A stretch of DNA of 64,000 nt, taken from NCBI GenBank assembly GCA_965637545.1, contig OZ281495.1, positions 30,442,001 to 30,506,000 of the forward strand, given 5' to 3'. The notes under the pieces were generated by a model. It saw nothing but the letters and a program-made list of their open reading frames with translations. It ran no database searches and was not told the origin of the DNA. The DNA comes from Phallusia mammillata (lineage: Eukaryota). A program made the position numbers and the translations under genes. Of this stretch, positions 1-64,000 are shown piece by piece; the first letter of the stretch is position 1, and each line of letters starts with the position of its first letter.

Positions 1-72
1 AGTACATGTATTTTGATATACATGTTCACGGCCGCACAAACTCGTCTCTACGGCCCAAATTGTGCACCCCTG
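1..72. mobile_element. Right end of a hAT-type MITE, truncated by the window start
   Basis: Ends in ...TGTGCACCCCTG (reverse complement CAGGGGTGCACA), a hAT-like terminal motif. Confidence 0.45.
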
Positions 73-451
73 GTTTAAGACAACGCGATTGTGCTGTGTA
101 TAATTCAACTCTAAAATGCACAACGACTTAAAATGATAACCCTTCCATGTAAACTGTATCACAACTTGGCCATCTTGCAAAGCTTTCTGCTGCCGGCGGC
201 AGTGTGCATACCACACGCATATTTTGTTACAGGTCTGTCTTCCGATTTGATTTATTCGGTAAAAAAATAAGCTTGATTTGGACCTAAAATATTATTGCCT
301 AAACATTATAAAGCGTTGTGGTATTTATATGCCTCAAACAATCGAAATATTACTTTCAAATTATTTTGTCCTTTCAAACCAATGGCCTGACGCAATCGAC
401 GCACTGGCGTCACCTAACGGATACGCCAATTTAAGTGCGTAGACCGTAAGT

Positions 452-763
452 GAGCGGTGTCCAAACTATTTTTAATGGGGGCCCATTTGCATTAGGTTCG
501 ACCCCCGAGGGCCAACTTTTTTTAGCAAAGATTGTAACCGGACAATTATAACACAAAGTATACGACATTTAAGGAATTTTGAGGATTTTGTTGCGTCAGC
601 GCTACGTATACTTTGTCAGCACCATGTAAGTCGCCACAATCCAAATCTTAATTGAAATTACGGCTGGCCATACGCAACAAAGTTTAAAACAAAAGCTGCG
701 CGTCACTTGAAATGCCGTTGCGGGCTGAATTTGCACCCGCGGGCCGCATTTTTGACACCCCTG
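452..763. mobile_element. hAT-type MITE (degenerate)
   Basis: Left end GAGCGGTGTCCAAACT and right end TTTGACACCCCTG form imperfect CAGGGGTGTC(C)AAA-type TIRs. The 8-bp flanks (ccgtaagt / ctgtagat) match only partly. Confidence 0.55.
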
Positions 764-1427
764 CTGTAGATAAAACACTTTTCCGTTTCAGTTTGGGGAC
801 CTTACTGTGCCATTTGTGTAAGAATTGTTAGTAAAATATGCTTTACCGCCAAAGCGCCCACATCGGAAAAAAACATCAATATAGTTTTCCCCTATACATT
901 TGTAGGGCTGTCAATCGTGTGGGGGCGGTTTATGTAATCCGAAAAACGTTCTAAAATGTTAATGGTTTCGCGTGCAAACATGCTTGTGTGTAATAGTGTT
1001 AAAAAAATTTAATATCAGTCGGAAATCAGGCATATTGGTACGCATATTCCTATTAAATTATCTTAAATTAAAAGTTAACCACATGGTTATGTTACTTCAA
1101 GCCGCAAAAAATCTTTCAATTTACTTTTATACGAATTACGTAAACCTTCGGGTTCCCCAGAAAAATTTTTTTGGAAAGACTACTGTAGACGCCCGAATTC
1201 CGGACATTAAAATTGTTTTTGAAAATATTTTCGGCCAGAGTATGTTTCGGACATACCAGGGAAATTCCCTAAACTCTATGCATACTTTTTATTGGCCCCT
1301 GAACTACAAATATTTTACTCTCACGTAGTTTAACACAACCTGGTTTGTCTAAAAACAAATCATCAGACAAAAAATGACAAATACCGATAGGTGGCGTAAA
1401 GAGTAGTAAGTACATGTTTCTACTATT

Positions 1428-1535
1428 ACTCTGGCCGAATGGTCCGGCGCGCCTGACCCCATATACAGACATCAAAAAACCTTGATCGGGATTCGTCTCC
1501 GGGAGTGTCCTGGATTCGAACCCCGTGAAAAAAAG
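1428..1535 (+). mobile_element. tRNA-derived SINE-like element, family B (related copies ~10820-10895 -, ~25012-25095 +, ~33470-33555 -, ~57697-57780 +)
   Basis: A-box-like TGGCCGAATGG and B-box-like GG(A)TTCGAACCC followed by an A-rich tract. No convincing cloverleaf, and the copies are dispersed and diverged. Confidence 0.5.
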
Positions 1536-3623
1536 AAACCTATTACTCTTTCAGTCATAAACTGTTGCTTTACTGATTGGCCGACCCAGGTTATCCTGTT
1601 TTTGACCCAGTTTTTGACATTCGGGTTGAATCTATAATTACCATCTAACTAACATACCTCTTCTGAAACGTTACGTAGACAAGGATTACGTCACAGCCTG
1701 CACTGCGTTGTGCACGATCACGTGATATCAAGTAGCGTTGCGGTGTTGAAAATTGTATGTCTTAAAAATTTAAGGTGGGTAAAGAATTTGCTTTGCCGGT
1801 TTTGTTGTACCAAAATGTGTCAGTAGTTTTTACATTACATTTTCCCAACAGTGAAGTTGTAGATTGTATAATACTTGTAGAGTAACGCAAAAACAAAGAT
1901 TGTGGGAGCCTAATAAAAACGTAGTGATTAAAAATCAATAAACGATTTTTTTTAACACCGTGATTTAATGTTAGCAGGGTTGTTTAATCCCTTCTGTGTC
2001 AAGAGTAGTAATGCAGACTAAGGTTTGTCTGAAAGCTAGTCAACACAATAGCCACACCTGTTTTGCGATTTATAGGTTCATCGTTACTAATTTAAACCGT
2101 TAGATTTTGCTTTACTTCAAATGAAAATAGGCTTTAGGTTGGATGAAAATAACCCGGATGTACCAGAGGACGCAAGATAATAGGAACTAAGCCTCCATGA
2201 TTGTGATGGTGTAGTCTTGGATTTAATTAAATGAGTGCAGCAAACGCGGTTTCGAGAAGCGAACAATATTGTTCGACATATATGTGTCCAAAATAAAAGG
2301 CAACCCTACCTCTGTATTATTTCAATGGAAACTAGAAATTACTGCGGTAGTACAAAATTCTTGTCAGGTCAAAACCGTTAACCAAGCCCGAGGAGGTGGA
2401 ATTCCAATATTCCCCTATCAGGCAAACGAATTTTGAAAACATCCCCTGCAAATTAGTTTGTTGCTTTTGCATGCTGCAAATGCCGACAGAGTCACGTTAC
2501 AAATATCATTGTGGGTAGAGGAAACTATACAGTCCACCCTTAATTTTATAAGCATGCCTGTCATACTTTTGTTTTGTTTGTTCCTTTCTTCTACTTTGAA
2601 ATGCAAAACTTTTGTGATTGATTAAACTCTATCCATAATAAGGATATAAAGGTTACTAAGCCAGGACTTACTGTCAAGCGTCATTGTGTGGTTGGTTTTA
2701 CAGAACCTAACTTCTTCAAACTAATGCAAAGTAAAAATAGTACATTTGAGTCTATATGCCCAGAAAAGTTGTACCAACGTAAGATTTCTTTTGTCGTGTT
2801 CTGGCTCGGATTAAAAAAAACGGACTTGATTTGGGTCCAGCTTAGACACACTTAAGTCGTAGTTTTACCTTTTTACTCAAAATATCTGCACAGGGCATGT
2901 ATTGCTTTGTTTCCTTTACAGCTGTCGTTTGAATATTTTTGTGTGGGTCCGTTTGTCACATTTGTACATTGACAAACATACCTTACGAGCCTCATTCGGG
3001 CCTTGGAAAAAAATATGTGGATTTTTGTTTGAGCTTGTTAATTTAGATTAAAATCCTTATTGTTTTTTTTACAGTTTTTTTACAGCCCAAGTGTGGCTCT
3101 GTGCCATTTTGTTAATACAATAAACCCTGTTAAACTTTAACGCAGTCTGCACAGGAAAACACTGAATAATTTTAAGCGATTCTTTGTTAAATATTATAAG
3201 TTTAGTGAATCGAAGTTTTGGATGAGTGAATAATTTCACTGCCTCATCTAGCCCTTCATTAGGAACGCTTTGCTGAGTCAGCAGTTTCGCTTGGTTTGTT
3301 TGATGGCCGGTTTACTACCATAAAATTTTAAATAATATAACGTTGTCTTTAGCTCATCATTACAATTTTTTGGCTTATCTCAAAAATTGGCAAATTTCCG
3401 TTTTTATTGACCCAAAAAATATACAATCGAAATTTTGTTTTCAACGAAACTAACAAGGTCTTGGGTTATTTTCTGCCTGACTTTAGTTCAATCACGTGAC
3501 TTATGAGTAACTGCTGATTGGTTTCCTTTTTCAACAAGATTTGACATGTAACGGTATTAGTTGTTTTATTGTAGGGTGACACGCAGTAAAATATCATGAT
3601 CACCACTGTGACATACACGCTGT

Positions 3624-4467
3624 TTAATATGGTACAGCTATGTTGAAAAAATAAATGGTTCTGCTTTCTGCAATTGCCCAGTTTTTCAGTTGGTCCATGT
3701 ATTCCGGTTGTAACGGCATCCCGAAGTTGTTCTGATTCGGATTCACGTCGCTGTAGAACAAGCCTGAATAATGTCAAAATAAACAACACAGAGTTAAGGT
3801 CAATGATGGTATTCAGCCGGTTTGCACCGTTTTTTTTAGAACCGTCTCACGAAATTTTATGAGATCAGTGAACCGGTTACCATTACTGGTTACTGTCAAG
3901 GGACTTTTTGCAACAGAACCAGCCAAAAAATATAACTTTTGTGATAAAACCGGCTGACAAAAAACTTGAATCAAGCACGAACCACCCATATTTGCACATT
4001 CTGACATCATTCATACGTGACGTCAAGTGTTTATGACGCCAGGAACGTCTGATTATTAGGTTATAAACCTGTTTATCTATTTTATTTATTACCTTTTTGC
4101 CTTGAACGGTTGCCGAGTTGGGTAATACTTATAAGTGCTTGTGGTATTGGGGATCTGCTGTTACTATTGGGGATATAGGTCTATTACGCTTTTATGAGAA
4201 AAAGGCATATTTTCACTGTCGGTTACCTCCAGGAAAGTTTTCTTTGAGTTGGTTTGTTACAGCTTCTGCAATCATTCCCGCTGCAATGACGTTGCTGTCA
4301 GCATTAAGGTCTGTCTTTAATTCACCGCTTGGTATAAATCCAACGTCAGTGTAACCATCTATATCTAAAAACAAAACAATATCACGACCTGTAATTCCAT
4401 TTCTTGTGGGGAAAACACAGAGGATTGGCCTACCAAATTGCATGACGATTCCATATCCGGAATTCAT
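3624..4467 (-). CDS. G1, uncharacterised 103-aa protein; exons 4467-4434, 4364-4227, 3763-3624
   Basis: GT-AG, phase-1 introns give MNSGYGIVMQFDIDGYTDVGFIPSGELKTDLNADSNVIAAGMIAEAVTNQLKENFPGGLFYSDVNPNQNNFGMPLQPEYMDQLKNWAIAESRTIYFFNIAVPY. Exon sizes and phases match the paralogues. Confidence 0.85.
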
Positions 4468-7349
4468 GATTTACCTCTCGACGATAATGTTTACACTGCT
4501 TAGAAAGAACTTACAAAACTCAAACTGTGTGAAATAAATTGAGTCTTAGTACTTTCTACTATAAGTTATAACTTGTTTAAAACGTTACAGTATTTTTGAC
4601 AGAAGGGTTCAGGAAAATTCGTTACAAATAAATCGCTTCACCTAAAAATGTTAATATTCTCAGCACTCCTAAACCAAGCACAAACATTCCAAATAACAAA
4701 GAAACACCGGATAAAAGTTATTCCCTATAAAACTATCAGTGAAGTTTAACTTGTGTCGCCAACTGACTGATCATGGTTAGGATGTAGAACGACTTTTATA
4801 GACAAAACTGCACAACTAAAAAACTTTTTCTGTATTTTGTGCGGGCGTTGTGTGGGAAAATAACAACACAAATTCATGTCGAAAACGTCAACCAAACCAA
4901 CTGCCAGATAGGAATGTGGTCACAAAAGGCCCTTTGTTTATTATCTCGCGCAGAAATTGTTTAATTTATTTAAAAATACTTTGCAGGTCGAATTTGCTAA
5001 CTAAGCCCAGGAGTTGGAACTGTAATATTCCCCTGTTTGGCAGACGAATTCGAAAAAATATCCCCCGCAAATTAGTCTGTTGTTTTTGAGCTTGCTTTAT
5101 CGCCAAACCTTTACAGGGGTTTTCTATTCCTTTACGTTATTGTGACTGCCCCGTGCAAATGCCGACCGAGTCGCGGTTACTAAATTAGTTTGGAAGGGAC
5201 AATCTGATTCACGCTTGATTTCATACGCATGTTTGTGGCGTTCGTTGACTTCCTATGATACGGTGCTTTGTTTCCAGGTGTGTTTTAAATTTACAAAAAA
5301 CAACATTTTATGTAAAAACGCGCATAACTTGTTGTTATATTTGTAAATAATTTGGCTGATCGCTTTGGTTAAATTTTACAACGTTGATAAGTTAAAATCC
5401 ACTAAAAATAATTTTAACAGCACATTTTTAGTGAATTGTTTTTTTGACAAAAATTTCTTTACAGCCTGCGCTGCGTTATGCATACCCGCGCTACTGATTG
5501 CGTACGGCTTGTTCCCAAAATGCGCCACTAGGGCAGAAAGAACACAAATAAGCAGCTTTACCGCGTCAGCATTTAGATCAGTGGCTCCGAACTTTAATCG
5601 AATACTTTTATTTCTTCAATTATTTCTTTTTCATGCTGAACAAAATTGGGTAATTTATTGTGTTTTTTTTTAAGTGTAGAGTTCATGTTCTCACAGTCTT
5701 AGTGTGTATTAAAATTGAACATAATTAAATTAAGTTTTAAAGTTTGACTTTTGTTTTTTCCCAACATTTACAGATTGCAACATAGCTTCAGCACTTCTTC
5801 ATTTTCCTGATTGCACGCAGGATAGAAAACATTAAGTTATTAAATTCTTCGCAGGTCATAACCAAATACCCACGCTAAAGCACAAGGAAGTAGAAATTTC
5901 AATTTTCATTGTCACGCCAACAAATTTGACTTTGCAAAACTAATTTGTTGTCATTGTGCAGTCAAGCCTCAAATGGAATTTTTGTTTCTTTCTTTTGTTG
6001 TGTCTAAACCACGAAACTATGCACAAATTCCAACCGAGTCGGGGAAACAAATTATAACTATAGTTGGGTGGGGAAGGCCTTCACTTCTGCTGCACACGCT
6101 TTTCGTCATAAGCATGTTTGTGGCGTTTTGCAATGTTTTTTGCATGCCCCCGCTACTAATCGCATACGACTTATTCCCAAAATGCGCCACAAGGACATTA
6201 AAGACACGAAAACGCAGCTTTACTTGTAACAGTACATTCACAGCGCTCCTAAGCCCAATGCAATAAAATCAAAATAGGTTAGGTGATCCCGAATTGGCCG
6301 GGGAATTAGCAATAAGTTGGGTTGGTTGTCATTACTGATTAAAGTGCTCTTTCTTAAACTTATCCACAATAATAGCGGGACCGCCGCCAATAACTTCCTA
6401 AATACCAGGTCGCCCTGCACTGACTGACGATTTAAACGCTAAAACCAAAAGTGAGATGGTCACACCGAACAGGGCCCATTTAAAAAAGCAACTTTAATAA
6501 AATGTAAACAATTTTAAATGTGCAAAACCGACACAATGTAACTGTGTCTCAATCACAACTAGCCCCGCCTCCCGCGTCAACATTTAGATCCCAAACTTTA
6601 TCGAGACACTATTATTTCTTCATAATACCACTGAGTAAATGCTAAATCAAAATTAAATAATTGGCTTTTATATCAACTGCACACTTCATATCCTCAAAGC
6701 CTTAGTGTCTATCAAAATTAAAATTAAACAGAATTAAATTAGATCAATAAATTAAACCCTGTTTAATTTAAACGCGATTTGGCACAGAACAAAAGTAAGC
6801 CATAGTTCCTTTTATTTGCAAACCTACACACCAACCAATCACTTTCATCATGAATGCTCGGACAACCAGCCGAAGTATTTTGTATTTTTTAAGCGATACA
6901 ATGTTAAATTTTAAAAGTTTAGTGCATCGAACTTTTGGATAAGTTGAAAACTTCACTACCTCATTTTTTTGGTTAGCAGTTTCGCTTGGTTTGTTTGATG
7001 GCCGGTTTACTACCATAAAACGGTAAATAATATAACGTTGTCTTTTGTACATCATTACAATTTTTTGAGTTATCTCAAAAATTGACAACTTTCCTTTTTT
7101 ATTGGTCCAAAAAGTATAAAAAACGAAATTTAGTTTTGGAGAAACACATAACAAGATCTTGGGTAATTTTCTTCCTGACTTCGGTTTAATCACGTGACCT
7201 GTTCCAGACTGCTGATTGGTTACCTGTTTTCAACAAGATTTCGACATGTAACGGTGTTAGTTGTTTTATTGTCGGGTTAAAACTTCAGCTTGTTGTGATC
7301 ACACGCAGTAAATATGATTGCGCAATCACAACTGTGACCTGCACGCTGT

Positions 7350-8100
7350 TTATGCAGGTACGTTGAAGAAGTATATGGTTCTTTTATCTGTAATTGCCCA
7401 GTTCTTGAGCTGGCCCATGTTATCTGGTGTGATCTCCAAACCGAAAGTGTTCTGATTCGGATTCACGTCGGTGAAGTACAATTCTGAACGATGTAAAAAC
7501 AAACAACACAGAGTTAAGGTGCAAGCAGTGACCACCCATATTTACACATTCTGACGTCATCCGTGCGTGACGTCACGTCTTTATGACGCCAGTAACGTCT
7601 GATTATTACGTTATAAATCGGTTTATTAAACCTTCATAATGAGGCAATTTATATTGTATTTATCAACTACTTAAGAATGCTTGTGGTCTGTTGCCATTGG
7701 GGACCAGGTCTATCAGGCTTTTATGAGATAAAGGCATATTTCCACTGTTACTTACTTCCAGTATCGTTTTCGTTAAGTACCGTTTTTACTGCGCCTGCAA
7801 CCATTCCCGCTGCTAGGGCGTTGGTTTTAGCATGAACGTCTGCCTTCAATTTACCACTCGGTATAAGTCCAACGTCAGTGTAACCTTCGATATCTAAAAA
7901 CAAAACAGTTTTACAGCGTGTAATTTTCTTTCTTTGTGGGTGAAAACGTTTTAATGGTAGTTTGTGTTATTTAAACCAAAATCCTAATGTACACCTTGCT
8001 GTACCGTTTCTTGCGAAAACAACAAATACCATATATGAAGTAAAAAGACATATAGGATCGGCCTACCATTTCGCATGACGATTCCATATCCATAACTCAT
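7350..8100 (-). CDS. G2, uncharacterised 101-aa protein; exons 8100-8067, 7893-7756, 7483-7350
   Basis: Spliced ORF MSYGYGIVMRNDIEGYTDVGLIPSGKLKADVHAKTNALAAGMVAGAVKTVLNENDTGKLYFTDVNPNQNTFGLEITPDNMGQLKNWAITDKRTIYFFNVPA. Exon 1 is 34 nt and exon 2 is 138 nt, as in G1. Confidence 0.85.
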
Positions 8101-8164
8101 GATTTACTTTTGGACGATAATGTTTTACGGCTCAGAAAGAACTCACAAAACTCTGTAAAAGGCG

Positions 8165-8252
8165 TTAGAGTTGTTTATAAGGTTAGAGTCTTGAATAATT
8201 AGAGTCTTTTACAAGTTTAGAGTTGGAGTCTTTCATAATTAGAGTCTTTGTA
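8165..8252. repeat. Short degenerate tandem repeat of TTAGAGT(C)T upstream of G2
   Basis: About five to six ttagagt(c/t)t motifs at roughly 20-bp spacing. The paralogous G1 upstream region has only one similar motif. Confidence 0.6.
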
Positions 8253-10992
8253 CTTTATACTATAAGATATAACTTGTTTCACACCGTACAATATTTTGAT
8301 ACAATGATTCAGGAAAATTTTTCACGATGGTAGGATGCAAATAAACTGCTTCACTATCAAACCAAACAATTCTCAACTCTCCTAAACGCAACGAAAACAC
8401 TCCAAATAACAAAAAACGTTATCTCTAGATATATAACCATCAGTGAAGTTTGACTTGTGTCGCCAGCTGACTGATTATGGTTAGGATGTAGAACGACCTT
8501 TATAACCCAAGCTGCACCACCAAAAAACTTTTTTCTGTACTTTGTGCGGGCGTTGTGGGGAAAATAACAACACAAATTCATGTCTAAAACGTCATCCAAG
8601 CTAACTGTCAGATAGGAAAGTGGTCACAAAAGACCCTTTGTTAATTATCTCGCGCAGAAATTGTTTAGTTTATTCAAAAATTCTTGTCAGGTCAAAACCG
8701 CTAACCAAGCCCAAGGAGTTGGAACTACAATATTCCCCTGTCAGGCAGACGAATTCGGATAATATCCCCCGCAAATTAGTCTGTTGTTCTTTTCAGCTTG
8801 CTTAATCGCCAAACCAGAGGTTTTTCATTCCATTACGTTGTTGTGACTGAACGACCCTTATCCCAAGCAAATGCCAACCGAGTCGCGGTTACGAAATTGG
8901 TTTGGACGGGAAGGGCGCCTGTCCATGCTTGACCTCATAAGCATGTTCGTGGCGTTTGCAAAGTTTCTGCGTGGCCTCGATAAAAATCGCATACGGCTTG
9001 TTCCCAAAATGCGTCACAAGTGCGGTAAAGGCACGAAAAAGCTTCTTTACTTATCATCAGCCGGTTCGCACCAATTCTATAGAACCGTCTTACGAAATTT
9101 AATGAGATTAGAGAAACGGTACCCGATAGTGGTTACTGTCAATGGACTTTTTATTCCAGAACCGGCTGAAAATATAACTTTTGTGATAGAACCGGCTGAC
9201 AAAAAAATAGAATTACACCACTGCTTGTAAAGGTACATTTTCAGCGCTCCTAAGTCTGAATTAGGCCGGGAATTTGCAAAAAGTTGGGTTGGTTAACTTG
9301 TCCTTACTGATTGAAGTGCTTTTACCCAGCCTTATCCACAATTATAGCGGATCTACCGCCTATTGTATAGCAGGTTGCCCTGCACTGACGGTTTACCGCT
9401 AAAAAACAAAAGTGAGATGGTCACACCAAACAAAGCTTCCACCAAAAATGCAAACACTTTCTAATGTGCCCAAATTGCAACTTGCCCCGACCGCCACGTC
9501 CACATTTAGATTATTGGTTCCCACCTTTTTTAAAACACTTCTATTTCTACATGTTACCACAAAGTAAATGCTACGCATAATAGAAATCTTTACGTCACTA
9601 AAATTCTTCGCAGGTCATAACCAAATAACCATGCAAAAGCCCAAGGAAGTGGAAATTTCAATTTTCCCTGTCATGTCAACGAATTCGACTTGAAGAAAAA
9701 CCAATTCGTTGTTATTGTGCTCCAAATCTCGGAGGGAATTTTTGTTTCCCTTATTTGTTGTTTTTGAACCACGAAACCACGAACAAATTCCAATCGAGTG
9801 AGGGACATCAATTAGTTTGGACGGGAAGGCTTCCTGTTTATGCTTGACTTCATTTATGGTGTTGTTATTGCAATATTTACTTCTGCGCAATTTCATCTTC
9901 CATTGGACGTTATTCAACTTAACAAGGATTTCCTCGCAACATTTTGTGCACAAAATTTCATAAAACGTGTTAATACGTATGTAGAATATTTGTCTTTTAT
10001 TAAATTTAACTAAGTTGTAAAAAAACATAAAATTGATATTAAATCAAGTTGGTCAAAGTTAGTGAATTTAAATACTGTTATCGAAACGTTGGCATATTAA
10101 AATAAAAAACTGCCAGAAGAGCTGAAATTTGTTGATTTATGCCTGGCAGCAACAGTATATTCATTAAATGCCGTTAGTTGAGTATAGTGGGACTCGTTGT
10201 TTAACTAAAAAAATATGTTATGTGAAACAAATGACCTCCTAATTTCGATTTACCTGACGCATAGCTACAAATGCTTGCATGAACGGAAAGTGAAGGTTAC
10301 TAAAACTATATGCATTTTTGCAAAAAAAATCCGCCTCGACTTACAACTCTGATTCAGTGAATGTCTAAACAAGCGTGTTTTGCGAAGTAATTGGTCTTTT
10401 TTTCGCAATCTCTGCTGTTTTAACGTATTTCAAACAGAGAAAAGTTTTTTAAAGGTTTTTTGTTACATCGTGCAGTGATTTAGGCTTTAGGCAACGCAAT
10501 TGTACTGCATATAATTTACCTTTAAAATGCATAACGACTTGAAATCGAAACCCTTCCGTGTAAAATGTATAAAAACTTGGCCCTTTGCAAAAATTTTCAG
10601 ACGCCCAAGTGCACATCACGCATATTTTGGTACAGGTCTGTCTTCCAAATTGATTAATTCCGTAAAACAAACTATTCCGCTTGATTTGGATTTAAAACAT
10701 TATTGTTTACCCAAACATTATAATGCGTTGTTTGTATTTATATGACACTCAAGGTAAAATCCTACACCAACAATCATTTGTTAATCCACTTTCTTTATAG
10801 TATTTTGTTCTTTCTTTTTTTCACAAGGTTCGAACCAGGGATGCTCCCGGGGACGAATCCCGATCAGAGGTTTTTCATGTATGGGTTTTTTTTCAAGTTC
10901 CTGCCCTATTTTGTTCTTTCAAAGCAATAGACTGACGCAGTCGACGCACTGGCGTCACCTAACGGATACGCTAATTAAAGTGAATAAAGTCT

Positions 10993-11279
10993 ACGGTGAA
11001 CTGTGTGTCGCGAAATATTTCCTATTTGAAAGTGCAAACATTACCTACTGTTTTAGGATTCCATGACGAAATACTGATGCGTATGTCAACGTTTCAAAGC
11101 TGGTGTTTTAGTTATTAATAATAAAAAGTATTGTTACCCACCACAATAAAGTTGTATACATAAATATACCATTCGTTAAACAACTTTTGTTATGTTTACC
11201 TGCGAAGTATGCTGCGGAAAGAAATTTTAGTTCTTTATTGTGCCACATGCCTAAAAAGTTTGAGAACCACTGCCTTTGA
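10993..11279. mobile_element. hAT-type MITE remnant
   Basis: Right end AAGTTTGAGAACCACTG. The left end is eroded (..AACTGTGTGTCGCG). Confidence 0.5.
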
Positions 11280-11729
11280 ACGTAGATGAAACACTTTTGC
11301 CAAGTTTGGCGACCTTACAGTGCCGTTTGTAACGGAACATGCTTAACCGCCAGAGAGCGCCCCCATCGCAAAAAAAGCATCAATACAATTCCCCTATACA
11401 TTTGTAGAGCTGCCACTCATGTATCGGCGGTTTATGCAATCAGAAAAATCAGCTAAAATTCCGCTTTTCCTGGCCACAGAGTTTTTTTCGTTTCGGGCAT
11501 GTCAGGGAATTTCGAAACGCCCGGTAACCCTAAACTCCATGCATAATTTTATTGACTCCTGACTTACAACTATTTTACCATTAAATAGTTTAATACAAGC
11601 TGGTTTATTTAAAATCAAATCACCAGACCAAAACAAGACAAATACCGATAAGTGGCGTAAAGAGTGACTGGAGTAAAAAGGTAGCCCGGTTAAGAACTGA
11701 GTATTTTTAGCTGAGATGATACATCTTTT

Positions 11730-11885
11730 CCACTGAACCTGTGAGCTCAGTTGGGAAAGCGCTCTGTCGTTAGGTTGAATCTCACCGCAGGCCATTTTTT
11801 CTAGCCTACGCCTTGCCATCTGGTTATGCTAAGGAAACTGGCTTGATTCGGTGTAACGCCTTCAATGGGCTGGTGTAGTATGATT
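11730..11885 (+). mobile_element. tRNA-derived SINE-like element, family A (other copies/fragments ~19290-19510 -, ~21795-22045 -, ~23575-23875 +, ~26460-26590 -, ~34690-34995 -, ~36520-36770 +, ~39055-39263 +, ~45235-45455 -, ~47463-47510 -, ~49040-49262 +, ~58735-58915 +)
   Basis: A-box TAGCTCAGTTGGTAGAG (clearest at 39122-39138) and B-box GGTTCGAATCC (36557-36567), followed by a shared body ctagcctacgccttgccat...cgccttcaatggg. Some copies also carry the tail ...cagggctgatcccagt...ttcatctta. Confidence 0.7.
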
Positions 11886-12939
11886 TATTTTTTTAGGTTA
11901 CATTTTTAATGCAACTCAAATAGCTTTAACCTCCATCATGTTTACTTTTTTTCTTAAATATAGGTTTCATTGCTTTTTGCACCACTTATTGGTATTTACA
12001 AAACTATGTCAGATATGAGTGCTGATCCTAGTTCGTTAACCGTTGCTACAAAACCGTTTACCATGCGATTTAAAACAGCCTTGTTGTTTCACGTCTTTAC
12101 ATGCTCCGGGCCTAATCACTTAATTGAAGTGCTTCATTTACTTATTCTCCCCGTTTTACGTTTTGTAAGTTTGTAAAGCGCAGGTGTTCTGTTTAAATGC
12201 TACAAATTAGTTAGTAGTCTTTGCTTGTAGTAGGATTAACTTTTGTCTGTTTCACTGCAGAAAGGCTAGTCCAAATTATTTGTCATGCTTTGCAACTGTG
12301 TGATAGTCGAGCGTTGGTGTGTTTGTTTTGTTTAGCACAGTCATTCAAAATGAAGGGTGTGTCTGTATGTGATCCTGTTTCCGAATAGTAAGTACATGTT
12401 TCTTCTACCAAACCTTTTACTTTCTAGGTAATGAAGGTTGCTTTACAGATTGCCCCATCCAAGTTCTGATTGTGGGATTGTTTTACATGGCATGTACTGC
12501 GTTCCACGTGGTCGCATTATTGGCCACGTGATAGTAGCATTGCTGTGTTGAAAATTGTATGTTTCAAAAACTTGATGTGGGTAACAAATCTTTACTGGTT
12601 TTGCTTCAACGAAATGTCGGTAAAATTACATTTTCCCAACAGTGAATATGTGAATTGTATCATACCTGAAGAGAAACGCCACGAGACTTAGGTTTCGATT
12701 TAATAAGTGGATGGACGTGAATTTGTATTTATTTGTCTCCTGAGCAACCCATCATTTCTAACACAGATTATGTGTTATTACGTTATCACTGCTTAGCGAC
12801 GGTATTGACCGAAGTACTCTGACAAAGCAAAATATAATAAAACAGAAAAAAATGAGACCGTGTTTTATTATTGCGAAACTGCAGATTGGGTATTTACAGT
12901 GTTGGACAAATGCAGACACAAAAAGATTCAGTTCAAATT

Positions 12940-13817
12940 CTATGTTTTGTTGAAAAAGTAAACGTCGGTTTTGCCTCCTTTTACCCAATCCTTTAGCTGA
13001 TACATGTTGTCGGCCACGATTTCTTGCCCATAATCATTAGCCGATGGATCCTCATTGCTATAGTAAAGAGCTGAAAAAAGTGAAAGCACTTTAGAAGCTA
13101 TTTTGCCTATATTGTTTTTAAAGTAATTTTAAGATTTCTATTGAAATAAAATGTTTCCTAATTATTTTCTTCGCTTTTCTCGTGACATTTTTTTAAATTT
13201 CATATCTAGGTGTTTGGTCCGACTTAAAAAGTCAAATTTACCAATACGAATGAGTCATTGCTGCCAGCATAATGTATAAACGAGCATTGCTCTTCCAGCA
13301 GTTGAATAATTAATCGACGTTTCGACGTCCCATACAAGATTCCTTCATCAGGATATAGGCATATCTCGCAAGAATATTTACGCTGCTGAAAGGGCAATAC
13401 TTGTTTACCAATGGGAAGTTAGAACACAATTTTTTCCCGAGTGCAAAGACAAGCCCTTAAAAATTTAAGGAAAATGCTCACGAAGCTTTCCGTCTGTCTT
13501 CAATTTTGTGTTCACAGCAGCATAAAGTTTCTCGGCCACTATTTTGGGGTCTGAAGGTTCAATATCCTTCTTTATATCGGAGGCCGAAATCTCGCCAACT
13601 TTTTCGAAACTCCCATTTTCAACTAAGACAGAAACTTTTTTAGGAAAGAATTCAATCAAAATTATATAATAGTCATAAATAATTTCCCGTTTATGAAACA
13701 TTACCTTTTTATTTTTGTTATTACATGTACATTTCAGACTAAGAAGAACTTACATAAACAAAGCAATTACTTAACTGTTCTATACTTACATTGTTGTTTG
13801 ACAATGTAGCTAGACAT
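12940..13817 (-). CDS. G3, uncharacterised 99-aa protein (divergent subfamily); exons 13817-13790, 13622-13482, 13070-12940
   Basis: Spliced ORF MSSYIVKQQFENGSFEKVGEISASDIKKDIEPSDPKIVAEKLYAAVNTKLKTDGKLPLYYSNEDPSANDYGQEIVADNMYQLKDWVKGGKTDVYFFNKT. Phase-1 introns; the LY(Y/F)S..P..N.(Y/F)G and YFFN motifs are conserved. Confidence 0.8.
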
Positions 13818-14984
13818 GTTTCAGATGATTTCTTTAACGCAGATATATTTCAATGCACTTGCTGCAAAAAAAGATAAAACAGAAGTCAGAAATTGTTTAT
13901 AATGGAACTGTGCCAAAGAGGCAATAAGAAACGCAATAAACGTTTCTACTTGTAATCTGTCACAAATGCAACGTCTCTATATGCAAAACAAATTTAAAAA
14001 ATATGAAAACTGGTAGCAAAGCTGTTCCACGATTTTTGTCTATTAGAAAAATTCAAAGGTTGACTTTACTGTCAGCTTACTGACTGGGATAGGACATCAC
14101 TTTTAAACCCCATTCCCCTTTTCTTCTTTACTTTTCAGACCCCCTATTCAAGGACGCTTGTCTGTATTTTTCCGTTTGTGAAACCAAATGTCAGTGGCTC
14201 TCCAGAAAGTGCTTCAACATTAAAGCTAACCACCAGTTAAAACACGGTTTAGTGTATGCTTTGCTGTAACTGTCTGCCTCAAGTTCAAGTTTTTCCGTTT
14301 CCTCGACGCATTTTTGGCTAAACTCTGAATCTTATATGCCCCTATTGACATGGTAATAAATTTTTATTTGCTTTTGTTTTTGTAAAGGTTCGCTTTCACT
14401 GATGTTTGATCAAGGATACAATGAACATATTTTATATCTGATTTGGAAAGCAACAAAGACAGTGTGAGTACTATTAAATTTACAGCTGTAATTAGGTAAC
14501 TTTTTTAATTTAGTTTAGTAAAACCTCTTTGTTACTTAGGTTTATACTTTACCTCGCATTAGACAGTTTAAACTTACTTGGGTTAATTAAGACCATTTTG
14601 CCAAGTCAAAATTTTCACAAGGTGTCGCCAGCGAGCATGTCGTGCACCGTACAACACATATGCGGAAACACAGCTTCTTGCAACTGATTACTTCAACAAT
14701 GGTCAAAGAATTCGACTCTTTTGGTAGTGAGTTCAATATTGAAGTAAAAGGAACAAGGTTATTTTATTTAAAAATTTATGGGCCTATATTAGGCGATGAC
14801 ACTTGTTAACTTTTTTACCCAGTTTCCGCCATATTTTCTGCAATGCATTTTTTACTTCATTATGAAAATCGATTTTAAGTTCTTACCTTCTAAAGTAAAT
14901 CTCGATCAGCGACTTAAAACTTTAACTTTATTTCTGCTTATTACGTCACCCCCATCTTATGCTTGAAAATCTGCTTCCGTTAAT

Positions 14985-15870
14985 TGTGGTATCTGAACTG
15001 TGTGGAATTTGTTTCGTTAAACGCGCGTAAGCGAGCGAGCGTTTGAAACAAAGAGTCGTCACTAACACAATTCACGTCCTTTCACGAGTTCTTACTCCCC
15101 ATGAAAGCCGGCATGTGGCCTTTTGTGAAAAGTTTATTGCGACAAAACAATGCGTATGTGTTTTGAGATTATGATGCAACAAGCGTCTTTGTGTGAGGTC
15201 GAGGTAATCAACTTTTCCGAGAAAATGTCGCAACAAATGCGTTGGATAAAATTACCCAAATCCAACACCACCTACTTTGTGATTATGTAGATTACGAAAG
15301 GGAAGGTGAGAGGTTTTTCTGTATTTTTCCACGACTGTTAATGGGTTTGTACTTTGCCACCATCGAGATATAAAATAGGGGAGTTTCTCCTAACTGTAGC
15401 AACGTCTTTGAACCGTCTGAACGTCCTCAATCGGATGCGGACTATGCAAAGGGCTACACATCTTTTTCTAAAACGGTCATCCGTCGTTTCCTAGAAAAAG
15501 CTGATTATCTTCCACAAAGATGTTAGTTACATCAAAATCCAAAAACCCAAAACATTGTTTCGTCGCAATAAACTCCTCACAAAAGACCTCATGGCGCCTT
15601 TCAAGCGGGGTAAGAACTCGTGAAAGGACGTGGTGTGTGTCGGACGGCGCTTTGTTTTAAGCAATCGCTCGCTTACGCTCGTTTAACGAACGAAATTCCA
15701 CACAGTTCAATTACACCACAACGAAAGCAAATTTTTAAACATATGGTTTGGCGTAAGAAGTGGAAATATCCTTTTTGGTGGTTTGGGTTTGGGGTGCAGC
15801 AGTTCCCAAAAATAACAAATGCTTTTTGTGGAACTGGCCACAAAACTGATCAGCCGCTATTTTTTCTGCA
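14985..15870. repeat. Unclassified repeat R1, two copies in inverted orientation (~14985-15340 +, ~15540-15870 -); further copies near 19760, 22860, 35225, 38575, 39265, 40925, 41490, 45700, 48320, 62020, 62575
   Basis: Core gtaattgaactgtgtggaattt..ttaaacgcgcgtaagcgagcgag..tttcacgagttcttactcc recurs at least 12 times on both strands. I could not define TIRs or a TSD. Confidence 0.8.
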
Positions 15871-16319
15871 GGCCGCTACTTGTAAAAAATCGAATTCATT
15901 TTATCTCACCCCTGGAGGGTTTTTTCTGGGGTTAAGTTCTGCATCACTGTAGTTTAAAGTTTAAAGCGTAGTTTGTATTTTGTCGGATAAATTTGTAGTC
16001 TATTGTTACATGTTGTTACACGGAAACATTTAAGTCTAGCGACAAAGTTAACAAGTCACTCTCCAAGCTCATTTCGAACATCAATTGCCTCCTATATTTG
16101 CCCTATTTAGCCACGCCTCATCAGTAACGACAGCGACTAAACATATAATAAATCTTGTAACATAATGCGCTCAGGTCATAAGTTCATGTAATACGTTTTT
16201 CCACAATACAATTTGACACCATCATAGGTTTAATTCGTTTTGTGAATGGAAAAAAACATTAAATTACACGTGGTTCATTCTGCAGCTACCTTCTGATATA
16301 ATAATAGGTTGGGTTAAGA

Positions 16320-16534
16320 CAGTAGTTCTCAAACTGTGCGTCGCGACGCCCGTGTGCGTCGTTTCAATTTTCCAAGGGCGTCGCAGAATAGTTCCGTTTC
16401 GTGGCTTTTTGTTGTTGTATCAATAAACACAACTTTAGTAATAAGTTTTCTCATTAACTTTTATTTGCTGGTGCGTCGCAAGTCTTGGAAACTTTTTCAG
16501 AGGCGTCGCAAGAAAATAAGTTTGAGAACCACTG
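16320..16534. mobile_element. hAT MITE, 215 bp (copies at 42263-42477 and 63345-63559)
   Basis: TIRs CAGTAGTTCTCAAAC / GTTTGAGAACCACTG. The 8-bp TSD GGTTAAGA is perfect at the 42 kb and 63 kb copies and has one mismatch here. Confidence 0.9.
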
Positions 16535-17145
16535 GGTTGAGATATAAAATGGGAAATAGCGTCGAGGTAAACCAGAGAGAAGGAAGCGAACACAAAGAAG
16601 TACTAAAGTAAAGCGACTTCATCTTCACATGTGAGAAATTTACACTAAACCAGAAAAAGAAAAGCATTTCTTTGCTATATAATTTGCTATTTTAGGAAAA
16701 ATATATCTTTTTGCATCTCCACAAGAAGGTTTTGTCTGCATGTAATCTCTGTTTTCTGCAAAGGCGGGGAACTTTTGGTGATACTTTGTAGTGCAGTAAG
16801 CTTTTGATTTTTCTCAACATTTTCTGAAACTTGTACAAATTATTTCTGTGTTTCCCTCTTAAACATGTTTCTTACATCTTTTTTTAAGATAAAACGAAGC
16901 TCTACATTACTAAAAGTTTTGTTTTTGTGTACTTTTACGTCATCAGCTTTTGAAAGTTCGCTTCTAAATAGAAATCATACGCAGCACAATTTCTTCAAAG
17001 CCCATTAACATCCAACTACCCAGACATAAACGTGTTTTTCCAAGAAATATAGTTTTTTTTCTGGCACGTTGAAATTTTCATAATTGTGTCATTTGTAGAA
17101 AAACATCTTTGTAATTTAAAAAAAAAACTTGATCTGCATTCAAAC

Positions 17146-17897
17146 ATGGGGAATTATTATGGAATCGTTATGCGACTTGGTAAGTTGACCTCCATTGCAA
17201 ATCAGCGCACCGTATAACATAGTACTTGAAATTCAATGGACAAGAAACTTCGGCGAAACAAACACACCGCTTTGGACAATTAAACTCCATACCATGTGGA
17301 TTATGAAACGATAATTTTGTTTATACGTCATGAATGATATTTTTCAGATGGTAACGGTTATTCTGATGTGGGAAGTATTAACCACAGCAATGAATGGGAG
17401 GACATTAACGCACGGTCTGCGGAAGTTTCAACGGAGAAAATTATTTCTGCAGTAAAAACCCAAATGCGGCATGTATACAATGGCGGTAAGCAAGACTTGT
17501 ACACTCCTTGTATTATCTCATCACACATAGTTTATGCGGAGCGTAAAAGAACCTATACCTGGACCAACAGCATTTCCTTCTGTGCATCTACGTTTGGTGG
17601 CATCGTCCACCTGATCTGGTTTGTGACTACAGCGTGCAATGTTGAGAACTGATAGACATTCAGTCGCACGATTGTTACGTCATACATAAGTGACGTCACA
17701 AAGTGCATGGTCGCCACTCGTCAAGGGTCGTAAAACAATTAAGTTTTAATTTTTATTTTTTATTTTCAGAATTGTACTTCAGTGATCAGAATCCTCAAGA
17801 TAATGACTTTGGATATAAGATCGAAGCAAAGAACATAGGCACGCTCGTAGATATGGTTCAGGCTAATGACAGATACATTTATTTCTTCAACAAATAA
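17146..17897 (+). CDS. G4, uncharacterised 99-aa protein; exons 17146-17179, 17348-17485, 17770-17897
   Basis: Spliced ORF MGNYYGIVMRLDGNGYSDVGSINHSNEWEDINARSAEVSTEKIISAVKTQMRHVYNGELYFSDQNPQDNDFGYKIEAKNIGTLVDMVQANDRYIYFFNK. Canonical gtaag donors and tttcag acceptors. Confidence 0.85.
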
Positions 17898-18510
17898 TGA
17901 GCACCAACAGTTGCATAGTAATACTTCGTACATTCTTATAATCAACGTGTCATCAAATATATTTTCGTATTTACCTGGAAAATAAAACCATATTTGCCTT
18001 AAAATGTATTCAAAAGCAGGGAGCCAATGAGCAGCCTCGGACAGGCCATGTGACAAAATCATGAAAAACATGGGTTCTTCCAGTTTATACAAGCTATAGC
18101 TGCCTGGCATAATATTAAGTTTGTAGAGCTCTTCTGGGAAATGTATTTTTATTTCGACATTTCGAGGTACTATACAGGTCGTTTTCATCAGGGTAATAAC
18201 AATGAATACGCGTTGTACAGTGCACGATAAACAATAAACGGAAGTGGTTGCGTTTAATTCGTTTTTCCTTTGTATACAATTCACATATTCACTGTTTGGA
18301 AAGTGTAGTACTATTGGCATTTCGTTACAGCAAAACCATTAAAGAAATTATTTACCCACTTTTTGTGAAACATACATTTTTTTAACACAGCAACGCTACT
18401 ATCACGTGACCAATAATGCGACCATATAGAACGCAGTATAAGCTTTGACGTAATCCTACAATCAGCGCTGGGGTGGGGCAATCTGTAAGGTAGCACTCTA
18501 TTACCTAGAG

Positions 18511-18792
18511 CAGTGGTTCTCAACCTTTCGTGGACTGTGACCTCCTTGAAAAATGTAAATGGCAATCTCATCTTGGAATTCGGTACTAATTTCGACTTGA
18601 AACAGGTCGAATAGAATAAACAAGAATCTGTAATCGTAAAAACCTCAATATAGACAAACAGTATATGAAATAGTCCATTAAATTAGGGAATTAAGATTTT
18701 AGTGTGTGTTTCTGATGAATCTACACCCGTGGCCTCCCTGAACACAGCTCGTGGTCCCCTGGGGGGCCATGGGCCCTGGTTGGGAACCACTG
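18511..18792. mobile_element. hAT MITE, 282 bp (copy at 44454-44735)
   Basis: TIRs CAGTGGTTCTCAACC / GGTTGGGAACCACTG, with a perfect 8-bp TSD ACCTAGAG. Confidence 0.92.
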
Positions 18793-20294
18793 ACCTAGAG
18801 AGTAAGAGGTTTGGTAGCAAAATCATGTACTTGGAAGCGGAAGCAAGTTTTGGTACAGACAAACCCATCATTTTGAATGACTGCGCTAAACTAAACAAAC
18901 ACACAAACGCTCGACTATCAAACAGTCGTGAAGCATGTTACCTCACTTGACAAATAATTTGAACTGGTCTTGTTGCAATGAAACAGACAAAAGTTAACTC
19001 TACTACAAGTAAAGTCTACGAACCTACCAAAAACAAAGACTACTAATTTGTAGCATTTAAACAGAACACCTGCGCTTTACAAACTTACAAAACGTAAAAC
19101 GGAGCAGCAGAAACATTAAATAGAGCACTGTAATTCAGTAATTGTCCCCTGAGGCATGCAAGGTTTGTAAATACCAAGTAGGGCAAAGAGCACTGAATTC
19201 TATATTTGATAAGAAAACTATGCACAAGTGATGGCGGTTAGAGCTACTTGAGTTGGATTACAAAATTAACCTAAAAAAATAAAGTATAGTATACGCCAAG
19301 CCCATTGAAGGCGTTATACCGAATCAAGCCAGTTTCCTTAGCATTACCAGACGGCAAGGCGTAGGCTAGAAAAACATACCGCGGTGAAATTAGAATCCAC
19401 GACAGGAGTCTTTCCGGGATTCGGACTCTACCAACTGAGCTACACGGGTTCAGTGGAGATCCCGCTAAAAGTCGAGCCGTTGCCTGCCTCGTATGCTGCG
19501 CATGTCAGCTTTGTAGCAGGGAATCGCCAAATTGGCCATTGATAAGCTAAGATGTATTCATCTCAGCTTAAAAATAAAATAAAACTTAGTTCTTAACCGG
19601 GCTGCCTTTTTACTCTAGCCGCTGCTCTTTACTCCACCTATCGGTATTTTTCATTTTTTTGTCTGACCTGATGATTTGATTTTGGAACCAGGTTGTGTCA
19701 AACTATGTGAAGGTAAACTATTTGCAGGTCAGGTGTCTACAAAAAAGGATGCTTCCCAAACCCGACCACCAAGAAACGATATTCCACTTATTACCCCATC
19801 ATATGTTAAAACCTCTGCTTCGGTTGTGGTGTAATTGAACTGTGTGAAATTTGGTTCATTAGACGCGGGTAAGCGAGCCAGTGTTTAAAGCAAAGCGGCG
19901 TCACGAACACAATTCTCGTCGAGTTCATACTCCGCTCCAAAGCCGACAAGTGACCTTTTGTAAAGAGTTTATTGTGACAAAAACTTTGCCAGTGGTATTT
20001 GGTGAAGGTGACCTGTATAGGACGTCGAAACGCCGAAATAAAATGCATTTGCCAGAAGAGCTCTACAAACTTGAATACTTGGTATTATGCCTGGCAGCAA
20101 TAGCTTGTATAAACCGGAGTCCGTTTATTCATGTTTATGTCACATGACCTGTCCGAGGCTGCTCATAGGCTCCCTGCTTTTGAATACATTTTAAGGCAAG
20201 ACAGTTTTATTTTCCAGGTTAATACGAAAATATATTTGATCACACGTTAACTATTGGAATGTACAAAATATTTCTGTGCAACTGTTGGTGCTCG

Positions 20295-21562
20295 TTATTT
20301 GTTGAAGAAATAAATGTATTTCTCTTTAGCGAGTGCCCAATTCTTGAGCTTGCCCATGTGCTGTGGCTCGATCGTATATCCAAAGTCATTTTGATTCGGA
20401 TCCTGATCACTGAAGTACAACTCTGAAAATAAAAAGAAATTAAAAGCTTGACCAGTGGCGACCATGCACTTTGTGACATCACTCATGTATTACGTCACGA
20501 GACCCCTCCCCCCAAAAAAATATTCTGATGGGATTTTTTTACATATAGATTGCTAATTTAAGTTGCATTTATAGCTCAATTAAACGCTAACACAACAATG
20601 CAAAAATAACAAAAAGAAATTATATGTCAGTAATGTTGTTTGTCACTTCTCAGTGAGCAAGACGACATTGAATGCCTCTATTATCTGTGCATTTTCTTCC
20701 TAACTTTGTGCTTTGTTTTTTATTGCTGACAGCAAGTAAAAAAACATTGCTATGATACAATTAGGCTTCTTACTAAATAACAACAATTATTTCTGGATAA
20801 TTGTAATGGCATGATATCATTTACAATTCCAAAATAAAACTGTAAAGTGAAATCTGGTTGAAAAGCTGCTCCGTGGCACAAGGATCTTCGTACCCCTTGA
20901 TGTTCGATCTCGTACCCCCAAGGGGTACGAGTACCCCCAGTTGGGAACCCCTGCTTTTGATTATGGCCTGTGTTGTACAGACAACAATTGTGCGAACAAA
21001 TGTCTATCAGTTCTGTCGGGAACATTGCCTCTTTATCGTGTCTGCACAAATACACCAGCTAATGATGAGTGCATTAAAGACCATCATGAGCAAAATTGCA
21101 CGCTGTAGTCACATGCTAGATCAGCTGGACGATGCTACCAAACGCAGATGCACAGAATAAAAGGTCATTGGTCCAATTAATTTCTAGTATAAGTTAGATC
21201 GCATTTATGCTTAGCATGAACTATATGTGATGAGATAATGCAGGCAGTGTACAAGTTGTGCTTACCGCCATTGTAAACATGCTGCATTTGTGTTTTTACA
21301 GCAGAACTAACTTTCTGCGCCATAACTTCCGCAGACCATGAGTTGATGTCTTCCCATTCGTCGCTGTGTTTAATTCGTCCGACTTCAACATAACCATCAT
21401 CATCTAAACAAAATTATCATTTCATAACCCGCATTGTATGGAGTTTAATCGTCCAATAACTGTTTTATCGAAATAACTATAAGTCCGTTGTTGTATGGTG
21501 CCCTGATTTACAAAGGAGGTCAACTTACCAAGTCGCAAAACAATTCCATAAACACTCCCCAT
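20295..21562 (-). CDS. G5, uncharacterised 99-aa protein; exons 21562-21529, 21403-21266, 20422-20295
   Basis: Spliced ORF MGSVYGIVLRLDDDGYVEVGRIKHSDEWEDINSWSAEVMAQKVSSAVKTQMQHVYNGELYFSDQDPNQNDFGYTIEPQHMGKLKNWALAKEKYIYFFNK. Exon sizes 34/138/128 are identical to G4. Confidence 0.85.
20860..20953 (-). mobile_element. One-ended hAT-like fragment in G5 intron 2 (copies at ~37613-37706 and ~46800-46895)
   Basis: Terminus CAGGGGTTCCCAA followed by repeated GGGGTAC subterminal motifs. I could not find the other end. Confidence 0.55.
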
Positions 21563-24500
21563 GTTTGAATTCAGATCAAGCTTTTTAGATAACAAAGTTG
21601 TTTTCTAAAAATGACAATTATAAAAACTTCAACGTACCAGAAAAAACATAACTTAATTTCTTGTAAAAATATGTTAAAAAAATTGTCTGGGCAGTTTGAT
21701 GTTATTGGGCTTTAAAGAAAGCGTGTTGTATATGATTTCTATTTAGAAGCGAACTACCTAAACCTGATGACGTAAGAGTACACAAGAACGAAATTTTTAT
21801 GACTGTAGAGCTTGATAGCTAAGATGAATATATGCATACTGGGATCAGCCCTGAAGCGTCGATGCAGACCAGCGATCACGGCATACTTATCGATAATTCA
21901 CAGTACACCAAGCCTATTAAAGGCATTAAACCGAATGAGCTCGTCTCCCAAGCATATACATATGGCAAGGCACGGGCTAGAAAAATCTAGCCTGCGGTGG
22001 GATTCGAACCCACGACAGGAGTCTTTCCGGGACCCCCGCTCTTTCGGGGAATAGGCTTCCAGAAGATGATGACGTAACAGTACATAAGAACGAAAATTTT
22101 ATGAATGTATGGCTTGGTTTTATCTTTAAAAAAAGATGTAAGAAACATGTTTTAGGGGAAAACATAACTTTACACTTGAAGTATAAAATCACATATTTCT
22201 GCATCTTTGACACTTTCAATAGAAATTTTGGAAAATGTTGAAAACAATTCCTTCACCCTCTTTACAGAAAACAGAGACTAGATACAGACAAAACAGATGA
22301 AACAATTTTAGTCCTTCTTGTGGACTAAAATGGAAAAATCATATAGCAAAAACTGCTTGCTTGATCTGTTTCAGTTTAAATTCACCATATTGTGTCCTTC
22401 TCCTAATATGTCAGGAAGTAGCTGCAGAATGAAACACATGTTCTGAAAAGTTTGTTCCATTCGCAACCTATATTTAAAGAATCGATAGTTGTGTCAAATC
22501 GTCTTGTGGTAAAAAGTATTGCCTGAACTTATGGCCTCAGCGCATTATGTTACAAGACTTATTGCATGTTTTGTCACTGTAGCGAATTGCTGGTGAGACG
22601 TGGCTAATTAGGGCAAAAAAGAAGGCAATTGATGTTTAAACTGAGATTGGAAAGTGACTTGTTTTAACTTTGTCTTTTTTGACTTGTTTCAACTTTGTTT
22701 TTTTACCTTAATTATACAGACTTTTCGTATAGTTAACAACACTGAAGAATAGATTAAAAAATGTATGCGATAAAAACACAAACTGCACTTGAAACTTTAA
22801 ACCACAGTAATGCAGAAACTTAATTAGTTTTTTACAAGTGACACCCTGGAGAAAAAAAACAGCGGCTGATCAGTTTTTGCGACCAGTTCTACACAAAGCA
22901 TTTTTTATTTTTGGGAACTGCTGCACTCCAAACCCAAACCCGACCACCAAAGAAAGATAATTTGTACTTGTTACGCCACCCTATCATATGTTTAAAACTC
23001 TGCTTCCGTTGTAGTGTAATTGAACTGTGTGGAATTTCATTCGTTAAACGCGCGTAAGCGAGCGAGTGTTTAAAACAAAGCGGCGTCCCAGACACAATTC
23101 ACATCCTTTCACGAGTTCTTACTCCGCGTTAAAGCCGACAGGTGGTCTTTTGTGAAGAGTTTATTGTGACAAAACAATGTGTATGTGTTTTGTCTTTGTG
23201 TGAGGTCGAGGTAATCAGCTTTTCCTGGAAATGTCGCAACAAATACGTTGAATAAAAATTCCCAGATTTAACACCACCTACTTCGTGATTGTGTAGATTT
23301 ATCATAGGGAAGGTGAGAGGCGTTTCTGTATTTTTCCACGACTACCAAACTTTTCCACCATCCCTACAAATAATATGAAACGTTTCTCCTTACTGTTTCG
23401 GGGTGAAGGTCCTTGAAATCTCAAATACATGCGAGCTTTTCAGAGGGTTACACGCCTGCTCTGAAACAGTTATACGCCGTTTCCTTTCACTTTTTATGAT
23501 GCATTTTTTAGCCTTGTAATAAATAAGGATATTGACTACTGTAATTAATGTGGCGATCCCTATTACGAAGCTGACATGTGCAGCATACGAGGCAGTCAAC
23601 GGTGCTGTGATTCAACTGTCAGCGGTATCTTCACTGAGCTTGTGTAGCTCAGTTTGTAGATTCCTGTCGAGCGTTCGAATCCCCACTGCAGACTAGATTT
23701 TTCTAGCCTACGCCTTGCCATTTGGTGGTGAATGCTTGGTGACCAGCGAATTTGGTATGGCGCCTTCAATGGGCCTGGCGTGCTGTGATTTATGTATGAG
23801 TGTGTTGTGGTCGCTGGTCTGCATTAACACTTTAGGGCTGATCCCAGTTGTGAATTTATGTTCATCTTAACTACTGTAATGTTATGCCACTTGACATTAA
23901 TGCCTGAAAAACATTTTAGTCGAGAGCTTACTACGTTGTAGATTTACGCCTACGGGTAAAAGGTTTTCCACAAAAATATGAAAAATGTAAAATAAGAGAA
24001 AAAGTCAAACCAGTCTTTGAGACAGTCAAAGTAAAGTATTTTACATACCAAAATAATAAGGTAGGCCAGTGTTTCTCAAAACGTTTAACCTCAAAGTGCG
24101 CTTTCGGATTTACCTAAATTTTCGGACCGCCCTATTGAAATACATGCGGAAATATTAATCATTTCTTTTGAGGATTATATATTTACAAATCAATATCAGC
24201 ATTGCCACCACGCAGAGCGCACTGTTCGAAATTCACTGCCCTAGACGTAAAGAATGAAAACAAATAGAATCTGGAATGTGTGCGCCAGAGTAGTAAGCGG
24301 GCCTGAAATTTGATCCCGACCCGAAAAGCCCGGCCTGACTTACAACTCTTTCTTGCACTGGCAGTTTTGGCTTGATGTGTTTGGGTAAATCACGTGATAT
24401 CAACAAAGCTGCTGATTGGTTCTAGGTTTTTTAAAACATTCAAATGCAATTAAAGACACTTTTTATTGTCCAGGAAAAATACTTTTAAACGCGCGCGAAC

Positions 24501-25275
24501 TGCTGAGAATGCCACAACTGAATTGAATGCCTCGTTTTGTTTACCTAACAAGTCCCTTTTCGCACTCACACTATTTTGATTAAAAGGGGCGGATTTCCCC
24601 GTTGTAAAGGTTTATACTCTTACGTTATTAAGTCTTAATGGTTCGTTTTACATAACATCAGGGTTATTTTGCATCTACCTCAAGTCAACACACTTCAAAC
24701 TTAGTGGTATACATTTGTTACTTCTCATTAATATAATTAAACCGACACACCACAATACAAGAATTAATATAATTAATATGTAAAAAATTCGAAGAGGTTA
24801 GCTTTAAGAATACATATCATTTAGATTTTTTACAAGGGGGTCAAACCAGGACCCTCCCATGCAGGTACAAATTCTAGTCAGGATTTTTTTCTATTTCTAT
24901 GTAAAAATCAAGCGCTACGGACCATTAGGCATGTTAGCTCTGCAGCATAACCTAGTGGTTATGTTACAAAAAATAACTTTACCGCTATCGGCGCCAATCA
25001 CAACTCGAAGAAGTCTTGGCCGAATGGTCACGTCTAGCGCGCCTGAATTCGTCCCATGGGATGTCCTGCATGGGTTCGAACCCCATAAAACAAAGAAAGT
25101 CGAGTTGGAAAAACCGAGGCGGCTATTTTTGGTCGGGTTCGAGTATTAGCACCAGTTTCGATAAAATTGGCTTAAATTCAGTTCTTCAACTTGGTTTGTA
25201 TTAGAAATGGTCGAAGGTTCACACCCGTAAAAATCCGAAAAAAAAACATAGAACATAAAATGGATAATGGGCACA

Positions 25276-25986
25276 AACTTTCGATTGGCCTAAAACGAGC
25301 CATCAAGCTTTAAAGCTAGAAGATTTGTTCATAATATTAAAAACAGATTTTCAAATTGCCCCTCCAAAATATAAAATTAAATTCTGCAGCATTGGGTATT
25401 TGCTGGCTAAAGTGCAATGTTTGTTTTGTTTTAATTTGGTAATTTTTTTTCACCGAGACAAATTTGTGTTAGGAACGAGTACAACCCTGAACAGGATAGT
25501 AACAGTTTTTCAAACAAACAAACTCATATTAGAAGGGGTAGATACTAAAGATTTAGAATATAATTCAAAAGAAATAGAATCATTTCTTTTTTTCTTTCGC
25601 TTCACTTTGTTTCATTTCAAACGTTAAAGATTATGTTAGTTCCTCGTGGACAAATTCCCCACGTGGACTACTGCCTCCTGTGCTCCATCAAGCGGCTGTC
25701 AGATATTATTGTGCTTTGTGTCATCGACCTTTTGCTCACAATGGTGGTGTTTGTGATGTCACTATACAAGTTGTGTGACGTTCGCAGCAGCAGAAATCTG
25801 TACAAAGCACATTTCTTCGAGAACCTGAAGAAAACTAGCAATGTATCGTTTGAAATGAAACAAAGTGAAGCGAAAGAAAAAAAGAAATGATTCTATTTCT
25901 TTTGAATTATATTCTAAATCTTTAGTATCTACCCCTTCTAATATGAGTTTGTTTGTTTGAAAAACTGTTACTATCCTGTTCAGGGT
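25276..25986. repeat. Palindromic element, left copy; the right arm runs into the gap
   Basis: Arm to 25623, 223-bp spacer 25624-25846, then the reverse complement of the arm from 25847 to the N run. Confidence 0.85.
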
Positions 25987-26186
25987 NNNNNNNNNNNNNN
26001 NNNNNNNNNNNNNNNNNNNNNNNNNNNNNNNNNNNNNNNNNNNNNNNNNNNNNNNNNNNNNNNNNNNNNNNNNNNNNNNNNNNNNNNNNNNNNNNNNNNN
26101 NNNNNNNNNNNNNNNNNNNNNNNNNNNNNNNNNNNNNNNNNNNNNNNNNNNNNNNNNNNNNNNNNNNNNNNNNNNNNNNNNNNNNN
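25987..26186. other. Assembly gap, 200 N
   Basis: Exactly 200 Ns. The round size suggests a scaffolding join of unknown true length. Confidence 0.98.
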
Positions 26187-27218
26187 TGAACATTCTTTTC
26201 ACTCTACTCACGTCATAACCATCATTTTCACGTGTAGGAATTGTAGAAAGTGTTGGGGGAAACCCTGTTTCTTTCTTCAAATTTATTCCTATCGTTTTTT
26301 TCTTAACTAAATTAAACAAAAACAGGTCTTAACCGTATTTGTCAAACATAAGAAAAACACATTTTAATTAAACATAAAAATAAAATAACAAATTGTACAA
26401 AAAGGAATCACATTAACACCATTAGACGTTGAATGTATCTGACCATGTAAAAAATGGCAATACCAACTATAATCAGTTAAGATGAACATGAATTCATTAC
26501 TGGGATCAGCCCTGAAGCGTCTATGCAGACCAGCGATCACGGCGCACGCAGATATAAATCACAGTACGCCAGGCCTATTGAAGGCGTACTGTGACCAACT
26601 ATAATATTATATTTGTTACAAATGACTGTTTTGTCTACTGTCTCCCCAAATTGTAAATGTAGGTATAAACAGCGCCTTATCATTTGGATAATTTCGCGCA
26701 TCGAGAAGTTTGTTGAAAACGTCGGTAGTTCGTTTCGTGTGTCTAGGAAACTAATGTCGTTTGTTTTCAGGAAAATTAGTAAACTATGTCGTTAAATCGT
26801 ATGTAACCTGTTTCTTATTGCTGTTCACAAAAAGCCTGCCTGTAATTCGTGACCAAGTTGTTTTGTTTTGGAAAGTGTTTGTTTTATTTGCTTGGGTATC
26901 TTTGTTAACATTATGCCTCCAAATAGTTTCTTGTATTGTTAAACCTTTTGTTGTGACAATATGCCTGGTCTAAAGTGTACTTTGTTACTTGATAGCTCGT
27001 CAACGAATGACTGTTATAAAGTCCTGGTCCAAAAGCTTCGTTAAGAGTGTTATATTGTTTAGACCGGCATTTTTTCTATTGTGTTTATGTCCTGATATTT
27101 CCCTTGAAAACCGCCCGCCAGTTTATCCATTCGGTTCTCGTTGAAGTAACTACATTCTGCTAATTGAAGCCAGCAAGGGATTTGTTTACAATTAAACTGT
27201 TGGAACTTTGTGTGTTAG

Positions 27219-28517
27219 TGGGAACATCCAAACCTGAAGCATCGGGATAGAGATGATCTTACACCTAACTCCCAAATAGAGGACACCGCCACTAACAACA
27301 ACAGCGACAGCGACTCACTAGATTACTTTCAAAAAGGTTAAATATACGTTAAAAGGTTGCACGACCAAAAGATCGTACCGCTCATAAAGGCTTTAGGGAC
27401 GCATAATTAAATCGCAAATCATTTATGTATAACAAGCGGTTTGTAGGGACTAGTAGGAGTTTTATTGAGATTTAATATCGATGATTTATGTACATAGAAT
27501 TTTTGAAACACTACAACTCGGTTTGCAACATAAAGTGTTAGTTAAGCAGCTAATAATGTTTTCATCAATCTCATCAAGCCAATGTCACTAGTTGCACTGA
27601 AGAGAGCTTATAGGTCGAAACATTGTACACTGTCTGCAGCTTATTATTCAACCAATCATAACCTTTTTTTGTAGAGTGTTTGTAGTAACTAAAGCTCCAC
27701 ATTGTAAAAGCCATATTTTTTCAGTTATCTTTCTTAGTGTGGTTTCCGCCGGTGGATTTTTCCTGCTTACAACTATCGTTTGCGTCATTGTGATATTGAA
27801 ACTGTGCAGAAATCAACGGTAGGAGTTAACGTAATCTACCACCATCAAGTCAGTTCTTAAAAACAATTTCTTGCAGTAATTTGAACGTGGAATTAGAGAA
27901 TTTTTTTCTAAGGATGAGCCAACCAAAAATATGGTTTACGAAGAACCGATTTCTGGAATGCATACCATATGTACGACGACGTGGAAAGAGGTAAAAAAAC
28001 ATCCCCAAAAATATGCAGAAAACAATCTGTATTTTGCATAATTGTATGAACCTTAATTATAGCGAGTAAAGGTTAATTTAGGAGTACTGTGTTATATGCT
28101 CGTATATTCAAATGAAACAGTGTTCATTTTTATAAAGTCGTTTTACATAAGGCAAGTGATTAAGTATTTAAAATACACTTATTTAGAATCGTACGGTTTC
28201 GCGCTCTAATATTATTGTTTTTTTTTTGTTTTTTTTTAAACGTTTTGACAATTTACACAACATTTTGTGACTTTCTGCTGTTAAAACCGACAGTCGACAG
28301 TCAAAAACAATAAAAATCTGCTTTGTTTTTGCTAAATGCTTACCATCTTTGTAAAAATAGTTCCATTGTTTTACATGCCTCTTGCTTTGGTTGTGCTTCA
28401 GAAGGCAAGGGTTCGTCCGTACGATCTGCCACATATGTTAACATGATGGAAACAGACTCTAAGGAGCACGAAACAGTGATGACAATGCGCAGGGGAGAGA
28501 AGGGAAATCTACATTGA
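27219..28517 (+). pseudogene. 3' half of a type I membrane receptor gene (stalk 27219-27336, TM 27725-27818, tail 27877-27990 and 28402-28517); ectodomain exons not found; apparent frameshifts
   Basis: The TM exon reads VIFLSVVSAGGFFLLTTIVCVIVIL-KLCRNQR between tttcag and gtagg, followed by a 58-bp intron. Tail segments VYEEP, MYDDV and TYVNM lie in different frames. Confidence 0.55.
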
Positions 28518-28959
28518 AAATTGTCAGAAGGCAAAATACTTGGCAATTGCATTCACCTGCAGTCTAACTTCACTAAGTTTCGGCCAATTATAGCGTTTTG
28601 TCGCTTTTTTATCATTGTTTACCCAAAACTCTGCTGGTTGTAATTATTTGTATTCAGTGTTGTGTGTAAGTGCTTGTGTCGACGTTAATACTGTGCTTCT
28701 TTATTCATATCTACATTTTCGCCGTCAACCGTTGTTAAGTTTCTTGTCTTGACAAAAATTATAGTCCTTCCATATGTGTAATAGTGTGATTAAATCTGCG
28801 TGTCGATGTCATTTTGAAGTGAAATTCCATTCTATAGACTTATAGTACTTACCAGATCCCGATTCATGCTTACAATGCCTAATTGTTTATTGCAATTGTG
28901 CTGTTTTTGCTTAAATGTAAATTGAATTTTTACAATTTTCAGATCCCTTTATTGTCAAT

Positions 28960-30908
28960 ATGATAGAACGTGTGATAATTACATTGATGTTGTATCCATT
29001 TGTTAATGGTCAAACCTGGATTTACTACAAACGATGTGAATATCAAATTGAGCTCTTCCCTCACGTCCACTCTTATTTCGAAGCTGAAACTGGTTGTGCT
29101 GCAAGAAATGCAACAGTTGCAAATGTAAAAACAGTTGAACTCCGAAACATGTTATCAGCCAGAATGGGAAACCTAACAACAGGTTAAGTACAAAGTAAAG
29201 TTGTTTCTACAAAGTAAACATGCTTGTAATGTATGGCTTTCAAAGTGGATTGGTGATTTTAACCAACATTTTTTCGCAATTTGAATATGAAAATGATACT
29301 TGACATATTTTTTGGGTAAAAATCATAAATTGTCGGCTTACATTTGACTGCCGTGTAAATAATAGATCAAGAAGTATACATGTAAATTTATTTTTGCATG
29401 TTCAGTTTAAGAAATTTAATAAGTATAGTCTTGAATACTGACTTATTTTTGTTATATCTCCCAGTAATAATGCTTAAAACCATTGTTTACCTCTTGTGAC
29501 TGTCGCAGAGATTCAAGCTTATTACGTCGGTGCCACACGAAAACCTCGAACAAACATTTATCAATGGACGGATGGAACTACAGTCAACCGGTCACTGTGG
29601 GCTGATGGTGAACCAAACGACAATGGAGAGGTTAAGAGATGTGTAACAATGCGATATTATGCGAATTTATCATCGAAATACCACTTCGTAGATGACTCAT
29701 GCTTCATAACTGCCCGATATATATGCAGCCGAAATCTTTCAGGTAAGAAATGTTAACCGTTTGCACAATAACGAATTGAGAGACCAAGTGGAGCCGTTAT
29801 TTTTGGGGCTTCAGTTAAACTTGTTTACACGGAAAAGAAGGCGTTTAACATATCACAATAGGAATATGCTTTGATTGCAAATTGCAGTGCAATCAACAGA
29901 CAGTAGTTTTATTCAATTTTACTTTAGGCAATAAGAGTCTATTATCTATATAATATTTAACGCTTGTACAGTATAATTTAAAGCTGTTAACCGACAAACC
30001 ATTCAATTTTGTTAGTCTTGGTCTTTAACCTATATAGCTCTGGCGTATGTTTGCCCCGCCATAACTTTTTTACAAAAGTAATAAACATGTGAAATCGTGA
30101 ACAAGCATGAATTAAAATTTGCATGTGTCCTGATTTAATCGCCAAGTCACGAAAATCTCTCACGGGTAGAAAACACAGGCATCAGTGAAGTGCAAACAAC
30201 AAGCACGTAGGCTAATCGATATTAAAGAACCGAAACTACGCAACAGCTTCTGTCGTGTAACGGTGAAAGTAAATTATCTACTAATTTATTAATTGATGGC
30301 ACGTTTGGTGAACCGTTTTCCATTCAACATCGGTTTTCCATTGGTTTATTAATTTTAAGATATGTTGGCGCAATAACGTCAACTAAAATATCATAATCCT
30401 GGATGGAAATTTATACTTTAAAGCAATGGTTTAATTTGAAGTATGTTGACTCTCCTAATGACTCTTGAACCTTGTCTAATTTTGCCAGACGTTGCAAAAC
30501 ACTAATGTATTAAAGCTATGAAGCAAACCACTATAAAGACTCGTTACACAATGAGGGATTATTGATCGCAAATTTGTTATGCCACCGACACAGCTGACTT
30601 TCCAAAATATTATTGCCCCAGCTTTAGCAATATTTCAGCATGATTTTCTTCTCTATTTCGTTATAGGCTCAGATAAAACACATTATCATCAACTGAGGAC
30701 AAAGACTGACTCCGAAGCGGGCAACGGAGACGATTGCCAACCTAAAGACGATGATGGCTTTTCAGCCTTGACCATTAGCTTAATAGTCGTCAGTGTGGTT
30801 TTATTCATTACCAACACAATTAGTGTAATCGCTATAGCAAAACTGTATAGAACCTTAAAGCAAGGACACCAAACCTCGGAGATAGTACTGTCAATTTTGA
30901 CTCCGTAA
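28960..30908 (+). CDS. Type I membrane C-type lectin, 232 aa; exons 28960-29182, 29509-29742, 30667-30908
   Basis: Signal-peptide-like MIERVIITLMLYPFVNG. CTLD hallmarks: SYFEAETGC, YYVG, YQWTDGT, WADGEPND (EPN motif), C..M, VDDSC in place of WND, and YICS. An acidic stalk, TM ALTISLIVVSVVLFITNTISVIAIA and KLYRTL follow. Phase-1 GT-AG introns. Confidence 0.85.
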
Positions 30909-31469
30909 ACAACCCTTCGTCTGCAAGCGCCACAACCGGCATTACCAAATACAGAAAATACAAAATCTAACAATTTTCCAATGTATGAAAATCAAATGAA
31001 TAGAAGAACTTCCACTCATAGATATGAATGTATCCGATCAGGTTGGTTTCAGATAAAATACAAAACAATTCCTTTTTTGACAAAACTTTTCCGTGTTACA
31101 GTTTCCAGGTGCCCTTCTATCAGCTCTGCGGCGTCCTCTTTGGGCAACAACATTTCCACTGGCGAATCTGTCCATAACGCAAAACGCCTTACCAAGTTTA
31201 TACAGCCTAAACCAATACCAAAAACACAATCTTAAAAGTCGCACTGAAGGTACAGTGTTTTTTTGCAAGCATGTAATACATTGTGTCGGTTGTGTTTTGT
31301 TACAAGGTTTCTCGCAAATTTCACTGCTGGACATGGTCACATTTTGTTTGTGTTTCCTCTTGTTCAAAAGTGCTTGTGGTTAATGCGCTGTTGATTTAAT
31401 GTTTTACCTGCTTGTTTATGACCAGTTTGGCCCATTTTTGCAATGAGCTAATGTGGAACATAGTTTTAG

Positions 31470-31620
31470 GTGTATTGTATTGTCACCAGTCATCATACAT
31501 TGTTCCATTGTGTACGTTTAGTCATTTAATGCGTTTCTAATCAATCGCTTGGTGTATTGTATTGTGACCGGTCATCATATATTGCTCCAGTGTGCACGTT
31601 AAGCCATTTAATGCGTTTCT
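31470..31620. repeat. Two-copy ~80-bp tandem duplication
   Basis: gtgtattgtattgt(c/g)acc(a/g)gtcatcata(c/t)attg..ccatttaatgcgtttct occurs twice in tandem. Confidence 0.75.
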
Positions 31621-32373
31621 GTTCATTCGCCTGTCATCTACTTTGGGCTCCAATCTTTTCCTCGCGACTTACTGTCAGCAAAATTTTAGTCCCAAAGCGC
31701 GTGAAAATAAAAAATAAAAAACACGTCAATATTTTTAGGACTTTATTTAACAATTTTGGTCAAACATAACATAGCCATTACCTATTTAGACATTGTGCTA
31801 GTGTAGAAATGATTTAGGCAAAAAAGTTACACAAGTTTACAAAAATCGTTTGTGTTCGGTGAGAACTACCGTTTCGTACTTTTAGCGCCACATACGTGTG
31901 GCATACTCCGTACACGGTTTACCGGTGATTGATTACTTGAGCATTGTGACTCATGAATGGTTTAATTGTCACAGCGCATGTCATTCGAATCCCGCTGTTT
32001 GTTCGTTCGTTCGTCAGTTGCTGACCGGAAAACAAAATGGGACAAAAAACGTTTCCCGGCAGGCATTTAAGTGTGTATGGTATACCTTTCAAGGCAGTTG
32101 TACATTTGAAAGAGAAGTAGGTGCACTGTGTTTAAGGGGATAATTAAGCTTTAACCGTGTAAGTATATCGCCAAAACTGTTAAAACATACAGTTAAAACA
32201 TGTCAAAAAATAGACTAAATAAAAAGACAAAACGTGAGACTTTTTAGTCAAAACAAGTAAGCGCCAGGCAGCGCCGTATACCTCAAAGAAAGCTGTGTAT
32301 CAGGCTTAGTTCGGGCTTTAACTTTTCTACAAAATCAATAAAAATATGAAGACTCCGGACTTAGTACCAACTT

Positions 32374-33291
32374 AACTTTCGATTGGCCTAAAACGAGCCA
32401 TCAAGCTTTAAAGCTAGAAGATTTGTTCATAATATTAAAAACAGATTTTCAAATTGCCCCTCCAAAATATAAAATTAAATTCTGCAGCATTGGGTATTTG
32501 CTGGCTAAAGTGCAATGTTTGTTTTGTTTTAATTTGGTAATTTTTTTCACGAGACAAATTTGTGTTAGGAACGAGTACAACCCTGAACAGGATAGTAACA
32601 GTTTTTCAAACAAACAAACTCATATTAGAAGGGGTAGATACTAAAGATTTAGAATATAATTCAAAAGAAATAGAATCATTTCTTTTTTTCTTTCGCTTCA
32701 CTTTGTTTCATTTCAAACGTTAAAGATTATGTTAGTTCCTCGTGGACAAATTCCCCACGTGGACTACTGCCTCCTGTGCTCCATCAAGCGGCTGTCAGAT
32801 ATTATTGTGCTTTGTGTCATCGACCTTTTGCTCACAATGGTGGTGTTTGTGATGTCACTATACAAGTTGTGTGACGTTCGCAGCAGCAGAAATCTGTACA
32901 AAGCACATTTCTTCGAGAACCTGAAGAAAACTAGCAATGTATCGTTTGAAATGAAACAAAGTGAAGCGAAAGAAAAAAAAGAAATGATTCTATTTCTTTT
33001 GAATTATATTCTAAATCTTTAGTATCTACCCCTTCTAATATGAGTTTGTTTGTTTGAAAAACTGTTACTATCCTGTTCAGGGTTGTACTCGTTCCTAACA
33101 CAAATTTGTCTCGGTGAAAAAAAATTACCAAATTAAAACAAAACAAACATTGCACTTTAGCCAGCAAATACCCAATGCTGCAGAATTTAATTTTATATTT
33201 TGGAGGGGCAATTTGAAAATCTGTTTTTAATATTATGAACAAATCTTCTAGCTTTAAAGCTTGATGGCTCGTTTTAGGCCAATCGAAAGTT
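32374..33291. repeat. Complete ~0.92 kb palindromic (foldback-like) element
   Basis: Arms 32374-32719 and 32943-33291 are near-perfect reverse complements (only short indels, mostly homopolymer-length) around spacer 32720-32942. No TSD found. Confidence 0.92.
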
Positions 33292-36200
33292 TGTGCCCAT
33301 TATCCATTTATGTTCTATGTTTTTTTTTCGGATTTTTACGGGTGTGAACCTTCGACCATTTCTAATACAAACCAAGTTGAAGAACTGAATTTAAGCCCAT
33401 TTTATCGAAACTGGTGCTAATACTCGAACCCGACCAAAAATAGCCGCCTCGGTTTTTCCAACTCGACTTTCTTTGTTTTATGGGGTTCGAACCCATGCAG
33501 GACATCCCATGGGACGAATTCAGGCGCGCTAGACGTGACCATTCGGCCAAGACTTCTTCGAGTTGTGATTGGCGCCGATAGCGGTAAAGTTATTTTTTGT
33601 AACATAACCACTAGGTTATGCTGCAGAGCTAACATGCCTAATGGTCCGTAGCGCTTGATTTTTACATAGAAATAGAAAAAAATCCTGACTAGAATTTGTA
33701 CCTGCATGGGAGGGTCCTGGTTTGACCCCCTTGTAAAAAATCTAAATAATATGTATTCTTAAAGCTAACCTCTTCGAATTTTTTACATATTAATTATATT
33801 AATTCTTGTATTGTGGTGTGTCGGTTTAATTATATTAATGAGAAGTAACAAATGTATACCACTAAGTTTGAAGTGTGTTGACTTGAGGTAGATGCAAAAT
33901 AACCCTGATGTTATGTAAAACGAACCATTAAGACTTAATAACGTAAGAGTATAAACCTTTACAACGGGGAAATCCGCCCCTTTTAATCAAAATAGTGTGA
34001 GTGCGAAAAGGGACTTGTTAGGTAAACAAAACGAGGCATTCAATTCAGTTGTGGCATTCTCAGCAGTTCGCGCGCGTTTAAAAGTATTTTTCCTGGACAA
34101 TAAAAAGTGTCTTTAATTGCATTTGAATGTTTTAAAAAACCTAGAACCAATCAGCAGCTTTGTTGATATCACGTGATTTACCCAAACACATCAAGCCAAA
34201 ACTGCCAGTGCAAGAAAGAGTTGTAAGTCAGGCCGGGCTTTTCGGGTCGGGATCAAATTTCAGGCCCGCTTACTACTCTGGCGCACACATTCCAGATTCT
34301 ATTTGTTTTCATTCTTTACGTCTAGGGCAGTGAATTTCGAACAGTGCGCTCTGCGTGGTGGCAATGCTGATATTGATTTGTAAATATATAATCCTCAAAA
34401 GAAATGATTAATATTTCCGCATGTATTTCAATAGGGCGGTCCGAAAATTTAGGTAAATCCGAAAGCGCACTTTGAGGTTAAACGTTTTGAGAAACACTGG
34501 CCTACCTTATTATTTTGGTATGTAAAATACTTTACTTTGACTGTCTCAAAGACTGGTTTGACTTTTTCTCTTATTTTACATTTTTCATATTTTTGTGGAA
34601 AACCTTTTACCCGTAGGCGTAAATCTACAACGTAGTAAGCTCTCGACTAAAATGTTTTTCAGGCATTAATGTCAAGTAGGATAACATTACAGTAGTTAAG
34701 ATGAACATAAATTCACAACTGGGATCAGCCCTAAAGTGTTAATGCAGACCAGCGACCACAACACACTCATACATAAATCACAGCACGCCAGGCCCATTGA
34801 AGGCGCCATACCAAATTCGCTGGTCACCAAGCATTCACCACCAAATGGCAAGGCGTAGGCTAGAAAAATCTAGTCTGCAGTGGGGATTCGAACGCTCGAC
34901 AGGAATCTACAAACTGAGCTACACAAGCTCAGTGAAGATACCGCTGACAGTTGAATCACAGCACCGTTGACTGCCTCGTATGCTGCACATGTCAGCTTCG
35001 TAATAGGGATCGCCACATTAATTACAGTAGTCAATATCCTTATTTATTACAAGGCTAAAAAATGCATCATAAAAAGTGAAAGGAAACGGCGTATAACTGT
35101 TTCAGAGCAGGCGTGTAACCCTCTGAAAAGCTCGCATGTATTTGAGATTTCAAGGACCTTCACCCCGAAACAGTAAGGAGAAACGTTTCATATTATTTGT
35201 AGGGATGGTGGAAAAGTTTGGTAGTCGTGGAAAAATACAGAAACGCCTCTCACCTTCCCTATGATAAATCTACACAATCACGAAGTAGGTGGTGTTAAAT
35301 CTGGGAATTTTTATTCAACGTATTTGTTGCGACATTTCCAGGAAAAGCTGATTACCTCGACCTCACACAAAGACAAAACACATACACATTGTTTTGTCAC
35401 AATAAACTCTTCACAAAAGACCACCTGTCGGCTTTAACGCGGAGTAAGAACTCGTGAAAGGATGTGAATTGTGTCTGGGACGCCGCTTTGTTTTAAACAC
35501 TCGCTCGCTTACGCGCGTTTAACGAATGAAATTCCACACAGTTCAATTACACTACAACGGAAGCAGAGTTTTAAACATATGATAGGGTGGCGTAACAAGT
35601 ACAAATTATCTTTCTTTGGTGGTCGGGTTTGGGTTTGGAGTGCAGCAGTTCCCAAAAATAAAAAATGCTTTTTGTAGAACTGGTCGCAAAAACTGATCAG
35701 CCGCTGTTTTTTTTCTCCAGGGTGTCACTTGTAAAAAACTAATTAAGTTTCTGCATTACTGTGGTTTAAAGTTTCAAGTGCAGTTTGTGTTTTTATCGCA
35801 TACATTTTTTAATCTATTCTTCAGTGTTGTTAACTATACGAAAAGTCTGTATAATTAAGGTAAAAAAACAAAGTTGAAACAAGTCAAAAAAGACAAAGTT
35901 AAAACAAGTCACTTTCCAATCTCAGTTTAAACATCAATTGCCTTCTTTTTTGCCCTAATTAGCCACGTCTCACCAGCAATTCGCTACAGTGACAAAACAT
36001 GTAATAAGTCTTGTAACATAATGCGCTGAGGCCATAAGTTCAGGCAATACTTTTTACCACAAGACGATTTGACACAACTATCGATTCTTTAAATATAGGT
36101 TGCGAATGGAACAAACTTTTCAGAACAGATGTTTCATTCTGCAGCTACTTCCTGACATATTAGGAGAAGGACACAATATGGTGAATTTAAACTGAAACAG

Positions 36201-39200
36201 ATCAAGCAAGCAGTTTTTGCTATATGATTTTTCCATTTTAGTCCACAAGAAGGACTAAAATTGTTTCATCTGTTTTGTCTGTATCTAGTCTCTGTTTTCT
36301 GTAAAGAGGGTGAAGGAATTGTTTTCAACATTTTCCAAAATTTCTATTGAAAGTGTCAGAGATGCAGAAATATGTGATTTTATACTTCAAGTGTAAAGTT
36401 ATGTTTTCCCCTAAAACATGTTTCTTACATCTTTTTTTAAAGATAAAACCAAGCCATACATTCATAAAATTTTCGTTCTTATGTACTGTTACGTCATCAT
36501 CTTCTGGAAGCCTATTCCCCGAAAGAGCGGGGGTCCCGGAAAGACTCCTGTCGTGGGTTCGAATCCCACCGCAGGCTAGATTTTTCTAGCCCGTGCCTTG
36601 CCATATGTATATGCTTGGGAGACGAGCTCATTCGGTTTAATGCCTTTAATAGGCTTGGTGTACTGTGAATTATCGATAAGTATGCCGTGATCGCTGGTCT
36701 GCATCGACGCTTCAGGGCTGATCCCAGTATGCATATATTCATCTTAGCTATCAAGCTCTACAGTCATAAAAATTTCGTTCTTGTGTACTCTTACGTCATC
36801 AGGTTTAGGTAGTTCGCTTCTAAATAGAAATCATATACAACACGCTTTCTTTAAAGCCCAATAACATCAAACTGCCCAGACAATTTTTTAAACATATTTT
36901 TACAAGAAATTAAGTTATGTTTTTTCTGGTACGTTGAAGTTTTTATAATTGTCATTTTTAGAAAACAACTTTGTTATCTAAAAAGCTTGATCTGAATTCA
37001 AACAAGGGGAGTGTTTATGGAATTGTTTTGCGACTTGGTAAGTTGACCTCCTTTGTAAATCAGGGCACCATACAACAACGGACTTATAGTTATTTCGATA
37101 AAACAGTTATTGGACGATTAAACTCCATACAATGCGGGTTATGAAATGATAATTTTGTTTAGATGATGATGGTTATGTTGAAGTCGGACGAATTAAACAC
37201 AGCGACGAATGGGAAGACATCAACTCATGGTCTGCGGAAGTTATGGCGCAGAAAGTTAGTTCTGCTGTAAAAACACAAATGCAGCATGTTTACAATGGCG
37301 GTAAGCACGACTTGTACACTGCCTGCATTATCTCATCACATATAGTTCATGCTAAGCATAAATGCGATCTAACTTATACTAGAAATTAATTGGACCAATG
37401 ACCTTTTATTCTGTGCATCTGCGTTTGGTAGCATCGTCCAGCTGATCTAGCATGTGACTACAGCGTGCAATTTTGCTCATGATGGTCTTTAATGCACTCA
37501 TCATTAGCTGGTGTATTTGTGCAGACACGATAAAGAGGCAATGTTCCCGACAGAACTGATAGACATTTGTTCGCACAATTGTTGTCTGTACAACACAGGC
37601 CATAATCTAAAGCAGGGGTTCCCAACTGGGGGTACTCGTACCCCTTGGGGGTACGAGATCGAACATCAAGGGGTACGAAGATCCTTGTGCCACGGAGCAG
37701 CTTTTCAACCAGATTTCACTTTACAGTTTTATTTTGGAATTGTAAATGATATCATGCCATTACAATTATCCAGAAATAATTGTTGTTATTTAGTAAGAAG
37801 CCTAATTGTATCATAGCAATGTTTTTTTACTTGCTGTCAGCAATAAAAAACAAAGCACAAAGTTAGGAAGAAAATGCACAGATAATAGAGGCATTCAATG
37901 TCGTCTTGCTCACTGAGAAGTGACAAACAACATTACTGACATATAATTTCTTTTTGTTATTTTTGCATTGTTGTGTTAGCGTTTAATTGAGCTATAAATG
38001 CAACTTAAATTAGCAATATATATATAAAAAATCCCATCAGAATATTTTTTTGGGGGGAGGGGTCTCGTGACGTAATACATGAGTGATGTCACAAAGTGCA
38101 TGGTCGCCACTGGTCAAGCTTTTAATTTCTTTTTATTTTCAGAGTTGTACTTCAGTGATCAGGATCCGAATCAAAATGACTTTGGATATACGATCGAGCC
38201 ACAGCACATGGGCAAGCTCAAGAATTGGGCACTCGCTAAAGAGAAATACATTTATTTCTTCAACAAATAACGAGCACCAACAGTTGCACAGAAATATTTT
38301 GTACATTCCAATAGTTAACGTGTGATCAAATATATTTTCGTATTAACCTGGAAAATAAAACTGTCTTGCCTTAAAATGTATTCAAAAGCAGGGAGCCTAT
38401 GAGCAGCCTCGGACAGGTCATGTGACATAAACATGAATAAACGGACTCCGGTTTATACAAGCTATTGCTGCCAGGCATAATACCAAGTATTCAAGTTTGT
38501 AGAGCTCTTCTGGCAAATGCATTTTATTTCGGCGTTTCGACGTCCTATACAGGTCACCTTCACCAAATACCACTGGCAAAGTTTTTGTCACAATAAACTC
38601 TTTACAAAAGGTCACTTGTCGGCTTTGGAGCGGAGTATGAACTCGACGAGAATTGTGTTCGTGACGCCGCTTTGCTTTAAACACTGGCTCGCTTACCCGC
38701 GTCTAATGAACCAAATTTCACACAGTTCAATTACACCACAACCGAAGCAGAGGTTTTAACATATGATGGGGTAATAAGTGGAATATCGTTTCTTGGTGGT
38801 CGGGTTTGGGAAGCATCCTTTTTTGTAGACACCTGACCTGCAAATAGTTTACCTTCACATAGTTTGACACAACCTGGTTCCAAAATCAAATCATCAGGTC
38901 AGACAAAAAAATGAAAAATACCGATAGGTGGAGTAAAGAGCAGCGGCTAGAGTAAAAAGGCAGCCCGGTTAAGAACTAAGTTTTATTTTATTTTTAAGCT
39001 GAGATGAATACATCTTAGCTTATCAATGGCCAATTTGGCGATTCCCTGCTACAAAGCTGACATGCGCAGCATACGAGGCAGGCAACGGCTCGACTTTTAG
39101 CGGGATCTCCACTGAACCCTTGTAGCTCAGTTGGTAGAGTCCGAATCCCGGAAAGACTCCTGTCGTGGATTCTAATTTCACCGCGGTATGTTTTTCTAGC

Positions 39201-39263
39201 CTACGCCTTGCCGTCTGGTAATGCTAAGGAAACTGGCTTGATTCGGTATAACGCCTTCAATGG
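32943..39263 (-). repeat. Segment S, copy 2 (inverted)
   Basis: Reverse complement of 19302-25623 with few substitutions. Confidence 0.92.
37004..38270 (+). pseudogene. G6, inverted copy of G5 with start codon ATG>AAG; exons 37004-37037, 37163-37300, 38143-38270
   Basis: ttcaaacAAGgggagtg at 37004 versus ttcaaacATGgggagtg in G5. The rest of the frame and the splice sites are intact. Confidence 0.7.
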
Positions 39264-39434
39264 CCAGTTCCACAAAAAGCATTTGTTATTTTTGGGAACT
39301 GCTGCACCCCAAACCCAAACCACCAAAAAGGATATTTCCACTTCTTACGTCAAACCATATGTTTAAAAATTTGCTTTCGTTGTGGTATAATTGAACTGTG
39401 TGGAATTTCGTAAACAAAACTATGTTCTACTTAC

Positions 39435-39461
39435 ATTGTTGTTTGACAATTTGCTAGACAT
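39435..39461 (-). pseudogene. Orphan G3-like exon 1 relic; its diverged upstream region extends to ~40920
   Basis: ATGTCTAGCAAATTGTCAAACAACAAT|gtaag is 1 nt shorter than G3 exon 1, and exons 2-3 are absent. 39420-40920 resembles 13770-14950. Confidence 0.65.
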
Positions 39462-42400
39462 TTTTCATGTGATTTCTTTAAAACAGATATATTTCAATGC
39501 ACTTGCTGCAAAAAGGTAAAACAGAAACCATAAATCGTCTCTAATGAAACTGTGCCTGGAAGGCTGTAAGAAACGCAATAAACTGCTCTACTTACAACCT
39601 GTAAACAAATGCAACGTCTCTATACAGCACTAAAAAAACAGGAAAATTGGTAGCAAAATTGTTCCAAGGTAAATGTCTATTAGCAAATTTGAGAGGTTAA
39701 CTTTGTTGCAGCAGCTGGCACCTGGCATGTCATCTCACACTGACTATGATTGGGATAGGACACCAGTTTTATATCCCATTGCCCTTTCTTCCTTCTTTGC
39801 TTTTCTGGCTCCTGGATCAAGGACGAGTGTCTGTAATTTTCCGCCGGTAAAAACAAATGTCAGTCGTGGCTGTCCAGAAAGTGCTTTAACACTAAAGCAA
39901 ATTGGAACTGAATTCACTATTTATGCAGTAACTGTAAACAAATGTCCACCAGTTAAATCGCTCTTAAATGTCTGCTTTTCCGTAACTATCTGCTTCAAGT
40001 ATGTTCGTTGAATCTCATATGACCTCTATTGACATGGTGATAAAGTTTTATATGCTTTCGTTCTTCAATGGTTCGCTTTCACTGGAGTTTAATCAAGGAT
40101 ACAATGAACATATTTCATACCTGATTTTTCTGAAGCAACAAAGACAATGTGGGTTTTGTTTAATTTTCAGCTGTATTTTAGTTGGCTTACTGGAGTTTGG
40201 TTTATTATTGCTTTTTTGTTACTTAGGTTTATACGATACCTTGCATTAGGACAGTATAAACTTACATGGGTTACGTAAGGGCAAACTTTTCACAAGGTGT
40301 CGCCAGCGATAGTGTCATGACTGTGCAACACAGATGCGAAAATGCAGTTTATTGCTTTTGCTTACTTCAACAATGGTCAAACAATCGACTATTTGCTGGT
40401 TTGTCACGTCACAGACCTTTGTCAGGCGACCGGGTAATTTCGGTTGAGCAAGAAACCACCAATACGTGAAACTACTGTACTTGCATTTAGTAAAGCAGGG
40501 GAACCTTTCGTATGCTACGGGTAAATACCAAGATCAGAAACGTGGCATGAAGTCATTCTTATTTTCCATTATTAATGCCGGCTCATTTACTGTTTATTAT
40601 GTTGTTAAACTCAAAATGAAAAGCTTATCGATGAAATTTCGATGCACATTTAATACAATAACAGAAGGCACGTTTTTTGAGAGAGCTGCGGGTCGCAGAT
40701 CGCTGACCTTTGAAGCAAAGGCACAAATGTCATTCTATTTATTATTTTTGTGGGACTATGTAAGGCAGTGACACTTGTTTAACATTTTTACCCAGTTTCC
40801 GCCATATTTTCTGAAAGTCATTTTTTACTTTATTTTTAAAATTGATTTTAAATTCTTACCTTCTAAAATAAACCTCGATCACCGACGTAGCAATGAACTT
40901 TATTTCTAATTATTACGTCATCAAACTTTGCTTTCGTTGAAGTGTAATTGAACTGTGTGGAATTTCATTCGTTGAACGCTCGTAAGCGAGCGAGTGTTTG
41001 AAACAAAGCGTGGTCACTAACACAATTCACGTCCTTTCATGAGTTCTTACTCCCCATGAAAGCCGACATGTTGCCTTTTTTGAAAAGTTTATTGCGACAA
41101 AACAATGCGTATGTGTTTTGAGATTATGATGAAACAAGCGTTTTTGTGTGAGGTCGAGGTAATCAACTTTTCCGAGAAAATGTCGCAACAAATACGTTAG
41201 ATAAAATTACCCAAATCCAACACCACCTACTTTGTGATTATATATATTATGAAAGGGAAGGTGAGAGGCCTTTCTGTATTTTTCCACGACTGTTAATGGG
41301 TTTTTACTTTGCCACCATCGAGATATAAAAACGGGGAGTTTCTCCTAACTGTTAGCAACATGAACGCCTCAATCGCATGAGGACTATGCAAAGGGCTACA
41401 CATCTTTTTCTAAAACGGTCATCCGTCGTTTCCTAGAAAAAGCTGATTATCCTCCACAAAGATGTTAGTTACAGCAAAATCCAAAAACACAAACGCATTG
41501 TTTCGTCGCAATAAACTCCTCACAAAAGACCTCATGGCGCCTTTCAAGCGGAGTAAGAACTCGTGAAATGACGTGGTGTGTGTCGGACGCCGCTTTGTTT
41601 TAAGCACTCGCTCGCTTACGCTCGTTTAACGAACGAAATTCCACACAGTTCAATTATACCACAACGAAAGCAAATTTTTAAACATATGGTTTGACGTAAG
41701 AAGTGGAAATATCCTTTTTGGTGGTTTGGGTTTGGGGTGCAGCAGTTCCCAAAAATAACAAATGCTTTTTGTGGAACTGGCCACAAAACTGATCAGCCGC
41801 TATTTTTTCTGCAGGCCGCTACTTGTAAAAAATCGAATTCATTTTATCTCACCCCTGGAGGGTTTTTTCTGGGGTTAAGTTCTGCATCACTGTAGTTTAA
41901 AGTTTAAAGCGTAGTTTGTATTTTGTCGGATAAATTTGTAGTCTATTGTTAGATGTTGTTACACGGAAACATTTAAGTCTAGCAACAAAGTTAACAAGTC
42001 ACTCTCCAAGCTCATTCCGAACATCAATTGCCTCCTATATTTGCCCTATTTAGCCACGCCTCATCAGTAACGACAGCGACTAAACATATAATAAATCTTG
42101 TAACATAATGCGCTCAGGTCATAAGTTCATGTAATACGTTTTTCCACAATACAATTTGACACCATCATAGGTTTAATTCGTTTTGTGAATGGAAAAAAAC
42201 ATTAAATTACACGTGGTTCATTCTGCAGCTACCTTCTGATATAATAATAGGTTGGGTTAAGACAGTAGTTCTCAAACTGTGCGTCGCGACGCCCGTGTGC
42301 GTCGTTTCAATTTTCCAAGGGCGTCGCAGAATAGTTCCGTTTCGTGGCTTTTTGTTGTTGTATCAATAAACACAACTTTAGTAATAAGTTTTCTCATTAA

Positions 42401-43088
42401 CTTTTATTTGCTGGTGCGTCGCAAGTCTTGGAAACTTTTTCAGAGGCGTCGCAAGAAAATAAGTTTGAGAACCACTGGGTTAAGATATAAAATGGGAAAT
42501 AGCGTCGAGGTAAACCAGAGAGAAGGAAGCGAACACAAAGAAGTACTAAAGTAAAGCGACTTCATCTTCATATGTGAGAAATTTACACTAAACCAGAAAA
42601 AGAAAAGCATTTCTTTGCTATATAATTTGCTATTTTAGGAAAAATATATCTTTTTGCATCTCCACAAGAAGGTTTTGTCTGCATGTAATCTCTGTTTTCT
42701 GCAAAGGCGGGGAACTTTTGGTGATACTTTGTAGTGCAGTAAGCTTTTGATTTTTCTCAACATTTTCTGAAACTTGTACAAATTATTTCTGTGTTTCCCT
42801 CTTAAACATGGTTCTTACATCTTTTTTTAAGATAAAACGAAGCTCTACATTACTAAAAGTTTTGTTTTTGTGTACTTTTACGTCATCAGCTTTTGAAAGT
42901 TCGCTTCTAAATAGAAATCATACGCAGCACAATTTCTTCAAAGCCCATTAACATCCAACTGCCCAGACATAAACGTGTTTTTCCAAGAAATATAGTTTTT
43001 TTTCTGGCACGTTGAAATTTTCATAATTGTGTCATTTGTAGAAAAACATCTTTGTAATTTAAAAAAAAAACTTGATCTGCATTCAAAC

Positions 43089-43840
43089 ATGGGGAATTAT
43101 TATGGAATCGTTATGCGACTTGGTAAGTTGACCTCCATTGCAAATCAGCGCACCGTATAACATAGTACTTGAAATTCAATGGACAAGAAACTTCGGCGAA
43201 ACAAACACACCGCTTTGGACAATTAAACTCCATACCATGTGGATTATGAAACGATAATTTTGTTTATACGTCATGAATGATATTTTTCAGATGGTAACGG
43301 TTATTCTGATGTGGGAAGTATTAACCACAGCAATGAATGGGAGGACATTAACGCACGGTCTGCGGAAGTTTCAACGGAGAAAATTATTTCTGCAGTAAAA
43401 ACCCAAATGCGGCATGTATACAATGGCGGTAAGCAAGACTTGTACACTCCTTGTATTATCTCATCACACATAGTTTATGCGGAGCGTAAAAGAACCTATA
43501 CCTGGACCAACAGCATTTCCTTCTGTGCATCTACGTTTGGCGGCATCGTCCACCTGATCTGGTTTGTGACTACAGCGTGCAATGTTGAGAACTGATAGAC
43601 ATTCAGTCGCACGATTGTTACGTCATACATAAGTGACGTCACAAAGTGCATGGTCGCCACTCGTCAAGGGTCGTAAAACAATTAAGTTTTAATTTTTCTT
43701 TTTTATTTTCAGAATTGTACTTCAGTGATCAGAATCCTCAAGATAATGACTTTGGATATAAGATCGAAGCAAAGAACATAGGCACGCTCGTAGATATGGT
43801 TCAGGCTAATGACAGATACATTTATTTCTTCAACAAATAA
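43089..43840 (+). CDS. G7, duplicate of G4 (99 aa); exons 43089-43122, 43291-43428, 43713-43840
   Basis: G4 coordinates + 25943; exon sequences appear identical. Confidence 0.85.
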
Positions 43841-46237
43841 TGAGCACCAACAGTTGCATAGTAATACTTCGTACATTCTTATAATCAACGTGTCATCAAA
43901 TATATTTTCGTATTTACCTGGAAAATAAAACCATATTTGCCTTAAAATGTATTCAAAAGCAGGGAGCCAATGAGCAGCCTCGGACAGGCCATGTGACAAA
44001 ATCATGAAAAACATGGGTTCTTCCAGTTTATACAAGCTATAGCTGCCTGGCATAATATTAAGTTTGTAGAGCTCTTCTGGGAAATGTATTTTTATTTCGA
44101 CATTTCGAGGTACTATACAGGTCGTTTTCATCAGGGTAATAACAATGAATACGCGTTGTACAGTGCACGATAAACAATAAACGGAAGTGGTTGCGTTTAA
44201 TTCGTTTTTCCTTTGTATACAATTCACATATTCACTGTTTGGAAAGTGTAGTACTATTGGCATTTCGTTACAGCAAAACCATTAAAGAAATTATTTACCC
44301 ACTTTTTGTGAAACATACATTTTTTTAACACAGCAACGCTACTATCACGTGACCAATAATGCGACCATATAGAACGCAGTATAAGCTTTGACGTAATCCT
44401 ACAATCAGCGCTGGGGTGGGGCAATCTGTAAGGTAGCACTCTATTACCTAGAGCAGTGGTTCTCAACCTTTCGTGGACTGTGACCTCCTTGAAAAATGTA
44501 AATGGCAATCTCATCTTGGAATTCGGTACTAATTTCGACTTGAAACAGGTCGAATAGAATAAACAAGAATCTGTAATCGTAAAAACCTCAATATAGACAA
44601 ACAGTATATGAAATAGTCCATTAAATTAGGGAATTAAGATTTTAGTGTGTGTTTCTGATGAATCTACACCCGTGGCCTCCCTGAACACAGCTCGTGGTCC
44701 CCTGGGGGGCCATGGGCCCTGGTTGGGAACCACTGACCTAGAGAGTAAGAGGTTTGGTAGCAAAATCATGTACTTGGAAGCGGAAGCAAGTTTTGGTACA
44801 GACAAACCCATCATTTTGAATGACTGCGCTAAACTAAACAAACACACAAACGCTCGACTATCAAACAGTCGTGAAGCATGTCCCCTTACTTGACAAATAA
44901 TTTGAACTGGTCTTGTTGCAATGAAACAGACAAAAGTTAACTCTACTACAAGTAAAGTCTACGAACCTACCAAAAACAAAGACTACTAATTTGTAGCATT
45001 TAAACAGAACACCTGCGCTTTACAAACTTACAAAACGTAAAACGGAGCAGCAGAAACATTAAATAGAGCACTGTAATTCAGTAATTGTCCCCTGAGGCAT
45101 GCAAGGTTTTTAAATACCAAGTAGGGCAAAGAGCACTGAATTCTATATTTGATAAGAAAACTATGCACAAGTGATGGCGGTTAGAGCTACTTGAGTTGGA
45201 TTACAAAATTAACCTAAAAAAATAAAGTATAGTATACGCCAAGCCCATTGAAGGCGTTATACCGAATCAAGCCAGTTTCCTTAGCATTACCAGACGGCAA
45301 GGCGTAGGCTAGAAAAACATACCGCGGTGAAATTAGAATCCACGACAGGAGTCTTTCCGGGATTCGGACTCTACCAACTGAGCTACAAGGGTTCAGTGGA
45401 GATCCCGCTAAAAGTCGAGCCGTTGCCTGCCTCGTATGCTGCGCATGTCAGCTTTGTAGCAGGGAATCGCCAAATTGGCCATTGATAAGCTAAGATGTAT
45501 TCATCTCAGCTTAAAAATAAAATAAAACTTAGTTCTTAACCGGGCTGCCTTTTTACTCTAGCCGCTGCTCTTTACTCCACCTATCGGTATTTTTCATTTT
45601 TTTGTCTGACCTGATGATTTGATTTTGGAACCAGGTTGTGTCAAACTATGTGAAGGTAAACTATTTGCAGGTCAGGTGTCTACAAAAAAGGATGCTTCCC
45701 AAACCCGACCACCAAGAAACGATATTCCACTTATTACCCCATCATATGTTAAAACCTCTGCTTCGGTTGTGGTGTAATTGAACTGTGTGAAATTTGGTTC
45801 ATTAGACGCGGGTAAGCGAGCCAGTGTTTAAAGCAAAGCGGCGTCACGAACACAATTCTCGTCGAGTTCATACTCCGCTCCAAAGCCGACAAGTGACCTT
45901 TTGTAAAGAGTTTATTGTGACAAAAACTTTGCCAGTGGTATTTGGTGAAGGTGACCTGTATAGGACGTCGAAACGCCGAAATAAAATGCATTTGCCAGAA
46001 GAGCTCTACAAACTTGAATACTTGGTATTATGCCTGGCAGCAATAGCTTGTATAAACCGGAGTCCGTTTATTCATGTTTATGTCACATGACCTGTCCGAG
46101 GCTGCTCATAGGCTCCCTGCTTTTGAATACATTTTAAGGCAAGACAGTTTTATTTTCCAGGTTAATACGAAAATATATTTGATCACACGTTAACTATTGG
46201 AATGTACAAAATATTTCTGTGCAACTGTTGGTGCTCG

Positions 46238-47345
46238 TTATTTGTTGAAGAAATAAATGTATTTCTCTTTAGCGAGTGCCCAATTCTTGAGCTTGCCCAT
46301 GTGCTGTGGCTCGATCGTATATCCAAAGTCATTTTGATTCGGATCCTGATCACTGAAGTACAACTCTGAAAATAAAAAGAAATTAAAAGCTTGACCAGTG
46401 GCGACCATGCACTTTGTGACATCACTCATGTATTACGTCACGAGACCCCTCCCCCCAAAAAAATATTCTGATGGGATTTTTTATATATATATTGCTAATT
46501 TAAGTTGCATTTATAGCTCAATTAAACGCTAACACAACAATGCAAAAATAACAAAAAGAAATTATATGTCAGTAATGTTGTTTGTCACTTCTCAGTGAGC
46601 AAGACGACATTGAATGCCTCTATTATCTGTGCATTTTCTTCCTAACTTTGTGCTTTGTTTTTTATTGCTGACAGCAAGTAAAAAAACATTGCTATGATAC
46701 AATTAGGCTTCTTACTAAATAACAACAATTATTTCTGGATAATTGTAATGGCATGATATCATTTACAATTCCAAAATAAAACTGTAAAGTGAAATCTGGT
46801 TGAAAAGCTGCTCCGTGGCACAAGGATCTTCGTACCCCTTGATGTTCGATCTCGTACCCCCAAGGGGTACGAGTACCCCCAGTTGGGAACCCCTGCTTTA
46901 GATTATGGCCTGTGTTGTACAGACAACAATTGTGCGAACAAATGTCTATCAGTTCTGTCGGGAACATTGCCTCTTTATCGTGTCTGCACAAATACACCAG
47001 CTAATGATGAGTGCATTAAAGACCATCATGAGCAAAATTGCACGCTGTAGTCACATGCTAGATCAGCTGGACGATGCTACCAAACGCAGATGCACAGAAT
47101 AAAAGGTCATTGGTCCAATTAATTTCTAGTATAAGTTAGATCGCATTTATGCTTAGCATGAACTATATGTGATGAGATAATGCAGGCAGTGTACAAGTCG
47201 TGCTTACCGCCATTGTAAACATGCTGCATTTGTGTTTTTACAGCAGAACTAACTTTCTGCGCCATAACTTCCGCAGACCATGAGTTGATGTCTTCCCATT
47301 CGTCGCTGTGTTTAATTCGTCCGACTTCAACATAACCATCATCAT
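46238..47345 (-). pseudogene. G8, G5 copy lacking exon 1; exons 47345-47208 and 46365-46238 remain
   Basis: At 47460-47463 the sequence jumps from the equivalent of 21520 to that of ~21999. This deletes ~478 bp including exon 1 and the proximal upstream region. Confidence 0.85.
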
Positions 47346-49839
47346 CTAAACAAAATTATCATTTCATAACCCGCATTGTATGGAGTTTAATCGTCCAATA
47401 ACTGTTTTATCGAAATAACTATAAGTCCGTTGTTGTATGGTGCCCTGATTTACAAAGGAGGTGAGGATTCGAACCCACGACAGGAGTCTTTCCGGGACCC
47501 CCGCTCTTTCGGGGAATAGGCTTCCAGAAGATGATGACGTAACAGTACATAAGAACGAAAATTTTATGAATGTATGGCTTGGTTTTATCTTTAAAAAAAG
47601 ATGTAAGAAACATGTTTTAGGGGAAAACATAACTTTACACTTGAAGTATAAAATCACATATTTCTGCATCTTTGACACTTTCAATAGAAATTTTGGAAAA
47701 TGTTGAAAACAATTCCTTCACCCTCTTTACAGAAAACAGAGACTAGATACAGACAAAACAGATGAAACAATTTTAGTCCTTCTTGTGGACTAAAATGGAA
47801 AAATCATATAGCAAAAACTGCTTGCTTGATCTGTTTCAGTTTAAATTCACCATATTGTGTCCTTCTCCTAATATGTCAGGAAGTAGCTGCAGAATGAAAC
47901 ACATGTTCTGAAAAGTTTGTTCCATTCGCAACCTATATTTAAAGAATCGATAGTTGTGTCAAATCGTCTTGTGGTAAAAAGTATTGCCTGAACTTATGGC
48001 CTCAGCGCATTATGTTACAAGACTTATTACATGTTTTGTCACTGTAGCGAATTGCTGGTGAGACGTGGCTAATTAGGGCAAAAAAGAAGGCAATTGATGT
48101 TTAAACTGAGATTGGAAAGTGACTTGTTTTAACTTTGTCTTTTTTGACTTGTTTCAACTTTGTTTTTTTACCTTAATTATACAGACTTTTCGTATAGTTA
48201 ACAACACTGAAGAATAGATTAAACAATGTATGCGATAAAAACACAAACTGCACTTAAAATTTTAAACCACAGTAATGTAGAAACTTAATTAGTACAAGTG
48301 ACACCCAGGAGAAAAAAACAGCGGCTGATCAGTTTTTGTGACCAGTTCTACAAAAAGCATCTTTTTATTTTTGGGAACTGCTGCACTCCAAACCCAAACC
48401 CGACCACCAAAGAAAGATAATTTCTACTTGTTACGCCACCCTATCATATGTTTAAAACTCTGCTTCCGTTGTGGTGCAATTGAACTGTGTGGAATTTCAT
48501 TCATTAAACGGGCGTGAGTAAGCGAGCGAGTGTTTGAAACAAAGCGGCGTCCCAGACACAATTCACATCCTTTCACGAGTTCTTACTCCGCGTGAAAGCC
48601 GACAGGTGGCCTTTTGTGAAAAGTTTATTGCAACAAAACAATGTGTATGTGTTTTGTCTTTGTGTGAGGTCGAGGTAATCAGCTTTTCATAGAAATGTTG
48701 CAACAAATACGTTGAATAAAAATTCCCAGATTTAACACCACCTACTTTGTGATAGTGTAGATTATCATAGGGAAGGTGCCTCTCATGAGAGGCGTTTCTG
48801 TATTTTTCCACGACTGCCAAACTTTTCCACCATCCCTACAAATAATATGAAACATTTCTCCTTATTGTTTCAGGATGAAGGTCCTTGAAATCTCAAATAC
48901 ATGCGAGCTTTTCAGAGGTTTACACGCCTGCTCTGAAACATTTATACACCGTTTCCTTTCACTTTTTATGATGCATTTTTAAGCCTTGTAATAAATAAGG
49001 ATATTGACTACTGTAATTAATGTGGCGATCCCTATTACGAAGCTGACATGTGCAGCATACGAGGCAGTCAACGGTGCTGTGATTCAACTGTCAGCGGTAT
49101 CTTCACTGAGCTTGTGTAGCTCAGTTTGTAGATTCATGTCGAGCGTTCGAATCCCCACGGCAGACTAGGTTTTTCTAGATTACGCCTTGCCATTTGGTGG
49201 TGAATGCTTGGTGACCAGCTAATTTGGTATGGCGCCTTCAATGGGCCTGGCGTGCTGTGATTTGAAAAATGTAAAATAAGAGAAAAAGTCAAACCAGTCT
49301 TTGAGACAGTCAAAGTAAAGTATTTTACATACCAAAATAATAAGGTAGGCCAGTGTTTCTCAAAACTTTTAACTTCAAAGTGCGTTTATGGATTTACCGA
49401 AATTTTCGGACCGCCCTATTGAAATACATGCGGAAATATTCATCATTTATTTTGAGGATTATATATTTACAAATCAATATCAGCGTTGCCACCACGCAGA
49501 GCACACTGTTCGAAATTTACTGCCCTAGACGTAAAGAATGAAAACAAATAGAATCTGGAATGTGTGCGCCAGAGTAGTAAGCGGGCCTGAAATTTGATCC
49601 CGACCCGAAAAGCCAGGCCTGACTTACAACTCTTTCTTGCACTGGCAGTTTTGGCTTTATGTGATTGGGTAAACCACGTGATATCAACAAAGCTGCTGAT
49701 TGGTTCTAGGTTTTTTAAAACATTCAAATGCAAGTAAAGACACTTTTTATTGTCCAGGAAAAATACTTTTAAACGCGCGCGAATTGCTGCGAATCCCACA
49801 ACTGAATGGAATGCCTCGTTTTGTTTACCTAACAAGTCC

Positions 49840-50561
49840 TGTAGACTCTGAACGGCCGACCTGCAAGGCTGAGCCTCACAAAGGGGTTTGTCACGTTGAA
49901 ACACGCCCCGCCCTTTCCCACACAAATCACACTTCCCGAATCACGTGTAATAATCCACAGCGACAACAGCGGCAACAACCACAACGTCGTACACAATCAG
50001 GAACGGACAGAAACAGGGTTGAGAACGAAACGGGAACGTAGACGGGAACGGTTTTCTAAACAAGAAAACGAAACACATTGACATATGCCAACGCACAAAA
50101 ATGCCAATGACTAACTTACCAACTATTTTGCGACACAGGTCAACAGGTACAGTACACGTATCAACAGTTGCAAGACGATGAAACAATCGCTGTAATCCCT
50201 ATAGGAAAATACAGCATGCCATAAGTCACACATAAAGCCATGAATTAATTTAGGTCACAAATCGAATTAAACACTCACCGACAATCACGGTAAACAGCCT
50301 TCACTTGAAGATTAATTAGTCAGTCGTCACAATATTTAATTTAGCCTTATTCGTCTCTAAAAATGCAACACAAACGAATTTACTTAATGCAGTAATAAAT
50401 CACCTTACTCGACCACGTTGTACAGTAAAATGAACTAATCATTGCAACATACAGACAAAGGCCTTCTAATTTTACTGTTACGCACTTGGCGATTGTAACG
50501 TCATAGCAGGGGAAATAATGGGACAAATTAATCATGCGTAACTGAACGTGGAGATGTAACA
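49840..50561 (-). repeat. 3' LTR
   Basis: TGTAGACT...GATGTAACA, 722 bp. I saw no differences from the other LTR, and the ORF-track translations inside the two LTRs are identical. Confidence 0.95.
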
Positions 50562-50653
50562 TACCCCCACCTAAATGTATGACCCGGGTAAATACATTTC
50601 ACACACAAACAAACATCGAACGTTCAACGAAATTCAATAAACAAAACAGCACA

Positions 50654-53600
50654 CTAAGCATCACTTTCAGCGGCGACAATCAAGCAAAGTTTTGCAATCG
50701 GTCGTTTGACACGATTGTATCGCGTTTGCACAAGCACTGAGCGTACAGTTCCCGTTTTATCGGGAAATGTATCCGCAACGCGACCCATCAACCACTTGGA
50801 GCGTGGCTGTGAATCATCCACGACGAGAACCACATCGTTGATCTGGAGATCTCTCCTCTTCTGGAACCACTTCTGCCTGGAAATGATGTTCGGTAGATAT
50901 TCGCGAACCCAGCGGATCCAAAATTGATTCGCCAAGTACTGCACTTGCGCCCAACGGCGCCGCACGTAACAGTCCTTTTTGTCGAACAAGCCAGGAGGCA
51001 AATTCGAGTTGCATCTCATGAGCAGGAGATGATTGGGTGTGATCGGTTCATCATCTCGGGGATCAAAGGTGACAGGAACAAGAGGACGCGAGTTGAGTAT
51101 TGACTCAACCTCAACAAAAAGCGTTGACAATGTTTCGTCGGAAACAACTTGCTGTGTCATCAGAGACGTCAGAATTCGCCGGATGGAGCGCACCATTCGT
51201 TCCCACGCACCTCCCATATGACTGGCTGTCGGGGGATTGAACGACCAACGAATTCCGCTTTGTTTCAGGTACTCCTCAATGTGAACTTGGTTCCAAGACT
51301 GCAGTGATTCTCTCAGTATCCGTTCTGCACCGACAAAGTTCGTCCCATTGTCGGAATATATATTTACAGGATTCCCACGCCGACCAATGAAGCGACGAAG
51401 CGCGTCGATGAACGAGTCTGTAGATAGGCTGTGGGCAACTTCGATATGGACAGCTCGAATTGATAGGCAGGTAAACACTGCCCCGTACCGTTTCACGATG
51501 CTCCGTCCCTGCTTAACTGGAAAGGGACCGAAATAATCCACCCCTACGTGTGAAAACGGGGGCTCGTCCGGATGCAGTCTTGCAGAAGGAAGGTCTGCCA
51601 TCCTCTGTACTCCAGCGGAAGCATTTCTTCTCTTGCAGAACAGGCAATTCCCAATCACTCGGCGTACGGCTACTCCACCTTTAAGTATCCAAAACCTTTG
51701 GCGTAGCGACGACCAAGTGTGGCCCATCCCAGAATGTCCGACAAGACGATGATGTCTCTCGATAACCAAGTCAGTAAAATGACACGAATGTGGTAGAAGA
51801 ATCGGATGTTTGGCATCGTACGGAATGAAAGCCTTTTCTAGTCGACCACCAACTCGAAGCACGGAGTTAACAACCATTGGATTTAGTTTGAACATGTGAC
51901 GTTTCACAGAGGTCTTGGAAAGAGATCCCTTCTCCAACGCAGCAAGCTCAGGGCTGAAATGCTTTCGCTGCACATATTTAATCAACTCCAGTTCGGCAGC
52001 ATTTAATTCTTCAACAGATAATGATCCACGATTCTCCACCACAGCCTTGTTACCGCGAACACGCGACAGTAAAAACTTCTTATATCGAAGCAGCCAGGCG
52101 ATACTCTTTTTCAAACGATGCAACGAAGAGTACCGATGGATGATCCTCTCAACTATGGACTGCTTCTCTACGACCATATGTATGGAGACTTCCTGCTTTT
52201 TTACGGGACTGAACTCAGCAGGCAAGTCGGGTAAAACAATCGGACTCACAGGCCAGTGATCCTCAGATTCCAACAAAAACTGCGGACCGCGCAACCAGCG
52301 GCCAGACGTCACTAACGCTTCTGACGTCAATCCACGTGACGCCTCGTCTGCCGGATTGAGCTTTGAAGGAACATGTCTCCAGCTTAAAGGATCGCTTTGC
52401 CTTTCAATCTTTGCAATTCGATTAGCAACGAACGTAGGGAATCTCTTCTTCGAATTCCTGATGCTCTGTAGGACGGCAGTGGAGTCTGTCCAGAACACAG
52501 ACCGATGCACTGGCAAGCCAAGCTCTCGTCGCATCATTTCATCTAGCTTCACGGATAGAACTGCCGCCGTCAGTTCCAGTCTTGGAATTGACACTGTTTT
52601 CAGCGGCGCTAGTCGACACTTGCCAACAAGAAACACGCAGTGAACACGCGAACCGACGTCGACTATCCTCAGATAACACACAGCTCCGTAGGCCACGGAG
52701 GAAGCATCTGCAAAGTGGTGTAACTCCCAACTTTGCACATCGCCGAAATCATCGGGCTTAAAACAACGAGGAAGACACAGGTCATGAAGCTTCGGTAAAC
52801 GCCCAAGCCATTCGCTCCATTGTGTTGCTTCCGATTCCAAAATGCAGTCGTCCCAGCCAACTCCACGTTTGCACAAACCTTGGAGTAATAATTTGGCTCC
52901 AAGCGTGCACGGTGCAACGAATCCAAGAGGGTCGTACAGTGAACTCAATGCAGAAAGAAGTCCTCTTCGAGTCTTCGCCGTTTCAGGAAGGTTGACCTTA
53001 AATCCAAACGTATCTTCGTGCACGTTCCAGTGGACACCAAGCACTCTCTCTGTGACGTCATCACTCAAGCTTTTGTTTCGCACTGCCTTTGACCTCTCTT
53101 CTTCAGGAATTTTTGACAGAATCTTCTGGTTATTACTGAGCCATTTTGTCAAGTGGAATCCTCCGCGTGACAACAAATCTGAAATCTCTTTGGTCATTTG
53201 AATTCCCTCCACTGTAGATGCAACCGAAGTCAGGCAGTCGTCCACGTAAAAATTTCTTCTGACGACCGAAGACGCTTGTGCATTGAAATCTTGACCAAAA
53301 TCCAAGGCTGTTTGCTTCAAGCAAAAACTCGCGCAACTAGGGGATGAAGTCGCCCCGAACAGGTGCACAGTCATTTGATGCGCTGTTGGTTGATTTGTCA
53401 AATCCCCTCCTGGCCACCACAGAAATCGCAAGGCGTCCCTGTCCTTAGGGGTAACACGAATCTGGTGGAACATCGATTCTATATCGGCCACCAAAGCGTA
53501 CCGCTCTTTGCGAAATCGAGTCAAAACACCCACCAAACTGTTTACGAGATCCGGGCCCTGCATCAGCACATCATTGAGGGAAACGCCCTTGTGCTTTGCA

Positions 53601-56344
53601 GCGCAATCAAAAACTACACGAACCTTGTCTGGCTTACGGGGATGAAGTACAGGATGGTGTGGTAAATACCAGCAAACACCATCAACCGATTCGATTTCTT
53701 CTCGAGGTATCTCTCTTGCGTACCCTTTCTCGAGGTAGGACTGTATTGTGCTCACGTACTTTCCCTTCAGTGAGTGATCCTTCTCCAGGCGTCGCTTCAA
53801 GTACGTCAGCCGTCTTTCGGCCATTGGCTTGTTATCTGGCAAACAAGCTGAGCTTTCTCTCCACGGCAACGGCAGCTCATAGTGACCTTCCACCATTTTC
53901 ACGTTCTTTTGCATGATACCATACGTCTTTCTGTCTTCGCGCGACGTGGGGAAATCTAGAACAGCAGTTTCGTTCCCAAAATCTGTCTCCCACAGACTAG
54001 AGATTTGCTTCTGTAAAGAGCTGTCTCTAGACTTCACGAAGTTTACCTGATACCTCGATGATGCACACGGAAGGAGTGAAGGGCCAAATAATGTCCATCC
54101 AAAAGGTGTCTTGACAGCAAACGGTTTCCCTTTTGGACCACGACGCATCTCCTCAATGAACAAGGCGTCTGGATTATCCAGACCAATCAGCAATGTTACA
54201 GTTCCTTTCTCTATTAAGGGAAAATCCAAGTCACGTAAATGTGGGGCACCCCTTAATGCTTCTTTGCTAAGAATCGGATTAGGACGAACGGGGATTTCAC
54301 CAACGGTTATTACTTTAGGGAGAAATATATCATCTCCGCCACCTACTGGAGAAACAGAGAAACTCACTGAAACTGCCGTATGCTCTTTGGCTTCATCTGT
54401 CAGTGTTTGTAAAACAATCTCCTTAGTCTCACCTTTCATGCCCAGGGCTTCAATCAACCTTTGGTTACAGAAGGTTCCGGTAGAGCCGATATCCAAAAAT
54501 GCGTAAGTTAGAACCTTCCGGCCTTCGTATTTTACCTCAACCGGTACGACACACTGATACACGTCGTCGTAACCGCATTCGCCGGGCGTTGCTACTGAAC
54601 ATGAAGCGACCTTTTGTGGTTCAACCGGTGTCGCTGGTGACTCTGGCTTTGCGGCTGGAGCAGGCCTATGCAGCAATGTGTGGTGATAGTGACTCGAACA
54701 GTCGTTTTCTTCGCAGGCAGTTCTCGCTTTACATCGTCTAACACGGTGACCTGGCGTAAGGCATCTGAAGCACAATCTCTTACGACTGACAAATTCCACA
54801 CGTTCGGAGTACGTTTTACGTTTAAACTCAAAGCACCTGGACAAATCGTGAGCCTTACCACAGAACAGACACGTAGCGGAAGTAGTCGGCCTCTCTGTCG
54901 GACGCTGTCGAACTTCTACTGGGTTCACAACGTACGCAGACGCTCTTGGCTTTCTCATCGGTGGACCAGGATCCTTGTCGCGCCTAGAACCCATAATCCT
55001 ACTCCCGTAGAGGGAATTTTCCACCTCAGCACGCTCCGAAACAAACTGAACAAAGTGGCTAAACCCGGCTTCACGATTAGTGCGATGTAGAACTTCGACT
55101 GATCGCTCTATCCATTTTTCCTGCAAGCGATAGGGCAACTTGTCAATAAGCTGCAGCATGGTATCAAGCGAGTTAAGACCGGCATATTCATCAATATCCT
55201 CCAGTGTAGTGAGACATTTTTCCAGCAGATCTGCAAACTGCATTAGTCGTTCCGGTTGATCTCCTTTCAAGCGAGGACTCTTCTTCAAATGCTGCTCACA
55301 GGCATTTGCGATAATGTGCGGCTGTCCGTACTCATGAAATAGCTTTTGACGTGCCTGTCGGTAACCCTCGACTGGCCTTTTCGTCAGGTGATCAATTTTA
55401 GGTCGCACTCTGTCGTCACAATGCTGCAGCAGATAAACCAACCGTAAGTCGTCAGAGTGAACTTTAGTGGCAACATGCGCTTCAAAGTTGCGAATGAACG
55501 TCCAGTATTCCATCGGATCACCATTAAATGACATTATCTTCGGACGCGGTAAAAAACGTTCGTCTGAGTTGTAGCGTGGTTCCTGCGCTACAGGAGGACC
55601 TTCCCTATATTGACAACTATATTGCGGAGTGGCATGGATAGTAGGCTGACAACTTACTTTAGGCAGCTCCTGCCTATCAAGGCGCGGTGCAGGTTTTGGG
55701 CATTCAGTGACCGTTGGAACGAAAGGCTTCACTACAGGTGGCGAATAAACAATATCTGAGTCAAATTTACCTTCCCATCCGCGAGCCTCGATTTCGGCTA
55801 ATTCGGCTTCACGTTGTACCTCGCGAATTTCGGCGTCAGCCGACAATTTGCGCAACCTCTGTTCCTCTTTTTGTCGCTCATTCTCTTCGTCCTGTCTCTC
55901 TTTGGCCTGACGAAGTTTTGCGCGAGCCATCTCAAGCTTAACTCGTGCTTCAGTTCTGCGAACACTGGAACTCGTACTTGCTGAAGTAGGGCAACTAGAA
56001 GTGCAACTTTTTGCCGACTTTTTTGAACCAGTTTGTGGCGGTGGCGACGTAGCAGGCTGGGCCTTTTCGATCCATTCATCCACCCTGCTATCGAACTCCG
56101 TTTTCTCCTCAGCGTATCGCTTCAACAAATCCTTGACAAGGTCTTCATTTTCAGGTGAATTTGAAGTTATATGCTCCACAAGAAGTCGGTATCTTTCATG
56201 TATAATTCGCACCGATGTATGTACAGAAACTAAGTTATTGGGACTGACCATTAAACGTTCCGTTCGGGTGTAGGCTTCTTGCAATGAACGTTGCAATTTG
56301 ACGAGCTGTTCACCCTTATCCTCTTCAGTCGTGTCGGAATTCAT
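50654..56344 (-). CDS. BEL/Pao Gag-Pol polyprotein, 1896 aa
   Basis: Gag (FNGDPMEYWTF) and three Zn-knuckle-type motifs (CLFCGKAHDLSRC, CFRCLTPGHRVRRC, CEENDCSSHYHHTLLH). Protease LDIGS, RT (ADIESMFHQI, YVDD), RNase H (FADAS), integrase (H..GH..C..C, VDYFGP, SDNGTNF, GGAWERMV) and a C-terminal W.RW..EYL region. The order PR-RT-RH-IN with these motifs is typical of BEL/Pao. Confidence 0.97.
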   Translation of the reverse strand: MNSDTTEEDKGEQLVKLQRSLQEAYTRTERLMVSPNNLVSVHTSVRIIHERYRLLVEHITSNSPENEDLVKDLLKRYAEEKTEFDSRVDEWIEKAQPATSPPPQTGSKKSAKSCTSSCPTSASTSSSVRRTEARVKLEMARAKLRQAKERQDEENERQKEEQRLRKLSADAEIREVQREAELAEIEARGWEGKFDSDIVYSPPVVKPFVPTVTECPKPAPRLDRQELPKVSCQPTIHATPQYSCQYREGPPVAQEPRYNSDERFLPRPKIMSFNGDPMEYWTFIRNFEAHVATKVHSDDLRLVYLLQHCDDRVRPKIDHLTKRPVEGYRQARQKLFHEYGQPHIIANACEQHLKKSPRLKGDQPERLMQFADLLEKCLTTLEDIDEYAGLNSLDTMLQLIDKLPYRLQEKWIERSVEVLHRTNREAGFSHFVQFVSERAEVENSLYGSRIMGSRRDKDPGPPMRKPRASAYVVNPVEVRQRPTERPTTSATCLFCGKAHDLSRCFEFKRKTYSERVEFVSRKRLCFRCLTPGHRVRRCKARTACEENDCSSHYHHTLLHRPAPAAKPESPATPVEPQKVASCSVATPGECGYDDVYQCVVPVEVKYEGRKVLTYAFLDIGSTGTFCNQRLIEALGMKGETKEIVLQTLTDEAKEHTAVSVSFSVSPVGGGDDIFLPKVITVGEIPVRPNPILSKEALRGAPHLRDLDFPLIEKGTVTLLIGLDNPDALFIEEMRRGPKGKPFAVKTPFGWTLFGPSLLPCASSRYQVNFVKSRDSSLQKQISSLWETDFGNETAVLDFPTSREDRKTYGIMQKNVKMVEGHYELPLPWRESSACLPDNKPMAERRLTYLKRRLEKDHSLKGKYVSTIQSYLEKGYAREIPREEIESVDGVCWYLPHHPVLHPRKPDKVRVVFDCAAKHKGVSLNDVLMQGPDLVNSLVGVLTRFRKERYALVADIESMFHQIRVTPKDRDALRFLWWPGGDLTNQPTAHQMTVHLFGATSSPSCASFCLKQTALDFGQDFNAQASSVVRRNFYVDDCLTSVASTVEGIQMTKEISDLLSRGGFHLTKWLSNNQKILSKIPEEERSKAVRNKSLSDDVTERVLGVHWNVHEDTFGFKVNLPETAKTRRGLLSALSSLYDPLGFVAPCTLGAKLLLQGLCKRGVGWDDCILESEATQWSEWLGRLPKLHDLCLPRCFKPDDFGDVQSWELHHFADASSVAYGAVCYLRIVDVGSRVHCVFLVGKCRLAPLKTVSIPRLELTAAVLSVKLDEMMRRELGLPVHRSVFWTDSTAVLQSIRNSKKRFPTFVANRIAKIERQSDPLSWRHVPSKLNPADEASRGLTSEALVTSGRWLRGPQFLLESEDHWPVSPIVLPDLPAEFSPVKKQEVSIHMVVEKQSIVERIIHRYSSLHRLKKSIAWLLRYKKFLLSRVRGNKAVVENRGSLSVEELNAAELELIKYVQRKHFSPELAALEKGSLSKTSVKRHMFKLNPMVVNSVLRVGGRLEKAFIPYDAKHPILLPHSCHFTDLVIERHHRLVGHSGMGHTWSSLRQRFWILKGGVAVRRVIGNCLFCKRRNASAGVQRMADLPSARLHPDEPPFSHVGVDYFGPFPVKQGRSIVKRYGAVFTCLSIRAVHIEVAHSLSTDSFIDALRRFIGRRGNPVNIYSDNGTNFVGAERILRESLQSWNQVHIEEYLKQSGIRWSFNPPTASHMGGAWERMVRSIRRILTSLMTQQVVSDETLSTLFVEVESILNSRPLVPVTFDPRDDEPITPNHLLLMRCNSNLPPGLFDKKDCYVRRRWAQVQYLANQFWIRWVREYLPNIISRQKWFQKRRDLQINDVVLVVDDSQPRSKWLMGRVADTFPDKTGTVRSVLVQTRYNRVKRPIAKLCLIVAAESDA

Positions 56345-56410
56345 TTTCCTTCACCGAGCGACAGCTTCTTTCCGACCAGCAAAGTAGAAAGCTTCTCTCG
56401 ATCAGCGACA

Positions 56411-56512
56411 GTTGAAACTTCCTTTTCAACGAGCAGCAATTGAAAACTTCTTTTTCAACGAGCAGTAGTTGAAAACTTCTTTTTCAACGAGCAAAAGTTG
56501 AAAACTTCTTTA
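56411..56512 (-). repeat. Tandem ~29-bp hairpin repeats at the primer-binding-site position
   Basis: Units start at 56411, 56439, 56468 and 56497; consensus GTTGAAAA-CTTCT-TTTTCAAC-GAGCAGYA. Confidence 0.9.
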
Positions 56513-57234
56513 TGTAGACTCTGAACGGCCGACCTGCAAGGCTGAGCCTCACAAAGGGGTTTGTCACGTTGAAACACGCCCCGCCCTTTCCCACACAAAT
56601 CACACTTCCCGAATCACGTGTAATAATCCACAGCGACAACAGCGGCAACAACCACAACGTCGTACACAATCAGGAACGGACAGAAACAGGGTTGAGAACG
56701 AAACGGGAACGTAGACGGGAACGGTTTTCTAAACAAGAAAACGAAACACATTGACATATGCCAACGCACAAAAATGCCAATGACTAACTTACCAACTATT
56801 TTGCGACACAGGTCAACAGGTACAGTACACGTATCAACAGTTGCAAGACGATGAAACAATCGCTGTAATCCCTATAGGAAAATACAGCATGCCATAAGTC
56901 ACACATAAAGCCATGAATTAATTTAGGTCACAAATCGAATTAAACACTCACCGACAATCACGGTAAACAGCCTTCACTTGAAGATTAATTAGTCAGTCGT
57001 CACAATATTTAATTTAGCCTTATTCGTCTCTAAAAATGCAACACAAACGAATTTACTTAATGCAGTAATAAATCACCTTACTCGACCACGTTGTACAGTA
57101 AAATGAACTAATCATTGCAACATACAGACAAAGGCCTTCTAATTTTACTGTTACGCACTTGGCGATTGTAACGTCATAGCAGGGGAAATAATGGGACAAA
57201 TTAATCATGCGTAACTGAACGTGGAGATGTAACA
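56513..57234 (-). repeat. 5' LTR
   Basis: 722 bp, same termini as the 3' LTR. Confidence 0.95.
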
Positions 57235-59971
57235 AGTCCCTTTTCGCACTTTTCTATTTTGATTAAAAGGGGCGTATTTCCCGGTTGTAAAGGTTTATAC
57301 TCTTACGTTATCAAGTCTTAATGGTTCGTTTTACATAACATCAGGGTTATTTTGCATCTTCCTCAAGTCAACACACTTCAAACTTAGTGGTATATATTTG
57401 TTACTTCTCATTAATATAATTAAACCGATACATCACAATACAAGAATTAATATAATTAATATGTAAAAAATTCGAAGAGGTTAGCTTTAAGAATACATAT
57501 CATTTAGATTTTTTACAAGGAGGTCAAACCAGGACCCTCCCATGCAGGTACAAATTCTAGTCAGGATTTTTTTCTATTTCTATGTAAAAATCAAGCGCTA
57601 CGGACCATTAGGCATGTTAGCTCTGCAGCATAACCTAGTGGTTATGTTACAAAAAAATAACTTTGTCGCTATCGGCGCCAATCACAACTCGAAGAAGTCT
57701 TGGCCGAATGGTCACGTCTAGCGCGCCTGAATTCGTCCCATGGGATGTCCTGCATGGGTTCGAACCCCATAAAACAAAGAAAGTCGAGTTGGAAAAACCG
57801 AGGCGGCTATTTTTGGTCGGGTTCGAGTATTAGCACCAGTTTCGATAAAATGGGCTTAAATTCAGTTCTTCAACTTGGTTTGTATTAGAAATGGTCGAAG
57901 GTTCACACCCGTAAAAATCCGAAAAAAAAACATAGAACATAAAATGGATAATGGGCACAAACTCTCGATTGGCCTAAAACGAGCCATCAAGCTTTAAAGC
58001 TAGAAGATTTGTTCATAATATTAAAAACAGATTTTCAAATTGCCCCTCCAAAATATAAAATTAAATTCTGCAGCATTGGGTATTTGCTGGCTAAAGTGCA
58101 ATGTTTGTTTTGTTTTAATTTGGTAATTTTTTTTCACCGAGACAAATTTGTGTTAGGAACGAGTACAACTCTGAACAGGATAGTAACAGTTTTTTAAACA
58201 AACAAACTCATATTAGAAGGGGTAGATACTAAAGATTTAGAATATAATTCAAAAGAAATAGAATCATTTCTTTTTTTCTTTCGCTTCACTTTGTTTCATT
58301 TCAAACGATACATTGCTAGTTTTCTTCAGGTTCTCGAAGAAATGTGCTTTGTACAGATTTCTGCTGCTGCGAACGTCACACAACTTGTATAGTGACATCA
58401 CAAACACCACCATTGTGACTGAAAACACTGAAAAAGCATCAATGCAATTCCCCTATACATGTGTAGAGCTGTCACTCATGTATCGGCGGTTTATGCAATC
58501 AGAAAAATCCGCTAAAATTCCGCTTCTCTTGGCCACAGAGTTTATTTCGTTTCGGACATGTCAGGGAATTTCGAAACGCCGGGTAACCCTAAACTCCATG
58601 CATAATTTATTTGACTCCTGACTTACAACATTTTTACCTTTACATAGTTTGATACAAGCTTGTTTATCTAAAATCAAATCAACAGACCAAAAATGACAAA
58701 TACCGATAGGTGGCGTAAAGAGCAGAGTTTCAGCAGATTCTCCACCGAGCATGCGCAGATCATGATAAAGTGCGATTCCCTAAAAGACTCCCGTTATGTG
58801 TTTTGAATCACACCGCAGGCCATTTTTTCTATTCTACGCCTTGCCATCTGGTTATGCTAAGGAGACTGGCTTGATTCGGTAAAACGCCTCCAATGGGCTT
58901 GGTGTAGTATGATTTATTTTTTTAGGTTACATTTTTAATGCAACTCAAACAGCTTTAACCGCCATCATGTTTACTTTTTTTCTTAAATATAGATTTCATT
59001 GCTTTTTGCACCACATATTGGTATTTACAAAACTATGTCAGATATGAGTGCTGATCCTACTTCGTTAACCGTTGCTACAAGACCGTTTACCATGCGATTT
59101 AAAACAGCCTTGTTGTTTCACGTCTTTGCATGCTCCGGACCTAATCACTTAATTAAAGTGCTCCATTTACTTATTCTGCTTCCCCGTTTTACACTTGTAA
59201 GTTTGTAAAGCGCAGGTGTTCTGTTTAAATGCTACAAATTAGTTAGTAGTCTTTGCTTGTAGTAGGATTAACTTTTGTCTGTTTCACTGCAGAAAGGCTA
59301 GTCCAAATTATTTGTCATGCTCTGCAACTGTGTGATAGTCGAGCGTTGGTGTGTTTGTTTTGTTTAGCACAGTCATTCAAAAAGTAGGGTGTGTCTGTAT
59401 GTGATTCTGTTTCCGAATAGTAAGTACATGTTTCTTCTACCAAACCTTTTACTTTCTAGGTAATGAAGGTTGCTTTACAGATTGCCCCATACAAGTTCTG
59501 ATTGTGGGATTGTTTTACATGGCATGTACTGCGTTCCACATGGTCGCATTATTGGTCACGTGATAGTAGCGTTGCTGTGTTGAAAATTGTATGTTTCAAA
59601 AACTTGATGTGGGTAACAAATCTTTACTGGTTTTGCTTCAACGAAATGTCGGTAAAATTACATTTTCCCAACAGTGAATATGTGAATTGTATCATACCTG
59701 AAGAGAAACGCCACGAGTCTTAGGTTTCGATTTAATAAGTGGACGGACGTGAATTTGTATTTATTTGTCTCCTGAGCAACCCATCATTTCTAACACAGAT
59801 TATGTGTTATTACGTTATCACTGCTTAGCGACGGTATTGACCGGAGTTCTCCGACAAAGCAAAATAAAATAAAACAGAAAAAAATGAGACCGTATTTTAT
59901 TATTGCGAAACTGCAGATCGGGTATTTACAGTGTTGGACAAATGCAGACACAAAAAGATTCAGTTCAAATT

Positions 59972-60849
59972 CTATATTTTGTTGAAAAAGTAAACGTCGG
60001 TTTTGCCTCCTTTTACCCAATCCTTTAGCTGATACATGTTGTCGGCCACGATTTCTTGCCCATAACCATTAGCCGATGGATCCTCATTGCTATAGTAAAG
60101 AGCTGAAAAAAGTGAAAGCACTTTAGAAGCTATTTTGCCTATATTGTTTTTAAAGTAATTTTAAGATTTTTATTGAAGTAAAATGTTTCCTAATTATTTT
60201 CTTCGCTTTTCTCGTGACATTTTTTTAAATTTCATATCTAGGAGTTTGGTCCGACTTAAAAAGTCAAATTTACCAATACGAATGAGCCATTGCTGCCAGC
60301 ATAATGTATAAACGAGCATTGCCCTTCCAGCAGTTGAATAATTAATCGACGTTTCGACGTCCCATACAAGATTCCTTCATCAGGATATAGGCATATCTCG
60401 CAAGAATATTTACGCTGCTGAAAGGGCAATACTTGTTTACCAATGGGAAGTTAGAACACAAATTTTTCCCGAGTGCAAAGACAAGCCCTTAAAAATTTAA
60501 GGAAAATGCTCACGAAGCTTTCCGTCTGTCTTCAATTTTGTGTTCACAGCAGCATAAAGTTTCTCGGCCACCACTTTGGGGTCTGAGGGTTCAATATCCT
60601 TCTTTATATCGGAAGGAGAAATCTCGCCAACTTTTTCGAAACTCCCATTTTCAACTAAGACAGAAACTTTTTTAGGAAAGAATTCAATCAAAATTATATA
60701 ATAGTCATAAGTAACTTCCCGTTTATGAAACATTACCTTTTTATTTTTGTTATTACATGTACATTTCAGACTAAGAAGAACTTACATAAACAAAGCAATT
60801 ACTTAACTATTTTATACTTACATTGTTGTTTGACAATGTAGCTAGACAT
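59972..60849 (-). CDS. G9, duplicate of G3 (99 aa); exons 60849-60822, 60654-60514, 60102-59972
   Basis: G3 coordinates + 47032; frame and splice sites intact; four amino-acid differences from G3. Confidence 0.8.
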
Positions 60850-63800
60850 GTTTCAGACGATTTCTTTAACTCAGATATATTTCAATGCACTTGCTGCAAA
60901 AAAAGATAAAACAGAAGTCAGAAATTGTTTATAATGGAACTGTGCCAAAGAGGCAATAAGAAACGCAATAAACGTTTCCACTTGCAATCTGTCACAAATG
61001 CAAACGTCTCTATATGCAAAACAAATTTCAAAAATATGAAAACTGGTAGCAAAGCTGTTCCACGATTTTTGTCTATTAGCAAAATTCAAAGGTTGATTTT
61101 ACTGTCAGCTTACTGACTGGGATAGGACATCACTTTTAAACCCCATTCCCCTTTTTCTTCTTTACTTTTCAGACCCCCTATTCAAGGACGCGTGTCTGTA
61201 TTTTTCCGTTCGTAAAACCAAATGTCAGTGGCTCTCCAGAAAGTGCTTCAACATTAAAGCTAACCCACCAGTTAAAACACGGTTTAGTGTATGCTTTGCT
61301 GTAACTGTCTGCCTCAAGTTCAAGTTTTTCCGTTTCCTCGACGCATTTTTGGCTAAACTTTGAATCTTATCTGCCCTTATTGACATGGTAATAAATTTTT
61401 AATTGTTTTTGTAAAGGTTCGCTTTCACTGATGTTTGATCAAGGATACAATGAACATATTTTATATCTGATTTGGAAAGCAACAAAGACAGTGTGAGTAC
61501 TGTTTAATTTACAGCTGTAATTAGGTACCTTTTTAAATTTAGTTTAGTAAAACCTCTTTGTTACTTAGGTTTATACTTTACCTCGCATTAGAAAGTTTAA
61601 ACTTATTTGGGTTAATTAAGACCATTTTGCCAAGTCAAAATTTTCACAAGGTGTCGCCAGCGAGCATGTCATGCACCGTACAACACATATGCGGAAACAC
61701 AGCTTATTGCTACTGATTACTTCAACAATGGTCAAAGAATTCGACTCTTTTGGTAGTGAGTTCAATATTGAAGTAAAAGGAACAAGGTTATTTTATTTAA
61801 AAATTTATGGGCCTATATAAGGCGATGACACTTGTTTAACTTTTTTACCCAGTTTCCGCCATATTTTCTGCAATGCATTTTTTACTTCATTATGAAAATC
61901 GATTTTAAGTTCTTACCTTCTAAAATAAATCTCGATCAGCGACTTAAAAATAAAAACTTTAACTTTATTTCTGCTTATTACGTCACCCCCATCTTATGCT
62001 TGAAAATCTGCTTCCGTTAATTGTGGTGTATCTGAACTGTGTGGAATTTGTTTCGTTAAACGCGCGTAAGCGAGCGAGTGTTTGAAACAAAGAGTCGTCC
62101 CAGACACAATTCACGTCCTTTCACGAGTTCTTACTCCCCATGAAAGCCGGCATGTGGCCTTTTGTGAAAAGTTTATTGCGACAAAACAATGCGTATGTGT
62201 TTTGAGATTATGATGCAACAAGCGTTTTTGTGTGAGGTCGAGGTAATCAACTTTTCCGAGAAAATGTCGCAACAAATGCGTTGGATAAAATTACCCAAAT
62301 CCAACACCACCTACTTTGTGATTTTGTATATTATGAAAGGGAAGGTGAGAGGTTTTTCTGTATTTTTCCACGACTGTTAATGGGTTTGTACTTTGCCACC
62401 ATCGAGATATAAAAACGGGGAGTTTCTCCTAACTGTAGCAACATGAACGCCCTCAATCGCATGAGGACTATGCAAAGGGCTACATATCTTTTTCTAAAAC
62501 GGTCATCCGTCGTTTCCTAGAAAAAGCTGATTATCTTTCACAAAGATGTTAGTTACATCAAAATCCAAAAACTCGAACACATTGTTTCGTCGCAATGAAC
62601 TCCTCACAAAAGACCTCATGGCGCCTTTCAAGCGGAGTAAGAACTCCTGAAATGACGTGGTGTGTGTCGGACGCCGCTTTGTTTTAAGCACTCACTCGCT
62701 TACGCTCGTTTAACGAACGAAATTCTACACAGTTCAATTACACCACAACGAAAGCAAATTTTTAAACATATGGTTTGACGTAAGAAGTGGAAATATTCTT
62801 TTGGTGGTTTGGGTTTGGGGTGCAGCAGTTCCCAAAAATAACAAATCCTTTTGTGGAACTGGTCACAAAACTGATCAGCCGCTAATTTTTCTGCAGGCCG
62901 CTACTTGTAAAAAATCGAATTCATTTTATCTCACCCCTGGAGGGTTTTTTCTGGGGTTAAGATCTGCATCACTGTAGTTTAAAGTTTAAAGCGTAGTTTG
63001 TATTTTGTCGGATAAATTTGTAGTCTATTGTTACATGTTGTTACACGGAAACATTTAAGTCTAGCGACAAAGTTAACAAGTCACTCTCCAAGCTCATTCC
63101 GAACATCAATTGCCTCCTATATTTGCCCTATTTAGCCACGCCTCATCAGTAACGACAGCGACAAAACATATAATAAGTCTTGTAACATAATGCGCTCAGG
63201 CCATAAGTTCAGGTGATACGTTTTCCCACAATACAATTTGACACCACCATAGGTTTAATTCGTTTTGTGAATGGAAAAAAACATTAAATTACACGTGGTT
63301 CATTCTGCAGCTACTTCCTGATATAATACTTGGATGGGTTAAGACAGTAGTTCTCAAACGGTGCGTCGCGACGCCCTGGTGCGTCGTTTCAGTTTTCCAA
63401 GGTCGTCACAGAATAGTTCCGTTTCGTGGCGTTTTGTTGTTGTATCAATAAACACAACTTTAATAATAAGTTTTCTCATTAACTTTTATTTGCTGGTGCG
63501 TCGCAAGTCTGGGAAACTTTTTCAGAGGCGTCGCAAGAAAATAAGTTTGAGAACCACTGGGTTAAGATATATAGCGTCGAGGTAAACCAGAGAGAAGGAA
63601 GCGAACACAAAGAAGTACTAAAGTAAAGCGACTTCATATGTGAGAAATTTACACTAAACCAGAAAAAGAAAAGCATTTCTTTGCTATATAATTTGCTATT
63701 TTAGGAAAAATATATCTTTTTTCATCTCCACAAGAAGGTTTTGTCTCCAAAAATTTCTGTTTTCTTCAAAGGCGGGGAACTTTTGGTGATACTTTGTAGT

Positions 63801-64000
63801 GCAGTAAGCTTTTGATTTTTCACAACATTTTCTAAAACTTGTACAAATTATTTCTGTGTTTCCCCCTTAAACATGTTTCTTACATCTTTATTTAAGATAA
63901 AACGAAGCTATACATTACTAAAAGTTTCGTTCTTGTGTACTTTTACGTCATCAGCTTTTGAAAGTTCGCTTCTAAATAGAAATCATACGCAGCACAATTT

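What the first reader, a model, noticed from the sequence alone, without database searches (positions are those of the whole stretch)
3624..60849. Hidden, locally expanded family of three-exon genes encoding Cys-free ~100-aa proteins I do not recognise
Seen in the sequence: nine loci plus a relic share the same architecture (28-34 nt exon 1, 138-141 nt exon 2, 128-140 nt exon 3, both introns phase 1, GT-AG). The five distinct types (G1, G2, G3/G9, G4/G7, G5/G6/G8) are highly diverged. They still keep an N-terminal Y (YGIV in all but G3/G9), VG, D, AV, L(Y/F)(Y/F)(S/T), P..N.(F/Y)G and a terminal (I/V)YFFN. Open frames, splice phases and motifs kept across such divergence indicate real, selected genes. 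None has Cys, a signal peptide or a TM segment, and the ORF track misses them because of splicing. A further copy probably starts just past the window end, since 63961-64000 matches the G4 upstream region. Inference: an old, lineage-specific family turning over rapidly, as stress or defence effector families do.
Basis: partly seen in the sequence, partly recalled or inferred. Interest (0 to 1): 0.85.

Follow-up and report, generated by a model that had tools for sequence, protein, structure and literature searches.

The report
Orphan three-exon small-protein gene family
A cluster of small three-exon genes in a sea-squirt-like genome encodes about 100-residue, cysteine-free, soluble proteins that look like real, selected genes but match nothing in the databases I could search; their function is unknown.

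Summary
Nine loci share one architecture: exon 1 of 28-34 nt, exon 2 of 138-141 nt, exon 3 of 128-140 nt, GT-AG introns, both phase 1. They fall into five diverged types (30-65% protein identity). Seven copies have intact ORFs of 99-103 aa. G6 has no start codon and G8 lacks exon 1. No significant "relic" was found.

Evidence that they code:
- Codon-model omega is 0.43, against omega = 1 at p about 8e-7.
- Divergence by codon position runs 2 < 1 < 3.
- Exons are free of indels while introns and flanks are full of them.
- All ATGs have A at -3. Three types have an in-frame stop just upstream.
- AATAAA lies 54-84 nt after every stop codon.

No relatives turned up in Pfam, PDB sequences, 1.84 billion protein representatives, the ESM Atlas or three contig collections. 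The queries were single exons, so distant kin could be missed.

AlphaFold folds the exon-3 piece confidently (pLDDT 92.5) as strand-loop-helix-strand. The full spliced protein was not folded, so the fold is unknown.

The copies at 96-100% identity sit in large segmental and inverted duplications beside an assembly gap. The gap touches no gene, but copy number is uncertain.

The stress or defence role is untested.

The parts
3624..4467 (-). G1, intact three-exon gene, 103 aa (exons 4467-4434, 4364-4227, 3763-3624)
   Evidence: Donors GTAGGC and GTAACC, acceptors ending in AG, phase 1/1. In-frame TAA two codons before the ATG. Intron 1 (69 nt) happens to be in frame without a stop.
7350..8100 (-). 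G2, intact gene, 101 aa (exons 8100-8067, 7893-7756, 7483-7350); tandem partner of G1
   Evidence: 61% protein identity to G1, NG86 omega 0.57. The duplicated unit runs about 3277-5242 against 6972-8956.
12940..13817 (-). G3, intact gene, 99 aa (exons 13817-13790, 13622-13482, 13070-12940); most divergent type, 28-nt exon 1
   Evidence: 30-34% identity to the other types. In-frame TGA two codons before the ATG.
17146..17897 (+). G4, intact gene, 99 aa (exons 17146-17179, 17348-17485, 17770-17897)
   Evidence: 65% identity to G5, omega 0.57.
20295..21562 (-). G5, intact gene, 99 aa (exons 21562-21529, 21403-21266, 20422-20295); intron 2 enlarged to 843 nt
37004..38270 (+). G6, inverted near-identical copy of G5; the start-codon position reads AAG, so there is no start
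   Evidence: It lies in the 99.7%-identity inverted duplication 19302-25626 against 39263-32940. It is either a pseudogene or a sequencing or assembly error.
43089..43840 (+). G7, copy of G4 with identical coding sequence
   Evidence: It lies in the 98.1%-identity duplication 14739-21520 against 40710-47462.
46238..47345 (-). G8, copy of G5/G6 with exons 2 and 3 only; exon 1 and the proximal upstream region are absent
   Evidence: It is 100% identical to G6 over 2218 bp. Homology breaks at 47462, next to a tRNA-like repeat.
59972..60849 (-). G9, intact copy of G3 (96% protein identity)
   Evidence: It lies in the 96.1%-identity duplication 11775-16992 against 58803-64000.
4002..4025 (-). Pair of CRE-like octamers (TGACGTCA-type), 16 nt start to start, in intron 2 of G1. 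Equivalent pairs lie at 7552-7575 (G2), 17675-17698 (G4) and 20474-20497 (G5), and in the recent copies at 38068-38091, 43618-43641 and 46417-46440.
   Evidence: Five of the seven exact TGACGTCA sites in the window lie in intron 2 of family genes, against 0.89 expected by chance. Absent from G3/G9.
3492..3521 (-). Conserved CCAAT-box plus CACGTG-like block about 100-160 nt after the stop codon of G1. Equivalents lie at 7190-7219 (G2), 18024-18053 (G4), 20140-20169 (G5), 38396-38425, 43967-43996 and 46083-46112.
   Evidence: Found only at family loci. Absent from G3/G9.
3565..3570 (-). AATAAA polyadenylation signal of G1. The others lie at 7265-7270, 12864-12869, 17981-17986, 20206-20211, 38354-38359, 43924-43929, 46149-46154 and 59896-59901.
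   Evidence: One lies 54-84 nt after every stop codon.
63961..64000 (+). Window end, homologous to sequence 154 nt upstream of the G4/G7 ATG; a further G4-type copy is expected beyond the window
   Evidence: The alignments 11775-16992 against 58803-64000 and 40710-42935 against 61768-64000 both run to the window edge.
25987..26186 (.). Assembly gap; not part of any gene model
   Evidence: It truncates the left copy of a repeated palindromic element at the inner end of the inverted duplication. It was left unfilled.

Best explanation
This is a real, taxonomically restricted family of protein-coding genes.

Shown here: at least five anciently diverged paralogues (G1-G5) lie within 18 kb. Each has three exons and encodes a 99-103-aa acidic, Cys-free protein with no signal peptide and no membrane segment. 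Recent segmental and inverted duplications add four near-identical copies, two of them defective. The coding sequence is under purifying selection that is real but weak.

Inferred: each protein is a single compact alpha+beta domain. The likely order of elements is strand (YGIV), strand (GY.DVG.I), long helix (exon 2), strand (LYFSD), short strand, helix (..M..LK.W) and a terminal strand ((I/V)YFFN).

The invariant residues are aromatic or aliphatic core positions and loop Gly, Pro and Asn. No acidic, basic, His, Ser or Cys residue is invariant except one Asp. My best guess is therefore a non-enzymatic intracellular binding or adaptor module. Its conserved core would hold the fold while its helix surfaces diversify between paralogues.

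Transcription may be driven or modulated by bZIP (CREB/ATF-type) factors through a conserved, fixed-spacing pair of TGACGTCA-like sites in intron 2. That would suit an inducible gene. The function and the regulation are inference only.
For: - Architecture, phases and splice sites are shared by all loci.
- Five types have 30-65% identity, with 17 invariant columns.
- ML codon model: omega 0.43, against omega = 1 with 2dlnL = 24.4, p = 8e-7.
- NG86 omega is 0.57 for G1-G2 and G4-G5. Deeper pairs give 0.16-0.39 with saturated dS.
- Differences by codon position are 0.43, 0.34 and 0.51.
- The chance of an open 100-codon frame is about 5e-4 per type by shuffling. The other two frames carry 1-12 stops.
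- Exons have no indels apart from one in-frame 6-nt difference. Introns and flanks of the same pairs carry 505-652 gap columns.
- A at -3 of every ATG. In-frame stops two codons upstream in G1, G2 and G3. AATAAA 54-84 nt after each stop.
- Protein properties.
- AlphaFold2 on the exon-3 alignment gives mean pLDDT 92.5, with strand 2-4, bridge 15-16, helix 19-30 and strand 37-39. The exon-2 fragment gives a helix at pLDDT 65-80.
- CRE-like pairs and the CCAAT/E-box block are conserved between clades whose synonymous sites are saturated, and occur only at family loci.
Against: - There is no expression evidence. No spliced product of these genes is present in the protein collection of 15 billion sequences. 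That collection is said to include assemblies of public sequencing runs.
- Selection is weak for a structural domain.
- At nucleotide level the exons are not better conserved than the alignable non-coding DNA around them: 78-80% against 84% identity.
- The full-length protein was never folded. The domain topology is pieced together from two fragment models and from the sequence pattern.
- The binding-module role rests only on the lack of catalytic-looking invariant residues.
- The CRE-like sites are consensus matches, not shown to be bound.
Confidence: 0.72

Rival explanations
1. The proteins are very divergent members of a known fold class. The first reader's companion note (s1-375570) suggests a stand-alone beta-grasp (ubiquitin/PB1/DCX-like) domain. 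They would then act as such modules do, in protein-protein docking. This overlaps with the best explanation rather than excluding it.
For: - The inferred order of elements, strand-strand-helix-strand-strand-helix-strand in about 100 aa, is what a beta-grasp with a second helix would give.
- The stretch LYFSD.DP..N.FG..I....M..LK loosely recalls the acidic OPCA region of PB1 domains. That resemblance is from my own knowledge and was not tested.
Against: - No Pfam match to any ubiquitin-like, PB1, DCX or other family for any exon at E up to 10.
- No PDB sequence match.
- No C-terminal Gly-Gly.
- The same order of elements fits several other small alpha+beta folds.
Confidence: 0.3
2. Only the five diverged types are real single-copy genes. 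G6, G7, G8 and G9 would be assembly artefacts: uncollapsed haplotypes or mis-joined repeats around the gap.
For: - The extra copies sit in blocks of 2-7 kb at 96-100% identity.
- One inverted pair abuts the assembly gap at 25987-26186.
- G6 and G8 are 100% identical over 2218 bp.
- Earlier notes of the scan call the genome an ascidian, a group known for high heterozygosity (for the organism; the heterozygosity point is my own knowledge).
Against: - The blocks have different partners and orientations: direct, inverted and nested.
- G8 carries a distinct 475-bp deletion relative to G5.
- A BEL/Pao element is inserted between blocks. This looks more like real nested duplication than simple haplotype duplication.
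- The question cannot be settled without reads.
Confidence: 0.3
3. The loci are dead or never-expressed relics, and the apparent constraint is a leftover of a formerly functional family.
For: - No product in the protein collections.
- Two copies are visibly defective.
- Omega is fairly high, and exons are no better conserved than neighbouring non-coding DNA.
Against: - Five lineages separated by saturated dS all keep open frames, splice sites, phases, start context and polyA signals.
- Omega is below 1 at p = 8e-7.
- The young pair G3/G9 also has omega 0.31.
- Exons are indel-free while introns are not.
Confidence: 0.07
4. The unit is cargo of a mobile element, and its spread reflects transposition rather than host gene duplication.
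For: - Copies lie on both strands.
- Family-specific conserved non-coding blocks flank the coding parts.
- tRNA-like repeats sit at some block ends.
Against: - All copies lie in one cluster.
- The recent copies are embedded in multi-kb segmental duplications that carry unrelated flanking DNA.
- No transposase, terminal repeats or target-site duplications were seen around single units.
- The old paralogues share only short blocks outside the exons.
Confidence: 0.04

Closest known systems
Stand-alone beta-grasp / ubiquitin-like docking domains (PB1, PF00564; doublecortin, PF03607)
   Same: About 80-100 aa, soluble, no disulfides. The inferred order strand-strand-helix-strand-strand-(helix)-strand is the same. 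An acidic loop follows the third strand.
   Different: No profile or structure match was obtained. There is no conserved PB1 lysine or full OPCA motif and no C-terminal Gly-Gly. These proteins are free-standing, whereas PB1 and DCX are domains of larger proteins. The topology itself is not established.
Type-1 cystatins (stefins)
   Same: About 100 aa, Cys-free, no signal peptide, and three-exon genes (own knowledge).
   Different: The defining QxVxG loop and the N-terminal Gly are absent from the alignment. There is no Pfam or PDB match.
GIY-YIG nuclease domain (PF01541)
   Same: About 100 aa. An N-terminal hairpin has a Tyr-containing strand (YGIV) followed about 11 residues later by Y..VG, which recalls GIY...YIG (own knowledge).
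   Different: The catalytic Arg, Glu and Asn are not conserved: the alignment has no invariant Arg or Glu. The second motif is not Y-[IV]-G. There is no Pfam match.
Taxonomically restricted, tandemly amplified small-protein families with fast-evolving exons. Examples are the orphan families common in fast-evolving tunicate genomes, and venom phospholipase A2 genes whose exons diverge faster than their introns (own knowledge).
   Same: Local tandem and segmental amplification, birth and death of copies, raised omega, and exons diverging at least as fast as the alignable introns.
   Different: Here the products have no signal peptide and no cysteines, so they are not secreted disulfide-rich effectors. 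Overall omega is below 1, and no site-level positive selection could be tested with five sequences.

Membership tests
Beta-grasp / ubiquitin-like (PB1, DCX, ubiquitin) | Five-stranded mixed sheet (order 2-1-5-3-4) grasping one helix | tested here: inconclusive
   Only fragments were folded. Exon 3 gave strand, bridge, helix, strand at pLDDT 92.5. Exon 2 gave a helix at pLDDT 65. Sheet order is unknown because the full spliced protein has no reference and was not folded.
Beta-grasp / ubiquitin-like (PB1, DCX, ubiquitin) | Match to a family profile or to a solved structure | tested here: not met
Ubiquitin-like modifiers | C-terminal Gly-Gly for conjugation | tested here: not met
   All types end in YFFN followed by 1-5 residues, none of them Gly-Gly.
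GIY-YIG nucleases | GIY and YIG motifs plus conserved catalytic Arg, Glu and Asn | tested here: not met
   The alignment of the five types has no invariant Arg or Glu, and the second motif is Y/F-x-x-V-G. No Pfam hit.
Type-1 cystatins (stefins) | QxVxG hairpin loop | tested here: not met
   Absent from all five types.
Bona fide protein-coding gene | Purifying selection on the reading frame | tested here: met
   Omega 0.43 against 1, p = 8e-7. Codon-position pattern 2 < 1 < 3. Indel-free exons.
Bona fide protein-coding gene | Spliced, polyadenylated transcript | not testable with these tools
   No RNA-seq was available. The signals are present: GT-AG, a polypyrimidine tract and AATAAA. A search for the exon 2-exon 3 junction in metagenome contigs found nothing, as expected.

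The most novel reading that the evidence does not exclude
The family founds a protein fold or family with no described relatives. It would be a tunicate-restricted set of small intracellular proteins whose surfaces diversify between paralogues, with exons evolving faster than introns, and whose genes are switched on through a conserved intronic pair of CREB/ATF sites. That would amount to a new inducible intracellular stress or innate-immunity module sitting beside a C-type lectin receptor gene.
Probability: 0.15. Interest if true: 0.7.

Novelty: new variant of a known kind. Interest (0 to 1): 0.45.

Why it matters
If expressed, these genes are absent from the protein collections I searched, and gene predictors that skip 28-34-nt first exons may miss them. 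They would add a new sequence family to the tunicate-specific gene set.

The cluster shows several stages of gene birth and death in one 64-kb stretch: old tandem paralogues, young segmental copies, one copy without a start codon and one 5'-truncated copy. Coding exons diverge at least as fast as their introns while staying in frame. This pattern is usually linked to recognition or defence proteins, but here it occurs in a Cys-free, non-secreted protein.

The fixed-spacing CRE-like pair conserved in an intron gives a direct, testable handle on regulation. If the genes prove silent or the fold ordinary, this is one more lineage-specific family of unknown function.

Tried and rejected
Searches that found nothing:
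- Pfam on every exon peptide and on the 84-aa in-frame read-through of G1. Only two sub-threshold hits (DUF5772, E 0.088; PepSY_like, E 0.038), taken as chance.
- Word-indexed search of 5.8 billion protein clusters with exon 2 (G1) and exon 3 (G5). In-frame intron extensions were used so that 100-aa relatives would pass the length filter. There were no candidates.
- Exhaustive hmmsearch of an exon-3 profile against 1.84 billion representatives. The only two hits were driven by internal repeats in unrelated proteins.
- PDB sequence profiles for exons 2 and 3.
- ESM Atlas feature search. Best scores were 0.66-0.67, below any useful level.
- Related loci in metagenome, prokaryote-genome and viral contigs.
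- A spliced-junction pattern in metagenome contigs.
- Fold searches with the exon-3 model in PDB, AlphaFold DB clusters, VIA-align wide and the atlas. None was specific.
- Literature searches for a described Phallusia family or for assembly notes.
- Earlier scan notes by words and by sequence.

Ideas tested and rejected:
- Exon 2 and exon 3 as an internal duplication: hhalign probability 0.2%.
- tRNA or Rfam elements in the window: none.
- A tenth "relic" copy: not significant.

Left out on purpose: the full-length spliced proteins have no reference and would have had to be typed as letters. They were therefore not sent to Pfam, PDB, structure prediction or exact look-up tools.

Not available: any collection of eukaryotic genomes or transcriptomes to search at DNA level.
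Full report
**What is in the window**

The window is 36-40% G+C, apart from 50-56 kb. It has one N run, at 25987-26186. A six-frame scan for the terminal motif (I/V)YFFN found nine places, all followed within 1-5 codons by a stop.

Reading upstream of each place gave the same three-exon layout. Exact models were built. Exon 1 is 34 nt (28 nt in G3/G9). Exon 2 is 138 nt (141 in G3/G9). Exon 3 is 128-140 nt. Every intron starts with GT, ends with AG after a pyrimidine-rich tract, and is phase 1. The spliced frames are 300-312 nt and encode 99-103 aa.

**The gap**

The N run lies more than 4.4 kb from the nearest family exon, and no model crosses it. A self-comparison of the window shows that it truncates the inner end of the left arm of an inverted duplication. 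The arms are 19302-25986 and 39263-32374 at 99.6-99.7% identity. They enclose a unique spacer that contains a C-type lectin gene (Lectin_C, E 4e-8, at 29478-29753) with a hydrophobic segment downstream. One ORF listed across it (25762-26319) is an artefact of the unread letters.

**Copy structure**

The nine loci form five types: G1, G2, G3/G9, G4/G7 and G5/G6/G8. All five types lie within 3.6-21.6 kb. The rest of the window repeats parts of that stretch:
- 11775-16992 against 58803-64000, 96.1% identity
- 14739-21520 against 40710-47462, 98.1%
- 19302-25626 against 39263-32940, inverted, 99.7%
- 37046-39263 against 47462-45245, inverted, 100%

G4 and G7 have identical coding sequences. G3 and G9 differ at 8 of 300 coding positions.

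G6 differs from G5 in the exons at one position only. That position turns the start codon into AAG, and no other in-frame start exists.

G8 has exons 2 and 3 only. Relative to G5 it lacks 21521-21995, which holds exon 1 and about 430 bp upstream. The break lies next to a tRNA-like repeat.

The result is seven intact frames, five distinct proteins and two defective copies.

The window ends 154 nt before the point where a G4-type ATG would fall.

Copies at 96-100% identity beside a gap may be real recent duplications or assembly artefacts. That cannot be decided here.

**Are they genes?**

Several independent signals say yes.
- *Open frames.* Each of the five types keeps an open 100-codon frame, while the two other frames carry 1-12 stops. 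Shuffled versions stay open about 5 times in 10,000.
- *Selection.* A codon model on the six distinct sequences gives omega 0.43. Fixing omega at 1 costs 2dlnL = 24.4, p about 8e-7. Nei-Gojobori omega is 0.57 for G1-G2 and for G4-G5, and 0.31 for G3-G9. It is 0.16-0.39 between clades, where dS is saturated.
- *Codon positions.* Differences fall at positions 1, 2 and 3 at rates of 0.43, 0.34 and 0.51.
- *Indels.* In the two young pairs the exons have no indels except one in-frame 6-nt difference. Their introns and flanks carry 505 and 652 gap columns.
- *Start context.* All ATGs have A at -3. G1, G2 and G3 have an in-frame stop two codons upstream, which fixes the start.
- *Polyadenylation.* AATAAA lies 54-84 nt after every stop codon.
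- *Possible leader acceptor.* A pyrimidine tract plus AG lies 25-50 nt before each ATG. In an ascidian this could be a spliced-leader acceptor. That is inference.

Against this, the exons are not better conserved at nucleotide level than the alignable non-coding DNA. Exon mismatch is 22% against 16.5% for G1-G2 (p = 0.03) and 20% against 15.5% for G4-G5 (p = 0.11). Part of this is alignment bias, because unalignable intron DNA is hidden in gaps. Even so, the coding sequence is evolving fast.

No expression data could be consulted.

**The proteins**

They are 11.0-11.5 kDa with pI 4.0-5.6. They have no Cys, 10-14 aromatic residues, no hydrophobic segment and no N-terminal signal-like stretch.

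Seventeen columns are invariant across the five types: M1, Y5, V-G, I, D, A-V, L, P, N, G, L and Y-F-F-N. Fourteen more are conservative. Apart from one Asp, the invariant residues are core aromatic or aliphatic residues or loop Gly, Pro and Asn. Nothing looks like a catalytic set.

AlphaFold2 on the exon-3 alignment gave an unexpectedly confident model: mean pLDDT 92.5, with strand 2-4, bridge 15-16, helix 19-30 and strand 37-39. The exon-2 fragment gave a helix at pLDDT 65-80.

Together with the strand-like patterns YGIV and GY.DVG.I, I infer a single alpha+beta domain with the order strand, strand, helix, strand, strand, helix, strand. It is also compatible with other small folds.

The full spliced protein has no reference and was not folded, so the fold is open.

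**Relatives**

None were found. The searches were:
- Pfam on all exon peptides
- PDB sequence profiles
- word-indexed searches with exon 2 and exon 3
- an exhaustive profile search of 1.84 billion representatives, where the only two hits were repeat artefacts
- ESM Atlas features
- back-translated pattern scans of metagenome, prokaryote and viral contigs
- fold searches with the exon-3 model

There are two limits. A 42-position profile needs about 41 bits to be reported against so large a library, so paralogue-level relatives at about 30% identity in other tunicates could be missed. No eukaryotic genome collection could be searched at DNA level.

Even the window's own products are absent from the protein collection. 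Either the genes are not annotated and were not assembled from public RNA data, or such data are not covered.

**Context**

Earlier follow-up notes of this scan name the genome as the ascidian Phallusia mammillata. I did not verify this. A BEL/Pao LTR retrotransposon in the window fits a metazoan.

**Regulatory blocks**

Between the G1/G2 and G4/G5 clades, whose synonymous sites are saturated, two short non-coding blocks survive.

One is a pair of CRE-like octamers in intron 2 (TGACGTCA, TGATGTCA, TTACGTCA or TGACGTAA). The pair is always 16 nt start to start. Five of the seven exact TGACGTCA sites in the window lie in these introns, against 0.89 expected.

The other is a CCAAT-box plus CACGTG-like block about 100-160 nt after the stop codon.

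Both occur only at family loci and are missing from G3/G9. They suggest bZIP (CREB/ATF-type), NF-Y and bHLH input. This is inference from consensus matches.

**Verdict**

The reading as real, old, lineage-restricted, fast-turning-over genes is supported. The stress or defence role is not tested.

As a sequence family it is new to every resource I could query. As a phenomenon, a lineage-specific tandem family of small proteins, it is a familiar kind.

My best mechanistic guess is a non-enzymatic intracellular binding module under inducible control, at about 20-25% confidence for that part. That the genes are real I hold at about 85%.

Noticed in passing
49840-57234: Complete BEL/Pao LTR retrotransposon with two 722-bp LTRs that are 100% identical (49840-50561 and 56513-57234). 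It has one uninterrupted 1896-aa ORF (50654-56344, minus strand) with DUF1759, aspartyl protease, RT, Peptidase_A17, integrase zinc-binding and DUF5641 domains. It looks like a very recent insertion and may still be active. It accounts for the G+C rise at 50-56 kb.
   Followed up: partly
28921-30905 (+): C-type lectin gene in the unique spacer of the inverted duplication. Lectin_C domain at 29478-29753 (E 4e-8) with an EPN motif. A hydrophobic, membrane-like segment lies in the piece 30555-30905.
   Followed up: partly
4002-4025, 7552-7575, 17675-17698, 20474-20497 and copies: A pair of CRE-like octamers with fixed 16-nt spacing in intron 2 of four of the five gene types. It is conserved although synonymous sites between these clades are saturated. 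It is absent from G3/G9.
   Followed up: partly
3492-3521, 7190-7219, 18024-18053, 20140-20169 and copies: Conserved CCAAT-box plus CACGTG-like block about 100-160 nt downstream of the stop codons of G1, G2, G4 and G5. It could be a downstream enhancer or a promoter for something on either strand.
   Followed up: partly
22000-22013, 36553-36566, 47465-47478: A tRNA-like repeat (T-arm GTGGGTTCGAATCC; ARAGORN calls no tRNA) sits about 440 nt upstream of G5 and G6. In G8 it lies directly at the break that removed exon 1. It is possibly a SINE that marks a deletion or duplication breakpoint.
   Followed up: no
4365-4433 (-): Intron 1 of G1 is 69 nt, in frame and without a stop. Intron retention would give a 126-aa product with a 23-residue insert between the first two strands.
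   Followed up: no
17146-17163 (+), 21545-21562 (-): G4/G7 and G5 start with MG(N/S)..G(I), which fits the simple N-myristoylation consensus (own knowledge of the PROSITE pattern). G1, G2 and G3 do not have Gly at position 2.
   Followed up: no
17769-18338 (-), 43712-44281 (-): A 184-190-aa open frame runs antisense across exon 3 and the 3' flank of G4/G7. It has no Pfam match and is not kept at G5, so it is probably chance.
   Followed up: partly
25276-25986, 32374-33291, 57960-58418: A roughly 0.9-kb element that is itself palindromic (32374-32722 against 33291-32940, 98.9% identity). It lies at the inner ends of the inverted duplication and again near 58 kb. The assembly gap cuts one copy.
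   Followed up: no
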